Positions 1-64,000 are shown, numbered from the stretch's first letter. The stretch: DNA of 64,000 bases from a virus (IMGVR_UViG_3300028886_000029:299318-363317); one strand, 5' to 3'. Made by a program: numbers and translations. Notes: generated from the sequence alone by a model not told the origin.

Positions 1-29
1 GTAATTCAATATCCGAACATTTCGGCCAA

Positions 30-308
30 TTGTTTCAATGTATGGTGTGTTTTCCAAGTAACTTGTCTTGGGTAATGTCATTAATTGATTGGTTTTTCCT
101 GCCCCAAGTAGCGATTACCCCATTTAATATATTGCTTAGCGGAACCGGTTTATGGTGGTTGGCGATTTTGATGGATATTGGTTTTGGTGCAGGCATTACT
201 TGGACAATACATAATATCGTGGGTTTTTTTGAATCAATCGCCGAAGGAAACAATGCGGATGGCATAGAGGAAAATAATGAAGAAATAATTGATGTCAGTG
301 ATGAATGA
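30..308 (+). CDS. Hypothetical membrane protein, probably 5'-truncated by the window edge
   Basis: Hydrophobic ORF with an acidic tail; the frame appears to continue upstream of the annotated start. Confidence 0.6.
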   Translation: MFQCMVCFPSNLSWVMSLIDWFFLPQVAITPFNILLSGTGLWWLAILMDIGFGAGITWTIHNIVGFFESIAEGNNADGIEENNEEIIDVSDE

Positions 309-624
309 TGTTAACTCACTTAAACAAGACATAGCCAAAACCAAGGCTATAGTAAAGCAAGAACAGGTCATATTGAAAGACAAAGCCAAAAACGGAATGT
401 TTGACGGTAGTGAAACAGTTCTGTCCGATAATAGGGATTACTTTCAAAACGCTCTTAAAAAACTCGAAAAAGAATATGTGTGGGATGATGAGAACAAAAC
501 ATATAAGCTAAAAACAGATAACAAACCAGAAACAAACACAGCGGTAATCAATCCCCAAAACATTAAGGCAACAAAAGCCTTTAAAGAAAAAATAAAAGAA
601 AATATCAAAAAAATTTTCAAATGA
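301..624 (+). CDS. Hypothetical protein
   Basis: ORF overlapping both neighbours (ATGA coupling at 621); exact start uncertain. Confidence 0.65.
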   Translation: MNDVNSLKQDIAKTKAIVKQEQVILKDKAKNGMFDGSETVLSDNRDYFQNALKKLEKEYVWDDENKTYKLKTDNKPETNTAVINPQNIKATKAFKEKIKENIKKIFK

Positions 625-1115
625 ACACAAACGAAGAACTATATAACCACCTCCTTTTTCAATTTGGATATAATAGCCAAAATCTGTTTCTGACAGAAAC
701 AAGAGGTTATGTTTCTGATATTGATGACGCTATTAATGTTTTGCTTGAAATGGTATCGTTACAGATTGAGACAACCATTAAAACACAAACATCAATAACA
801 TACACATATACACAGGAAAAACTTAAATCCAAACTAAACACTTTTTTTGATGAATTTAGATTGACCCTCACAACACAATTTGACTCCAAAAAATCTTATT
901 TAGGTGAATTTCACCCAAAATCAATTATGGAAAAAGATGAAAAAATTGTTTGTGTGCCTCGAGTGGAAATCAAAATATCCGCAAATAATGTTAATGACTT
1001 GCGACAGGTTTTTGCCTTTGCTTGCGGTCATGAATTGACACACGGTTATAATCTTTTGCAATACGCCAAACAATATGGTGTTACGAAAAATGTGCAAGAA
1101 AGCCCACTACTTTAG
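621..1115 (+). CDS. HExxH-motif (putative zinc metallopeptidase-like) protein; 3' end replaced by IS insertion
   Basis: GHELTHGY motif; removing 1085-2469 restores the frame ...YGVT-LDGKNMNNNTTIKQ* ending at 2515, 6 nt before the dUTPase ATG. Confidence 0.7.
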   Translation: MNTNEELYNHLLFQFGYNSQNLFLTETRGYVSDIDDAINVLLEMVSLQIETTIKTQTSITYTYTQEKLKSKLNTFFDEFRLTLTTQFDSKKSYLGEFHPKSIMEKDEKIVCVPRVEIKISANNVNDLRQVFAFACGHELTHGYNLLQYAKQYGVTKNVQESPLL

Positions 1116-2469
1116 TGGTGGGATGAATTGCACTACAAATATACATATTTTTTGTTAATAAACAAAACTTTTTGATTTTTCATACTATTTACAAGTAAAT
1201 GATACAATATAGAACATATACAATAAGACTATTTCCAAACAAGGAACAGGAACAACAACTACAGAACCTACCCCTTGCAAGAAACACATTGTATAACATT
1301 CTTATTGATATTGAGCAACAGACTTATAAAACAGCTGGCAAAATAAAAACTGAGTATGATTTAGATAAAGACATAACAGCACTAAGAAAACAAACGCCAT
1401 TGTTATTATGCCTTAATTCAAAAGCAAGCCAAAGGGTTGCTAAAGAAATATATTCATCATACAAATCATTTTTTAACCTTATTAAAAAGGATAACGCAGC
1501 AAAACCACCACAAAAACTACAAGATGTTAACCATTTTCATACCGTTGTCTATAACCAAACAGGTTGGAAATTCATTAATGATGAAACCTTAAAAATTAAT
1601 GGTATTGTTGTTAATTACAAAGGGATTCCAGGTATTGACTATTCTAAGCAAACAATTAAAGAAGTTAAACTTAAATACCGTAATGGTAAATATCTTCTTG
1701 ATTTAGGCATTGAAAATTATGTTCAGGAAAAGGAAGAATTGACACAAGAAAACAAGGTGCTTGCAATTGACTTAGGGATTAAGAACCTATGTAATGGTGT
1801 TGATAATCTGGGGAATGTTGTTATAATACCTAACAAAGCAAAAAAAATTAACACATACTTTAGAAAACAAATATCCAAAGTACAAAGTAAGATGGATAAA
1901 TGTGCTAAAGGTAGCAATAGACATGAAAAGCTAAAAAAAGTAAAGAAAAAACTGTACAAACGAAAGGATGCACAGATAAAACAAACTCTACATATTCAGA
2001 GTAAAAAATTAGTGAATATGAACTACAAAACAATTGTAGTAGGTGACTTAAGCGTAAAGAAACTCATGGAAAAGGGAAGTAACAAATTAACGAAGACATC
2101 CAGGAGCTTCAGTGAAAGCGCGATAGCCACATTTATGGAATTTTTAACATATAAATGCCAAAACAGTAACACTGAGTTGGAAACCATTAATGAGAAATGG
2201 ACAACACAGCAGAATTGTTTAACGGGCAAGTTATTTAAAAATAAAGTAGAATTATCGGATAGGGTAGTTTATCTTTCAGATTCCATAGTAATTGACCGTG
2301 ATTTGAATGCTGCAATTAATATATTGAAGCGATATGAACAGAATCACATTGCACTGCTGACAGTGCCATTGGATGTATCCAATGTGGTTAATAGGTATAA
2401 CTTATTAACAAATATGTGTTCTTAAAATTGGTTAAGAACCCCACGATTTCAATCGTGGGAGTATGTCAG
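1085..2469 (+). mobile_element. Non-autonomous IS200/IS605-family (IS1341-like, TnpB-only) element
   Basis: TTAC target at 1081-1084; left end AAAG + hairpin CCCACTAC-TTTA-GTGGTGGG (1099-1122); right end GAAC + hairpin CCCACGATT-TC-AATCGTGGG (2436-2459) ending at TCAG 2469; no tnpA. Confidence 0.88.
1199..2425 (+). CDS. tnpB: RNA-guided endonuclease TnpB
   Basis: N-terminal YTIRLFPNKEQ segment; RuvC motifs AIDLGI, VVGDL and DRDLNAAINI. Confidence 0.93.
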   Translation: MIQYRTYTIRLFPNKEQEQQLQNLPLARNTLYNILIDIEQQTYKTAGKIKTEYDLDKDITALRKQTPLLLCLNSKASQRVAKEIYSSYKSFFNLIKKDNAAKPPQKLQDVNHFHTVVYNQTGWKFINDETLKINGIVVNYKGIPGIDYSKQTIKEVKLKYRNGKYLLDLGIENYVQEKEELTQENKVLAIDLGIKNLCNGVDNLGNVVIIPNKAKKINTYFRKQISKVQSKMDKCAKGSNRHEKLKKVKKKLYKRKDAQIKQTLHIQSKKLVNMNYKTIVVGDLSVKKLMEKGSNKLTKTSRSFSESAIATFMEFLTYKCQNSNTELETINEKWTTQQNCLTGKLFKNKVELSDRVVYLSDSIVIDRDLNAAINILKRYEQNHIALLTVPLDVSNVVNRYNLLTNMCS

Positions 2470-2521
2470 GCTTGACGGAAAAAACATGAACAATAATACA
2501 ACAATTAAACAGTAAAACCAC

Positions 2522-3028
2522 ATGAAAATCAAAATTAAAAAACTAAATGATTTGGCTAAAACACCGGTTAAGGCGAAAGAAGGTGATTTTTGTTATGATG
2601 TGTGGGCAACATCAGTGGAAGAGATAGCACCCAATGTCTACAAATATGGAACAGGACTTGCGTTTGAAATTGTAAGAGATTATGAAACGGTACTAAATTA
2701 TGATAAAAAATCATGCTCTTCAGGTCTTGAACTTAATTTAGACTATTCACCATTAAATATTTCAATTGATTTTAGACCAAGAAGTTCTGTATGGAAAACA
2801 GGAATGGTTCTCAGTAATTGTGAAGGTACAATTGATGAAGGCTATAGAAACGAGGTATTTGCCATTTTTTATCATGTGATGCCCAATATGCCAAAATACG
2901 AAGTCGGTGATAGAATTGGACAAATTAAAATCGGTGTTACAACACCTATTGATTTTGAAGTTGTGGATGAATTAAATAATGACACTGACCGTGGACTTGA
3001 TGGTTTTGGTAGTAGTGGTCTAAAATAG
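2522..3028 (+). CDS. dut: dUTP diphosphatase (trimeric dUTPase)
   Basis: Motifs RPRSS, GTIDEGYR, GDRIGQ and RGLDGFGSSG. Confidence 0.95.
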   Translation: MKIKIKKLNDLAKTPVKAKEGDFCYDVWATSVEEIAPNVYKYGTGLAFEIVRDYETVLNYDKKSCSSGLELNLDYSPLNISIDFRPRSSVWKTGMVLSNCEGTIDEGYRNEVFAIFYHVMPNMPKYEVGDRIGQIKIGVTTPIDFEVVDELNNDTDRGLDGFGSSGLK

Positions 3029-3035
3029 AAAACTT

Positions 3036-3896
3036 ATGGATTTGCTAACAGAAATCAAAAAAATAATAAAAGAAGAGTATGGTATTTCAGATGTTGTTAA
3101 CTTGGAAACAAGAAAAATCATTAACACAATAAAATCATACCACCCAAAAAACGCAAAACAAATTGTTAATGGTTTTCCACTAATTGAAGGGGAAATATAT
3201 AACTATGTGTTTCTTAATATTAGAATAGATTTGTTTTTTAGAATATATTACATTACAGATAACAGTCAAATTAATTTAATTAAAGATACAAACCCAGGTA
3301 ATACTGCTTTTGATGAAAACACACAAAAGTACTTTATCCAAACAACTGTTATCTGTAATAATGGTAATTTTACTGACTATAACGGAACGACTGAACATGA
3401 GGTTGACCATCTTTTTAAAATTAAAAAAAGAGGTAAAAAACCACTGTATAATCCAATAAGTCAGGAAATTTATCAAAAAGCAAGAAATTTGTGTATTAGA
3501 GACAATTTCTATTCCCAAATTGTTGGCTACGTTATTTACTATAATAACAAATTTGAAAGGGACGCGTTCGCAAGTGAAACATATAGAACCATAATGGACA
3601 ACCCACATACTGAGCCAATTGAAACGGTTAAAAATGGTATATTGTTTAAAAATATTAAAATAATAAATACTTTTATTGAAAATATATCAACCGAAGACAA
3701 AGAAAAAATTGAAAACATACTATCAAACAATTTTGGAAAACATTTTGATTGGTGGTATAATATGGCTAAAAATGTTGTTAGAAACTATTATACAAAAATA
3801 GGAAAAGCAATAGTGAAGGCTGAAAAAGACCTGTTAAAAAAATATCCAATGTCCAATTTTAAAAAACAAATATCTGAACCACCAACAAAACTTTAG
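3036..3896 (+). CDS. Hypothetical protein with HExxH motif
   Basis: EHEVDHL plus downstream FERDA; loosely resembles the 621 ORF. Confidence 0.6.
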   Translation: MDLLTEIKKIIKEEYGISDVVNLETRKIINTIKSYHPKNAKQIVNGFPLIEGEIYNYVFLNIRIDLFFRIYYITDNSQINLIKDTNPGNTAFDENTQKYFIQTTVICNNGNFTDYNGTTEHEVDHLFKIKKRGKKPLYNPISQEIYQKARNLCIRDNFYSQIVGYVIYYNNKFERDAFASETYRTIMDNPHTEPIETVKNGILFKNIKIINTFIENISTEDKEKIENILSNNFGKHFDWWYNMAKNVVRNYYTKIGKAIVKAEKDLLKKYPMSNFKKQISEPPTKL

Positions 3897-3946
3897 TTGT
3901 TTAATTAAATTAATTTTTATATTTTTGTAAAAAATAGATTGATATT

Positions 3947-4867
3947 ATGCACGATGAAATTGCGTTAAATTATGATGACATCACTGTCATTCCAGAAAAA
4001 ATCACAACAATAACAAGTAGAAAAGAATGTAACCCATATGATGAAAACGGTTATTTGCCGATATTCGCAAGTTGTATGAGTTCCGTTGTGTCAATAGACA
4101 ACACCAAAGATTTTAACAAAGCCAAAATAAGAACAGTCATTCCAAGAAGTTATTCTGTTGATGATAGGCTTAAATATCTTGCTGAAAATTTCCCCAATAC
4201 ACCAAATTTTGTGGCATTTTCACTTAATGAGGCAAAAGATTTGTTCGTTGATAACTATCTACTAACAACAGTAAAAATTAACAAATACTTTACTAAATAT
4301 TTAGATACTAATTTAATTAATGTACTTAGTGATAAAAATAAAACATGGAAAACTGAATTCCAATGGCCAATTAAAATCTGTATTGATTTGGCGAATGGAC
4401 ACATGAAGAAACTCCTTGATTTGGTTAAGGACATTAAAAGAATACATGGTGATAATATTATTATCATGACAGGAAACATTGCGAACCCTGAAACATATCG
4501 TGATTATGAGGAGGCAGGTGTGGATTATTGCAGGGTTTCCGTGGGTACAGGAGACGCTTGTTTTGTTGAAGGAACAAAAATAACAATGGCTGATGGTAGT
4601 AAAGTCAATGTTGAAGATGTTGATAAAGGTGATTTTGTTAAAACCAAAAACGGAATTTATAAAGTTACTAATACTATTGTAAAAAAAACAGAAGAAACAA
4701 TAAAAATTAATGATGATATTGAGTGTACTCCAAATCATAAATTTTTTGTTGTTAAGAAAAATGATGTCAAAGAAAACATTGATTTAACAGATGAAGAAAT
4801 TAAAAAAATTGGATTTTGGGTCGAAGCATCTGAATTAACCGATGATTATTTCTTGGTACAGGCATAA
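3947..4867 (+). CDS. guaC: GMP reductase/IMPDH-family N-extein fused to split-intein N-part (intein from 4559, 102 aa)
   Basis: LNYDDI, IDLANGH, GNIANPE and RVSVGTGDA, then intein block A CFVEGTKITMADG and block B ECTPNHKF; stops after DDYFLVQA. Confidence 0.88.
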   Translation: MHDEIALNYDDITVIPEKITTITSRKECNPYDENGYLPIFASCMSSVVSIDNTKDFNKAKIRTVIPRSYSVDDRLKYLAENFPNTPNFVAFSLNEAKDLFVDNYLLTTVKINKYFTKYLDTNLINVLSDKNKTWKTEFQWPIKICIDLANGHMKKLLDLVKDIKRIHGDNIIIMTGNIANPETYRDYEEAGVDYCRVSVGTGDACFVEGTKITMADGSKVNVEDVDKGDFVKTKNGIYKVTNTIVKKTEETIKINDDIECTPNHKFFVVKKNDVKENIDLTDEEIKKIGFWVEASELTDDYFLVQA

Positions 4868-4872
4868 AATGT

Positions 4873-6000
4873 TTGTCTTTTTCCAAAACATTTACTATTT
4901 ATAATAAAAAAAAAATAATAGATATAAAATTGTTTTTAAAATTGGCAGAATTAGAATGTAAAGAATGTGGTAAAATTTTTGAATATGAAAAAGAATCTTC
5001 TTGTAGGGGACAGTTAAAGAGACATTTAAGAGAATGTCACCATATGTCAGTATTAGATTATATTGTTAAGCACGAATATAATGGTATTAGACCAAAATGT
5101 CCATGTGGTTGTGGCCATGAATTAAATTTAAGAAGTGGTGGAAAAAGATGGGAATTTACCAAATACTATGCTGATACTTGTTATGGTAATTTAGTTAGAA
5201 GTTGTAATGAAGATGTTTTAAAACATTATAAAGAAGCACATAAAAATGATTTTGATGTTGTAAAATATTATGAAACACATTACGATAGGGATACATATGA
5301 AAAGGCATTTAAATTATTTTCAAGTAAAGAATTTACCTTAGAGGATGTTTCAAAATCTTATAATATTGATAAAAGGACATTGAAAAAAGTGTGGCTTGCA
5401 ATGAACATTACAAATGCGGCTGAATTGACTGAACTAATAGATTATTCTAAATATACATTGTCAAAGTTACATAATCCTAAAGTGATTATAAATGACGAAA
5501 CAATGATGAGTTGGATGTATAATATGATAAAAACACACCCCTCCAAATATACAATACATGCACTAATAAAAGAATATAACAAAACACATTTGGAAAATCC
5601 TTGTGAATCATATGATGGAACTTTGTTACAGTCTCTACATAGAATTTATGGTGATGAAATTGATTTTTTGTTAGCAACAGGCTATCACTCCAGCGAAGAA
5701 TACAAACTTTATGAAGTATTAAAATTTTTTATACCTGAATATAGAATTAAGTTGGGTAAAAGATTTATTTTAAATGGTGATTATTGCTATTTTGATTTTT
5801 TAATTGGTTCAAAACTACTTATTGAATATGATTCCGATGGAAAATTTCATGAATCAAAATCAGTGAAAATAAATGATAAAGAAAAAGAAAATTTTGCAAA
5901 AGAAAACGGTTATTCTTTTTTAAGACTTTCGAAAAAAGAAGCACAAGATATTAACACAATTATTAAAATTAAAAACATGTTAAAAAATGAAACTAGTTGA
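4873..6000 (+). CDS. Free-standing homing endonuclease (zinc-finger motifs + Vsr/DUF559-like nuclease domain)
   Basis: CKECGK...HLRECH and CPCGCG motifs; C-terminal FDFLIGSKLLIEYDSDGKFH...KENFAKENGYSFLRL; lies between the intein halves; start codon uncertain. Confidence 0.8.
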   Translation: MSFSKTFTIYNKKKIIDIKLFLKLAELECKECGKIFEYEKESSCRGQLKRHLRECHHMSVLDYIVKHEYNGIRPKCPCGCGHELNLRSGGKRWEFTKYYADTCYGNLVRSCNEDVLKHYKEAHKNDFDVVKYYETHYDRDTYEKAFKLFSSKEFTLEDVSKSYNIDKRTLKKVWLAMNITNAAELTELIDYSKYTLSKLHNPKVIINDETMMSWMYNMIKTHPSKYTIHALIKEYNKTHLENPCESYDGTLLQSLHRIYGDEIDFLLATGYHSSEEYKLYEVLKFFIPEYRIKLGKRFILNGDYCYFDFLIGSKLLIEYDSDGKFHESKSVKINDKEKENFAKENGYSFLRLSKKEAQDINTIIKIKNMLKNETS

Positions 6001-6709
6001 AATAAAAAAAATCACACACAAACAGTGTACTAAAAATGTTTATGACCTTGAAGTTGAAACTGAACATTCTTACATTGCAAATGGTTATATAGTGCATAAT
6101 TGCCTTACAGCGAGTAACACAGCGGTTCATTTTCCGGTCTTTTCCTTATTGCAAAAAATCTATGATATAAAACAGCAAATTGGTGGTAAATGTAAAATTA
6201 TCGCTGACGGTGGAATAAAAGGATATAGGGATATACAAAAAGCTTTGATTTATGCTGATTATGTGATGATTGGCAGCTTATTTAATAAAGCGATGGAAAG
6301 CGCCGGTAAAACCACCTACGGTAGTTTCTATTGGAACATCAGGGGTAAAAAAATATATAGGCCAATCACAACCCTTCTAAAATACGGTAAGGAAATACCT
6401 AAAGACAAATATGAGGAAACTTATAGACTCATTAAAGACAATAAACTGACAGTGTGGAAAGAGTTCTTCGGTCAAAGCACAAAAATAGCACAGGCTATAG
6501 TGGCATCGGCAAATACACAAACCCTTAAGTCACTTAAAACATCTGAAGGTCTCCTTAAATACCAAAAAGTAGAGTACACATTACAAAGCTGGGCTGAAAA
6601 TGAAACCGATTACTTGCGTTCGGCAATGTCCTATACCAACTCACATACACTTGATGAATATAAAAACAGCCAATGGACAAGAATCACACAAATTAGATAT
6701 AATAAATAA
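5987..6709 (+). CDS. guaC: Split-intein C-part (38 aa) fused to GMP reductase/IMPDH-family C-extein
   Basis: VYDLEVETEHSYIANGYIVHN|C at 6100/6101, followed by IIADGGI, ADYVMIGS, SEG and LRSAMSY. Confidence 0.88.
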   Translation: MKLVEIKKITHKQCTKNVYDLEVETEHSYIANGYIVHNCLTASNTAVHFPVFSLLQKIYDIKQQIGGKCKIIADGGIKGYRDIQKALIYADYVMIGSLFNKAMESAGKTTYGSFYWNIRGKKIYRPITTLLKYGKEIPKDKYEETYRLIKDNKLTVWKEFFGQSTKIAQAIVASANTQTLKSLKTSEGLLKYQKVEYTLQSWAENETDYLRSAMSYTNSHTLDEYKNSQWTRITQIRYNK

Positions 6710-6710
6710 A

Positions 6711-6869
6711 ATGGAAAACTTGACTTGGAAAGATATTAAAACAATCGTGAACATAGCGGATGACATGATTGATTTGGATATTCAGGACAAATTACCTGAA
6801 TGCTGTGCGACTGAGGAAGGCTATTATCAGGAAATTTTAAACAGATTTTTAAAAAGAAAAGAGAGGTAA
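6711..6869 (+). CDS. Small LTWKD-family protein (paralog of the 10502 C-terminal half)
   Basis: MENLTWKDIKTI...YYQEILNRF versus LTWKDMRKI...YYEEVLRRY. Confidence 0.7.
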   Translation: MENLTWKDIKTIVNIADDMIDLDIQDKLPECCATEEGYYQEILNRFLKRKER

Positions 6870-6886
6870 TCATTTACCTCTCTTTT
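6857..6886. terminator. Bidirectional intrinsic terminator
   Basis: AAAAGAGAGGTAA-TCAT-TTACCTCTCTTTT between convergent genes. Confidence 0.8.
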
Positions 6887-6894
6887 TATATATA

Positions 6895-8202
6895 CTAAGC
6901 ATCAACCCTTGTCCAACCTGTTGGAATACCACGTGTACCTGTTGTCCATCCTGTCATAGATGCCGCCTTAACAAATGTACCTGATGCTGCCACACCATTT
7001 ACCCAATTAGCGGTACAATCAGTTGCTGATATATCAGTGGCAAGACATTTAATATAATTAAGATTTGTACAACCTTGAAACATACTCTTATAACACTGAG
7101 TTACTAATGTTGTAGCTGATAATTCAGGTGTGGTTGTTAAACTTGTACAACCCTGGAACATACTGTCATAACAACTATTCGCTAATGTTGTTGCGGGTAA
7201 TTCAGGTGTGGTTACTAATGACGTACAGTTTCTGAACATAGAAACGTAGCATTCAACAGTCAATGCTGTTGCTAACAAATAATTTGAAGGTATTGCTGTT
7301 AAGGAAGCGCAATTTTGGAACATACTACTGCAACAATAATCTGCTAATGTTGTTGCTGATAAAGCGGGTACCGACGTTAAAGCTGTGCAACCATAGAACA
7401 TCTGATTATAACAACCATATGCTAATGTTGTGGCAGGTAACTCAGGTGCGGTTCTTAGACTTGTACAACCCCAGAACATACTACTACAACAATAATTTGC
7501 TAACGTTGTTGCAGGCAATTCAGGTGCTGTAGTTAGATTTGTACAACCTCTGAACATATACATATAACAACCGCTTGCCAATGTGGTGGCAGGTAAAACT
7601 GAAGGTGCAGTGGTTAAGCCTGTACAATCCCTGAACATATAATAATAACAATAATCAGCTAATGTAGTAGCAGGTAACAGTAGTTTACTTGCATCGGTTA
7701 AACCTGTACATTTATAAAATAAATGCCTAAATGCATAATAACCATTACTTTCTAATGTGGTTAGTGTACTGAAATTGGTTGGGTTAATCAATGACATTAT
7801 GTTTCCTTTAACCTTGAATTGTGCCGTACTACCACTGAATGTATTATAAGAAGATGATGTACCATATGCGGTGTTATTTCCTCTAAGTTGAACGGTATTA
7901 CCTGATTCAACATCTATTGGAATACCATCAGTTGTACTTGTGATGGATGTCCATGTTGTACCATTATCTTTACTATATTCAATGGTTTTGGTTAATGCCG
8001 TGTCACTTGCTTTCCAAACAATATTACCGCCACCCGTTATCTCAAATGTAAGCGGTGTTTCAAGTAGTTTCTCATATTCGGATTTGTTATAGTTAACCTT
8101 GGCGTTATCCTCAGTGTAAGATACCCAAGGTTCAAGATAATCATTATTTCTTGCCGTTGTATATTCAGCAACTGTATTAAATCTATGAAGCCATCTACTC
8201 AT
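6895..8202 (-). CDS. BspA-like leucine-rich repeat protein
   Basis: About 9 tandem 25-27 aa repeats LPATTLAxxCYxxMFxGCTxLTTAPE; C-terminal GIPTGWT. Confidence 0.88.
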   Translation of the reverse strand: MSRWLHRFNTVAEYTTARNNDYLEPWVSYTEDNAKVNYNKSEYEKLLETPLTFEITGGGNIVWKASDTALTKTIEYSKDNGTTWTSITSTTDGIPIDVESGNTVQLRGNNTAYGTSSSYNTFSGSTAQFKVKGNIMSLINPTNFSTLTTLESNGYYAFRHLFYKCTGLTDASKLLLPATTLADYCYYYMFRDCTGLTTAPSVLPATTLASGCYMYMFRGCTNLTTAPELPATTLANYCCSSMFWGCTSLRTAPELPATTLAYGCYNQMFYGCTALTSVPALSATTLADYCCSSMFQNCASLTAIPSNYLLATALTVECYVSMFRNCTSLVTTPELPATTLANSCYDSMFQGCTSLTTTPELSATTLVTQCYKSMFQGCTNLNYIKCLATDISATDCTANWVNGVAASGTFVKAASMTGWTTGTRGIPTGWTRVDA

Positions 8203-8364
8203 AATTAATTTAGTGATTTTGCTTATTATTATAATAATAAATATTTTAATAAAAACAAAATCACTATCCTCACAAAAAATTATCTCCTATTTTTTCTTTG
8301 TTATTCACTCATATTTTTGTATTTTTGTAAAAAAAGTAAAAATATATTTCTTATCACATCAAAA

Positions 8365-8380
8365 CGGCACGATTTTTGTA
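8365..8380 (+). promoter_or_regulatory. Sigma54-type -24/-12 promoter
   Basis: CGGCACGATTTTTGTA upstream of the 8418-13033 gene run. Confidence 0.7.
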
Positions 8381-9207
8381 ATATAAAAAAACAAACTTTT
8401 AAAAAAAAATTATTTTTATGGAACTTATTAAAAAAATACATTCACTTATTACCGGTTACAAAACAAAAGATGTTGAAGGTGCTGAATTGTGGGTCGTATC
8501 ATGGAACGCACGTTACGGGGATTGTTATACTGATACTGAGCGTGCCGCCAAAGCGTTCTTCACCGAAGAAGACGCAAAGACATTTGTTAAATCATTGAAA
8601 GACGCACAAGAACTTTTAAATTATACCGAAAGTCTTGACATTAAAATCCAAAAACAAAAGTAACAAAATGAAAAAAGTTTTAAGTATTTTAGTAACCATC
8701 ATCCTCTTAATGGGTTGTTCAGATTATTCAGAAGAAGAACAAATTAAACGCCATCAGACTTTTATCCAGAATCATACAATAATGATTGAGATGGAGTTTA
8801 ACGGAAACACACATGAATTTGTGTGGTATGCAAGTGGATATACCGCTGGTTTAGCACATTGGCCTGATTGCAAATATTGTAATTCAAAACAGTAAATGAT
8901 ATGGATAGAAAATGTACCAACTGTGCCTTCTGTCAAAGATTTAAATATTCCTCAAATGATAAGACTGAACAAATGAGGTGTTGGACGGAACCAGGTGTTT
9001 GTGACCATGCGTTTGTGCAGTCAATAAAAGAGGCTGAGAACTATGTCTGTGAGGAACATAAATTTCAGGAAGAGTATATCAGAGAACTGTATGAGGATGC
9101 AAAAGAGAAATATGAGTATTATAAAAAAGAAATGAAAAAATTAGACCAACTTAAAACAAAAAGTGATGGTTCTGAGTTTTCCGCTTAACACAAAAAAAGA
9201 AATAAAT

Positions 9208-9644
9208 ATGAAGTACATTGACGCAGACAAGTTATTGTCCGAGATTGAACGTGAACAAGAACAAGATTGGGAAAAAATACTTGAGTTTGCGCATAATAAA
9301 GGATGGTTATGAAAAAAGTTTTTGAACAAATACTTACATGGTTTGAAGATACCTTTGAGGACGGTAAAATAGATGATTCGTATCACAAGCGAATTGTTAA
9401 TGGTGTTGTCTCATCTTATGTAACAAAAGCTAAATTAAAAGAAAAACTATCTAACATCATCAACTCTTTTCAGCAGGAAAAGCCAGAGGTGGATTTGGAG
9501 AAAGAAATAGAACGATATACGGAGGAAACAATTCATCTCCCAATAACTCATAAAAGAACCCCAATGGATATAATGGAATCTGATTGGGTTAGATGTGCTC
9601 ATCACTTCTACGAACTTGGTCTTAAAGCAAGAAAGGAGGAATAA
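9208..9644 (+). pseudogene. MKYIDA-family gene split into an N-terminal stub (9208-9312) and ORF 9309-9644
   Basis: Stub MKYIDADKLLSEIER matches the 40456 N-terminus; the second ORF carries the family tail QQEKPEVDLEKEI...HFYELGLKARKEE. Confidence 0.65.
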
Positions 9645-10806
9645 CATGACAGCACCAGATAAGATTTACGTGCCTCAACATGATATTGAAGCAGGAAATA
9701 TTCAAGAATTGGGTGAACTTATTGTGGCAGGTTCAACGGAATACATTCGCAAGGACGCTCTTATAGAATGGGCAAAATACCAAATGTCGTTTGAACAGGG
9801 ATATAGTACTGGCGAAGCGGAACGTGCATACCGTTTTGCTATGATGGATTTGATTGAAAAACTAAATACAATATAATAAAAAACACAAATAACATGACAT
9901 ATTATTTAACAAATAACGGAACCATAATATATGGTTATTTATTGGTTGACACAGATTCTCTTTGTAATTATTATTACCCGCTTAATGGTTATGAAATTGT
10001 TTATTTTTAAAATTTAATTTATATGGCTTGGTATTATTTGGTATCACTAATTATTGTTTATATTGTGATGATTGTCGTCACAACCGTCCTACTCGCAAAA
10101 TGGTCAAAAGACAAGAACCCTGAGTGGATTTTTGTTGGCTTAGTGTGGCCTCTCGATTTAGTGATTTTCTTGTTCCTTGTGTTTCTGCGAACAATTGAAA
10201 TCATCGTTGGAAAATTTACGGACAAAGAAGAAGAACATAATTAAAAAAACATAACAACAAATGGAAACACCAGATAAAATTTATCTCGAAAAAGAAAGAG
10301 AAACAAATAAGATTTCCCACCTTTGGGGTGTCTCACCGGTAGTACATAGTGGCTACGAACATATTGAATATATCCGCAAGGATACTATAGAAGAAATTTT
10401 GAGGAAAATAAAATATCAAATGAATGAGGGCTGTAGTGACTGTTTTGATTTCATTGACTGGTTAAGAGATTTTATTGATGAGCAATTAGAAGAATGTTAA
10501 TATGACAAGAGCAGAAGAAGCGGCATTGAAAGTCCTGCCTAATTACCCGCTTGAAACTTATGCAGATGAGGACGAGTACATTGAAGTTGAATCAGTGCGA
10601 AGTATGCAAAGGGCATTTTATCGTAAAGGTTACGAACAAGCAGAGAAAGACCTTGTTTTGACTTGGAAAGATATGAGGAAAATATCCAGGATATTGGATA
10701 TGATAGTAGATGATGATATCAAGGGTAAAATTCCAGAAGAATGGGGAGACGAAGAATACTATGAGGAAGTCCTAAGGAGATACAATAAAGCAAAGGAGGA
10801 GACGAA

Positions 10807-11211
10807 ATGACTAACATAGAAAAGATACGCCAAGAGGTTGAAAGGCTTAAAAATGACTATCTGAACAGGAGTTACACATTTGTTCCAGTAGCAATGCAGC
10901 AACTATTGGAGTTTATTGCCTCCCTGTCAGAAGAAAAACTTTCTCTTCCAGACAATCTTGATGTGGCGGCACAAAAGGTTGAGGACTATTATGATGTTGG
11001 TGAGGAGCATGGATATTTATACTGCCATCGTGGAGATATAAAAGATGCTTTCAAAGCCGGTGTCAAGTGGATGGCTGAGCAAGGCTATACAACGGAAACA
11101 AGAGTTGATAGAACACCTATGAATGGACCGATTGGAATATGTCTGCATTTACACGATTCAACCGGCTTTAAGATTGATGACAAGGTAATAGTTCAAATCA
11201 GAAAGAAATAG
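10807..11211 (+). CDS. SLPDNLD/AFKAG-family phage protein
   Basis: SLPDNLD...AFKAGVKWMAEQG...DKVIVQIRKK, shared with 11512 and 38411. Confidence 0.8.
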   Translation: MTNIEKIRQEVERLKNDYLNRSYTFVPVAMQQLLEFIASLSEEKLSLPDNLDVAAQKVEDYYDVGEEHGYLYCHRGDIKDAFKAGVKWMAEQGYTTETRVDRTPMNGPIGICLHLHDSTGFKIDDKVIVQIRKK

Positions 11212-11220
11212 TGAACAATT

Positions 11221-11487
11221 ATGGAAACATTCACATTCGGAAAATATAAAGGTTACAAAATTGACACCATCATCGAAATCAACCCAAAATATGCTCTCTG
11301 GGCAGACCAAAATGTATCATTCTTCTCACTAACAGAAGAACAAAGAAACATGGCTAATTCTTTAGTAAGAAAATCTTTAAGACCGACCCATTGGTATTGT
11401 GATGATTTTGACGATGATTTATACGATGATAGTATTGACAGAGAATTTGAAGATGATTTGAGGGCTTGTTTTGACCCTAACTTATAA
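11221..11487 (+). CDS. Small protein with FGKYKG motif and acidic tail
   Basis: FTFGKYKG...PKYALW (ExoX C-terminal/DUF3820-like motif). Confidence 0.65.
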   Translation: METFTFGKYKGYKIDTIIEINPKYALWADQNVSFFSLTEEQRNMANSLVRKSLRPTHWYCDDFDDDLYDDSIDREFEDDLRACFDPNL

Positions 11488-11511
11488 TTAATATTTTTAA
11501 TTTAATGCGAT

Positions 11512-11958
11512 ATGACAAGAGAAGAACAAATAGTTGAATACGCCAACTCATTTAAAGGTAAAGGAATTGAAAGCGATGAACTGAAAGAGGTTATCCGTCT
11601 TGCTATTATTGACGGTGCAAAATGGGCTGACGCACATCCCCAGGAACCTTCTCTTCCAGATAATCTTGATGAGGTGGTAGAAAAATATGCTAATACTCAT
11701 TATGGAGAATTTTTTGAAGTGGAATACGATTTTGGCGAACCAATCGAAATTATAGTGGATGATAAATCGTTTGTGCGTGATGCTTTCAAAGCCGGTGCCA
11801 AGTGGATGGCTGAGCAAGGAGTGAGTACCATTGCCATTGTAAGTACTGAAAATGGAATCACGGAAGAAGGCATGAAACTAATAGGTGATTATTTGGAGTC
11901 CTTACCGGACAAAACAGAAGTTGTCTTACAAATCAGAAAAAAAACATACAACAAATAA
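11512..11958 (+). CDS. SLPDNLD/AFKAG-family phage protein
   Basis: Same conserved blocks as 10807. Confidence 0.8.
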   Translation: MTREEQIVEYANSFKGKGIESDELKEVIRLAIIDGAKWADAHPQEPSLPDNLDEVVEKYANTHYGEFFEVEYDFGEPIEIIVDDKSFVRDAFKAGAKWMAEQGVSTIAIVSTENGITEEGMKLIGDYLESLPDKTEVVLQIRKKTYNK

Positions 11959-13039
11959 CATTAATTTTTAAAATAATAAAATCATGAGAAAAAAATTCAG
12001 TTTCGAAAAAGAACTTTACAGAGGCACAATCAAACAACTGATGAAAGTCAAAAGCCTCAGGACAATCTCAATCTCCAATTATTTCAATTGGTTGGGCACA
12101 ACCAATAACCTCTCACCTGTGTCAACATTGAAATATAACCTTCAGGACGGTTATCTCAATATGTTTGACTCCAATAATGTTAAACTTGATGACGACACGG
12201 CGGCATCACTTTATGAGGATGTGTATAATGTCATCACCGACATATTCAAAAATGAATACGCAATCCCCTATAAGAAAAAAAGAAATATACTGGTCAAAAT
12301 AAACAGATAAATATTATGGATATAAAACTGCTAACAAAACTCAAGAAAAAGGCGATTCACAAATATAAAATCACCACTTATTATGATGACCACTATAAAT
12401 ACATGATTGTAAAACGGGATATGTTCTTTGATTGGTTCCCCATGTATTTTCACCTGCATCAAAACCTCAATGACGCAGCCCAAGACCTCACGCAAGTGAG
12501 AAGGAAATATATATGTGACCGCATCCAAAAACTTAAATTTCGTAAAACCAAAAAAAATACGGAACAACAAATAAAAATAATAAACTCAAATTGGTAAAAA
12601 TATCATGTGTCTATTTAATCCCACAAAAATTAACTTGAAACATGACATAACCACCTTTAAGGTTATGCTACAACATAAACATACCAAAAAACTCATCCCA
12701 CCTTTTTATACTCTAAAAGACTTCACATATGTTCTGGGTGAAACCTCCTATGTCATGGATAAGGAACCAATTTTAAAACCAAACGGAATAATGGAAGAAG
12801 GGATAATGTATTCTTGTCCAACAAAAAAATTGGCTTTAGAATATGCAACATTCATAAATGAATGCATCACTTATCGCATCAAATTCTGCTCCAGCTCCAG
12901 CATAAAAGATTATAATGTGGTTACCGTCAAATGCGTTATCCCCAAAACCACTGATTATTGCTACTATGACAACTCGTCACAAGAATACGGCTCACAAGCA
13001 CTGAAACCAATAAGAATCATCAAAAAAATTTAAAACAAA

Positions 13040-13075
13040 AAACACCCACAAAGGTAAAAACCGTGGGTGTTTTTT
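13040..13075. terminator. Bidirectional terminator
   Basis: AAACACCCAC...GTGGGTGTTT hairpin with flanking A and T tracts, between convergent genes. Confidence 0.7.
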
Positions 13076-13103
13076 AATAAATTATCTACCATTAATCCAA
13101 TAT

Positions 13104-13622
13104 TTATTCATAACCACCTGAGGAATCGTCAAAACCTTTTTCATAGTATTCCTCTAACCAACAATAACCACCTGAACCGTTAAATCGTGTATACAACCTA
13201 TACCTAATACTGCTGTTACCATTAACATATACAAGACCATTGTACTCTTTTATAAACAACGGACTGTACACTGATTTGTTAACGGAGTCAGGCGTTCCCT
13301 CAATGTAAACCTTATCACCTGTCTCCGAATCCGTCACGCCACTGACAAAAATCCTGCAAAACACGTTGTATATGCCAGGTGTGGTCATGGCTGACATCGG
13401 CGTTAGTGGTTGCAATACCTCCTCTGACGATGATGATTTTGCCGCATTTAACACATTGCCGCCACCACCACCACTTGGACTACTTGTGGGAAGGTTGGTG
13501 TCGGTGTTGTCAATATTGTATCTCTCACTGGTTTTACCACTTATGTTTGAACTACCATAAAAATAATATTTACGGTTGTAATTAATCACATTCCTCTTTA
13601 TGTTGATTGCTGTATATCCCAT
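13104..13622 (-). CDS. Hypothetical protein with Gly/Ser linker
   Basis: 172-aa ORF directly downstream of the 13647-14531 gene. Confidence 0.65.
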   Translation of the reverse strand: MGYTAINIKRNVINYNRKYYFYGSSNISGKTSERYNIDNTDTNLPTSSPSGGGGGNVLNAAKSSSSEEVLQPLTPMSAMTTPGIYNVFCRIFVSGVTDSETGDKVYIEGTPDSVNKSVYSPLFIKEYNGLVYVNGNSSIRYRLYTRFNGSGGYCWLEEYYEKGFDDSSGGYE

Positions 13623-13646
13623 TCTCTTATCTCAATTTCTCCTATA

Positions 13647-14531
13647 TTATTTTGCTTCGTATTTTTTGGGGTCGTCAGACCCACCTTCACTACTTCCCTC
13701 AGGTTCCAATTCACCCCATCTCATAGGAAACCTTGACATACTTAAGTAAGTACTGCCGTTCCTGTCAGCCCACCTGTGATAAATTGTCTCCGTCTCACCG
13801 TATATAGATGTACTACGCATAGGACCGATAATACCGCCACTACCACCACTGTTACTTGATGTCTTCACACGCTTGCTCCCCAAATATGTCAATACAACAT
13901 TTTCATTACTGTCAGTCGCACCAGTGACAACCCTCTCAGTCACGTTCTTTGTCAAACTTACCCAAGGAGTGTAATATGATGACACCTCTATCGGCTCCGC
14001 TGTCTCAGGAATAACAACCTCAAATAAACCATCACCAGGTATTGTGCTACTGTTTGTGTATAAAAAAGACGGTATTTCTTCAAAAAAAAGTGAACCAATG
14101 TACACATATAATATGTCTGTCTCATCTGTCATACAGACAAGTTTCGAAAAACCTAATGGAAGTACTTCTTCAACCTCCTTATATGCTTTTCCGTTAATAA
14201 TAATGTTTTCCTCTTCTGTTTCCGCCGTCAAATTGTTCAACGGTTTCACGTTGGTTAATAAAATACCAACACCATTTTCCTGCAAAAAAGTATAGTACTC
14301 ACCGTTACTATAAATATACTCTTTTGGCATCATACCTGGTTTAATCCAAGGTAATTCAATGTTATATTCCTCCAAAAACTCAAACCCATATAATGTGTCC
14401 CAGGTCTCACTTGTGTCACCGCTGCTCACAAGAACGTCAAAAACCGATGGCAACACAGCACTACTCGTGTCATTGTATGCCTTATCAAATTCGGTCTTGC
14501 TACTGAAAGCATGTAAAAAATCCTTTATCAT
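13647..14531 (-). CDS. Hypothetical protein sharing an N-terminal module with the LRR protein
   Basis: FLHAFSSKTEFDKAY...YYTPWVSLT versus WLHRFNTVAEYTTA...YLEPWVSYT. Confidence 0.7.
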   Translation of the reverse strand: MIKDFLHAFSSKTEFDKAYNDTSSAVLPSVFDVLVSSGDTSETWDTLYGFEFLEEYNIELPWIKPGMMPKEYIYSNGEYYTFLQENGVGILLTNVKPLNNLTAETEEENIIINGKAYKEVEEVLPLGFSKLVCMTDETDILYVYIGSLFFEEIPSFLYTNSSTIPGDGLFEVVIPETAEPIEVSSYYTPWVSLTKNVTERVVTGATDSNENVVLTYLGSKRVKTSSNSGGSGGIIGPMRSTSIYGETETIYHRWADRNGSTYLSMSRFPMRWGELEPEGSSEGGSDDPKKYEAK

Positions 14532-14684
14532 TCCCTATCTTTTCTTTTCTCTGAAGAACATAAAATAAATATCCTTCCCTTATTTTTCTATAAATATAAA
14601 CAATAAGGAAAAAAAACTTTCCAAAACACAAAAAAAAATAACTGGTTTTTCACCACTTATCAAGGTGAAATTCTCATTAAAAAT

Positions 14685-14928
14685 AATGAAAATTTTTCTG
14701 GGAAAATTTTTCCAAAACCAATTTTTGTTTTAACAAGGGGGTGGTCCTGTGAAAATCTGAAATTTTCCGGAAAAAAAATTTTTGAAAAAACCTACTTTTA
14801 TTTTAACAAGGGGTGGTCCTGTGAAAATCTGAAATTTTCCGGAAAAAAATTTTTGAAAAAACCTACTTTTGTTTTAATAAGGGGTGGTCCCCTGAAAAAA
14901 GTCATTTTTCCGGAAAAATTAACGGAAG
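14685..14928. repeat. Tandem ~72-bp repeats (3 copies, the third diverged, plus a partial) with TTTTCCGGAAAA palindromes
   Basis: Unit TTTTAACAAGGGGTGGTCCTGTGAAAATCTGAAATTTTCCGGAAAAAAATTTTTGAAAAAACCTACTTTT starting at ~14728, ~14801 and ~14872. Confidence 0.92.
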
Positions 14929-14959
14929 CAACTGTGCCGCCCATATTGTCATTTTGGCA

Positions 14960-15010
14960 GGGGGATGGGGATGGGAGGGGGTTTACAGTAGGGGTATGGG
15001 ATACATGGGG
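14960..15010 (+). other. G-tract cluster, potential G-quadruplex
   Basis: GGGGG-AT-GGGG-AT-GGG-A-GGGGG...GGGG...GGG...GGGG in an AT-rich genome. Confidence 0.7.
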
Positions 15011-15285
15011 ATACCACAGCCATACATAGTACTATCCATCATCTTGCTCTTATCATAGTTAAAACGTTTTATTTTTAAAAGAAATATTTTTAATGATACT
15101 TTGTTCATAAAAAAGATAAAAGTGTTTTATAGGGGCTAAAAATAAAAATCTTAAAAATATGCGGTGTTATATACATTGTGGCACTGAATATGCAAGTAAT
15201 GTATAAAGATAAAAAAAGTTGTGTATTTGGTGAAAGAAAAGTCCAATGTTATCGTATAAATAAGTGTAACAAAAAAAAATGTATT

Positions 15286-15510
15286 ATGAACAAGACTTAC
15301 ACAAACAGAGAGATTGAAACTATTCTTATCCGTAACGGATTTGTTATTGTTAGGAACAATGGTGGACATTGTATATATATGAGGGACAATGTAAGTATCA
15401 GTATTGTCATGGGTCATGATATGAATCCAATGATATGGAGGAGGTTATGTAAGGAAAACAATATTGATTGTAGGGTTTTAGACAAAAAATATTGGAGAAA
15501 GGTGAAATAA
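15286..15510 (+). CDS. HicA-like (dsRBD-fold mRNA interferase family) protein
   Basis: REIETILIRNGFVIVRNNGGHCIY...SIVMGHDM pattern; no HicB-like neighbour seen. Confidence 0.6.
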   Translation: MNKTYTNREIETILIRNGFVIVRNNGGHCIYMRDNVSISIVMGHDMNPMIWRRLCKENNIDCRVLDKKYWRKVK

Positions 15511-16244
15511 AACGGAAGTGGGGAAGTATAATATAGCAGATGTTTAACTTTTAAATTGTTTTGTTATGAAAGAGAGTTTGAGAAAAAAATTTGAGAAAGA
15601 GGTTGAGGGAGTTATCAACTATTTGGTCAATGCCGACAAGTTAAGGGGAGAGATTTTGTCAGATAGTGAGGATTTGGTTTTGTATGACAAATGGCAGAAT
15701 GTACTTGCCAAGGCTTATGACATTGTGGTGTCATTTGCTGATGAGCAAGGCATAGAGGTGGATTAGGAAAAAAATTTGTGGGGAAGTGAAGTTACGGCAC
15801 GGATATTGCTTGTAGTGTAGATGTATGTTTTTAATTTAATTTAGTTATGGCAATTAGCATTGAAAAAATCGAAGAAATGAGTGATATGGCCTTAGTAGGT
15901 ATAAGGAACATATCCGCACACGGGGTAGATACAATATGTAAAACAATAATAAATAGGTACAAGAAATGTGTTGACATGGATGAATATGTTGATACCGACA
16001 TTAACGCGGAGCATGGTGTTCTTGATTTCGTGATGATACTGATTGCTTTCAAGTTAAAATACAAGGGTGTTACCGATAGTTTAGGTTTGTTGTCATACCA
16101 TGGTGATATGCTCAACATAATGAACATGGTGTGTTTGATTATGATGTATGAGGAAAGAATGTAAAAAAGTTGTGTAAAAAGGTCAGTTTGGCATTGAATA
16201 TGCAAGTAAAGTAAGTGTATTGTTTAATTTAAAAAATAGTTATT

Positions 16245-16811
16245 ATGGAAAACAAGATTTACAACGCGTTGAACAACATCAAGGGTAACACTATTTTGGG
16301 TATCACTTATTTTAGTGACGTGCGTATGAACAAAGGTGGCAGGGCTTGCACCAATCCTTTGTGGGGACATAAAGTAGTAAGGGTTACTACGACTGAATTT
16401 CAGTTCGGTAACATCTATGAGAATAGTGTCAATAATAGGTCGGAGAAAGAAAGTGGCGTGAGGGTGTTTGAGACGGAAGCACCTAAAGGAAAGGTATGGG
16501 AGAAGTTCCCTTATTTTCTCAAAAACCTTGACGGAAGTAAGACTTATGTTAGGTTTTACAAGATGCGTAATGTTAAAGGCAGCAGTTTCATTCTTGTTGA
16601 TGGTCATTTGGTGACCGAAGATGAAATGATGGTTATCAAGGAGTATGAGCAGAAAAAGACTTATACAAGTCAAAAGCAGAGTGAAGCTGGATTGACGGAG
16701 AATCAAGTTGAGGTAAGGGACATCAATATAGACAACATATTGAGGATTGTTCTGAAAGGTGATGAGATTGTCAACACAATTGCGGAGGAAACAATAAAAG
16801 TTGGGGCATAG
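16245..16811 (+). CDS. Phage hypothetical protein
   Basis: 188-aa ORF between a promoter cassette and hairpin TTGGGG-CATAGA-CCCCAA. Confidence 0.8.
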   Translation: MENKIYNALNNIKGNTILGITYFSDVRMNKGGRACTNPLWGHKVVRVTTTEFQFGNIYENSVNNRSEKESGVRVFETEAPKGKVWEKFPYFLKNLDGSKTYVRFYKMRNVKGSSFILVDGHLVTEDEMMVIKEYEQKKTYTSQKQSEAGLTENQVEVRDINIDNILRIVLKGDEIVNTIAEETIKVGA

Positions 16812-18717
16812 ACCCCAATTTTTTTGTTTTGTGGTTGATTTGGCATAGAATGTGCAAGTAATGTAAGTGTATGTTTTTAATATAAATTGTTATGGAAAAA
16901 ATCGGATTAAGAAAATACAAGAGCGGTAATGGTTTCAAGCCTTGTGATAATTGGTATTATAGTTTAGAGGATGCTTTGGACTGTGTTGACCATGGTATCG
17001 CCAAACTTAAGGCGCAGTATGACATGGAAGGCAGGTTAAAAATCAATATCATTTTTGATGATGATGAGGGTTATTACTATGCTTGCAGGATTCCTAACAT
17101 GACCACAAGGGAGTTTAACGAAAGATATGGTAAGGATTATATAGATAATTTTAACTTTTATTTGTAGTTTGGTATAGTCCTTGCAAGTAAAGTAAGTATT
17201 AATTTTAAATTGTTTTTATTATGTACATTCTTTTTGATAGTGTCGAACAAAGGAAGTCTATAATCAATAGGCTTGAATCAATGGGATTTGAAAAGTCAGA
17301 ATTCAGTTGTTCTAATAATGAGGTTATTGGTGTCGGTACTTACTACAATCCACTATCTAATGAGAGAGTATATATATTTCTCAATAAGCCTATGGTGTTT
17401 ATTGATGATGAACGTTTTTCTTGGGTGATGAAAAGGACAAAGGCTGAAACCGAAGAAGAGTTTTTCAATGGATTGGAAAAAATGATGAATACAATGAACA
17501 AACAAGATGAATTGTTTGGTAGATATATGGCACATTAATTGCAAGTAATGTAAGTGTTGTTTAATTTTAAAATTGTTTTTATTATGGAGAAGTTTGTTCC
17601 GCAGAAAAAGAATGAGTTTGTTGGTGCCATCAAAAAGTATTTGATGGGTGGTTTTATTATTAGATATGATGGTATTGAAGAACATCCATTGGAAATACTG
17701 ACAAGGGATGGTGTTAAATTCCTTTCAACAATGGGAAACATTGGGAATGGTGTTGACAAAGGTTTTCTTCATAGTACCCTAAATTGTTCCCACAAAATTC
17801 TATTTCTTATAATAGATGAGTTGGAAAAAGAGTATTCAGTTAGAATAATTAGGTGTGGAAATAGTGGTTGTTGTCAATATGCAACTTATGGTGTATATCT
17901 TGATTAGTTTGGCACGGTAATTGCTATTAATGTAGGTGTTGTTTAATATTAATCAAAACACAAAAGAATATGAACAGAAGAAATGATTGGCAATATCTTC
18001 TTAAAATCGCCAATGAGGATTTGGAAAAGAAAGGTTATTCTTTACATCTTGTCGAAGATGAGGATGGATATTATAGTTGTGAGGTTTGGAAAGATGGGGA
18101 GTTTATTGACATCTATGCGGAAAACTATTGGGATGATGAACTTTCTGAACTAATTACAGATGCTTGGCATCACGTTTGTAAATATTTGGCACGTTAATTG
18201 TAATAAGAATAGATGTTGTTTAACTTTTAAAATTTAATTATCATGAACGTTTTTCAGTACGGAGCAATTTGCGAAAAGAATTGGGAGCAGAATCTTGCTA
18301 ACATGAGTGGATATGAAAGGAAATACACTTTTTATAGTGATTTTTCTATTGCGGAGTTTTGTGAGGTGTGGATGCGTGATAGGGGAGCTATTGTAGATAC
18401 TTTCAATAGGGTAATTGAAAGTTGGGGCAGTTCCATTGAAGCGATGAGTGAAATTGTTATGGTACTTAACCATAAGATATGGGCGTTTCATGATGGCGTT
18501 GATAGCAGTTATCTGAAATGTAATGAGACCAATAGGGATAAGATTGCAAGGTTATATGATAAGTTATATCGTAAGGCAGAAAATTTTGTCTATGAAAAAT
18601 TTGGTGAAGATAAGGACGCAATGAGGTATTATTATAGTGTAATTGATTAATTTGGCATATTTTGTGCATCTATTGTAAGCGTATAGTTTTAAGTTTAATT
18701 CAATAAAAAGTATTATT

Positions 18718-19197
18718 ATGAAGAAGTTTTTTAGATTTGTTTTTGTAACTTTGGTTACTATTGTATCAATGTATAATGTTTCTTTCGGACAAGTATGGAA
18801 AAGTACTTATCACGAAGCAGATGAATTGAAAGATGAAGATGCTTATTATTCTAATCTTTTTGTTGACAATAAAGGTGATGCTTTTGTTAGTTGGAGTAAT
18901 ACTAATGATGTAAAAGTTGTTAGCAATCGTGGTATTTTTGATTATGACCGTTATAACTTTGTTAAAGGAATTGTTGGTTTTTATGAAAATGGACAATTAA
19001 TGGAAAAAGTTTCTGTAAATTTTTATGTTCCTAAAGGCGATGCTAATAATGCATATACAAGTGATATAATAGATAAAACTATTGGTAAAAAGATTATTAC
19101 CCATCTTAAGACAAAAGGAAATGTTCGTATTATTCTCAGTAAGTATAGTGGTGCTGACTTTGACTTGATGATTCCTATGAATAAAGATATTAAGTAA
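18718..19197 (+). CDS. Secreted/periplasmic hypothetical protein
   Basis: Signal peptide MKKFFRFVFVTLVTIVSMYNVSFG|Q; Gln at +1 is typical of Bacteroidota. Confidence 0.7.
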   Translation: MKKFFRFVFVTLVTIVSMYNVSFGQVWKSTYHEADELKDEDAYYSNLFVDNKGDAFVSWSNTNDVKVVSNRGIFDYDRYNFVKGIVGFYENGQLMEKVSVNFYVPKGDANNAYTSDIIDKTIGKKIITHLKTKGNVRIILSKYSGADFDLMIPMNKDIK

Positions 19198-19944
19198 TTA
19201 AAAATATTTCCTATTTTTTCGTGCCATTCCGTTTGGTTTGGCACGATTTTAGTTATAATTGTAATTGTATAATTTTTGACATTTGATACACCTGAAGAAA
19301 ACCGAGTAGCCGTTTGTTTAATAAATAATAAGTAAAATATGGGAACAGATTTTCACGATTTGTTAAAAGAATTTAATATTAGTGATAACACTAAACTTGT
19401 ACCAAAGTACAAATATTATATTTTACATATCAGTATGTCTTTTGATAATAGTTATGTAAATGATAAAGTGGAATTTTATAATTTTGATAAGGCAGAAATG
19501 GCTGAACATTATGCAGAATTATTAAAAAAAGCATTTAGTGAAAAATATAAAGATAGACATCCTTGTTTTTCTTATAGCATTCATAGACAAACTTTTAGTT
19601 TAGTCACTGAATAAAGGTGGTTTGGCATAGACCTTGCTTGTAATGTAGATGTATAATTTTAAAACATTGTGTTATGGCAAACAAGAGAGTATCGTTAATG
19701 AAAGTAGCTGAATACATTTGGAAGCATTATGGGGGGTGTACTATTAGTAGGCTGTACACCAGAAACAACAAGATTGTTTCCAAATGTTATGTCGCTTGGT
19801 ACACAAGTCCAATTATTTTCACAAGGGACAAAAAGAAAAGTGAAAATTTAGGTTATGTTTACATTGAGGTGTAGTTTGGCATAGACCTTGCTTGTAATGT
19901 AAATGTAATATTTAAAAATTGTTTAACTTTAAAAAATAGTTATT

Positions 19945-20493
19945 ATGGAAAAGGAGAAGCAATTGATTAGTCTTGGTACGATGAATGTTAAAGGTGATGT
20001 TTATATTACTGACCCTTGTTATAACACGGATACTTGGTGTATGGGTTTGATTGAAATGAAAAAGGGTGAGTACAATTGTTTTGCTCATTTGTTTGATTGT
20101 GGTATATGGGGTGAAAGGATTGGGATACTTGAAATTATCCTTAATAATGAGATTGGAACAAGTTTGAGGACTGACAATCTTGGTTTGAATATTGGGGTTG
20201 ATAGTGGTCAAGCAGGTTTTTTCAATAAAGACTATTATGAGAATTATCATCATAGTCACTTTATTGACGAAAATTCAGAGGATGAGAAATGGTACAAAAG
20301 GGTGTGCGACATAACCTTAAGTGACGATAATTGTGGTGTTATTGATGATGAGGGTGTTGTATCTGAAAGTGGTTATGGTGATGGTTGTTATGATGTTTAT
20401 GGTTATTATAATGATAATGATGAATTGGTTGGTTTGAAGTTGGTATTTATATGGGAAGAAGATGAAGAAGAAAATGATGAGGATTATGAGTAA
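19945..20493 (+). CDS. DUF4241-like acidic protein
   Basis: ITDPCY, IGVDSGQAGFF and SGYGDGCYDVY motifs. Confidence 0.7.
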   Translation: MEKEKQLISLGTMNVKGDVYITDPCYNTDTWCMGLIEMKKGEYNCFAHLFDCGIWGERIGILEIILNNEIGTSLRTDNLGLNIGVDSGQAGFFNKDYYENYHHSHFIDENSEDEKWYKRVCDITLSDDNCGVIDDEGVVSESGYGDGCYDVYGYYNDNDELVGLKLVFIWEEDEEENDEDYE

Positions 20494-20910
20494 TTTGGCA
20501 TAGACCTTGCAAGTAATGTAAGTGTATATTTTGTTTAACTTTTAAATTTGTGTTAATTATGTATAACAAAGTCAAAGAAAATGTAAACAAATTGGTTTAT
20601 GATTGGGTATTGGCTTGTGGTGAGAACGGTCATATATATCCAAATGCTTATGTTGATTTGGAATTGTTTGGGGCAATTATGCACACTTTGATAATTGAGT
20701 TGTATTGCATGAACGGCAGGGATATTACAGTTATAAGCAGAGTTGAGGGGAGGGACGATGATAGGGATACATTTACTGATTTTTCACTTAGTGAAATGTG
20801 TCGGATGGCGGATGCTTGCGGTTATCCCGATGATTAGGTAAGTTTCAGAACTAATTTCAATTTGAATTGTTCATACTTTCTTTAAATCTTAAATACTTTC
20901 TTTAAATTTT

Positions 20911-20945
20911 AAATGACGGATGTTGTGAAATATCTGTCATTTTTT
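20911..20945 (+). terminator. Intrinsic terminator (identical copy at 23724)
   Basis: AAATGACGGATGTTGTGAAATATCTGTCATTT followed by a T tract. Confidence 0.8.
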
Positions 20946-23335
20946 ATTGTATGGTGTACATTATGGCACGGAATGTGCAAGTAATGTAGATGTATATTTT
21001 GTTTAACTAAAATAGTTGATATTATGGCAAAGTTAAGAGGAATAACCAATTCTATGATGAGTGATGTCAAAGCCGATATTCACAAATATGAGATGGCGAC
21101 AACAAGTGATACAAAATACACTGACGCATATAAACTAATGAAAACTTATCCCGAAATAAGATACTGCAATTATTGGTCGGATGAAAGTATGGCGAAAGGT
21201 AATGGCATGATGGATTATAGCATCACAATGGAAGATGCCATAAACGGAAAGGAAATTGAGGACAATGAGGTTCATATTAATCAAACCAACAAAGACAAGA
21301 TTAAGATGTGCGGTACATCTTATGAAGTTGGTAGTGTAAACAAAGTTGTTTATAATAAGAAAGAAAGATATATTAGGATATATTATTATAACAAGTATAG
21401 GAAAAGAGGGGATATTGATTACCTATGTTGTTGGGGACAATATGACATGATTGGCGGTAAAATGAGTGATAGGATGAAAGCGGTTAATGATAAGAATTTT
21501 TCTGATGCCGTTGACTATCTTTTGTCTTGTTTGGCATAGTCCTTGCAAGTAATGTAAATGTATTGTTTAACTTTATTTGTTTTGTTATGGAAAAGAAAGA
21601 AATGATTACAAAGTTGTACGAAGGTCTTAATGAGATTGAAGGTTTGTTCAGTTTCTTCCACGTCAAGACCTTCACCATCACTGTTGATAGCAGTAAATAT
21701 GATGTGATGGAAATGTACGTTGATGTTGATGACGATGTGTGCGTGTCGTGTATCGGTTATCATTCGTTTAGGGTGTATCATTTTAAACTTAATGAGTTGA
21801 AAACAAATACAGTGAAAAAAATTTTTGAAATGTTTTCAGATGAGGCAAAACGCGGTGCGTATTTTGCAATAAGTGAGATTGTCAATAAACTTGAAAAAGC
21901 GGGGGTGTAATTATGAATACTGATATTGTTGTTTGGGGAACGATGGCTAATGACATTGACAACTTTGAGTTTGTCAAGGTGGATAATGTTGGGTTGATAA
22001 GAACCTATACTTTCAATTACGGCAGATACATTGTTGAGGTTGATGTCTTTAAAAAGAACAATCACATGACTTGCTATCTATGGTTCAATGGAAAAATAGT
22101 TTGTTCTTGTTTTTGTGATGTCGCTAAAAGATTGGGGACACTTTTGTTAAAAAAATATTGGAAAGAGCTTAAGAACGGCACGAATCTTGTTATATAGTGT
22201 AAGTGTTATTAACTTTAATTTTTTTGTGTTATGAAAGTTTATGTTGTTATAAAGTCTATGTTTAATGACATTAATGGTAGGTTGAGCATTGTTAAGGGTA
22301 TATATACCACAGAGGATAGTGGCAGACTTGCGATGCTTGAAATGTTTGACAAGGATAAAGCCGAATATCGAAAAACATATAACGACAATGATGGTATCGT
22401 AGAAGAGGTTGGTGACACACGATGTAGGATTTATATAGAGTGTGACTATGATGAGATTTGGTACGATATGTGTGAGGTGGAAACTGACAAGGAGATAGAG
22501 ATTATTTGTTAGTTTGGCATAGACCTTGCATATAATGTAAATGTAATATTTAAAAATTGTTTAACTTTAAAAAATAGTTGTTATGGAAAAGAAAGTTAAA
22601 AATGACATTGTTTGGTTTGACACTGAATGGTGTGATAGAGCTGATGAGACGATTCAACCCGTTTCAGTGAATGGCACACTGCTTTATGTGTTATTTGACA
22701 GACGTGGATATAATTATGTATTCTTAACAATATACAAATTGCATTTGTTTTTCAGTGGGATAGATAACACTTATATGTTCACTTGTGACAATGAGGAAGA
22801 ACTGAACAAATTTCTTTCTGAATTGTAAGAGAACGGCATAGTCTTTGTTTATAAGATAGTTGTATAACTTTTAATTTTATTTGTTATGAGAACTTATTTT
22901 ATCAATTACCTTTATCCCCAAACGATTGGGAGTTTCATTGTAAAAGCCGAAGATGGCATTAAGGCAAGTGAAAAGATTAGTTCATATCTTAAAAGCAAGG
23001 GAGTTGATTTGAGTAATTCCAACTCCACAGTCTGTGAGATAAAAGACGGAAAAATAGAGTTCATTTAGATAGTTTGGCATTGTTCTTGCAAGTAATGTAG
23101 ATGTTAGTTTAACTTTAAATTGTTTTTAGTTATGAAGAAGTTTTTTCAGATTAGTCTTTATTTTGACGATGGCACAAACATTGGTTGGAATTGTCCTTCG
23201 GAACTTAACGATGAGTGTGTCTTTGAAACTTACGATGATGCCGTTGAATGGCTACGCGATAACGGCTACGATGAGGAAACCGCTGACATCACTGAATGTC
23301 TCTTTGATGAGGATGAGATAAAGGATTTGACAATC

Positions 23336-23491
23336 ATGTAATATAAAGGGTGTGTGACATGGTAAAGATTAGAGATAAGCCTTAATAATATATAGATATT
23401 TGATATTATTTGTATGTAATATAAAGGGTGTGTGACATGGTAAAGATTAGAGATAAGCCTTAATAATATATAGATATTTGATATTATTTGT
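23336..23491. repeat. Perfect 78-bp tandem duplication
   Basis: ATGTAATATAAAGGGTGTGTGACATGG...GATATTATTTGT at 23336 and 23414. Confidence 0.95.
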
Positions 23492-23723
23492 ATTGTTTAA
23501 TTCATATAAAACGATAGGAAGCCCAAGCAATCGGCAGTTAATAGGCTAAACAATGGAATGGTTACAAAACTGCAAAGTTACTCATAGGTAACACAAAGGA
23601 CATTAAGGAAATTAAAAAACCTTATATAACCAATAGGTTCGGTCAGCCTTGGTGATAGTCTTGTGACTTGGAAATTTTTATTAAGGGTTTTATTTAGAAC
23701 TAGAACATATCAAAAATCTTTAT

Positions 23724-23760
23724 AAATGACGGATGTTGTGAAATATCTGTCATTTTTTTT
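23724..23760 (+). terminator. Intrinsic terminator (identical to 20911)
   Basis: Same 32-nt hairpin followed by a T tract. Confidence 0.8.
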
Positions 23761-24754
23761 TTATATATGGTACTCATTTGAGTACCTAATGGCACGATAG
23801 TTGTTATATAATAAATTGTGTAATTTTAAAAACAAATTGTTATGGAGAAGATAACCGATTTTAGTTACAATGATGTTGTTCTTTATGCAAAAGGTTGGTA
23901 TAAAAGGACTGACAATGTATTCAATGACATAAAGGAATGTCTTAAGGAAGATAATGTGTATAACACTTGGGATAATATGTCCCCAAGAGACATTTGTGGT
24001 CATATGCTAAGATGCCTTGATAAGATATATGGTTATCTTGATGATAATGACAAAAAGAATGGTAGATGGCTTTGCAGTCATGCCGCCTTTCTTGACACGA
24101 TAGAACACAAGATGAAATTTTATGGAAACACTTATGAGGAAGCGATTGTATATACAGTTCTTTCAATCCTGCAAGGATTGAGTATTGATGAGATTGAATT
24201 GAAAGCTCCGAAATATGGTAAGGGTCGTAGAAGAATGGGTGGAATGTTTAGTAATTATCCTATTTCTATGACATATAAAGAAATGAATAAAATTGCACAA
24301 TTAACATTTAATAAAAAATAGTTTGGCATAGAATGTGCAAGTAATGTAAGTGTATATTGTTTAACATTTAAAAATTGTTTATTATGAAAAATAGTATTGA
24401 ACTTTTACCCAAGGCGATTGAGTTTAACGATGGGAGATATTATGAACTAAGGATATATGTCACGGCATGGTTTAAACTTTGCTTAGCATATTGTAATCCT
24501 TTTCGTAGAAGCAGTGGGTGTTTGTCAGATGACGACAACATCTTAACGGTTGTTGTTGAGGGTGACAACAAGATTGAGAAGAAAATGACAAATGACTATA
24601 CAGTGATTTTCGATGCGTCTGATGTTGAGGATGCCGTTGATATTACATTAAGGAGAATAACCGCCTTACAAAATATTTGTGGTGATAATGTTAAGTTAAA
24701 ATATTAGTTTGGTCTTATCTTTGTAAATATAGAAATTGTTAAAATAGAAGTGTT

Positions 24755-25153
24755 ATGATTTCAGAAGATTATGTCACCTACGAGACCGCAAAACTCTTAA
24801 AGGAGAAAGGGTTTGATGAAGCTACTATTGGTTACTATAATACCCTATGTGAAATACCCGAAAGGATAAAATTTTTCGATTCTCCAATTTTTATATACGG
24901 CAGTGATGGACTTATCGGATGTATTCAGGCCCCAACCCTTCAGATGACGATGAAGTGGTTGAGGGAAGTACACGGTATTGATATTGAAGTGCGAACTCAT
25001 TATTTGAATTATCTAAAACCAAACGATATTCGTTATTATAGCGGAAAAATCTTAAAAGGTAGTGAGGACGTAATACACACTATATACTCAAAAGATACCT
25101 ATGAGCAAGTCGCTGAAGCAGGTATTCGTTACTGTCTTGAAAATTTAATTTAG
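24755..25153 (+). CDS. EDYVSFE-family phage protein
   Basis: MISEDYVTYETAKLLKEKGF...APTLQM..KWLRE...YCLENLI. Confidence 0.85.
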   Translation: MISEDYVTYETAKLLKEKGFDEATIGYYNTLCEIPERIKFFDSPIFIYGSDGLIGCIQAPTLQMTMKWLREVHGIDIEVRTHYLNYLKPNDIRYYSGKILKGSEDVIHTIYSKDTYEQVAEAGIRYCLENLI

Positions 25154-26949
25154 ATAATGACAAGGTTTGGCATTATTCTTGCAAATAATGTAAGTGTATT
25201 GTTTAATTTAAAAATTGTTTGTTATGCAAAAGAAAAATGTTAACATTAATGTGAGTGAGAGAGTTGTTAGTATTGCCAATATGATTAATGATAATAACAA
25301 TCCTGCGGTAAACCAAATTGTCATTGAATTGGAAAATCGTGGAAAACTTTTTGTAAGTTATAGCTCACTTATTTGTTATAAAAAAGGTGATATTGTTTAT
25401 TTATCATCAAAATGGAATTTTAGTCAAACCACACGAAAGCATCTTTATATGTTTATGAGGGACGAACTTGGTTGGCAGAATATTAAAAAGAAAAAAGATG
25501 TTGAACAACTGATTAAAGAAAGTAATGTTCTTATTTTGGTAAATCAAATTGTTTTTTAAAGAATATCCAAATAGTTTGGCATAGAATGTGCAAGTAATGT
25601 GAATGTATTAAAATTAATTAATTATGACTGGAAAAGATGTAATAAAATATATTCAAGAAAATAATCTTGAGGACGCAAAAGTAACGGTTACTGCTACAAT
25701 GTATTATCATGGTGACCATGATTGTCGTACAACTGATGAGGTGTCAATATCACAAGAAAGCGAAAGAATGAAAGTTGAGTGTGAGGGAAAAAGGCCCAAA
25801 TACATAACTGTTCCTACGATTGATTTCTATGTTGATTCTTATCTTTATTAAATTATGACAAGAGAAGAAGCAAAAAACATCATTTGGAACAAATTTCTTG
25901 AAAAGGCATTTTGTTCAAAATTATATGCCTAAGAATCCCATTGTTTTGGGTGATGGTAGTATTGTCACTATGATATATAGTACAATAAGAGGTATGTATG
26001 ATAACTATGTTGTTTCTGATTATGATGGTGTTTTAAACGATGAGCTTGTGTCTTTGTTTGTCGTATTTAAGGAAACCAACGCGAACGGATTTTCAAAATT
26101 TAGACAGTTAAAAAACATGAAAACTGAAGATATAATCACTATTGCCGAAAGGATGATGGCATAGTCTTTGCAAGTAATGTAGATGTATTGTTTAAAAATT
26201 GTTTAACTTTAAAAATTATTTTGTTATGGAAATGAATATGTTTTGGAATGAAATGCAAAAGCTTCATGCTAAGATTAAGAGCTACATTTGTGAGTTTTTC
26301 AGTGAAAACAATTTAGAGAGTATTAATATGTTGCCTTATGTGAGTAATGGCTACATTGATTCGTTTACATTTTTTGATGTTGATAACGATGGTTGTTATG
26401 GTGTCGCTTTAAATGTTGATAGCATTGAATATAACAAAGACAAAAACGAAATTAAAGCGGTATTGTCTGATTATGAGGGTGTACATGAAGTAACACGTTC
26501 TTTTATAGATTTCAATACCCAAGAACTGCTTTATTTGGCTGATATGTTGTCAATGATTAAGACCGCACACGAAACTAAAAACACACCCTATCTTGCTATT
26601 GGTGAAGAATTTGATTTTGATGAACTCCTTTTTCAATGATTATGAGTAGTTTGGTATAGACCTTGCAAGTAATGTGAATGTATTATTTAACTTTTAATTT
26701 GTTTTAGTTATGGCAACCATACTCAACGATTGGGAAAAGCTCCTTCAATATGCAAATGAAGATTTGGAGAAACACGGATATTTGCTTCTTATTAGTGAAG
26801 ATGAGGGTTGTTACTCATGTATAATATGGCACAATGGTAAGCAAATAGCCGTTTATGCTGAAAACTATTTTGAGGACGAACTTACTGATTTGATTACTGA
26901 TGCTTGGCATCATGTTATAGGTACTTATATAGTATAAGTATATAAAGAT

Positions 26950-27123
26950 ATGAAAACAATAACAAAGGAACAGTGGTATAAGATGCTTGCCGTTAATTGT
27001 AATCGAAGCAAGCATAGGTTTAGGACAAACAACTATGGCATAACATTTTGTGTTATTTGTGGCTTGTTATCCAATAAGGGGGCAGATGTTCTAAATGAGG
27101 AAGAAAAGATTAAAGTGGTTTAG
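26950..27123 (+). CDS. Small Cys/His protein (not in ORF track)
   Basis: MKTITKEQWYKMLAVNCNRSKHRFRTNNYGITFCVICGLL...; 57 aa. Confidence 0.6.
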   Translation: MKTITKEQWYKMLAVNCNRSKHRFRTNNYGITFCVICGLLSNKGADVLNEEEKIKVV

Positions 27124-30100
27124 TCATGTACAAGTTTTTTTATACTCTAACATTTGATGATGGCACGATAATTGACGATAGTTGTTATTGTGAGAGTGAG
27201 AAAGAACTGTTAAATATGTTGGCATATCTATATCCAACGGCATTTGTTGAAGTTTTTTAGGATTTCTTTCACTATGGCACGGAATGTGCAAGTAATGTAA
27301 GTGTAATTTTAAAAACTAATTGTTATGACAAAGATTTTACTTAACGATGAGACTGATTGGTACACCGCATTTGATACAAGGACATTTGCACTGAACACCT
27401 CAACATTTTTGTTTGAGAACACTTCATGGACAGAGGGATTGTTCGCTTTCATTTATGATGATAAGGACACAATGTTTGATGAGAGTGATGTTTCAATAGT
27501 TGTTAGGGAAAAGAAACCGATGTTTCTTCTTTATAACACAAGAAACGAATTAATTGGTTATGTCAATTAGTTTGGCACGGAATGTGTAAGTAATGTAGAT
27601 GTATTGTTTAACTTAAAAGATGTTTGTTATGAAAGTCAAATTTTTTGAGGATTTCACAAAGAATGACCTTTGGGCATTGAGAAATGAGATTAGTTTAGGT
27701 AGTCTTTTTGTTTATGACTATGAGAATAGTTTTAACCTTGACCCTCATACAGTGTCCGATTTCTTCGATAGTTACGTTGACTATCTTGATAACGAATGTG
27801 GCGGCATTGACAATGATAGCATTGACAATCTTTTTGATTGGTTCTGCTGCTATGACGATTTGTCTTTCATGAGGTATGACCTTGAAGAATTGGTTGACGA
27901 ACTGAATGGGGTGACGGAGGAACAACATTGGATTGAGGATGGCAGGTACTTTGTTTGCTACGATACCGACAACATGGACAATATTGATGAGATTAGTGAA
28001 AAAGAACTAATCAATAAGATAAATAGAAAACTTGTTGACTATTAATATTATTGAATATATATTAGATAATAACAAAATATCTAATATATATTCAATAATT
28101 ATGGGTTTAACAAAAGAACAATGGGTAATGAAAAGGATTAAAGAGCTTACCGACATTGTTAATAAAAAAGGCAAGGAGATTAAAAAGGAAATCAGATATT
28201 ATTGTGGCAAAGAACCGCTGATTATCAAAGATATTTGTTGTGATGGAATCGCTTTGGTAAAAGATGAACTTGTTTTCGCTGACAACAGTAAGCACGGATT
28301 TACCATAAGGAAAAAAGCAAACGAAGTGGAAAGGAAATATTTGGAAGAAGTTTTGTCTGATTTGAAATAGTTTGGCATAGTCCTTGCAAGTATTATAAGT
28401 GTTTGGTTTTTATGTTTAATTGTTTTATTTTTAACTCGTTTTTTGGTATGGAAGACAAACTTTACAATTTTATTCAAGACATTATTGACAATCTGTCAGA
28501 CGATGATTTGAGAAATCTGCATCAAGATTATTGTGAATGTAATAATTATACCGATGACATGATTTTTTCAATGTGTGATTTCAATGACTTGAATAACAAC
28601 AAAACACCTCTTGAAATTGCTGAATTGGTGTGTGGTAATGATTTCAATCCTAATCATGATTGGTTCAAGTACACTATCTATGGTGTTGAGTCTTCTGACA
28701 ATGTTTCGGATTTGATTTACATCAGTGACTTGGTTAATTGGGTTGAGATTGACCCCTATAGGATTAGGAAATATCTTGATTATGATGAGGAGGAGGAACT
28801 TGACGAACTTCTTGGTCTGAATGACGATGAGGATTGGGAAGAAGATGAGGATGAAGACGACAATGATGAATAATAAGGTACTCATTTGAGTACTTTTATC
28901 AGCAAAATTCACAATTTATAAATCGCAAATTTTATATGGAAAAGATTATGATTGATAGCCTTAATAGGACTTATGTTGAGACATTGGTTATGCCTTTCAT
29001 TAGTGACGAAAACGATAGAGCCAAAATGGTCAGTCATATTATAGAGCATGTTGGCGCAGACGCTAACTTGGATGAGTATAACAAGTACATGGGTGAACTT
29101 ATTTTCAAGGGTGTAGATGCAGAGTATTACATTTAGTTTCTGCGGACAGAAATACACGCATGAGTTTTTCTTCGGTACCAAACCGATAAATTGGTTTGGA
29201 ATAAAGGACACGAATGGCAAATGGCACGATTGTTGTTACAATATGGAATTGGATTGTATATTCATATTTGGACAAGATAGTGATTATTTAGAAGAAACAA
29301 GTGTATGTATTGCGTAAAAAGATTTTACATTAAAAACGACATTGACCATCAGTATCAAGAGTTTTATAATAACATTGTCAGTATGGTTATTGGTTTGTTT
29401 ACTATAAAAGAAAATTGTTATAAGATTAAAGTAGTTAAAATTAAAAGTGTTTAGTTATGGGCAGTTATCAAGGTGATATGTTCGTCAAAAATTTGTTTTG
29501 GGATTTGTTTGAGGAAACAAGTAAACCTCATATTCTCAAATACGATTTTTATAACCTCAACGGTGACGACAAATATGAGATTGCGAAAAAGACATTTGAT
29601 GATTGTGTGGAGATAATCAATGAGCAATATCCGCATTTTAGTGAAGACAATCCGATTTGGCAGGAGGAATATAGGGACAACATTGTCTTTGAATTTACCC
29701 AAATGTTGTAAAAATTTTTGATTTTGGCTGACTTTCGGAAAGAACGGCATACTCTTTGTTACATTAGTTAATGTGAATTATAAAAACGAAAAATCATGAA
29801 AGAGTTTAACAAATGGTTTAAGATTAGTTTTTCCTTTAGGGGTACGGACTTTGAACACACAATTCACCTTAATCAAATTGAGGTTGACGAATGTACTTGG
29901 TTCTATTACTTTGACATCAATATCAAAGAGGATACTTATAGAGTTGAGGTGTTCGGCACTTATGATGATAACGGTAATGTGAGGACAACGGGTGATTGTG
30001 TTGTTGACGGTAGAGAGGTTGTGCCCGTATTCGGAATTAACATTCTTGACGACTTTGATGATGTTATTGACATTATAGATGATATTGACATCATAGATGC

Positions 30101-30191
30101 GGATTAATAAATATTTTTTGTTTTTTTAAAATATTTATATAAATTTGCTAAACATTTTAAAAATAATTTTTATTAAAAAAAGAACCGAATT

Positions 30192-30356
30192 ATGAAAAAG
30201 ATAGTATCAAGTATTGTTATTATTATGATGGCTATTGTCATGGTTTCATGTGGAAACAGAACCAAGAAGGTTGATACCGTTAATGAGGTTGCTGATACCA
30301 CAGAGGTTGTGGCTGATAGCACCACAGTGGCGGTTGACAGTACAGTAGTTGAGTAA
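30192..30356 (+). CDS. Small lipoprotein (not in ORF track)
   Basis: MKKIVSSIVIIMMAIVMVS-C-GNRTKK...ADTTEVVADSTTVAVDSTVVE; lipobox plus D(S/T)T/V repeats. Confidence 0.75.
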   Translation: MKKIVSSIVIIMMAIVMVSCGNRTKKVDTVNEVADTTEVVADSTTVAVDSTVVE

Positions 30357-32941
30357 TAACATTTTTTAAGTTAAACAATTTTTTTTTTGTCCATGTCAAT
30401 AGTTTGGCATGGACTTTGTTTTATCTTGGTATGTAATTTAAAATATTTGTGTTATGGATATTGTTAAGACTATTGGTGCGAAAACTTATGGCGGTATGAC
30501 TTCCGTTGATTTCGGTGGTGTTTATCTCAACTCCATTTCATTGCAGTTCCACAACGGTAAAGAATGGATATATGATTATACCATATACGATAGGGACTGT
30601 AATTTTCCTATGGTAATAAGGAAAGAATTCAAATGTTGTGTGGTAAATAATGTTGAAGAACTTCGTGCCGTTGGCAAGAAGATATTGGCAGGTGACACTT
30701 CTTTTCTCAATAGGGACATTGTTGTGAACACGAAAAAAGTTGACAAAGCAAGAATGGTTGAGATAGTCAGAACCAACAAAAACGTGATTATGGCGGAAGA
30801 AAGCGCATATTTTGACAATACTTGGTATGTTGTTGAGGTAAAATAAATAGTTTGGCATGGAATGTGCAAGTAATGTAAGTGTTTTTATTTGTTTAACTTT
30901 TAATTTGTTTTGATTATGTACTACGACAAGGAAAGATTTGACAATGCTTTCAAGAAATTTCTTCATGAGTTTATTTGGTCAACTGAAACTCTTGATGGAT
31001 TCAATGAGTTTGACATAAAGGAATTTAAAAAGAAAATGACCAATGATGAGGACTTCAAACAACGTTTCCGTGAGATGTTCAATGGTATGATTGATGATTA
31101 TGTCAGTGACATTATTGAGAACAAGAGAGAGGTAAGGCGTTTTCATGTTACCAATATTGTATGGGATATGACTGATTCCCAAGGTAATTCCGAAGATGAG
31201 GGTATTTCACTTCCCAATGAAATTGACTTGTATTGCTTTGATGAGGACGAAATCGCTGACACACTTTCAGACGATTATGGCTTTTGTGTGAAAAGTTTTG
31301 TGGTAAACTATTAAAACTAAAATATCATGGCAAGAAATAAGATGCAATTAATTAACAAGATTAAAGGACTTGTTAGGAAAAACACGGATAATAATACCTA
31401 TTACTTCGCAACCAATACGATTGCGGATATGTGGAACAATGAGAAGAAGATACCAACGGTACTTCATTATCTTAAAGTAAAAAACGATGTGCTTTACATT
31501 TGTGTGTCAGATGTGTGGCTTGACCACTCCATTGAGAAATTCAGTGACTTTGACATTGATGAGATTGAGTATGTGTACAATTTGGTTTTAAACAATAAGT
31601 AATATGTTGTCAGATAATTTCAGAAGCAAGGCGACCGACCTTAATGCGGATATTGAGATTGCGATTGCCAAAATCATAAACAAGAAAAACATTAAAGACC
31701 CTTCAATCAAAATTGGTGTTGATGATAACAATAACAGATGTGTCTTGTTCAATGGTTGTCCAATAAGAAAACTACATATCGAAGACAATCTTACAATTCT
31801 TGAGAATTTGGAAAACCAAAACGATGTTTTGGCATAGACCTTGCAAGTAATGTAGATGTATATTTTGTTTAACTAAAAAAATCTGTTTGTTATGAAAAAG
31901 GAAATTATCAACACAACTTATCTTGATTCAAGGTGGTATCTTGACTATAAGTATGAGGACTATGTTAGGGATTGTGAGGACTTGGGCATTGAACCTTGTG
32001 AGGAAAATTCAAATGGTTATTGGGATTACATTTCCGAAGAAACAAATATCAACTATGAGGACTTTTTCGATAACCTTGAATATTCCCCTATCAATAACAC
32101 ACCTTGTATGGTTGTTGGCTCCGTTGGAAGATGGAACGGTGATTTTGAGATTGTTCCTGTCCTTTTCGATAACATTTCAGATGCTATCCACAAATGCCTT
32201 AATGGTGCGGACGATTATGAGATTGTTTTGAAAGACGGTTATATCACCGTTTGTGGCTATCATCATGACGGTTGCAACTCCTTTGAGATTCATATTCTTT
32301 CCAAAAAAGGTATGAAAGAAATTGATAGACCTAAATACAATTATGAGGACTATAATGTAAAACCTTGGTGGTTTAAGAAAATTTATGGTTATCTTTTCTA
32401 ATAATGGCATGGTCTTTGCCATTATTGTCAATGTTATTTTGTTTTAATTTAAAGTTTATGGTTATGACAGAAAAATTTACTCTTTCAAACGGAAAAGAGG
32501 TCAAAGTTAGTGTTCATAGGAACGGCACAAGCAGTGTTATGCTTAATGGTAAACACTATAAGTACAAGGTTATTGTGGAAGTTAACAACATAACCAAATA
32601 CTTTAATTTCCACGACAGTATCGCTAATTATACAAAAGGTGCCTATCCTATTGTCGGTGAGTGTTTGGGATGCGTGCTGATGGATGCTTTCGATTATTAT
32701 GAGAATTCCAATCCCCAAAACTTTGCCAATGAGTTTGGTTACGAAATAGGTACAAGGGAATTTGTAAGAGCCTATAATGGTTGCGAAAAAGCATATTATA
32801 AGATGTTGTCAATGTTTTCATTTGACGAAATGTATGAACTATACAATTTTCTTGCAGAAAAAGGTTATATTTAATGATAATGGCATGGTCTTTGCCATTA
32901 TTGTTAATGTATATTTTTGTTTGGTTTAAAATCATTTTATC

Positions 32942-33565
32942 ATGAAAAAGTTTAATCTTGACATTTGTTTCTTTCCTGGTTTTTACGGAACCATTTATGA
33001 TTGTGTTGATAACGAAACAGCCGCCATTGAAATGGAAATGGAATATCAATCCACTTCTGAAAACCATGGACTTTCATTTGACGATTTTGTCTTTGATTGG
33101 GATGCCTATAAAAAAGCGGTGGCCGAAAACTTTGTGGATGCCTATGCCTTGTACGCAAAGGAAATCCCTTTCATTAAAGCAATTACGTTTGATGAGATTG
33201 AAAGTCCACGGTACTATAACTTTACGACTGACAAAATCTATTGTTGGTTTGAGTTCGCTGACTCATGGAAAGACGACATGAGAAAATTCATGGATGAGAA
33301 CTACGATTGGCTGAAAAATATCATCCATGAGGAACACACCTCAAGAAGCGGCTTCATATCCTTTATGGATAATGACATTGATGATTGGTATAATCGTCTC
33401 TTTGTTGATGAGGAGAGCATCTACATTGAGGACATGATTAAATATATGATTATGTCAAAAAACAATGTGGAACAAATGTTGGATGATATTAATATGACAG
33501 TATATGACAACGTGATTGAGACTGAATTCGTCTCCATCAAAGAAAAAAGCGAAAGTAATGTGTAA
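32942..33565 (+). CDS. Acidic phage hypothetical protein
   Basis: FPGFYGT, SPRYYNFTTD and SRSGFISF; strongly D/E-rich. Confidence 0.8.
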   Translation: MKKFNLDICFFPGFYGTIYDCVDNETAAIEMEMEYQSTSENHGLSFDDFVFDWDAYKKAVAENFVDAYALYAKEIPFIKAITFDEIESPRYYNFTTDKIYCWFEFADSWKDDMRKFMDENYDWLKNIIHEEHTSRSGFISFMDNDIDDWYNRLFVDEESIYIEDMIKYMIMSKNNVEQMLDDINMTVYDNVIETEFVSIKEKSESNV

Positions 33566-34433
33566 TATATTATAAGTTACAGCCATTAAAACAATTTAAC
33601 ATGTAATATATTATATATAGTACTCATTTGAGTACCTTACGGCATGGTTATTGTATTATAGTGTAAGACTTAAAATTTTTATTATGGATAAGGAAACCGC
33701 ACAAAAAGTTTGTGATGAACTGAACACCTCAATTTGGAGGGAAACCATCAACAAGGCCATCTATAACAAGTTGGGCGTAAAAGTTGAAATGGCCGCTAAG
33801 TTGTCTCACGGAAGAACCCAAGACTATGTTGTTCTTGAGGATACTTTCGGTAAGGATGTATCTGATAAAATGATGGGTAATAAACTTCTTAGACACCTTT
33901 TCGAAAAAGCCTATATTGAAATTGAAGTGTGGAACTTTGACGACTCTTATGGATTTCCTGTCAATGTATACTATAACCATCATGATGGTGGAAGCAATGG
34001 ACATCAACTACTGCTTTTCTATATCATGAAGCACAATAGAAAAATCATCTATCGTTGAAATCTTTTTTGTCTTTTCCTATTATTTTAGTATATTTGTAAA
34101 AAAAACACGTAATATGATTAAGTTTAATGATTTCGCAAAAGTAATAGACAAAATCTGCACACTTGACGACACAGCCGCTAAACTTGCGGATATTGGTATT
34201 GATATCTATAACACCCCTTTCTATGAGTGTGCCACCTCTCTTGCTGAGGATTTCTTTAACTGCCATTTTAACGCTGATGGCGTTGACCTTATCTATTGGT
34301 GGCTTTATGAGGATGTTGAGAAACTTATCTATGATGAGCACCATAATATCGTTGATAATCTCACAAATATAGAAGACCTTTTTGATTATCTTACTGACCC
34401 TGACAATAATTACTTGCTTTAAAACTCTATATT

Positions 34434-34676
34434 ATGTTTAAAAACAGAACAATCGAAGACAATGGATGCCTTACGGCTATTATCTATGCCCTCATAACAA
34501 TCGTGGTTGTTATCGCATTGTCAGTCCTCTTCTCCCTACCAATTAAATGGCTATGGAACTGGCTTATGCCAACCATCTTTAACCTCCCAACCATTACTTG
34601 GCTTCAGGCTCTTGGACTCTCTGTCTTGTCAGGCTTCCTCATTAGAAGTGTTAATACCTCTAATAACAATAAATAG
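34434..34676 (+). CDS. Small membrane protein
   Basis: Hydrophobic segments; WLWNWLMP..F.LP.IT..QA.GL. Confidence 0.75.
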   Translation: MFKNRTIEDNGCLTAIIYALITIVVVIALSVLFSLPIKWLWNWLMPTIFNLPTITWLQALGLSVLSGFLIRSVNTSNNNK

Positions 34677-35166
34677 TACTCATTTGAGTACTATTTGAAT
34701 ATTTATCTTTGATTTAATCAAAGATAAATATTTTAATAAAACAAAAAATCAGAAAAAACGACTTTAATTTTTGACAAAAAACTTTAAAAAATGATATTTG
34801 CTATTTGTTTTTTGTGTGTTATAGGAATAACGAGAGTAATAATGGAAGGATATGATGACTATTAAAGACCTTAGGGATATATTAATTCATTTTACTGATA
34901 GGAAATATGATGATTATGAGGTAATATTATGGGATTATAATCATCAGCAGGATTGTGATTGGGGTGGTGGTTATTCATTAAGCCATCCAGATAAAAGACT
35001 TGTCTTTCCGATAACAGTGAATGATGTTAATGAGGAAACCATAACTGACAGGATTAAAAAGGTCATGGATGATTTAAAAAACAAATAGTACTCATTTGAG
35101 TACTATTTGAAAAAAAAAAGTTTGATTTGGCATGATTCTTGTAAGTATATAAAATGTAAAAAAATT

Positions 35167-35205
35167 GGTCCCTTAGCTCAGTTGGTTAGAGAAACAGAAC
35201 CACCA
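35167..35205 (+). pseudogene. tRNA remnant (5' acceptor + D-arm joined directly to a 3' ACCA end)
   Basis: GGTCCCTTAGCTCAGTTGGTTAGAG...AGAACCACCA; anticodon and T arms are missing. Confidence 0.65.
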
Positions 35206-35206
35206 T

Positions 35207-35283
35207 AGGGAAGTATCGGCTCACTCTTATAAAGTGTCGAAACCGTAGCTGGTTGCACGTGGGTTCAAATCCCACCTTCCCTA
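35207..35283 (+). tRNA. Atypical D-arm-less tRNA-like RNA, anticodon UAU (Ile)
   Basis: Acceptor AGGGAAG/CTTCCCT-A; T-arm GTGGG-TTCAAAT-CCCAC; loop CTTATAA in stem CACT/AGTG; extra hairpin AACC-GTAGCT-GGTT. Confidence 0.7.
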
Positions 35284-35290
35284 CTCAAAA

Positions 35291-35641
35291 ATGTTATTTT
35301 GTTTTAAAAAAATAGTTTTATATAATTGTAAAAAAAAATATAAAAACATTATTATGGATTGTTATAAACTTATTACCACAACAAATGATTTTAACTATGT
35401 TGATGTATTTTCAACTTATATGGCCGCAGTCAATAGACTTAAGTCAAATGTCGAAGGACAAAAAGTCCTTGAAAATGTCACCTCAACATATGAATTCGGT
35501 GAATATAGTAAACATAAACCACTTCTTATCGTCCCATACTGGCATGATAACCATATCCTCTATGGTATTAGAACAACCTCTTTCTTTGATAATAAAGAAT
35601 ATTCTATGTATAGATTTATCGTTAAAGACCAAATAATTTAA
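35291..35641 (+). CDS. Hypothetical protein (likely start at MDCYKL)
   Basis: ORF between RNA genes. Confidence 0.6.
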   Translation: MLFCFKKIVLYNCKKKYKNIIMDCYKLITTTNDFNYVDVFSTYMAAVNRLKSNVEGQKVLENVTSTYEFGEYSKHKPLLIVPYWHDNHILYGIRTTSFFDNKEYSMYRFIVKDQII

Positions 35642-35686
35642 CACTATTTTTTTGTTTTTAATATATTTATTTATATATTTGCTGTG

Positions 35687-35855
35687 ATGTTAATTGGCAA
35701 ATATATCATCAGAATAAAAGTTGTTGGTTTTTCTCTTCTCGTTTTTAGTCCAACACCACTTACTGTTAGCCACTTGTTAAGTGTGAAAAAACGAGACCGT
35801 AGTCAAGACGGTGATTCTGATGAAACAAAAATTTGGATGGCTACCGTTATAACAT
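35687..35855 (+). ncRNA. Candidate pseudoknotted structured ncRNA
   Basis: At least 6 complementary segment pairs, two of them 10 bp, including crossing pairs; strand inferred from neighbours. Confidence 0.6.
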
Positions 35856-35909
35856 TCTTTTTGTTCCTCTCATGTAGGATTTTTTGAATGTTTTATTTTA
35901 AAATAATTA

Positions 35910-35972
35910 GGAAAACATACAGCAACCTTCTTTTTATTAAAAAATGTGGTTTTTTTATTTATTGGTTTTCCG
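35910..35972 (+). ncRNA. Stem + ACAGCAA RNA motif in the tRNA-Leu leader
   Basis: GGAAAAC-ATACAGCAA-(loop)-GTTTTCC-G. Confidence 0.65.
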
Positions 35973-35994
35973 TTTATTTTTTCTTTGATAACAC

Positions 35995-36310
35995 GGCGGT
36001 GTGATGAAAGGGTAGACATGAGGGAAAACCGATTGACGGTCAGTCCCCTCCAAGTGGAAACACTTGGATAAACATCGGATGAATTCGGCTGAGGGAATAA
36101 ACCTGAGGGCGAACCAAGCCAAGAATACATTCTTGGAAGGCGTACAGACTAATGGAGAAGTTCAGTCTTCTTAATAACCATATTTAGCGTCCGATACCTA
36201 AAACATTATTTGTCATGGTAAAGAGATAGTCGAGTTATAAACCATTTATAACGCTTAAAATCCCTTGGGCAGCAGTGCCCGTGTGAGTTCGAATCTCACC
36301 ACCGCTACCA
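35995..36310 (+). tRNA. trnL: tRNA-Leu(UAA) interrupted by a group I intron (exons 35995-36025 and 36254-36310)
   Basis: Joined exons give acceptor GGCGGTG/CACCGCT-A-CCA, anticodon arm AGGGA-CTTAAAA-TCCCT, long variable arm GGGCA-GCAG-TGCCC and T-arm GTGAG-TTCGAAT-CTCAC. Confidence 0.92.
36026..36253 (+). ncRNA. Group I intron, 228 nt, no ORF
   Basis: P2 CCAAGTG-GAAA-CACTTGG; P3 ATCGGAT/GTCCGAT; P7 GACTA/TAGTC with AAAGAGATAGTC; P9 GTTATAA/TTATAAC; terminal G. Confidence 0.88.
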
Positions 36311-36316
36311 TCAAAA

Positions 36317-36354
36317 TATCTCATATCGGTTATAGATATGGGATATTTTTTTTT
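36317..36354 (+). terminator. Terminator after tRNA-Leu
   Basis: TATCTCATATC-GGTTATA-GATATGGGATA followed by a T tract. Confidence 0.7.
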
Positions 36355-37202
36355 ATATCAAAAGGTCGAAATTTTTTCCCATTTCTGAAAATTTCCCATA
36401 GGGATTTTTTTAAAACTATTGTCAAAAGGTCGAAATTCCACTGTTTTCGGCATGATTCTTGTAATAATGTAATTGACATATTTTACCGATTGATATACCA
36501 TCAATCCAAGCAGAGAGCATTTTTTAAAATTAACCCTGAAGTATAGTTTCCATTGTACCTATAACTCTGTACATTATATCCATAAAAAAATTAATACAAA
36601 ACATTAATTTCTTTATCTATTTTTGTTATAACGGTATGATTTTTGTATATTTGTATATACAAATAAATAAACTATTTAATATATAACATTATGCTTGACT
36701 TCTTTAAAAATCTCTTTAAGAAAAAAGACACCACTATTGTACCTTCAGTGTTGTATACTACAGTATATAATGACTCCATGCCTAAAAACACGGAGAAAAA
36801 CATCAAACCATATACATTTAAATTGAATGCGGTTGAGTCATATAGGTATGATGAGTTTAAGAAAAAACATCTTAAAGACGGACTACATAGTATCGTATTT
36901 ACCCCTAACGGTATCGGCATAACCAAAAAATGTATATGCGAAAAAAAGAAACTAATAGAAGATATCACTGATTATAACACATTCTAATATGCTTACAATT
37001 AATTTCTGCCACTATAGCAACCTCTACTATATGACATGGTTCTCAGATAATAATATAACTGACATACCAAAACCAATTGTCAATATCTTTAATACTCTCC
37101 TCACTGATGTCTCCTTCGGCTATCATGTCTTCTTTAACCAAGAAAATTATATCAAAATACGTGATATCTTCACAAAAAAATTTAATAACGAAATCAAAAT
37201 AA

Positions 37203-37580
37203 ATGTCTATGAATAATAATAAAAATAATAACAATGGTACTCATTTGAGTACTAACCATAACTCACCTGATAATGTCATTAAACCTATTAACCTTAATGA
37301 CTATACCACTGTCGTGTCATCAAATAATAACACTCTTAAAAATAATGATGATGACTATGAACACGTAGACCACCCTACACACTATAATAACTACTCACAG
37401 GAAGTTATTGATATGATGGAAAAAATTTGGGGTACACAGAACCTCATTACCTTCTGCGAAATGAACGCCTTTAAATATAGAATGAGAATGGGTACTAAAC
37501 CTGATAACCCTATACAACAAGACCTTGATAAAGAAAAATGGTATCTTAATAAAGCTAAACAACTTAGGGAAAAAAACTAA
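37203..37580 (+). CDS. DUF3310-like phage protein
   Basis: VDHPTHY...EVIDMM...FCEMNAFKYRMRMGTK...QDLDKEKWYL. Confidence 0.85.
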   Translation: MSMNNNKNNNNGTHLSTNHNSPDNVIKPINLNDYTTVVSSNNNTLKNNDDDYEHVDHPTHYNNYSQEVIDMMEKIWGTQNLITFCEMNAFKYRMRMGTKPDNPIQQDLDKEKWYLNKAKQLREKN

Positions 37581-37684
37581 AATAACATGCCTACAAAACA
37601 ACAATAGTACTCATTTGAGTACTATTTTTTATATGTGCCCACTATTTATATTAGTATACAATAACAGTTTTTAATATCAATACT

Positions 37685-38047
37685 ATGAATAAAAACCTAC
37701 AAAACGCTGTATTTAAATTCAAAACATTCCTACTCTATGTAATCACTTTCTGCCTTGGCTACGCTGTGGTTACATTAAACCTCCATTTCTTCCCATCAGT
37801 GATTATCTCTATGCTTGCACTTTACGTCTTCTTCCAAGCACTTGACAATACCGATAAACTAAATAATATAGGACAATATAACCCCAATAAAAACCCTAAA
37901 AATAATAACCACCATAACCATTATGACGATGATGATGAATACCATCATAATAAATATCAACAAGAACCAACTGCTGAAGAAGAAGAGGAAGAAGAAATGA
38001 ACGAACAACCTACAGTTGATGACGATGATGTCTTTATGCAAGATTAA
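37685..38047 (+). CDS. Membrane protein with acidic low-complexity tail
   Basis: Two TM segments followed by an H/D/E-rich tail. Confidence 0.7.
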   Translation: MNKNLQNAVFKFKTFLLYVITFCLGYAVVTLNLHFFPSVIISMLALYVFFQALDNTDKLNNIGQYNPNKNPKNNNHHNHYDDDDEYHHNKYQQEPTAEEEEEEEMNEQPTVDDDDVFMQD

Positions 38048-38281
38048 CCTATAATATCGAAAACATAATTTACCATAAAAAAAATCATGACATCTAATGC
38101 CATGATTTTTTTGTATCTATGAGGTATATATTTATATCCCCCACCATTACATGTTTTTTAACTTATCTTTTTGATTAACAATGTTTTGAACTATAATAAA
38201 ATATTTTGGAACATAAAAAAATTGTTGGCAAAAAATTGTACTTAAAAACTACTTAATTGACTATGACCCCATATGAGTAAC

Positions 38282-38322
38282 CTGAAATTTTCTGGAAAAA
38301 ATTTTGGAAAAATTAACGGAAG
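38282..38322. repeat. Distant copy of the 14.7-14.9 kb repeat motif
   Basis: CTGAAATTTTCTGGAAAAAATTTTGGAAAAATTAACGGAAG; GGAAAAATTAACGGAAG is identical to 14912-14928. Confidence 0.8.
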
Positions 38323-38410
38323 ACACAGTTTCTTTTCGTTATTTTGCTATTATTGTGACGAAAAAATTATTTGTCATCTAAAAACCACACAATATTAAAA
38401 ACCACATGAA

Positions 38411-38782
38411 TTAGCATTTTTTTCTGACTTGGACGATTACCTTGTCACCTGGTTTAAATGAGTCAGGCAGATTGATAATAGGTGTTACTCCTGGTAAGAC
38501 ACCATAGCCAAGTCCAAGGCTTTTATCTTCGACTATCTCTTCTTGTGTATAGCCTTGTTTAGCCATCCACTCCGCGCCTTCCTTAAAGGATTCTCTTGCA
38601 TAGGCGTGTTCACAATAAGTACAATTAACTGCCGCCTCATCAAGATTATCTGTTGGAAGGGAAGGCTGAGATTCAAATATATCAACGACCAATTCTATCG
38701 CGTGATAAAGTTCTGTGCTCTCAGGGTCTATTTTCCCACCCATATAATCATTAAGAATCTTTATTGCTTCTTCTTTTTCCAT
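38411..38782 (-). CDS. SLPDNLD/AFKAG-family phage protein
   Basis: PSLPTDNLDEAA...FKEGAEWMAKQG...DKVIVQVRKK. Confidence 0.8.
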   Translation of the reverse strand: MEKEEAIKILNDYMGGKIDPESTELYHAIELVVDIFESQPSLPTDNLDEAAVNCTYCEHAYARESFKEGAEWMAKQGYTQEEIVEDKSLGLGYGVLPGVTPIINLPDSFKPGDKVIVQVRKKC

Positions 38783-38783
38783 A

Positions 38784-38993
38784 TTACATTGAATTTAATT
38801 TATCTTTTATTCTTGCAACAAATATTTCACCAAACAGAACATTTAATGGTTTTATATTATCATTAAACCACTCCATCAGAGCGTCCTTGCGGATGTATTC
38901 CGAAAAGTTTGGAAGTTGTTCTAATGATATTTTCGTAACACAATCGTTGACAACAGCCAAGTCATCAATATAAATCTTATCTGGTGCTTTCAT
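38784..38993 (-). CDS. APDKIY-family protein (paralogs at 9646 and 10261)
   Basis: APDKIY...EYIRKDALMEW. Confidence 0.8.
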   Translation of the reverse strand: MKAPDKIYIDDLAVVNDCVTKISLEQLPNFSEYIRKDALMEWFNDNIKPLNVLFGEIFVARIKDKLNSM

Positions 38994-38994
38994 A

Positions 38995-39549
38995 TTATTC
39001 CTCCTTTATTTTTACTGTCGGATATTCTGATTTAAGTCGCTCTATTACTTTTGCGTTATATTCTGGATTCATTATTCTGTGCCGCATTTCTCGTTGACCA
39101 AGTTCATAGAAATATCGGAACTCTTTTCTTGCCCAATCATAATGAATATCTACCTCACTTTCATGTGTAAATTCACTCATAGGCATACCTTCTACATGTT
39201 CCTCAATCTCTTTCTCCAAATCCAAATCTGACTGCTCCTGAGTGACTGTCGGCAAAGAATCAAATGCGTCAATTATCGCATTCGCCCTATCGTTTGTAGG
39301 GTCAGCATCAAGTATATGATAGACTTTCGTTATAAAATCTTCTCTTACTGCGTCAACATCTACCAAATTATTTGATGATTCCGTCTGCTCTTGCTGTAAA
39401 GAGGTGATGAACTCTTGTATATCTTTACAAGTGTCAATCTTACCCTTGTAATAATCGGCATCGCCATCTGTTGGGTTTAATGCTGCTTTTGCTCCTTCTT
39501 GATAATTGTTTATTGATTTAACCAGTTTATCTGTGTCAACGTATTTCAT
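38995..39549 (-). CDS. MKYIDA-family protein
   Basis: MKYVDTDKL...SLQQEQ...DLEKEI...YFYELG. Confidence 0.8.
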   Translation of the reverse strand: MKYVDTDKLVKSINNYQEGAKAALNPTDGDADYYKGKIDTCKDIQEFITSLQQEQTESSNNLVDVDAVREDFITKVYHILDADPTNDRANAIIDAFDSLPTVTQEQSDLDLEKEIEEHVEGMPMSEFTHESEVDIHYDWARKEFRYFYELGQREMRHRIMNPEYNAKVIERLKSEYPTVKIKEE

Positions 39550-39811
39550 ATTTATTTTTCTTTTCTTGCATTGTTATTGTTTTTAATTAATTTTATATAA
39601 GCATCAATTTTCTTTTTACTTATGTATATTTTTAACCATTTTCCCCCTTTCACAGAAAAATGTTCACAAGTGTATGAATCACCATGATAATTTTGTCTCT
39701 TCATAACTGCTTTACGAAAAGCCATAAGTCTTTTTAAGTTAGTACTAAATACTCTTCTAAAGAAGAATATTTCGTAGTTATTAAGTTTAACTTCTTTATT
39801 GTATTTCATAT

Positions 39812-40456
39812 TTATCCCTCCATTCTTGTTTTTAAGCCAAGTTCAAAGAAATATTTAACAATATCCTTTAAATCAGTAAACGAGGCTGAATAATTATTCG
39901 GCTTAACCATAATATCAAGTTCATCATCAAATTTCCAATCTTTAAAGTAGTCATTGATGATTTTCTCAATATTTACTTCATGTTGTTCCTGCTGAAGATA
40001 TTTATGCAATCTTTCAGCTGCTTCTTGAGGAGTATGTCCATCCCACTCATCGGCAAACTCTTTTTCAGGAACGTGAAACAAATCCCAATCTTTAAGTTTA
40101 TAATGATTACTAATTTGTCCAGTAGGAAGATTAGCCATTACAATGAACCAACCTCCCCCAAAGCATTCTTCACCGGTATGATGTCTCTTTGATTTGTGAA
40201 CCCACTCTTTTGGTAGAAGATTAAAGAACGCCGCATTATAGAGCATTCGATAATAGTAAAGTTCATTGAAAGTATGATACCCGTCAGAAACCTCACCCAT
40301 ATCGGTTTGTTCTTGCTGGAGAGAGTCGATAATATTCTTAACCGCTTTATATGCATCGTGAAGTCCATCATCGTGCCTATCTTTACTTCCGTAAGGCACA
40401 AGTGAGTTAAGCCTTTCTATCTCGGACAATAACTTTTCCGCGTCAATGTATTTCAT
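39812..40456 (-). CDS. MKYIDA-family protein with an inserted WDGH-motif domain
   Basis: SDGYHTFNELY...GQISNHY...EWDGHT flanked on both sides by LQQEQ. Confidence 0.8.
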   Translation of the reverse strand: MKYIDAEKLLSEIERLNSLVPYGSKDRHDDGLHDAYKAVKNIIDSLQQEQTDMGEVSDGYHTFNELYYYRMLYNAAFFNLLPKEWVHKSKRHHTGEECFGGGWFIVMANLPTGQISNHYKLKDWDLFHVPEKEFADEWDGHTPQEAAERLHKYLQQEQHEVNIEKIINDYFKDWKFDDELDIMVKPNNYSASFTDLKDIVKYFFELGLKTRMEG

Positions 40457-40687
40457 ATTTCTTTCTCATTTTTTCAACCCATTCAAGGGCTTCCTCACGT
40501 GTTTTAAAAATTTCATCGTCAAGGACATCCTTCAACCACTCTTCCGTATTGCAGAACGGGCAAGGGTCATCGCCTCCGATGGTGTATACTCCATCTTCGT
40601 AGGAGTCCATATCGTACAAATAACCATTTATGCAATGGGCATCGGGATACGATGCCCCAAAGTGCGGAAATTCGATGTTACACATAT

Positions 40688-41977
40688 TTATAACTTCTTG
40701 AGTTGTTCATAGAGTTGAATCATTACATCAAAGTTATTCCATCCACCTACTGCTGCCTCCGCTCTTGCTTGGAACTCTTCTATATATTTCTTGAATGCCT
40801 TCATCTGCTCCTCGCTTGGTTTCCAATGAGGTTGTAAGGAATCTTTACTACCTTGAGGACGGAGGGATTCGAGGAAATCACAATACTCATTGAATCTTAA
40901 TTTGTCGCCGAGTTTTGCTAATCTTGAATAATCTCGTAGATAAGTACAGATTGCTTTCAACTTTTCTTTATCCTCTTCGCTCCATTCTTGTTTTGATTGG
41001 AGACGAAAGGATTGGAACCAAACAATATCGGATTTTATAGCTTCTATCTTATCATAGTCGGATTTGCATCCCTTTACGTATTCTAACGCTTCTAAAATAT
41101 TAGCATAATGTAATTTATCCTCCTCACTCCACTCCATTGGTTTCTGCTTGATGGTTACATACTTATCGAAGAAATAAAGTGGATTATCCTTGCATTTCTT
41201 TAATTCAGCATCGTAATCTACTGGCTTCTGCTCACATAAGCCATACCTTTCAGGATGAGCAAGTACTTCCTTCTTCCCACTTTCAAATGCTTCGTTGATG
41301 TTTTTGAATTCTGATTGGAGTTCGGCCCACTCTGCTGGTTTCACCTGTGTAAGGCACTCCTTAGCTGTTTCCTTGATTATCTCAACAGGCACATTATCAA
41401 CTCCAGCAGCAAGGAATCCACGATGGATGGCTTTTTCAAGGTCGTTAAGGCCAGAGTAGTCTTGTTTCTCTGCGGGCTTTTGCTCTTTCTCCATTCTCTC
41501 TTTCATCCAAGTAGCCCCAAATTCAGCTATTCGCACAATAGGTACCAATCCTGTGGAATCAGTGGGACTATCAGCACCACCTGATAAGTAAAACTCTCTT
41601 GCGGCTTTATCTAAATCCTTATCATAAATTAAAGAGTCTGGCTTTTGCTCTTTCTGCTTTTTGCCCTCTTTTTTCCCATTCTCAAAAGCATCAGAAATAG
41701 CTTTATCCCACACTTCAGGAGAAACCACAATCATTTTGTCGAGGTCTTTCTGCTTTTCAAGGTAGGCAATCTCAGCATCACAAGGAATACATTTTGATTT
41801 AGCATTATCTTTAATAATGTCAATAATGTGTTTTCTTATCCTTTCATCCTCACTTTCCTTAAGTTGGGGGAATGCGTTTTCTATGGCTAATTTTGTATCG
41901 CCAGACAAATTAGGATAGATTACTCTCATATCCTTCAGAGCCTCATCGTAGGCCATTGCTTTTTCCTCAATTGTCAT
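40688..41977 (-). CDS. EWSEED-repeat family protein
   Basis: ESEDERIRK, QKPAEW, EWSEED repeats, WKPSEEQM. Confidence 0.85.
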   Translation of the reverse strand: MTIEEKAMAYDEALKDMRVIYPNLSGDTKLAIENAFPQLKESEDERIRKHIIDIIKDNAKSKCIPCDAEIAYLEKQKDLDKMIVVSPEVWDKAISDAFENGKKEGKKQKEQKPDSLIYDKDLDKAAREFYLSGGADSPTDSTGLVPIVRIAEFGATWMKERMEKEQKPAEKQDYSGLNDLEKAIHRGFLAAGVDNVPVEIIKETAKECLTQVKPAEWAELQSEFKNINEAFESGKKEVLAHPERYGLCEQKPVDYDAELKKCKDNPLYFFDKYVTIKQKPMEWSEEDKLHYANILEALEYVKGCKSDYDKIEAIKSDIVWFQSFRLQSKQEWSEEDKEKLKAICTYLRDYSRLAKLGDKLRFNEYCDFLESLRPQGSKDSLQPHWKPSEEQMKAFKKYIEEFQARAEAAVGGWNNFDVMIQLYEQLKKL

Positions 41978-42037
41978 AATGTTTTTATTTTTATTTTTTA
42001 TTCATATTATATATTACAAAAATCGTGCCAGAGGAGG

Positions 42038-42628
42038 TTAATCAACATCACTCAGTGACTCATACAAGTTTTTTAGGTAGGCATTGGTTTCTGTTGTCTT
42101 TTCTATTTTGTTTTTATAGTTTCTGGTGTAGAAACGCAAGCTATCCAGAGCAATTTCAATTTTATCTTGAATCCATTCCAAAGGTGTCAATTTTTTTGTT
42201 GTGTAGAGTTCGCAGGGGGAGCAGTCAAAGTCCATAGACTCATTAAGTTGTTTAATCATAAATTCCTTTAATGGAAGCAAGTCAGTGGGAGGGTTCCATG
42301 AATTGGTTTTATTAAGCATAATGAGGTATCTGTTTTTGCGTTCGGTTCTTAGTTTCTCATATGCTTTATTTTCTTCCATATGTTTTTGGTATTCGTCATC
42401 CAATTGTTTTTGGAAGTCCTGTGGATGTTGGAGTGCTTCCAACCATTTTTTCAGTTCATCCAAAAGAATTATAATTTCACTTTTGTAATAGTCAGGAACT
42501 TCAAATATAGGTGGGTTATCATGTGGCAAGTCATCACAATTGACAAGATGTTTAGCACAGGCAAGTGCGAAATCTTTTAATGACATATTGTCACCGTCAT
42601 AAATTTTATAAGTTAATCCTGTTGGCAT
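42038..42628 (-). CDS. Phage hypothetical protein (MPTG..FAL.CA type)
   Basis: 196-aa ORF; W.PP...LK.FM..QL..S..FDC. Confidence 0.75.
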   Translation of the reverse strand: MPTGLTYKIYDGDNMSLKDFALACAKHLVNCDDLPHDNPPIFEVPDYYKSEIIILLDELKKWLEALQHPQDFQKQLDDEYQKHMEENKAYEKLRTERKNRYLIMLNKTNSWNPPTDLLPLKEFMIKQLNESMDFDCSPCELYTTKKLTPLEWIQDKIEIALDSLRFYTRNYKNKIEKTTETNAYLKNLYESLSDVD

Positions 42629-42639
42629 AATTTTATATT

Positions 42640-43038
42640 TTAAGACATTTTATACATATTTTCAGGGGCTTCAAGAGCCAAACCCATTGGAATCAATCCA
42701 CGAAAATCAAAATGATGGGAATTCAGCCAATTCACCATGTTTACAGCCGCAATAGGATAGAGCCACCCATCACTATAGAAATCGGTTTGAAGTGTGGCGA
42801 AATCTTTAGCTTCTTCCTCAGTCATGGAGGACATTGGACGGAGATATGGAAGTATGAATCCCTCATTAAGCCAATAACAGTATATCTCATCAAAATCTAC
42901 AAGAAGCCCATTAGTTTCTTCCCTACTGAACTCCATTGTTTTGTATTTATCAATATCTATTTCAAACCTACATTTTACTCCATATGGCAACCTTGCACAA
43001 AGGTCTTTCAATAACAATTGTTTTTCTTCTTGTGTCAT
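42640..43038 (-). CDS. LCARLPYG-family protein
   Basis: MTQEEKQLLLKDLCARLPYGV...PYLRPMSSMTEEE...HHFDFRGLIPMGLALEAP. Confidence 0.85.
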   Translation of the reverse strand: MTQEEKQLLLKDLCARLPYGVKCRFEIDIDKYKTMEFSREETNGLLVDFDEIYCYWLNEGFILPYLRPMSSMTEEEAKDFATLQTDFYSDGWLYPIAAVNMVNWLNSHHFDFRGLIPMGLALEAPENMYKMS

Positions 43039-43040
43039 AA

Positions 43041-43406
43041 TTAAATCAAATTTTCTAAACAATACTTTATCGCTGCTTCACAGGCTTCTTCATAAGTATT
43101 ATACCTAACACCAACACTATAAAATTCCTGACTACCCTTTTTAAGGTAGTACATACGGCATCCATAAAGGCCAAATACTTGTGACCAAGAGGGAAAAACA
43201 CCTAAATTATGTTTTTCTCTCAGCCACTTCATAGCCATTTGGAGTGTTGGGGCATCAAGGTATCTTTCAGGATGTCTTGACCTATCAGTTATGTTATAAT
43301 CACCAACAATTTTATCTAAATTAAATTGTTTATCGGTGTTCCAATTAAACCCCTTCTCTTTCATGAGATTGGCAGTCTCAAAACTTACATAATCTTCGGT
43401 AATCAT
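43041..43406 (-). CDS. EDYVSFE-family protein
   Basis: Family start and end blocks. Confidence 0.85.
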   Translation of the reverse strand: MITEDYVSFETANLMKEKGFNWNTDKQFNLDKIVGDYNITDRSRHPERYLDAPTLQMAMKWLREKHNLGVFPSWSQVFGLYGCRMYYLKKGSQEFYSVGVRYNTYEEACEAAIKYCLENLI

Positions 43407-44125
43407 AACTTATTGTTCCAATATTTAATAAATTCTTCTATAATATAATTCGACATGTCATCAGGATGATTAAGACCTTTATTCATATTCATCAGTTCGT
43501 CTTTAAGTTCAGAACCAGTCAATAATCCCCATTCATTCCTAATCCATCTTCCAAGAGAATCGTGCATAGAAATTGCGCCATTTTCGAGAAGGTAATCCCT
43601 GTCTTCTTTTGAAAGAATCTTAGCCAAGGTTTTTACGGCTTCATTAACAGTTTTTGGAATTGGAATCTCACTCTCTTTTTCGGACTCTTCTTTGTTATAC
43701 ATCCCATCAGGTGCTTCTAATGCCAATCCTTTCTCAATCAAACCACGATAGTCAAAGTGATGGGCATTTAGATAGTTTAATATATCCGCCATTTCAAAAA
43801 CGGTACACCCACAATCATTAGTACCAAATACACCTGCTGTTATCCAACCGTTTCCTTCTCTGTAAAAACAATGATGAAGCATACGGATTTCTTTTTCTTC
43901 TTCCTCTGTCATACTTGACATTGGTCGGAGATATGGCCTAATGTTTTGCACATATACTTTTGCTTCATCATCATTTGGAATGTCTATATTAACAGTATTT
44001 GCAAACAAATCACACCCCGTACACTTTATGTCCATTGGTTTGTTGTAGTAAGTATGAATAACTACGCCATAAGGCAACCTTGTACAAAGGTCTTTTAGTA
44101 ACAGTTGTTTTTCTTCTTGTGTCAT
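43403..44125 (-). CDS. LCARLPYG-family protein fused to an extra C-terminal domain
   Basis: Family blocks, then IPKTVNEAV...HDSLGRWIRNEWGL...HPDDMS. Confidence 0.85.
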   Translation of the reverse strand: MTQEEKQLLLKDLCTRLPYGVVIHTYYNKPMDIKCTGCDLFANTVNIDIPNDDEAKVYVQNIRPYLRPMSSMTEEEEKEIRMLHHCFYREGNGWITAGVFGTNDCGCTVFEMADILNYLNAHHFDYRGLIEKGLALEAPDGMYNKEESEKESEIPIPKTVNEAVKTLAKILSKEDRDYLLENGAISMHDSLGRWIRNEWGLLTGSELKDELMNMNKGLNHPDDMSNYIIEEFIKYWNNKL

Positions 44126-44127
44126 AA

Positions 44128-44910
44128 TTAAACCAAATTAGTCAGACAATATACTATGGCGGCGTTTTCCGCCTCCTCAGGTGTATTATAGTAATCCGTT
44201 GGGTAGTGGTTTATCAACGGTACTCTATTTTTATATACCCTATAGAAATAGTAACTTTGTTCTTTGGAATATGGCACGATACCTATCGTGAGGAACAAGT
44301 CAAATTTTTCCAAGAGGTATTTTCTTGCCGCAGACAGGGTTGGTCTACTTAAAAAGTGAGTGGTGTCATTATAGTTTTGTTTATAATAGGTCTTATTGAT
44401 ATCATAGGGATTATCACCCCTGTAATAAAACATACAAGGCCAGTCAAAACCTTTTTCCTTAAGGAGTTTGCATGTTTCAAAAGAGGCATGGCTTTCGTTA
44501 TCTTCTGGTTTTTTTTCTTGTAGTTCCTGTGTATATATAATGGACTTGGACACATACTCAGTTTCGTTAACCATGTATTTGGTGTCTTTCGGTATAATGG
44601 CTTTAACCAAGGCAAATGTCGAAAGGTAGCTATTGAATAAAACATTTTCAAGAAGACTCTCCGCGTTTTTAATGTTTTTTAATGTGTGGAAACAACCTTC
44701 TGACACTTCTAATTCAATACCGTCATTACAAGAAGACTCAACAACACGGAAATCATCATCATTTACAATATCATATCTCTCACCCAATTTCACGGACATA
44801 TTTTGGAAAGGTGTCGCATAGATATCCGTATTGAGTTTGGTGAGCACTTTATAGCAGGTAATATCTTTATCCGCTATTTTAACCTCGTTATTTTTTACTT
44901 TAAAACACAT
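44128..44910 (-). CDS. Fusion of an MCF..CYK domain and an EDYVSFE-family domain
   Basis: N-half resembles 44925 and 12605; C-half SFETCKLLKEKGF...YCLTNLV. Confidence 0.8.
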   Translation of the reverse strand: MCFKVKNNEVKIADKDITCYKVLTKLNTDIYATPFQNMSVKLGERYDIVNDDDFRVVESSCNDGIELEVSEGCFHTLKNIKNAESLLENVLFNSYLSTFALVKAIIPKDTKYMVNETEYVSKSIIYTQELQEKKPEDNESHASFETCKLLKEKGFDWPCMFYYRGDNPYDINKTYYKQNYNDTTHFLSRPTLSAARKYLLEKFDLFLTIGIVPYSKEQSYYFYRVYKNRVPLINHYPTDYYNTPEEAENAAIVYCLTNLV

Positions 44911-44924
44911 AATAAATAATATTT

Positions 44925-45362
44925 TTAAATTTCACATTCTTTTTTCAGTGGTGGTTTCACAAGCAAAATGTTATCGGTATAAACAATAGACTTGGACACA
45001 TATTCAGAGTCATTAACCATATATTTGGTATCTTTTGGTATAATGGCCTCAACTAAGACCAAAGAACAGTTACGATTACACAAATCAGGAGATTCCATAA
45101 GGTTAAAGAAAGCCGCGTTCTTATATTTATAGGAATGAAACGCACCACCATGTACTGTCATGTCTGTATGGTTTAGTTGTAAAGCGAAAATATCTTTACC
45201 TCCTACATCCCCTTCTTCCACATCATATCTCTCACCCAATTTCACTTTCATTCCTTGGTAGGGTGTGAAATAGGTATTCTCATTAGTCTTAATGAGTATT
45301 TTATAGCAAACAACATCTTCAGTCGCTGTTCTGACTATTGTATTAGTAATATAGAAACACAT
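44925..45362 (-). CDS. MCF..CYK-family protein
   Basis: DVVCYK, GAFHSY, AIIPKDTKY. Confidence 0.8.
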   Translation of the reverse strand: MCFYITNTIVRTATEDVVCYKILIKTNENTYFTPYQGMKVKLGERYDVEEGDVGGKDIFALQLNHTDMTVHGGAFHSYKYKNAAFFNLMESPDLCNRNCSLVLVEAIIPKDTKYMVNDSEYVSKSIVYTDNILLVKPPLKKECEI

Positions 45363-45628
45363 AGTTATTTGTTTTTGATATAGAGTTCAATTTCCTGGGG
45401 TTCGTCACCCCATTTAAGGTTGGGGTATATGTTTTCCTCAATATTAAAATCTGATGTTGTGGAGATAAGGAGTTCATCGCCAAATTTAACATATGTTTGT
45501 TTTTTTGTTGATATGTTTATGTGGCCATTTTTCAGTTTTGCCGCATAACCTTTAATTGTAATAAAGTTATTTTCATCCATATTTTGTTTTTTTTTTTATT
45601 CTTATCTACAAAAACCGTGCCGTTCTTT

Positions 45629-46273
45629 TTAGTCAGTCCAAATTCTCAAATTTTTTATACCGGTTTTACCACTGAAAGTGGTTGGTGACTTAAAACAATC
45701 GTACACATTATTAAAATATCTAATTCTCCGATGCGTATATGCTTTTGCTGTATCTCGGAAAACATCCAGTGAGTCTAAAGGGAAAATGCTTACGTAAAAA
45801 GAGTCAGAAGGTATCATAACATTTTTTTTTTAATCTGTCCAAAGTCGTATTTCTTTTATACCGGTTTTTTCCCTAAAAATAGACGATGGTTCAAAATAGT
45901 CATATACATCATGATAAATTGTGATTTTATTATATTTATATGCTTCGGTTTCATATTGGAAAACACTGGGGTTATTGAATACCGGTGTTCCTTTAACACA
46001 GTAAGCCTCACTATCATTTATGTAAAATGAGTCAAATGGTGACATATTTATTTTTCTTTTTTAATCTGTCCAATATCTAAACGGGGTTATATTTGTTTTT
46101 TCAATAAAGGTATCTGAGGCTTCGAAGGAATCATACCTGTCATGAAACTCCTTGATATTGGTATATCCATATGATGATGTGGTGAAATTGAAAATATCGT
46201 AGTTCTCAAAAAACACGTTATTGTCATCATCAAAATAAATGTCGTTAATATAAAAACTGTCAAAGGGTATCAT
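45629..46273 (-). repeat. Three tandem small paralogs (45629-45817, 45830-46045, 46061-46273)
   Basis: M.P.DSFY...YD.F...KT.I...R.WTD*. Confidence 0.85.
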
Positions 46274-46687
46274 TTGTCGTATTTAAACCTGCTATAAAAG
46301 ATTATATCCATTCCATCTATTAATGGGTTATTAGGGTAATGGCAATAATTTATTCTGCGCATACCTCTATCCTCAAGTAACGCAGACGGTCTATGATAAA
46401 ACACATAATTGTTATTACGGAAACAACCACCTGGGTAATCAAGATATTTCATATTGTTTTTAATGTTTTTTTTAACCAGTATTTAAAATATACGTTTTCG
46501 GTTTGTTTTTGGGAAAAACTATCGTCTTTCAAACACGAACTTGTAAAAAGAAAAAAGTTATGTGGAAGTTCTTTTATTGTAAAACTGATTCCGTTTATAC
46601 TTATTGTTTGAACAATTTCAGAAACAATATTTTGTTGTCCTTCTTTCCCAAACACAGACCATAGGGAAGGTGAATCAATATCTTTCA

Positions 46688-47170
46688 TTACAAATTGTTT
46701 TTATCTGATAAAATTGATTTTATTATTTTGTCATGGTCAAACGCCCATTGATATTTGTCAATGTCAGGAGCTGGAATCCACTTTATTTCTCCAATCTCAT
46801 TTGGTTCCGAATATTTTGTTGTCAATGGATTTATTTTAAGGTGGTAATACACACAATCATAAATAACCGTGACATTTTGTCTGTTGCTGTTGATATTATC
46901 GTCAATGTGGTTAATTCTCAACGGTGACACATCCTCTTTTTCAAGACCTGTTTCCTCATGGAGTTCCCTATAAGCGGCATCTTGTAGTGTTTCATCATAA
47001 TCAAGATAGCCACAGGGACAGCACCATTTACCAACATTATCTGGACATCCCTCACCTCTTTTCACCGCAAGAAACGAACGTGTTATGGGGTCAAACACAA
47101 ACACGGCTACCGCCATGCTCCTGCTTATCCAATATTCTTTGTCTTCTATTTTGACCGGAAAATTTCTCAT
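46688..47170 (-). CDS. NUDIX hydrolase
   Basis: Nudix box GYLDYDETLQDAAYRELHEETGL; C-terminal AFDH. Confidence 0.92.
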   Translation of the reverse strand: MRNFPVKIEDKEYWISRSMAVAVFVFDPITRSFLAVKRGEGCPDNVGKWCCPCGYLDYDETLQDAAYRELHEETGLEKEDVSPLRINHIDDNINSNRQNVTVIYDCVYYHLKINPLTTKYSEPNEIGEIKWIPAPDIDKYQWAFDHDKIIKSILSDKNNL

Positions 47171-47211
47171 TTTTTTACAAATATATAAAAAAAAGTTTTA
47201 TTATAAAAATG

Positions 47212-47697
47212 TTATTTCAAATTTCTATTTTTATAGTTTTCAATGCAAGTTGGAATTATTTTCTGATAGTCAGGATTGTTAAACAACGGTGATGTCAAAA
47301 TCATATCGGCGGTTGTCCTGTTTGTGGCGAAAGCGATATTATATAACGATGCCAATCTTGTTAATGCTGACACATCATTTTGATGGCCTTGTTGAATAAG
47401 GTTATCACAGAAAAATATAAGGACATCAATTTTACCTTCTGCAATCATTGCCCCTATTTGTTGGTCACCACCAAGTGGTCCTGACAAAAGTGGTTTTACC
47501 GACAAAGGCATTGTCACCCAATCTTGTGTTATTCCACCGGTACCAGTATAATAGTTATTAACCACAATATTGCTTAATATTTTCGCCGTTGTTCCTGTGG
47601 CATATAATTTATGGGGAAACAGTTTTTGTTTGTTATATTCCACCCATTCGTACAGTTCATCTTTTCTGCTGTCGTGTGCTACTAATGCTATGTTCAT
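47212..47697 (-). CDS. mgsA: Methylglyoxal synthase
   Basis: IALVAHD, YATGTT, SGPLGGDQQIGA, H.NDVSAL.RLA, ATNRTTAD. Confidence 0.93.
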   Translation of the reverse strand: MNIALVAHDSRKDELYEWVEYNKQKLFPHKLYATGTTAKILSNIVVNNYYTGTGGITQDWVTMPLSVKPLLSGPLGGDQQIGAMIAEGKIDVLIFFCDNLIQQGHQNDVSALTRLASLYNIAFATNRTTADMILTSPLFNNPDYQKIIPTCIENYKNRNLK

Positions 47698-48186
47698 ATT
47701 CTGTTTTTTATTGCTGCTATTTTATTTTTCAAAAACATAAAAGGTAAACTATTTTTGTTTGCCATTATTTTCATTTTACTAAAACGATTATTAAGTTCCA
47801 GATATTGCGCTGAATGCAAAAAGTGGTCTGAGCCAATATCTATTGCGCTGAGAAAAAACCGAAAAATTGTAATATACAAACACAAGGAAAAAACCAAGCA
47901 GACATCCAAGAACAGATTCTGATATGGCGAATATCATGAAATTTCTTGTTGCAAGATGTCTGACCTTTCCTTGCCATAACATTCCGACCACTAAACCTGC
48001 GATTGATGAGGCTAAGGATTCAAAAGCAATCCATTCGGCAGGTAAACTTGAATATATTTCTTTTACAATCGCGGGATGTACATATGTTATAATCAAACCT
48101 GAGAAAAACAAAGACAAAAGAATATATTTTTGGTTCTTATCAGGATGCACATTTAGTAAGTTAAGTATTTTCTCTATCATCTTCAA
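47694..48186 (-). pseudogene. Multi-pass membrane protein, apparently frameshifted or internally deleted
   Basis: TM-rich 131-aa ORF loses character after VYYN; an overlapping frame continues to the mgsA start. Confidence 0.45.
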
Positions 48187-48977
48187 ACAGTATTTTTATT
48201 GCGCCTATCAAAAGCAACAATGACATTAATAGTACAAACATTTTTTTTGGTTTTTATTTTTATCACACGCCTAAAAAAAGGCGTTTTTATCGTAATTTAT
48301 TAGCATATATTATTTTTTGCTTTTTGCATTTTTTTACAATTTTTTCCACTTATTTATTTTATTGGTTTATAATAAGTTATAAAAACACTATTTGATTATT
48401 AATAAGTTAATGGGAAAAAAATTGATAATTAATGTTTTGGTTTTTTATAATCAATGTAGTAAAAACAATATCAATTGGTTAGTTTTCGAAAGGAATATTT
48501 TTTGGTTTTTTTATGTAGTCAAATGTTTTTATTTGCGGAAGTTCGGTACCGCTTGTTATCTTAATGGACTCAAGACTTCTTTTATTGTTTTTGGGATTGA
48601 TTTTGATACTATAGAATTTGTTGCCTTTACCTTCCTCATTAACACCCACAATGAATATGCTGATATTTTCTTGCAACATCATGAAGTCATATGTTTTTTG
48701 TTCACTTTCGATTTCATCGTTTGACTCTATTCTTGAATTAATCTGTGAGGTCAGGAGTTCCCTAACACTTTCAGCGTATTCAATCGCGTTTTCCTTTGTT
48801 TCCAAAAGTTTGATGTAAAATAACTGTGGTTTGTTCTTATAACATGGTATTATAAGATATTTTATGCTGTTTGTTGTTACCATAAATCTTTATATTTTTT
48901 TATCAATGCAAAAATATGAAAAACCCACATAAAAACAAAATTTTTAAGGAAAAAAGAGTATGAAATAAAATAGTAAA

Positions 48978-50165
48978 TTATTTCTTTATAGTTAAAACTA
49001 ATGGGTTAACTCCTAAACCCTCTATCCCATTCGCAAATGCGTTTGGGATTGCTTTTTTCATAATATTATAACTGCCATTAACATCAGCGTTAACATATTT
49101 GTTTGTCGCGGTTCTAAATAAACCTCTCTTTACTCTTTTTCCACAGTAATTCTCATGTTTGGAAATATCCTCACAATCAAAAAACGAACATTTACTGGTG
49201 TAAGATTCCTCATTAAAAATAACTTCAATACCGACTAATTCGCATTTATATTTAATTATGTTGGCAAATTTCATAATTGGAATTTGGGTAAAATTTTGAT
49301 TATTTATTTTTCCTAAATTAATGTCTTGTTTCATATTTTTATTTTTTCCTATAACTAACAATGTTATATTTTTTGAAACTAATTGATTCACTAATTCTTT
49401 ACTTGCTTTATGTAAATAATCATTAATTTTATTATTCCTTTTATTGGTAAGTAAATCTATTTTTTTACTTGTTTTTTTATTGTTTTTCAACTGAGATTGT
49501 AATCTCGCTTTATTTTTATTATAATATTGATTAATACTTTTTAATGGTTTACCATTGATTATTTCTGGTTTATAACCACAGTTATATGTAATGGTTGCCA
49601 AATTATTAAGCCCTAAATCAATGGCCGCAATATTCCCATTATATTCTAACTTTTTACAATCACATTCATAAACAATTTCTATTACATATTGTTTAAGTTT
49701 TGGTATTATCCTTACTTCTTTTATTAAATTAAAATCCTTAATTTTGGTGTTAATGTAAATATTTGTTTTAGATAAATGTATTCTACCAGTTTTCTTAAAT
49801 TCTCTTAGACCCAACGCTTGTTTAGGAAATATTGTTATAAATCTACCGTTAACTTTATCAAGATATTTAGGTATTTTATTGTCAATTTCTTTGTTTTTCA
49901 AAAGTCCGAAAAAAGACTTAAAATTTCTGTCCACGATTTTAAGTGTTTGACAAAACACTTTTGTTGGTAAATATGAATAACATTCTTGTTTTTTTGTTAT
50001 ATCATAGTTTGAATAATAATTCAAGTATTTTTTATTTTCAAAAAAATATTGTCTAACATTATATAATCCTTGATTATATATGTTTTTTGATTGAAAACAT
50101 AAATAATCACACTCATTATAAAATAAGTGTTTATTATTAATAATATGTTGTTCAACTAAATACAT
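48978..50165 (-). CDS. tnpB: TnpB (IS607-associated)
   Basis: AAIDLGLNNL, VIGKN, NEESYTSKCS, NADVNGSYNI. Confidence 0.92.
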   Translation of the reverse strand: MYLVEQHIINNKHLFYNECDYLCFQSKNIYNQGLYNVRQYFFENKKYLNYYSNYDITKKQECYSYLPTKVFCQTLKIVDRNFKSFFGLLKNKEIDNKIPKYLDKVNGRFITIFPKQALGLREFKKTGRIHLSKTNIYINTKIKDFNLIKEVRIIPKLKQYVIEIVYECDCKKLEYNGNIAAIDLGLNNLATITYNCGYKPEIINGKPLKSINQYYNKNKARLQSQLKNNKKTSKKIDLLTNKRNNKINDYLHKASKELVNQLVSKNITLLVIGKNKNMKQDINLGKINNQNFTQIPIMKFANIIKYKCELVGIEVIFNEESYTSKCSFFDCEDISKHENYCGKRVKRGLFRTATNKYVNADVNGSYNIMKKAIPNAFANGIEGLGVNPLVLTIKK

Positions 50166-50166
50166 G

Positions 50167-50733
50167 TTAACTTTCTATGAATTTAATTATTTCTTCTTTA
50201 TTTTTTTTTCTTCTCATTCCATACATTCTGGCAGAAAAAGAATAAATTATTGATATTAAATCTTTCATTAAATCTTCTTTATTATCTTCAGTAGCATTTG
50301 TTACTAAAATTTTCTTTCCTTTCATTTCACACAAAGTTTTTATATAATTAAAACCAAATCTTGTTAATCTATCTTTGTTTTCGACAAGTAAAATGTCCCA
50401 GTCATCCCGTGTTAATATTTTGTTTAAAATTGGCCTGTTGTCATTCATACCTGATGCAATTTCTTTAAATGAGCCAATAACATCAAGATTGTTTAGTTTA
50501 GCATAATTTTCCAATCTTGCTTGTTGCTCTTTTAATGAATTTTTTCTTTCATGTGATGACACTCTTGCATATACAATTGTTTTATTAGAATTATTGTTTT
50601 CTATTTTAACATACACATGACCGGTTTCATCTTTATATGCATTACTTATTTTTCCGTTTATAAATCTACTCCAAGCGGTTCTATAAGTTATTGATTTAAG
50701 TTTTGCGTATTCACTTAATTTTATTTCTTTCAT
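50167..50733 (-). CDS. tnpA: IS607 serine recombinase TnpA
   Basis: N-terminal HTH; YARVSS, EIASG, VENKDRLTRFGF, FSARMYG. Confidence 0.93.
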   Translation of the reverse strand: MKEIKLSEYAKLKSITYRTAWSRFINGKISNAYKDETGHVYVKIENNNSNKTIVYARVSSHERKNSLKEQQARLENYAKLNNLDVIGSFKEIASGMNDNRPILNKILTRDDWDILLVENKDRLTRFGFNYIKTLCEMKGKKILVTNATEDNKEDLMKDLISIIYSFSARMYGMRRKKNKEEIIKFIES

Positions 50734-50840
50734 ATTTTATTTGTTTTTTCTGAGAATTATCAATATATTTGTATTGTTATATATAAATAGTATGAAAAAA
50801 TAAAAATATATTTTTTTCTATGAAAAATTGAAAATATTTT

Positions 50841-51446
50841 TTAGACATACTTATTCTTTTCTTCTTCAGTCAACTCTTTCTTTTGCTGAGGACGGAGGGA
50901 TTTGAGTCGTTTAAGGTATCTTTTTGCAGAAGCTGGAGGTACGGATACATTCTTACATTCTGCAAAATCCTCAAAGACACTAATTGCACACGCAAGAGTT
51001 TCTTCATCCTCCTCACTCCACTCATTAGAACAGAGTTTTGCTACGTCCTCATTCTTCTTTTTGAGGTTAAAAGGAAGGGATTTGAGCCAATCAATATCTT
51101 CACTATAAGCGAAACGTGTGCTGACAAATTGATTACGACAAATTCCCTCTAACTTTTTAATAACACTGTTTACGTGTTCTACATCCTCCTCTCTCCACTC
51201 TACATGCTTCTTCTCAGGATTCTGCTCTTTCAGTCTTTCAAGGTATGTAATCATTTCTTTTATTCTATTTTCATCTTTGTGGGCAATAGGCTTTTCAAAA
51301 CCTATATAATTTATGATATCTTTCCTTATCCTCTCATTGTCGTTCTCACAAAGTTCTGGAACAAGTACTTGGATAGCCTCTTTGGTCTCTTTCCATAAAG
51401 TAGGCATCGCTTCCTTGATTTTCTTTATTGCTTCTTCTCTTGTCAT
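50841..51446 (-). CDS. EWSEED-repeat family protein
   Basis: MTREEAI...PEL.E...ERIRK...EWSEED...LKSLRPQ. Confidence 0.8.
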   Translation of the reverse strand: MTREEAIKKIKEAMPTLWKETKEAIQVLVPELCENDNERIRKDIINYIGFEKPIAHKDENRIKEMITYLERLKEQNPEKKHVEWREEDVEHVNSVIKKLEGICRNQFVSTRFAYSEDIDWLKSLPFNLKKKNEDVAKLCSNEWSEEDEETLACAISVFEDFAECKNVSVPPASAKRYLKRLKSLRPQQKKELTEEEKNKYV

Positions 51447-51620
51447 ATTACTTATCTTTTTTATATCTCTTATGCAGAATAATTCCAAATATACAAGTAA
51501 ATCCAAACAAGCCTAAAAGAATCCATCCTGCTATTGGATTATCAAATATAAAGTTCATTATTGCTCCAGTAAGAATTATTAAACTGTTTGAAAGCATTGT
51601 TATTACTGTGTTGTCCATAT

Positions 51621-52381
51621 CTAAATCAAATTTTCTAAACAATATTTTATTGCTGCTTCACAGGCTTCCTCATAGTTTCTCTTTACGTTGTCAGTACCAG
51701 TAAACCTTTTACTGACAATCACATAGGTGTATTTCCTTTTGTTGTAACTTTCATCTTTTGAAGAAGTGATTATGATATCAATATTATGTACTTCTCGTAG
51801 CCACTTCATTGCCAATTGGAGAGTTGGACATGCATATTCATCAGCAGATACTTCTGAATTATGTAGATATTCAAATTCCAAATTTTTAGGATACTGCTGA
51901 AAACCTTCTCTGTCTATGGTAAATAAAACAGGTTCGTCAAATCCCTTTTCCTTTAAGAGTTTTGCTGTTTCAAAACTAACGTAATCTTCTGTTATCATAA
52001 CTAAATTAAATTTTCTAAACAATACTTAATTGCCGCATCACAGGCTTGTTCATAAGAATCAAAGTAATCTGAAGAACGATATTCATGATTATTATTATGC
52101 CATATATCAAAAGACCAAACAGGTGAATCATTGAGGTTAAAACTTATAATATTTAAAGTAATAAAAATAGATTTTTCTCTCAACCACTTCATCACCATTT
52201 GAAGAGTTGGAGCACCATTACCGAAGAAACAAGGATTACTCATATTTTTAATGGCATAAGCACTATAACTTTCTATAAGCTTTCCATCATCTTCATGATA
52301 ATATGCATGACACGCTTCATCAAATTCTTTTTCCTTTAAGAGTTTTGCTATTTCAAAACTTACATAATCTTCTGTTATCAT
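51621..52381 (-). CDS. Two tandem EDYVSFE-family genes (51621-51998, 52001-52381)
   Basis: Both run MITEDYVSFE...AAIKYCLENLI. Confidence 0.85.
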
Positions 52382-52382
52382 A

Positions 52383-53027
52383 TTATAGTATTTCGTTAAT
52401 ATATTGTTTTTCACCAACATTTTCGTCAGTATATCCTTTGTCTTCCCACCATTCTTTGTGTAGGTATTTCTCAAGAGTCCAGTCATTATCATATAAAGGA
52501 TTCTTTACAAACTTATAATGAGTTTGCCCTTCCTTGTATTCTTTAGGATAGTCCATTTCGTTGATTTCCACTCCATTAACAAGCGCATGAAGTATAGTCA
52601 ACATTTTCTCAGTAGTCTCAACGAATTTTCCTAAATACTTTTGTCTATAAACATCATTGTCCCAATTACTTTTTAGTGACCATTTTATTCCTCTTAAATC
52701 GTGGAATGCTTCATTTATAAGTGCTATATTTGGATTAGCCCATATTTCTGCCGTGTCCTTGTAATGAAAATAACCATCCTTATAATGTTTACTTTTATAA
52801 TGAAGCCACCTATCACGAATATAACGATAATAAAGGTATATACCTTTATTACTTAGTTCGTACGTATCGTATACATACCTTCCTATAATGTTAAGTAATT
52901 CCTTATCATACAAATCAAAATATTCATCAAGAAGTATCCTTTCAAAACATTTCCTAAACGGATGGTTTTTAATTTTATCATGGAGAACACTTAACTTGGC
53001 GATTGTTTCTTTTGTTATTGGTTTCAT
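52383..53027 (-). CDS. Hypothetical protein
   Basis: 214-aa ORF within an operon. Confidence 0.75.
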   Translation of the reverse strand: MKPITKETIAKLSVLHDKIKNHPFRKCFERILLDEYFDLYDKELLNIIGRYVYDTYELSNKGIYLYYRYIRDRWLHYKSKHYKDGYFHYKDTAEIWANPNIALINEAFHDLRGIKWSLKSNWDNDVYRQKYLGKFVETTEKMLTILHALVNGVEINEMDYPKEYKEGQTHYKFVKNPLYDNDWTLEKYLHKEWWEDKGYTDENVGEKQYINEIL

Positions 53028-53030
53028 GTT

Positions 53031-53477
53031 CTATTTGGTTTTATACATTCCTTCTTTTGCTTCAAGGGCAAGACCTTTTTCTATCATAAATCTACAGTCA
53101 ATATGATGTGAATAATAGAAATCTGTTATTTGTACTGAATTCTCATAGTAAGATAGTTCTTTTCTTTCTTCCTCCGTCATAGAAGACATTGGACGGAGAT
53201 AAGGTTTAAATTCGTCTACGGTGTATAGTTGTCCATTAATTTGTTGGTCTTCTATAAAATCAACGGTATCCTCATTACCAATAGCAACCACATGTATTTC
53301 TTCTGTTGAAGTGTTGATATCATCCAGTGTCACGTCAAATGGTGAATCAAAAAATATCATGTCTCCATTTATATCATACTCCCCCTTTGTGGTTTCAGCA
53401 TACACTCTACCTTTTACATCATACGGCAACCTCGCACAGAGGTCTTTAATCAATAACTGTTTTTCTTCTTTTGTCAT
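53031..53477 (-). CDS. LCARLPYG-family protein
   Basis: Family blocks. Confidence 0.85.
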   Translation of the reverse strand: MTKEEKQLLIKDLCARLPYDVKGRVYAETTKGEYDINGDMIFFDSPFDVTLDDINTSTEEIHVVAIGNEDTVDFIEDQQINGQLYTVDEFKPYLRPMSSMTEEERKELSYYENSVQITDFYYSHHIDCRFMIEKGLALEAKEGMYKTK

Positions 53478-53479
53478 AA

Positions 53480-53899
53480 TTATTCCTCCTTTCTTACGTT
53501 ACATTGTCCAAGTTCAAAAAAGTAGCGGGCGAATTTAAACCATAAATCATCCATACCAACTACCCCGTGTTTATTTTTCCACCTTTTAACCTCTTCCTCC
53601 AAATCCACCTCTGGCTGCTCTTGCTGCTTAAACAACCAATCTGGATTCTTATATTTCTCTGGCACTTTAATTTTAGGATGGTTAGCAAGAAATTCTTTTA
53701 TCTGCTCATCTGTTGTCGGGAAATCAGGCTGTTCCTGCTGGAGAGAGTCGATGATAGAACAAACAATTTGAAATGCCTCCATCATACCATATCCTTTAGA
53801 GGTAATTGTGCCAGCACCTCTTCCTACTTCACGAGGGAGTGACTCCATTTGTTCTGCTATCTTTTCTCGTAGAAGGTCTGCGTCAATGTATTTGCTCAT
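53480..53899 (-). CDS. MKYIDA-family protein
   Basis: KYIDAD...QQEQP (twice)...YFFELG. Confidence 0.8.
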   Translation of the reverse strand: MSKYIDADLLREKIAEQMESLPREVGRGAGTITSKGYGMMEAFQIVCSIIDSLQQEQPDFPTTDEQIKEFLANHPKIKVPEKYKNPDWLFKQQEQPEVDLEEEVKRWKNKHGVVGMDDLWFKFARYFFELGQCNVRKEE

Positions 53900-54882
53900 A
53901 TCTCTTTCTTCTTTTTAAGATTCAAAGAAAGGGAATTGAGCCAATCAATTTCTTTGCTATACCTTGGTGTTGCATATCCAGAACCAGTACCAGATACTGC
54001 CTTATAGTCTATATACTGACCAAGAACAGAAACAATTGTATCAATTATCTTTTTATCCTCTTCGCTCCATTCTTGCTTTGGCAAATTATATTCGCCATCA
54101 CGAATAGCTTTTAGAACCAAAATCTTCCCGTCATAACCACAGAATGATTTAGAGGCTTTTTCATAATCGTCTATTATGGAATCTAATATTTTCCTCTCCT
54201 CCTCGCCCCACTCCGCTGTCTTCTGTTTTGACTCCTTTGCCTTGGTGTCCTCTTCCTTATGCTTGATAACATAGTAAACGCACGCTGACAACTCGTCAAT
54301 GTCAATTGGGACATACCCCAACTTCTTGACGAACATATTCACATATGCCAATATATCTCTCGGCCCTGTGTAGCGTTTGTAAAGCTCATCGTAAAAGTCA
54401 ATGCGCTTGACGGGCTTCTGCTCTATTCTCTCCCAATTATCCTCAGCCCCGAAAAGAATTGGGCCGTAGGCACAATCAGTAAGGTATCTGTCTTTTTCTA
54501 TTCCTGTTATTGTGAGAATATTAACATCATCTCCTTCCAAATGAACCTTATCGCCAACTTTGAACTTTAGGATATGCTTCTGCTCATCGGCGACCATTGG
54601 GGTGGGAACAGGGGCGATATAGGGTTCTTTATGAACCATCATTTCAGATAAATCTGCTGGCTTCTGCTTCTCGAGGTAGGCAATCCACGGAGTAATATCT
54701 ACCCCACGAATACCTTCATCCTTGTATTGGCTAAAATAGTCAATCATTTCTTTCCTTATCCTCTCGTCCTCGCTCTCCGCAGTTACGAGGCCAAGCACTT
54801 GTAACGCAGTTAAATCTTCGTTATCTAAAGCCCATTTGTCAAAGCGGCTTCTAACTCTTTCTATTGCTTCTTTTGTTGTCAT
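53896..54882 (-). CDS. EWSEED-repeat family protein
   Basis: ESEDERIRK, YLEKQKP, EWSEED. Confidence 0.8.
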   Translation of the reverse strand: MTTKEAIERVRSRFDKWALDNEDLTALQVLGLVTAESEDERIRKEMIDYFSQYKDEGIRGVDITPWIAYLEKQKPADLSEMMVHKEPYIAPVPTPMVADEQKHILKFKVGDKVHLEGDDVNILTITGIEKDRYLTDCAYGPILFGAEDNWERIEQKPVKRIDFYDELYKRYTGPRDILAYVNMFVKKLGYVPIDIDELSACVYYVIKHKEEDTKAKESKQKTAEWGEEERKILDSIIDDYEKASKSFCGYDGKILVLKAIRDGEYNLPKQEWSEEDKKIIDTIVSVLGQYIDYKAVSGTGSGYATPRYSKEIDWLNSLSLNLKKKKEI

Positions 54883-55326
54883 ATCTAAACCAAATTTTCA
54901 AGATAATATTTCAAGTGTTACTGGTATGGGACCATCACCGGCTTTCATGTCAAAGCCTTCAACTGATACATGGATTGACCACGGGTCGTAGTCCATTGTA
55001 TCGTAAAGCGAGTCTTCATAACCGAAATCAACCTTCGGGTATTTTGCATCTGTTTTGAATCTTGGCTTGTAATTGTGAAGATGTGTTTCGTTTCCGAAAT
55101 CATCAACTCGTTCTATTAAACAAATGACACCATAATTTATTCTTGCTGTTAAATCGGTTATCAGCAAATTGCGTTCCTCATTGGACATAAGAATCAAATG
55201 TCCGTCTTCTGTGCGTTGAAATTGTTTTCCTTTTATTGCCAATTTACAAAAGGTTTTTTCATATTCTTTCTGTAACTCTTCATTTTCGTGACCATAGAAC
55301 GAAATGCCATCAAACTTTCCCATATT

Positions 55327-55764
55327 CTATTCATTTTTATACATTCCCTCTGGTGCTTTAATGGCAAGACCTTTTTCTATTAATGTTTTACCATTACCAT
55401 CAGTTCTCCAATCAAAGTGTCTTGAGTCCAACCATTCAACATATCTATTCATATATAAATTAATTGCACCTTGAGTCTTTATATCACTCTTAAACCATCT
55501 TACTAATTGTTTTTCTTCCTCAGTCATGGAGGATATTGGACGGAGATAAGGCTTTATATCCGAAATATCCACATCGGTACCCTCTTCGTACAGATAAACA
55601 TTATAGATACGGGGCTCGATAAAAACAATCTCGTCATCAAAGAATTCAATATAATCGTCCATTTCCTCATTGAACGATTCTACTTTTACTTGACATTTTA
55701 CCCTACCGAACGCCAATCTTGCACAAAGGTCTCTGAGCAATAACTGTTTATCTTCTTGTGTCAT
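55327..55764 (-). CDS. LCARLPYG-family protein
   Basis: Family blocks. Confidence 0.85.
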   Translation of the reverse strand: MTQEDKQLLLRDLCARLAFGRVKCQVKVESFNEEMDDYIEFFDDEIVFIEPRIYNVYLYEEGTDVDISDIKPYLRPISSMTEEEKQLVRWFKSDIKTQGAINLYMNRYVEWLDSRHFDWRTDGNGKTLIEKGLAIKAPEGMYKNE

Positions 55765-56852
55765 AATTATTCACCTTTCAGTTTTTTTAGTTCGTTTTCC
55801 AAAAGAAAAATCATTCTTGTTTTAAAGTCAATTTTTTCAATCCCCAAGAAATTTTTGTTTGAATTTCTATATGCCTCAATATTGGGAACTTCAGTGTCAG
55901 GTACAACGGAAAGTAAATCAACCATATCTGAGGACATTTGAAGAACACTTTCCCTAACAATTGTGGAAATTACATTAATAGCATCAACAGCGGTCTCTAC
56001 TTCACTTCTGTAATATGTACCACCATAATAAGATATTAGAGTTACCGTCTCTTTATCTAAGTCATGAGGTCTTTCAATACTGAAAGAAATATTACAGTTA
56101 GGACCCACAGTTCTTGTGTACTTAACATCCCAACTATCATCTATAGTATATTTAAAACCAAGTTTTTCGGTAAGATACCATATAATTCTACTTTCCAAAT
56201 TGGCTCTATGACGTATCATAGGATTGTAAGTGTCTACTGGCCAAGCAAGAGATTGTTCCCACTCACGAAGTGCTTTATCAAGTGAATCTACATCATTATA
56301 AGTTTTATTGTCAAACACAATTTTACCGTTTTTTAACTGAATATTTCCACAATATCCAATTCCGTGAGTATATTCACCCGCTTTCCGATAGAGAGCAATA
56401 TTATTGTTTTCTCCAATGATATTATACTTTTTTTGTAAGTCTTTTCTTGTCATTGTATTTTTAATTTTAATTACATTTACTTTCAATCCACTCTTCAAGT
56501 GTCATTTTCTGTTCATGGTCACCTTTTTTTCTGTTATAGTAGTCAGGACAATAACAGTCACCATCAACAAAACTATAATCAACATCAGGGTCATTACCGC
56601 CATTATGCATATAACATTTGCCATTACCAAAATTTTCAATAAGACCTTTTGGTGTAGGTGTCCAGTACCTACCTTTTATAGTCTTGTACCACCAACAGTT
56701 TATACAGTATCCGTGATTCACAATAAAATAATTTTAACTATAACAATACTTTACAAAAATCGTGCCGTTTGTTATACAAAACAGAAAATTGTTTTTCTTT
56801 TTTATTATTTCTGTTACAAAAATACAAACTTATCATGAAAAAAACAAAAAAT

Positions 56853-56880
56853 AATGGGATAGTTAATTAACTATCCCATT
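56853..56880 (-). terminator. Terminator after the DUF2828-like gene
   Basis: Perfect palindrome AATGGGATAGTTAATTAACTATCCCATT. Confidence 0.75.
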
Positions 56881-56888
56881 ATCATTAA

Positions 56889-58529
56889 TTAGTGTACAAG
56901 TAGTAGTACTTCCTGTGTCAATGCTTCATTGACAACATCCTCCATAGAAGGTTGTACCTTCTTGCCTGTGTTGGGGTCGGTCTTCACCTCACCATTAAGG
57001 ATGAGGCTTGCAATAGCACCATCAAATCCACTTACAAGATACTGTCCACCATGTTCCATGGTTGCAGGTACATCCTTGGAAGCATCGCTTCTTCCTGCGC
57101 AGTACCACCACACAACCTTGAAATCATCAACCCATTCCGAAGGGAAGTACTTTCTAAGCATTTCCATCATCTTCTCATAATTACTAATGGACTTACCATT
57201 GGACGAATAAGTTGGGTTAAACTGCATATCGCTAACCACAAGAAGGGTCTGAGGAAAGTCCTCAAGTGGAATTTCAGGATGGCTTTTCCTTGTATTACAG
57301 ATAAGGGTAATAAGGCTTTGGAAGTTTGTCGAACCCCATGCTGTTCTTGCATTGACGATTTGATTCCACTTATCAGTAAAACTATCACCCTTAAGTGTCA
57401 TAAGAGTAGAGGTGTTATCAAACATGGCAACCACATTATGGAATGCACCCTTGTTAAGTTCACTGAAATAGATTCCAAGTGAAACACAAACATCATATGA
57501 TGAAAGTCCGTTAGGACCACCACTAATAGGTGACATCATTGAGCCGCTGGTGTCAAGCGCACACAGCACATTACCCTTAATAGCACCATCATCCTTGGAT
57601 GCTGTTTCAATCAGACCTGCAAACTGCTTGTCAACAGTAATTTTAACAACATCTGAAACATGAGAAAGAGCATATGAACTCTCAGGCAGTTTCATTGCCA
57701 ACTCAAAGGGATAACCATTGAACTTAGCGACAGGCTGTGCCTTAAGCCACTTGATGTAACTATCCTTAAGGCCATGGTTATAGAGGAACTTACCACTTGC
57801 AAGACTAAGAAGTGCCTTGCCAGGAATAGTGTTCCAATCAATATTGGAATAGTCCCTAGCACAAATAACTCTCTGAAACTCATGAGCCTTACCTGTTGAT
57901 TTAAACTCCCTATAGTCCTTGGGTGACCAACCGACATACTTAGCAAAATCCTTTGCGAGTTGATTGGTTTTCTTAGCCCAATCAGTAGTACAAACCTTGT
58001 TAGACCTGATTCTTGGAAGGTACTTCTTCACCAAGTCCTTATGGTTAGGGTCATTGATACCCATAGCAAGAACATCGAAAAACTTTTCCTTATCCAAGGA
58101 ATCGTCCATACTCAAAAGAACCCACAAGTCCTTCCAAGAACCCACCACAGGCACAAGCCAAAGGTTCCTGTAAAATTCGTCAGCATGGTACCTCGCAATC
58201 CAAAGGAGTCTCTTAAAAGACTCATCTTTTGCGCCTTGACCCCTCTGTACCTTTTCGGTTTTAGACCCATTAATGACATTAATCTGTCTGGTAATCATCC
58301 TAAGGTAAAATGGGAACCTAAGTGCGGTAACAGGGTCTTCACCCCAAAGGGTTGCCTGTTCGTTCCACACCTCACCAACATTCCTACCTCTTGCAGTACC
58401 TGCATGAGCAAATTGGTCAAGCAAAGCGGAACCTGCCGTTGCGTATGAAACCGCACCGTTCTCAGTCATAGTACCATTAGCACCAGGGGCAAGCAAATTT
58501 GCCTTAACAAAACTATTCATCTTCTCCAT
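56889..58529 (-). CDS. DUF2828-like / TROVE(Ro60)-related protein with C-terminal vWA domain
   Basis: TENGA.S..T.GSALLD.F; R...GQG.K..F; GSWKDL; K.LPR; MIDAS DTSGSM; GSTNFQ; SDMQFN; VSGF. Confidence 0.82.
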   Translation of the reverse strand: MEKMNSFVKANLLAPGANGTMTENGAVSYATAGSALLDQFAHAGTARGRNVGEVWNEQATLWGEDPVTALRFPFYLRMITRQINVINGSKTEKVQRGQGAKDESFKRLLWIARYHADEFYRNLWLVPVVGSWKDLWVLLSMDDSLDKEKFFDVLAMGINDPNHKDLVKKYLPRIRSNKVCTTDWAKKTNQLAKDFAKYVGWSPKDYREFKSTGKAHEFQRVICARDYSNIDWNTIPGKALLSLASGKFLYNHGLKDSYIKWLKAQPVAKFNGYPFELAMKLPESSYALSHVSDVVKITVDKQFAGLIETASKDDGAIKGNVLCALDTSGSMMSPISGGPNGLSSYDVCVSLGIYFSELNKGAFHNVVAMFDNTSTLMTLKGDSFTDKWNQIVNARTAWGSTNFQSLITLICNTRKSHPEIPLEDFPQTLLVVSDMQFNPTYSSNGKSISNYEKMMEMLRKYFPSEWVDDFKVVWWYCAGRSDASKDVPATMEHGGQYLVSGFDGAIASLILNGEVKTDPNTGKKVQPSMEDVVNEALTQEVLLLVH

Positions 58530-58532
58530 AAT

Positions 58533-58584
58533 CAGAAATTTTTTTGGTTAAACTTTATATTTTTTTTTTTGCTGTTAAATTTCT
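58533..58584 (-). ncRNA. Stem + ACAGCAA RNA motif in the 5' UTR of the DUF2828-like gene
   Basis: AGAAATT-TAACAGCAA-(A-rich loop)-AATTTCT-G, ending 3 nt before the ATG. Confidence 0.65.
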
Positions 58585-59445
58585 TTGTTTCTATATTTCA
58601 AAAACCGTGCCAGAGTTTTAAAATTAATCTAATTTTTTTATATATGCCAAAATTTCTTTTATTGTTTCGGCTTTAATTTCATCATATTGATTATCACATT
58701 TCTCAAGCACTTTAAGTTGACCTTCAAGATAGCCAATAATTCTTTGCATAATATTTAATTTTAGTTATATTTTAGCCAATATTTAACCGTTGGTTCATCA
58801 TTGTTACTACCATAAGTAGCCCATAGAACATCGAAAACATCTTTGTTTTCTTCTTTTACATATGAGGCGATACCTTCCGCATCATCAATTGTTCTCACAA
58901 AATATATGCCATCAGTCTGAGGGAAAGCGATGTCAGTATCAATCCAAGCACATTCCAAATTTTCTATCGAAGGTTTAGTGTCAGTGTTCTCTTTTTTTTC
59001 TGTTTTAGCCATGTAAGCATAGACAAAAATTGTGAACCACGAAAACAACAGTGCTGATGTTGGTTTCCACCATTTTGTTTTCCAATCATAGGTGGTTAAC
59101 TCGTCAAAACACAAATAACCTACCAATATAATGCCAAGTATCCAAAAAATAATAAAAAAAGTTGTCATCTAAAAATAATTAAATATAATTAAACCGTTCC
59201 TTTCCATGTAATAGACATCTTGCCAAAGTTCAAACAAAGCGGTTTTCATGTCAGCATTATTATGTTGTCTGAGAATCTCGTTTCCAAACACTTCGTACTG
59301 CACAAACCAAATACCATCACAATTTCTAAAAAGTGAGAGTTCGTAATGTTGTTTATCGTCACCGTTTGTTTTGACCACTGACAGTGGCATATGTTGTAGT
59401 ATTTCTTCCACTGTCCAATCAGCGAAAACATCAGGATTTTTTTCT

Positions 59446-59853
59446 TTAGAAGGTGTTGTCATCAGTAATTCTGCTAATATAAGACTTATTGTGTTCATCA
59501 CACCTTATAGCCTTATCAACAAACTTGTCCTTAACTGGCGCAAGAGCCTCAATGTCATCAAGAAGCATGTCCCACTTTCTTAGAATAAGGTTTTTCATCT
59601 GAATATAAGCCTTACCCTCAGCCTTTGCCTGAGCAATTTTCTTACCCTTTGCGACTGAATACTTGTCATCTGGATGACACTTTGCGGTTGCTTTTACTGT
59701 TAATGGTGTAGCCCAATAATCAAAAAGCCTACGATAAAGGGTTTCAGGTGCCTTAAGTTCAGCGACAACCTCACAAGTGACATTATCACCGTTAAAATAA
59801 TACTTCGTGTCAACAACTGACATCTTAATGTTTGTCATATCCAAATTTCTCAT
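59446..59853 (-). CDS. Phage hypothetical protein (AKCHPDD motif)
   Basis: ATAKCHPDDKYSVAKGKKIA.AKA. Confidence 0.75.
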   Translation of the reverse strand: MRNLDMTNIKMSVVDTKYYFNGDNVTCEVVAELKAPETLYRRLFDYWATPLTVKATAKCHPDDKYSVAKGKKIAQAKAEGKAYIQMKNLILRKWDMLLDDIEALAPVKDKFVDKAIRCDEHNKSYISRITDDNTF

Positions 59854-59883
59854 AACTAAAAATATTTTAAATTAAAAAAATCG

Positions 59884-59997
59884 AACCAAGAAGAGGACTC
59901 GAACCTCTAACCCCAGGCTTAAAAGGCATTAATCATTGCTGCAAGTTTTTAAACTAAAAACCACTGTACTGTGCTCTACCGATTGAGCTATCTTGGT
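59884..59997 (-). tRNA. tRNA-Lys(UUU)-like gene with a 41-nt insertion in the anticodon stem
   Basis: Acceptor ACCAAGA/TCTTGGT; D-arm GCTC-AATCGGTA-GAGC; CAG[41 nt]GC-CTTTTAA-GCCTG; T-arm AGAGG-TTCGAGT-CCTCT; no encoded CCA. Confidence 0.8.
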
Positions 59998-60547
59998 TAC
60001 ATTGCAAATGTATATATAACTTTTTTAATATCCAAATGTTTTTGTGTTATTTTTTAAATTATCAACTAAATTGTTGGCTAATTTAATACATAGGCTAGTT
60101 GTCGCTTCCAAATTTTCAAGTTTGAAATCAGGACTACTTAATGCTGCCAAATAAAGTTCTTTAGCAACTTCTTTGTGGAATGAAAAATAGTCAAATGTGT
60201 TCTTACTTTCTTTTTGTTCTGTTGTCATAAGTCTTCAAATTTTATTTTTTCCATCGTTATTATTCCGTCACAATTTTGAATGGTGTACTCATCTTTCCAA
60301 GCATCAATGTTGAATGTGAGTTGTTTTCCATCTGATACTCTCTTAATGTTTTCTGCTTTGATTTCTAATGATGGGTCAAACAGATTGCACCAACTTACAA
60401 TGTCATTTAATATTATCTCCATTTCGTTTTTTGCATTTTTAGATGAATGATAATAGAATGGACCCCATGTTAACATGTGAGTATCTGAATAAATAATATT
60501 TCCTTCTACTTTATAAACATTCGGTATGTTATTTTTAGTCATTTTCA

Positions 60548-61371
60548 CTATTTTTTTAAAAGATTCTCTAAACAATATTTAATAGCCGCTTCACATGCTT
60601 CTTCGTAAGATTCAAAAAGTTCCAATGAAACACTTTGTGGAACTAAAAGATATGTAGCAACCCACTCCCATAAGCATCCACCAGAACCGTCATCATCTGT
60701 TACTTTAGGGATAATAGTGATACAAAGTTTATGTACTTCCCTTAGCCATTTCATTGCCATTTGAAAAGTAGGAGCAGGATATCCTTTAGGATGTGGTTTG
60801 GAAGTGGCACAAGAATTTAATAAACCACTTGGAGAATATTCTTTATAAATTTCAATTCCAGAATCATAAGAACCATCACCCCAGACATCAAATCCTTTCT
60901 CTTTCAATAGTTTTGCTGTTTCAAAACTTACGTAATCTTCTGTAATCATAATCAAATTAAACTTTCCAAACAATATTTAATTGCCGCTTCACAAGCACCC
61001 TCAAAAGAATCACTATCGCAGCAAGCCACGCAGTGATAGTCATCTACAGGTTCGGCATGATATAAACTGTTCTTTTTTCTAACTCTGTATATATTAGCTG
61101 TTATCCAGTAGAAATCTGTAAAACTTAATCTTGGTTCACATCCAATAAACAAATGGTGTACTTCCCTCAGCCACTTCATAGCTATTTGGAGAGTTGGGCA
61201 AGCAATAAGGTGTGTATCTTCTTCTAGTCTTTTATGGTAAATCATTTCACCTACTGCACATCCACGAGGTTTGTCATCACCCACAAAATAATTGACCGGT
61301 GTGTTTTCATCAAACCCCTTCTCTTTCAGGAGTTTGGCAGTCTCAAAACTTACATAATCTTCTGTAATCAT
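60548..61371 (-). CDS. Two tandem EDYVSFE-family genes (60548-60949, 60952-61371)
   Basis: Family start and end blocks. Confidence 0.85.
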
Positions 61372-61772
61372 ATTATTTTGCATAAAAATTCCAAAAAGGT
61401 TCAATACTGATAATACCATAAAACGGTCGTTCTATTCCGTTCTCCCCTTCGGAGTTGATACTTTTCATGAGAAACCCTTTCTCCGTGCTACCATCGAAAT
61501 AATCATAGGAACTTTCGCCGTAATCCTGCTTATTCAGGTGCTGCTCAATTATTTTTGAGATTATGTGAGCGTCAAAATCAAAGGGAAATGGTTTCCATCC
61601 GTCTTTTACCATCCATCCAAGACAGTATTTACCATCCTCCGAAATTTGATAGGACTCACACTTGCTGCCGAACATACTAATGGCAAATTTAATAGCCTTT
61701 TCGAGTTGACTCATATCACCTGATATCTCAAATATCTGTTCACTTGAAAACATAATTGTTGAATTTTTAGTT

Positions 61773-62138
61773 TTAATTTTTATTATACATTTCTTCAGGG
61801 GCTTCAAGAGCAAGACCCTTTTCAATCAAACCACGAAAATCAAAATGATGTTCAAGAACATAGTCAAGTGCATCTTCGTTGTGAGGAAACACACCTTCAT
61901 ACGCGTTTAGCGCATAGTATTCCGCTTCTTCCTCTTCCGTCATACTTGACATTGGACGGAGATAGGGTTTAATGGTTATGTTTTGACATGATGGAACTGT
62001 CATCCAGTCGTGAATATATGTTCCGTTCAGTACAATATCTACATAATATACTTTTCCGTTTTTAATGTAAACGTGTGGTTTATAAGGCAACCTTGCACTA
62101 AGGTCTTTCAAAAGGAGCTGTTTTTTTTCTTGTGTCAT
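61773..62138 (-). CDS. LCARLPYG-family protein
   Basis: Family blocks. Confidence 0.85.
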   Translation of the reverse strand: MTQEKKQLLLKDLSARLPYKPHVYIKNGKVYYVDIVLNGTYIHDWMTVPSCQNITIKPYLRPMSSMTEEEEAEYYALNAYEGVFPHNEDALDYVLEHHFDFRGLIEKGLALEAPEEMYNKN

Positions 62139-62266
62139 AACTTATGATTTTTATTTTGACTTTACTATTAGCAAAAAATGTGCCAAAATCAAAATTTCAG
62201 TACATTTTTTTACTTTTTCTAAACCGATTTCGTAAGTTCTTCAACCATTCTCATCTTTCCCACTTT

Positions 62267-63382
62267 TTAACTCTGTAGTTTCTTGAGTTGTTCGTAGAGA
62301 GATTCCAGAGGCGCAATTTCATTACGCCCAACCACTCCCAGACACAAAGGGATTGCCTTATCCAATGCCCTCATTTGCTCCTCTGTGGGCTTCCATGAAG
62401 GCTGGGGACAGAGGGATGAGAGTTTATCCGCAAGAAACCAATTGCCACTATTCTGAAGTGCTGAAATACACTTAAGCAATAAGCCTTTATCCTCATCGCT
62501 CCATTCTTGCTTTGATTGAGGACGGAGGGATTTGAGTTTAGCAATCATATCTGCATAACGTCTTGGATTGACAATTCGGTCTCCGTTATATTGTCGTTCT
62601 GTGTCCTTCATCTCAAGATATTTAAGGCAATCAATAATGTCTTTGATACACTTTTCATCCTCCTCGCTCCACTCTTGCTTTAGCTGTGGCTTGAGTAATT
62701 TGAGTTTTCGTATTTCTTCACCAACGATTTCTTTTTGATAATCCGACAGGGTATTCTGATAACAACACAGACTGTTAATTACATCGTCTATCAATTTCTT
62801 ATCTTCATCGCTCCACTCTTGTTTTGGTTGGAGAATAAATCTTTCAGGAAGGGATTTTAACCAATGTGCATACATGTCTAGCTCGTGCTGGAGTCTAACT
62901 GTTTTGTTTTCAAAAAAGTCTGTAATTTCATTAAGAAAGACAGTATCGTTTTTACTCCACTCTACTGACTTCTCTGTTTCAAGACCTCTATAAAGAAAAT
63001 GCTCAAGACATTCAATTGCCTTATCACACTCATAGATACCATCGTCAGATTGATAACCTTGGAGTGTACCTTTTGCTTTCTTAATGATTTGCAAAGCTCT
63101 ATCAAGATTGGTTTTAGTGTCTTCGTCCCACTCTGCTGGCTTCTGCTCTTTATTTTTTTCGAGCCAAGCAATCATATCGGATACAGCAACAGTACCATTT
63201 GGCAATCCAGTTGGTTTATCACCTTGTTCTTTAAGGTACCTTTTAATTTCTCTAAGCATCCTCTCGTCCTCGCTCTCCTTGAGTTCAGGAATAAGAGTTT
63301 CAAAACCTTCTCGAATTTTTTCATCAATATTCAAGCAAGGTAATACTTGTTTAACCAGATTTATTGCTTCTTCTCTTGTCAT
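62267..63382 (-). CDS. EWSEED-repeat family protein
   Basis: Five EW(S)xED-like repeat units; WKPTEEQM. Confidence 0.85.
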   Translation of the reverse strand: MTREEAINLVKQVLPCLNIDEKIREGFETLIPELKESEDERMLREIKRYLKEQGDKPTGLPNGTVAVSDMIAWLEKNKEQKPAEWDEDTKTNLDRALQIIKKAKGTLQGYQSDDGIYECDKAIECLEHFLYRGLETEKSVEWSKNDTVFLNEITDFFENKTVRLQHELDMYAHWLKSLPERFILQPKQEWSDEDKKLIDDVINSLCCYQNTLSDYQKEIVGEEIRKLKLLKPQLKQEWSEEDEKCIKDIIDCLKYLEMKDTERQYNGDRIVNPRRYADMIAKLKSLRPQSKQEWSDEDKGLLLKCISALQNSGNWFLADKLSSLCPQPSWKPTEEQMRALDKAIPLCLGVVGRNEIAPLESLYEQLKKLQS

Positions 63383-63634
63383 ACTCTATTTAGTTTTATA
63401 CATATCTTTAGGTGCTTCCAACGTAACTCCAAAGCATATCACTTTATCACTATGGCCAATATCATCGAACTCAAACCCATCAAAGTATTCAGTGTCATAA
63501 GGATAAGGATACCTTCTGTTTTTTAATTCTTCATCAGAAACCCTTGTTCTTATGCGAAATTCAATAGAAAAATCGTCATCCAAATCTTTGGTTAATCTTC
63601 GAAAATCACCAAGCGTTTTAATTATATCCATAAC

Positions 63635-64000
63635 TTAATCAGTTTTATACATATCCTCTGGTGCTTCTAATGCTAAACCCATAGGTATAAGTCCACGGTA
63701 ATCAAGGTAATGAGCGTTAAGCCAATCTCCAAGTTCTTTAACCAATGTAATAGAGTTTATTAATGTTGACATTTTAGCCATCTCTTCTTTCTCTTCCTCA
63801 GTCATAGAAGACATTGGACGAAGATAAGGCTTTACTGTATCGCCATCGTTCAAATCATATTCTTCTGCTTCTGAACGGCCAAAATCAACATAGACAAGAT
63901 TCTCTCCGAACGAATATTCAACACTAATCAATGTGCCTATGCCATTTTTTGTTTGACATTTTACTCCATAAGGCAACCTTGCGCTCAAATCACGCAAAAG
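63635..64000 (-). CDS. LCARLPYG-family protein (start lies beyond the window)
   Basis: DLSARLPYGV...PYLRPMSSMTEEE...LALEAPEDMY. Confidence 0.85.
   Translation of the reverse strand, partial: LLRDLSARLPYGVKCQTKNGIGTLISVEYSFGENLVYVDFGRSEAEEYDLNDGDTVKPYLRPMSSMTEEEKEEMAKMSTLINSITLVKELGDWLNAHYLDYRGLIPMGLALEAPEDMYKTD

Follow-up and report, generated by a model that had tools for sequence, protein, structure and literature searches.

The window analysed here, a 64-kb stretch of DNA, lies in a 363-kb T4-like rumen jumbo phage whose genome carries the T4-type markers Gp23, T4 portal, sheath, gp19 and gp32 (capsid gene at genome 255219-257123). Its host probably belongs to the Bacteroidales, as judged from modest score margins; searches of DnaJ, TnpB, RmlD and methylase did not identify the host from these four. 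The window is dominated by an accessory region of small genes, mostly encoding 60-200 aa, several of them very acidic and almost all without a family, in which one repeated element recurs ahead of gene after gene. Gene starts and counts, which come from our own codon-bias script, are approximate.

15179..36987, plus strand: hypervariable accessory region, 53 called genes and 39 sigma54-type sites
15179, 15795, 16189, 16841, 17170, 17528, 17910, 18187, 18653, 19239, 19623, 19877, 20496, plus strand: array motif starts 1-13
20964, 21532, 22176, 22515, 22834, 23075, 23790, 24324, 25168, 25577, 26157, 26652, 27275, plus strand: array motif starts 14-26
27573, 28373, 29222, 29745, 30405, 30853, 31830, 32405, 32881, 33640, 35128, 36448, 36632, plus strand: array motif starts 27-39
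20496..20525, plus strand: typical copy, TGGCATAGACCTTGCA (-26..-11) followed by the tail AGTAATGTAAGTGT (-10..+4); +1 predicted at 20522 from sigma54 geometry, upstream stop codon 2 nt before the motif
8365..8380, plus strand: lone sigma54-type site heading the small-gene operon 8418-13033
42015..42030, minus strand: sigma54-type site 53 nt ahead of a 429-aa gene (40688-41977)
45607..45622, minus strand: sigma54-type site ahead of 45365-45580
56752..56767, minus strand: sigma54-type site heading the minus-strand small-gene run below 56.7 kb
58597..58612, minus strand: sigma54-type site ahead of a DUF2828/DUF7788 RNA-binding gene (56889-58529)
62170..62185, minus strand: sigma54-type site ahead of 61773-62138
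15286..15510, plus strand: first array gene, HicA-family toxin-like protein of 74 aa (Pfam HicA_toxin, E 1e-6, above cut-off; phrog_353)
16245..16811, plus strand: sigma54-led gene of 188 aa
35168..35283, plus strand: tRNA-like gene (Rfam tRNA 35207-35283, 34.7 bits; 5' arm from sequence)

Between 15.1 and 36.7 kb, the relaxed pattern YGGYAY-N6-WGYH matches 42 times on the plus strand and never on the minus strand (shuffled mean 1.27, maximum 4 in 200 shuffles), in keeping with the co-orientation of sites and genes described in the first-pass annotation. Three matches inside coding sequence (18165, 19974 and 32523) were dropped; the 39 retained lead 37 small genes and the tRNA-like gene and, in terms of called genes, head 38 of the 53 in 15179-36700, one of them 200 nt from its site, behind the tRNA-like gene; predicted leaders are 18-90 nt. 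Together with the site at 8365 and the five on the minus strand (42030, 45622, 56767, 58612 and 62185), all of which hold, they add up to 45, the approximate number first proposed. The first-pass annotation had the position, orientation and approximate number of sites right, but its consensus, YGGCAY-N5-TTGCW, is too strict: it matches only 14 times in the window (13 plus, 1 minus; 0.18 expected), and TGGCACGGAATGTGCA, cited as an example of it, does not fit, since many copies have G at -15 and T at -12. Across 37 sites, GG at -25/-24 and the G at -13 are invariant, and -12 is C at a frequency of 0.69 and T at 0.30.

Genome-wide, a 7-nt spacer occurs 54 times upstream of genes, against 10, 1, 4 and 4 for spacers of 5, 6, 8 and 9, and co-oriented sigma54-type sites lead 48 genes versus 4 on the opposite strand; no Shine-Dalgarno sequence is present (0/48). 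Two features are new relative to the first-pass annotation: a conserved tail, AGTAATGTARRTGT, at -10..+4 of the array sites, and about 15 additional sites elsewhere in the genome, including one heading a tRNA cluster and one heading an operon whose last gene encodes a phage sigma factor. Where tRNAs follow a site, their 5' ends lie 3, 14 and 19 nt past the +1 predicted from sigma54 geometry: tRNA-Trp begins 3 nt after one such start, and the apparent 5' end of the tRNA-like gene is 14 nt past that of the 35128 site, distances compatible with the predicted starts. Contigs from two RNA runs of one sample, which may include DNA, match the array at 99-100% in short pieces and cross several motif copies; assembled contigs give neither starts nor strand and are not counted as support. 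Sequence and geometry support reading the repeats as RpoN-type -24/-12 promoters, which probably serve an early programme.

The array core equals the element ahead of host groES, grpE and dnaK. RpoN is encoded in 61/61 sampled Bacteroidales and an enhancer-binding activator in 30/31 sampled Bacteroidaceae; the latter, whose gene adjoins lptE, begins its AAA+ domain at residue 14-31 and carries a Fis HTH but no sensor domain (11/11 scanned). The best sites upstream of groES all start with TGGCA, 63-102 nt ahead (30/30 genes), and sites of at least 9 bits precede 17/30 groES and 28/30 grpE genes, against 4 and 2 on the reverse strand, although the host matrix is not fully independent because it was seeded with the phage-trained one. 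Conversely, a search with the phage pattern and its tail recovered dnaK from three Bacteroidales and one Akkermansia, together with single groES, PTS mannose IIA, hcp and rpoN genes. The Bacteroidales promoters of groES, grpE, dnaK, dnaJ, clpC, htpG and degP, from the scans here and the accessible text of PMC12316311, share the form TGGCA-N7-TG(C/T)W, with spacing and leader distance identical to those of the phage sites; that RpoN would read the element in Bacteroidales is taken from statements in the same text, together with the motif identity found here. A search within PMC3162934 and PMC12596196 brought up nothing on RpoN of Bacteroidota.

The phage copies nevertheless differ from these chaperone promoters. 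They are packed every 250-900 nt, are stricter for C/T at -12 (nearer consensus than host groES sites) and carry the copied tail, which by its TGT is conserved in 32/39 array sites, 8/45 host sites and 7/21 solitary phage sites. Furthermore, an upstream TGMCA-N3-TGKCA element found in 29/60 host chaperone promoters (shuffled 0.4) occurs at only 1/39, 0/21 and 0/12 phage sites. This element, a candidate enhancer only, is also missing from 17/23 host sites in (draft) single-activator genomes; if activation strictly required it as an enhancer, more than the host activator would be needed. The PM2 motif of B. thetaiotaomicron, near-palindromic and located at -10/-30 (PMC7366714, in part), was compared by description only and is not equated with the array motif. 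Promoters of any other class are nearly absent from the array genes.

Since sigma54 stays silent unless an activator is present, the housekeeping holoenzyme is what one would expect to serve the early genes of a phage. Relatives of the phage provide a direct comparison: the phage under study (G000), G001 and G013 use sigma54, and six relatives (G007-G012) use sigmaA, of which G007, G008, G010 and G011 were analysed gene by gene. All six carry housekeeping TTTG-N-TAnnTTTGC arrays, in the four analysed ahead of the same kind of small genes. Sigma54-type sites lead 48/432, 17/386 and 17/219 genes in G000, G001 and G013, versus 4/496, 1/403, 6/451 and 3/385 in G007, G008, G010 and G011; full host-type sigmaA promoters lead 2, 0 and 0 genes in the former and 52, 53, 35 and 49 in the latter, and G009 and G012 hold 90 and 17 full sigmaA-type sites. 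Sigma54-led genes of G000 form 13 homolog pairs with genes of sigmaA-type relatives; the relative's copy is sigmaA-led in 8 of them (background 13-23%) and sigma54-led in none. Housekeeping-type promoters precede the homologs of the 188-aa gene in G007 and G010 and those of the DUF2828/DUF7788 gene in G001, G008 and G011. In the reverse test, homologs of sigmaA-led genes are sigma54-led in 4/24 cases in G000, 2/24 in G001 and 0/11 in G013, so the swap is incomplete. Homologs in the tested relatives exist for 9/53 array genes versus 118/145 core-region genes.

A 10-gene tree separates the sigma54 users with support 1.0, and a capsid tree (support 0.998) nests them among sigmaA users; since the three form one nested clade, the promoter class was swapped once and they count as a single event. 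The -24/-12 core is kept in G001 and G013 even though mean protein identity is only about 46%. The swap extends to the first phage sigma70 factor, P0002: immediately ahead of its orthologue lie two sigma54 sites in G001 and a sigmaA promoter in G007 and in G010; in G000, P0002 is the last gene of a co-oriented run headed by a site at genome 95703. G000 retains 40 variant TAT(A/T)TTTG sites; host sigmaA might read these, which could allow an early phage co-factor to be produced beforehand. The sequence TAYCTTTGC does not occur in G000 (6-7 expected), but G001 and G013 have it at chance level or more, so no claim of active avoidance is made. Pattern scans of viral contigs gave one chance match for the exact tail and 10 and 5 single-match loci for looser patterns, one of them leading to G001.

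These comparisons bear on two other roles for the array. Titration of sigma54, which the first-pass annotation had offered as an alternative, would cast the array chiefly as a decoy, holding host sigma54 polymerase in closed complexes and dampening the chaperone response; the 39 sites packed into 21 kb, nearer consensus at -12 than host groES and lacking the host upstream element, would suit such a trap, as would the essentiality of RpoN reported for one Bacteroidales species (PMC11225630, citing others in its accessible part). Yet all 42 relaxed matches lie on the coding strand at leader distance and point into genes almost devoid of another promoter class, and homologous genes stand under ordinary promoters in relatives, which makes pure titration very improbable; it could be a side effect of the array. 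Recognition by P0002 or the second phage sigma70-family factor, P0003, both encoded outside the window, would instead make the likeness to sigma54 a convergence. The tail does contain TAATGT, and jumbo phages that lack an RNAP are believed to rely on sigmas of their own for phage-specific promoters (PMC13282480, accessible text). However, relatives without the array motif (G007, G008, G010 and G011) have both sigmas as well, and in G000 and G001 the P0002 gene is itself located downstream of the motif. Two further motif classes could serve the two sigmas, the GG-N10-GY spacing is tightly fixed and equals that of the host element, and sigma70-type hexamer pairs are at chance level (116 versus 112 expected). 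We therefore consider a phage sigma70 reader improbable.

The first-pass annotation had read the array as RpoN-type early promoters served by a host or phage-encoded sigma54 with an activator or bypass factor of the phage's own. The match to host chaperone promoters and the housekeeping promoters at the same place in relatives uphold the promoter reading; the phage-encoded sigma54 or AAA+ activator is not borne out. Pfam searches found no PF04552 or PF04963 in the phage, and host-built RpoN and activator profiles run on six frames, with a GAFTGA search, found nothing in G000 or in the fetched sequence of relatives. Matches to PF00158 proved to be 848-aa ClpB and RecD2 frames, those over cut-off in 18 relatives being 699-865-aa frames of 28-43 bits; P0001, a 387-aa AAA protein, lacks GAFTGA and is a plain AAA; and a 124-aa late-promoter protein considered as a clade-specific factor is also present in G010. 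An activator of the phage's own is in principle not needed, because the host family conserves a sensor-less one. Such proteins have precedents in PspF (PMC9239133) and the engineered DctD250 and delta-A2-DmpR (PMC3844500, PMC11997794), and activators without a regulatory domain can act without specific binding sites according to the accessible text of the latter two papers. The Bacteroidaceae protein resembles all three in lacking an N-terminal sensor domain, its activity being predicted; unlike them, as far as their accessible descriptions go, it is a host-encoded neighbour of lptE that keeps its HTH.

Alternatively, host sigma54 may read the sites while a phage factor without a recognisable AAA+ domain, virion-delivered or made from the variant sigmaA-type promoters, bypasses activation or tethers the host activator to DNA that has no enhancer. 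The missing chaperone-promoter element and the conserved tail are both consistent with such a factor, as are six proteins confined by profile to the three sigma54 users: those at genome 78742 (74 aa), 92577 (99 aa, rich in cysteine and lying two genes ahead of P0002), 242357, 297825 and 358763, and, nearly exclusively, a DUF932 protein at 88938. Clade-specific genes are nevertheless expected from common ancestry, and nothing in G000 or the fetched relatives resembles an activator or RpoN. The 74-aa, 99-aa and DUF932 genes sit downstream of sigma54 sites in G000, which excludes their products as the first activator; with the 74-aa and 99-aa proteins as queries, Atlas returned nothing at 0.9 and was uninformative. 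Copying can explain the tail, since array copies share exact runs of up to 47 nt and only a third of solitary sites (7/21) have it. On this evidence a phage factor seems unlikely, though not negligible.

On balance, we lean towards reading the sigma54 promoter matches as the early set of a Bacteroidales jumbo phage, read by host RpoN and opened by the sensor-less host AAA+ activator without a chaperone-type enhancer. The lineage likely moved early transcription onto host sigma54 polymerase, with no recognisable activator of its own. On entry, host sigma54 polymerase would read the array together with the tRNA cluster and the operon whose last gene is P0002, with the conserved protein encoded beside lptE presumably acting from solution or from an enhancer elsewhere; P0002 may then turn on middle genes, including P0003, through the variant TAT(A/T)TTTG promoters, and late genes would follow from ACTATTTAT. 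More tentatively, the whole early programme might have moved from the housekeeping sigma to sigma54 with enhancer-less promoters, either turning the essential sigma54/chaperone circuit of the host into an infection switch that frees the phage to silence sigmaA transcription, or relying on a small non-ATPase phage factor to fire promoters without an enhancer; we hold this possible but doubtful.

Six relatives keep under sigmaA the early-gene layout, and in part the very genes, that a derived clade places under sigma54, which amounts to a natural experiment. This comparison is evidence that in Bacteroidales sigma54 can serve as a sigma that is ready for use, in line with the sensor-less activator and the reported essentiality. 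Two questions become accessible to experiment, namely what makes RpoN essential in these gut bacteria and whether its activator requires an enhancer, and the 39 natural variants of the promoter could serve directly as a reporter library. No sigma54 early array in phages was found in the openly accessible literature, supplements aside, only one sigma54-like phage promoter: P015 of Pseudomonas phage YuA, for which the accessible text of PMC10914365 gives a mapped start and states dependence on sigma70 and sigma54. The two systems share a sigma54-type promoter on a phage, with the start mapped for P015 and predicted here, but YuA is a small phage with one such promoter, as opposed to about 60 sites, a putative early set and sigmaA-using sisters in a jumbo phage. 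RpoC, P-type ATPase and TerD, traits of the jug phages as described in the accessible part of PMC12880540, were not found among 334 Pfam-scanned frames (genes of at least 90 aa, minus two long frames of 731 and 2035 aa).

The near-identical promoter copies are also break points at which, in two strains, gene cassettes have been gained, lost and moved.

17910..18213, plus strand: mobile cassette, promoter and 75-aa gene (17970-18197)
24707..26650, plus strand: five-gene block missing from run X4; the joint connects a stop codon with a point 2 nt ahead of the 26652 promoter
27289..27588, plus strand: one-gene cassette missing from run X4; the joint falls within two promoter copies (+14, +15)

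In run X3 the first cassette, whose gene has a 65% identical paralog at 26710-26937, is gone from its own place and present behind the 20496 promoter (joints 17923>18213, 20503>17947 and 18198>20531). Five joints from two studies are fully resolved, among 15 of 31 joints listed and with those flagged 'between: not known' set aside; 9/10 of their ends fall within -2..+37 of a motif start, zones that make up 9% of the stretch. Such joints, like the long exact identities between copies, would also be expected if the repeats were recombination cassettes or gene-duplication relics only. However, solitary copies with unrelated flanks retain the -24/-12 core alone, that core persists in G001 and G013 despite their divergence, and a known promoter class was replaced gene by gene, leaving a repeat with no promoter role scarcely credible.

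The best reading of the region as promoters with shuffled genes is a PeSL-like early region, after the promoter/stem-loop cassettes in hyperplastic regions of the T4-type phages RB49, phi1, PST and nt-1 (PMC2839356, PMC4122927). As in the accessible accounts of PeSL, a T4-like phage bears one repeated promoter per small orphan gene in a variable region, the upstream stop codon abuts the cassette, and genes are deleted and displaced between copies. Here, though, the promoter is of the -24/-12 class rather than sigma70 -35/-10 or MotA-type, extending PeSL-type gene shuffling to a different promoter class, and the missing Shine-Dalgarno sequences are a further difference. So are the hairpins, which adjoin about 8/39 copies instead of forming one stem-loop per cassette.

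16796-16823: hairpin ahead of the 16841 site
20911..20942, plus strand: terminator-like hairpin just ahead of the 20964 site
23724-23755: second copy of the 20911 hairpin, ahead of the 23790 site
23770..37622, plus strand: near-palindrome GTACTCATTTGAGTAC, 7 copies (23770, 28878, 33620, 34676, 35088, 37237 and 37607)

Terminator-like sites number 18 in 20 kb, against 6.6 expected. The GTACTCATTTGAGTAC copies share a single orientation and occur nowhere else in the genome; some score as terminator-like, and two lie exactly 20 nt ahead of a sigma54 site.

The hypervariable accessory region of this 363-kb T4-like rumen phage (G000) carries, at window ~15.1-36.7 kb, an array of 39 curated sigma54-type (-24/-12) sites that front 37 small protein genes, at distances of 18-90 nt, and one tRNA-like gene. 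Adding one at 8365 and five on the minus strand brings the total to 45, in agreement with the roughly 45 sigma54-type promoters, almost always co-oriented with accessory genes, proposed in the first-pass annotation. The motif given there, YGGCAY-N5-TTGCW, is enriched (14 matches in the window vs 0.18 expected), but it is the relaxed pattern YGGYAY-N6-WGYH that fits the array itself, with 42 plus-strand and 0 minus-strand matches in 15.1-36.7 kb (1.27 in shuffles), 39 of the 42 at gene boundaries. The site matrix reads TGGCAYRGWMYKTGYW then AGTAATGTARRTGT, placing GG at -25/-24, G(C/T) at -13/-12 and, in most copies, a purine at the predicted +1; in many cassettes the stop codon of the preceding gene lies 2 nt 5' of the motif. 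Seven copies of GTACTCATTTGAGTAC, all in one orientation and restricted to window 23770-37622, are candidates for a terminator or operator role. GC skew flips at window 36000-38400, where non-coding 38047-38411 separates convergent gene blocks.

The window spans bases 299318-363317 of its source record, a single one of 363,317 bases that is rated 100% complete. The record's 334 scanned frames encode T4-like capsid, portal, sheath, tail tube, gp32 and family B polymerase as well as two sigma70-family factors, with no RNA polymerase subunit among them. Runs containing the array derive mostly from bovine gut metagenomes, across 11 studies. We infer a Bacteroidales host from the Bacteroidota housekeeping promoter present in the phage's relatives (consensus given in PMC7366714), the near-absence of Shine-Dalgarno sequences, a BACON domain, and IF-1 and a 287-aa sigma whose top scores, by modest margins, fall on three Bacteroidales among 14 genomes. 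Strong GGAGG Shine-Dalgarno sequences, unusual for a Bacteroidota phage and found in neither G000 nor the sigma54-using relative G013, precede 11/17 sigma54-led genes of another such relative, G001, vs 42/369 of its other genes (case at G001:188000-209000; L100, L101).

On sequence grounds, the array motif is the host sigma54 element, as the earlier assignment to the RpoN -24/-12 type had it. Run against bacterial genomes, the phage pattern matched at least 120 loci; downstream genes checked, among the matches listed, include dnaK (three Bacteroidales and one Akkermansia), groES, hcp, rpoN and a PTS mannose IIA gene. With a query lacking the tail (the conserved stretch at -10..+4), the best site before Bacteroidales groES starts TGGCA, 63-102 nt upstream, in 30/30, and grpE has a site of at least 9 bits in 28/30. 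Where a single activator was detected (five genomes), the matches front dnaK, groES, dnaJ, clpC, htpG, degP, lolA and the primary sigma gene; the same chaperone enrichment is reported for Bacteroidota in PMC12316311. Conversely, a matrix built from 45 host sites, not fully independent because the phage matrix was its seed, finds 39 array matches, 38 of them on the plus strand. One host genome (G105, L435:565-1419) has a sigma54 consensus site 81 nt upstream of its primary sigma factor gene, an arrangement that, if general, could partly account for RpoN essentiality.

Capsid relatives at 59-76% identity, several of them near-complete genomes, point to a promoter swap. Sigma54-led genes number 48 in G000, 17 in G001 and 17 in G013 (a fragment, not a whole genome), vs 4, 1, 6 and 3 in the sigmaA-promoter relatives G007, G008, G010 and G011. 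These four have clusters of mostly small genes with TTTG-N-TAnnTTTGC before each (52, 53, 35 and 49 genes so led, vs 2, 0 and 0 in G000, G001 and G013); sites of this kind number 90 in G009 and 17 in G012. Across 13 homolog pairs the relative's copy is sigmaA-led in 8 and sigma54-led in 0. The reverse test (homologs of sigmaA-led genes that are sigma54-led: 4/24, 2/24 and 0/11) is weaker because, for many genes that are sigmaA-led in the relatives, the sigma54 clade has a variant sigmaA-like promoter or none. The gene of the first phage sigma changes its predicted promoter type along with the swap: it has two sigma54 sites upstream in G001, belongs to a run headed by a sigma54 site in G000, and has sigmaA promoters in G007 and G010. 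A 10-gene tree recovers G000, G001 and G013 as a clade, and the rooted capsid tree nests them among sigmaA users (support 0.998), a topology by which the predicted sigma54 use is a derived state with a single origin in this sample.

Contrary to one of the options first suggested, the phage does not appear to bring its own machinery. The G000 genome has no RpoN domains, and its only PF00158 matches are ClpB and RecD2; profiles of 15 host RpoN proteins and 14 host activators, plus a GAFTGA search, yielded no convincing match in the six-frame translations of G000 and fetched relatives. Bacteroidales provide both components. RpoN is present in 61/61 Bacteroidales sampled (that of Porphyromonas gingivalis is stated to be essential in PMC11225630, citing a transposon study) and an activator in 30/31 Bacteroidaceae sampled. 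The activator of single-activator genomes adjoins lptE; in 11/11 scanned it lacks a sensor domain, the AAA+ domain beginning at residues 14-31, and it may be constitutively active. Activators without a regulatory domain are described as able to work without specific sites (PMC11997794, PMC3844500).

A phage co-factor could still contribute. TGMCA-N3-TGKCA lies upstream of 29/60 host chaperone promoters (0.4 shuffled) vs 1/39, 0/21 and 0/12 phage sites. TGMCA half-sites upstream of host groES and grpE (L319-L378) mostly come in pairs 3 nt apart, palindromic or directly repeated, and are a candidate enhancer or heat-shock operator. Should this element serve the activator as its enhancer, phage promoters would be enhancer-less, which leaves room for a co-factor. 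In single-activator host genomes 17/23 sites are without it too, which may mean that working without an enhancer is ordinary, or that the element serves a heat-shock regulator. Six proteins are clade-restricted, three of them themselves downstream of sigma54 sites; none of the six resembles an activator.

We consider the array real; its best interpretation is an early region under sigma54 control that descends from one under housekeeping control. Of the early programme first proposed, reliance on host sigma54 is retained, whereas a phage-borne activator finds no support. That the sites function as promoters is very probable, their reading by host sigma54 highly likely, and sufficiency of the host activator reasonably likely; together they make the whole reading moderately probable. 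Three upstream motif classes partition the genome.

Upstream motif classes of the G000 genome
Class 1: sigma54 sites, before small accessory genes
Class 2: TTTG-N-TAT(A/T)TTTG, before DNA polymerase, primase, gp32, SSB and the operon with the second sigma
Class 3: ACTATTTAT, before tail tube, sheath and gp25

The simplest cascade would run from host sigma54 to the first phage sigma (P0002) to the second (P0003), with a putative pairing of sigma to class.

The array also shuffles. In contigs from two other studies, one cassette is gone from 17923-18213 and found behind the 20496 promoter, together with deletions at 24707-26650 and 27289-27588. Joint ends fall within -2..+37 of a motif start in 9/10 cases, such zones making up 9% of the stretch. 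The letters compatible with both sides of a joint number just 0-10, evidence against assembly collapse of long repeats. Promoter/stem-loop (PeSL) cassettes of T4-type phages are likewise gained, lost and displaced (PMC2839356, PMC4122927). Because the array lacks the sigma70 promoter and stem-loop per cassette that define PeSL, we regard it as working like a PeSL array without classing it as one.

The array's opening gene is a HicA-like toxin, followed (window 15286-15766) by a 66-aa acidic frame without family, possibly its antitoxin; several array proteins have 24-32% acidic residues. Small acidic proteins and a toxin-like gene are expected of host-takeover and anti-defence genes. At least 10 phrog_12005-like paralogues (120-160 aa) lie at window 24755-25153, 43041, 51621, 52001, 60548 and 60952 and genome 1391, 2329, 104791 and 105177; a near-identical strain fragment (L103) arranges the set differently, with short shared ends. 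A 228-nt intron interrupts tRNA-Leu(TAA) and a 41-nt insert tRNA-Lys; three tRNAs of the tRNA cluster (L004:7240-17582) have introns of 554-722 nt.

Interrupted tRNA genes in the window
35995-36310, interrupted tRNA gene
59883-59997, interrupted tRNA gene
35168-35283, interrupted tRNA gene

At window 3947-6709, Hint/intein pieces split an IMPDH/GMP reductase gene, with a 318-aa frame between. Several BspA-type LRR genes have repeated DNA in common across the genome (L004-L019), and many G000 proteins (many loci, L004-L019) bear 'ES'-type N-terminal repeats, which we take to be suggestive of processed head proteins.
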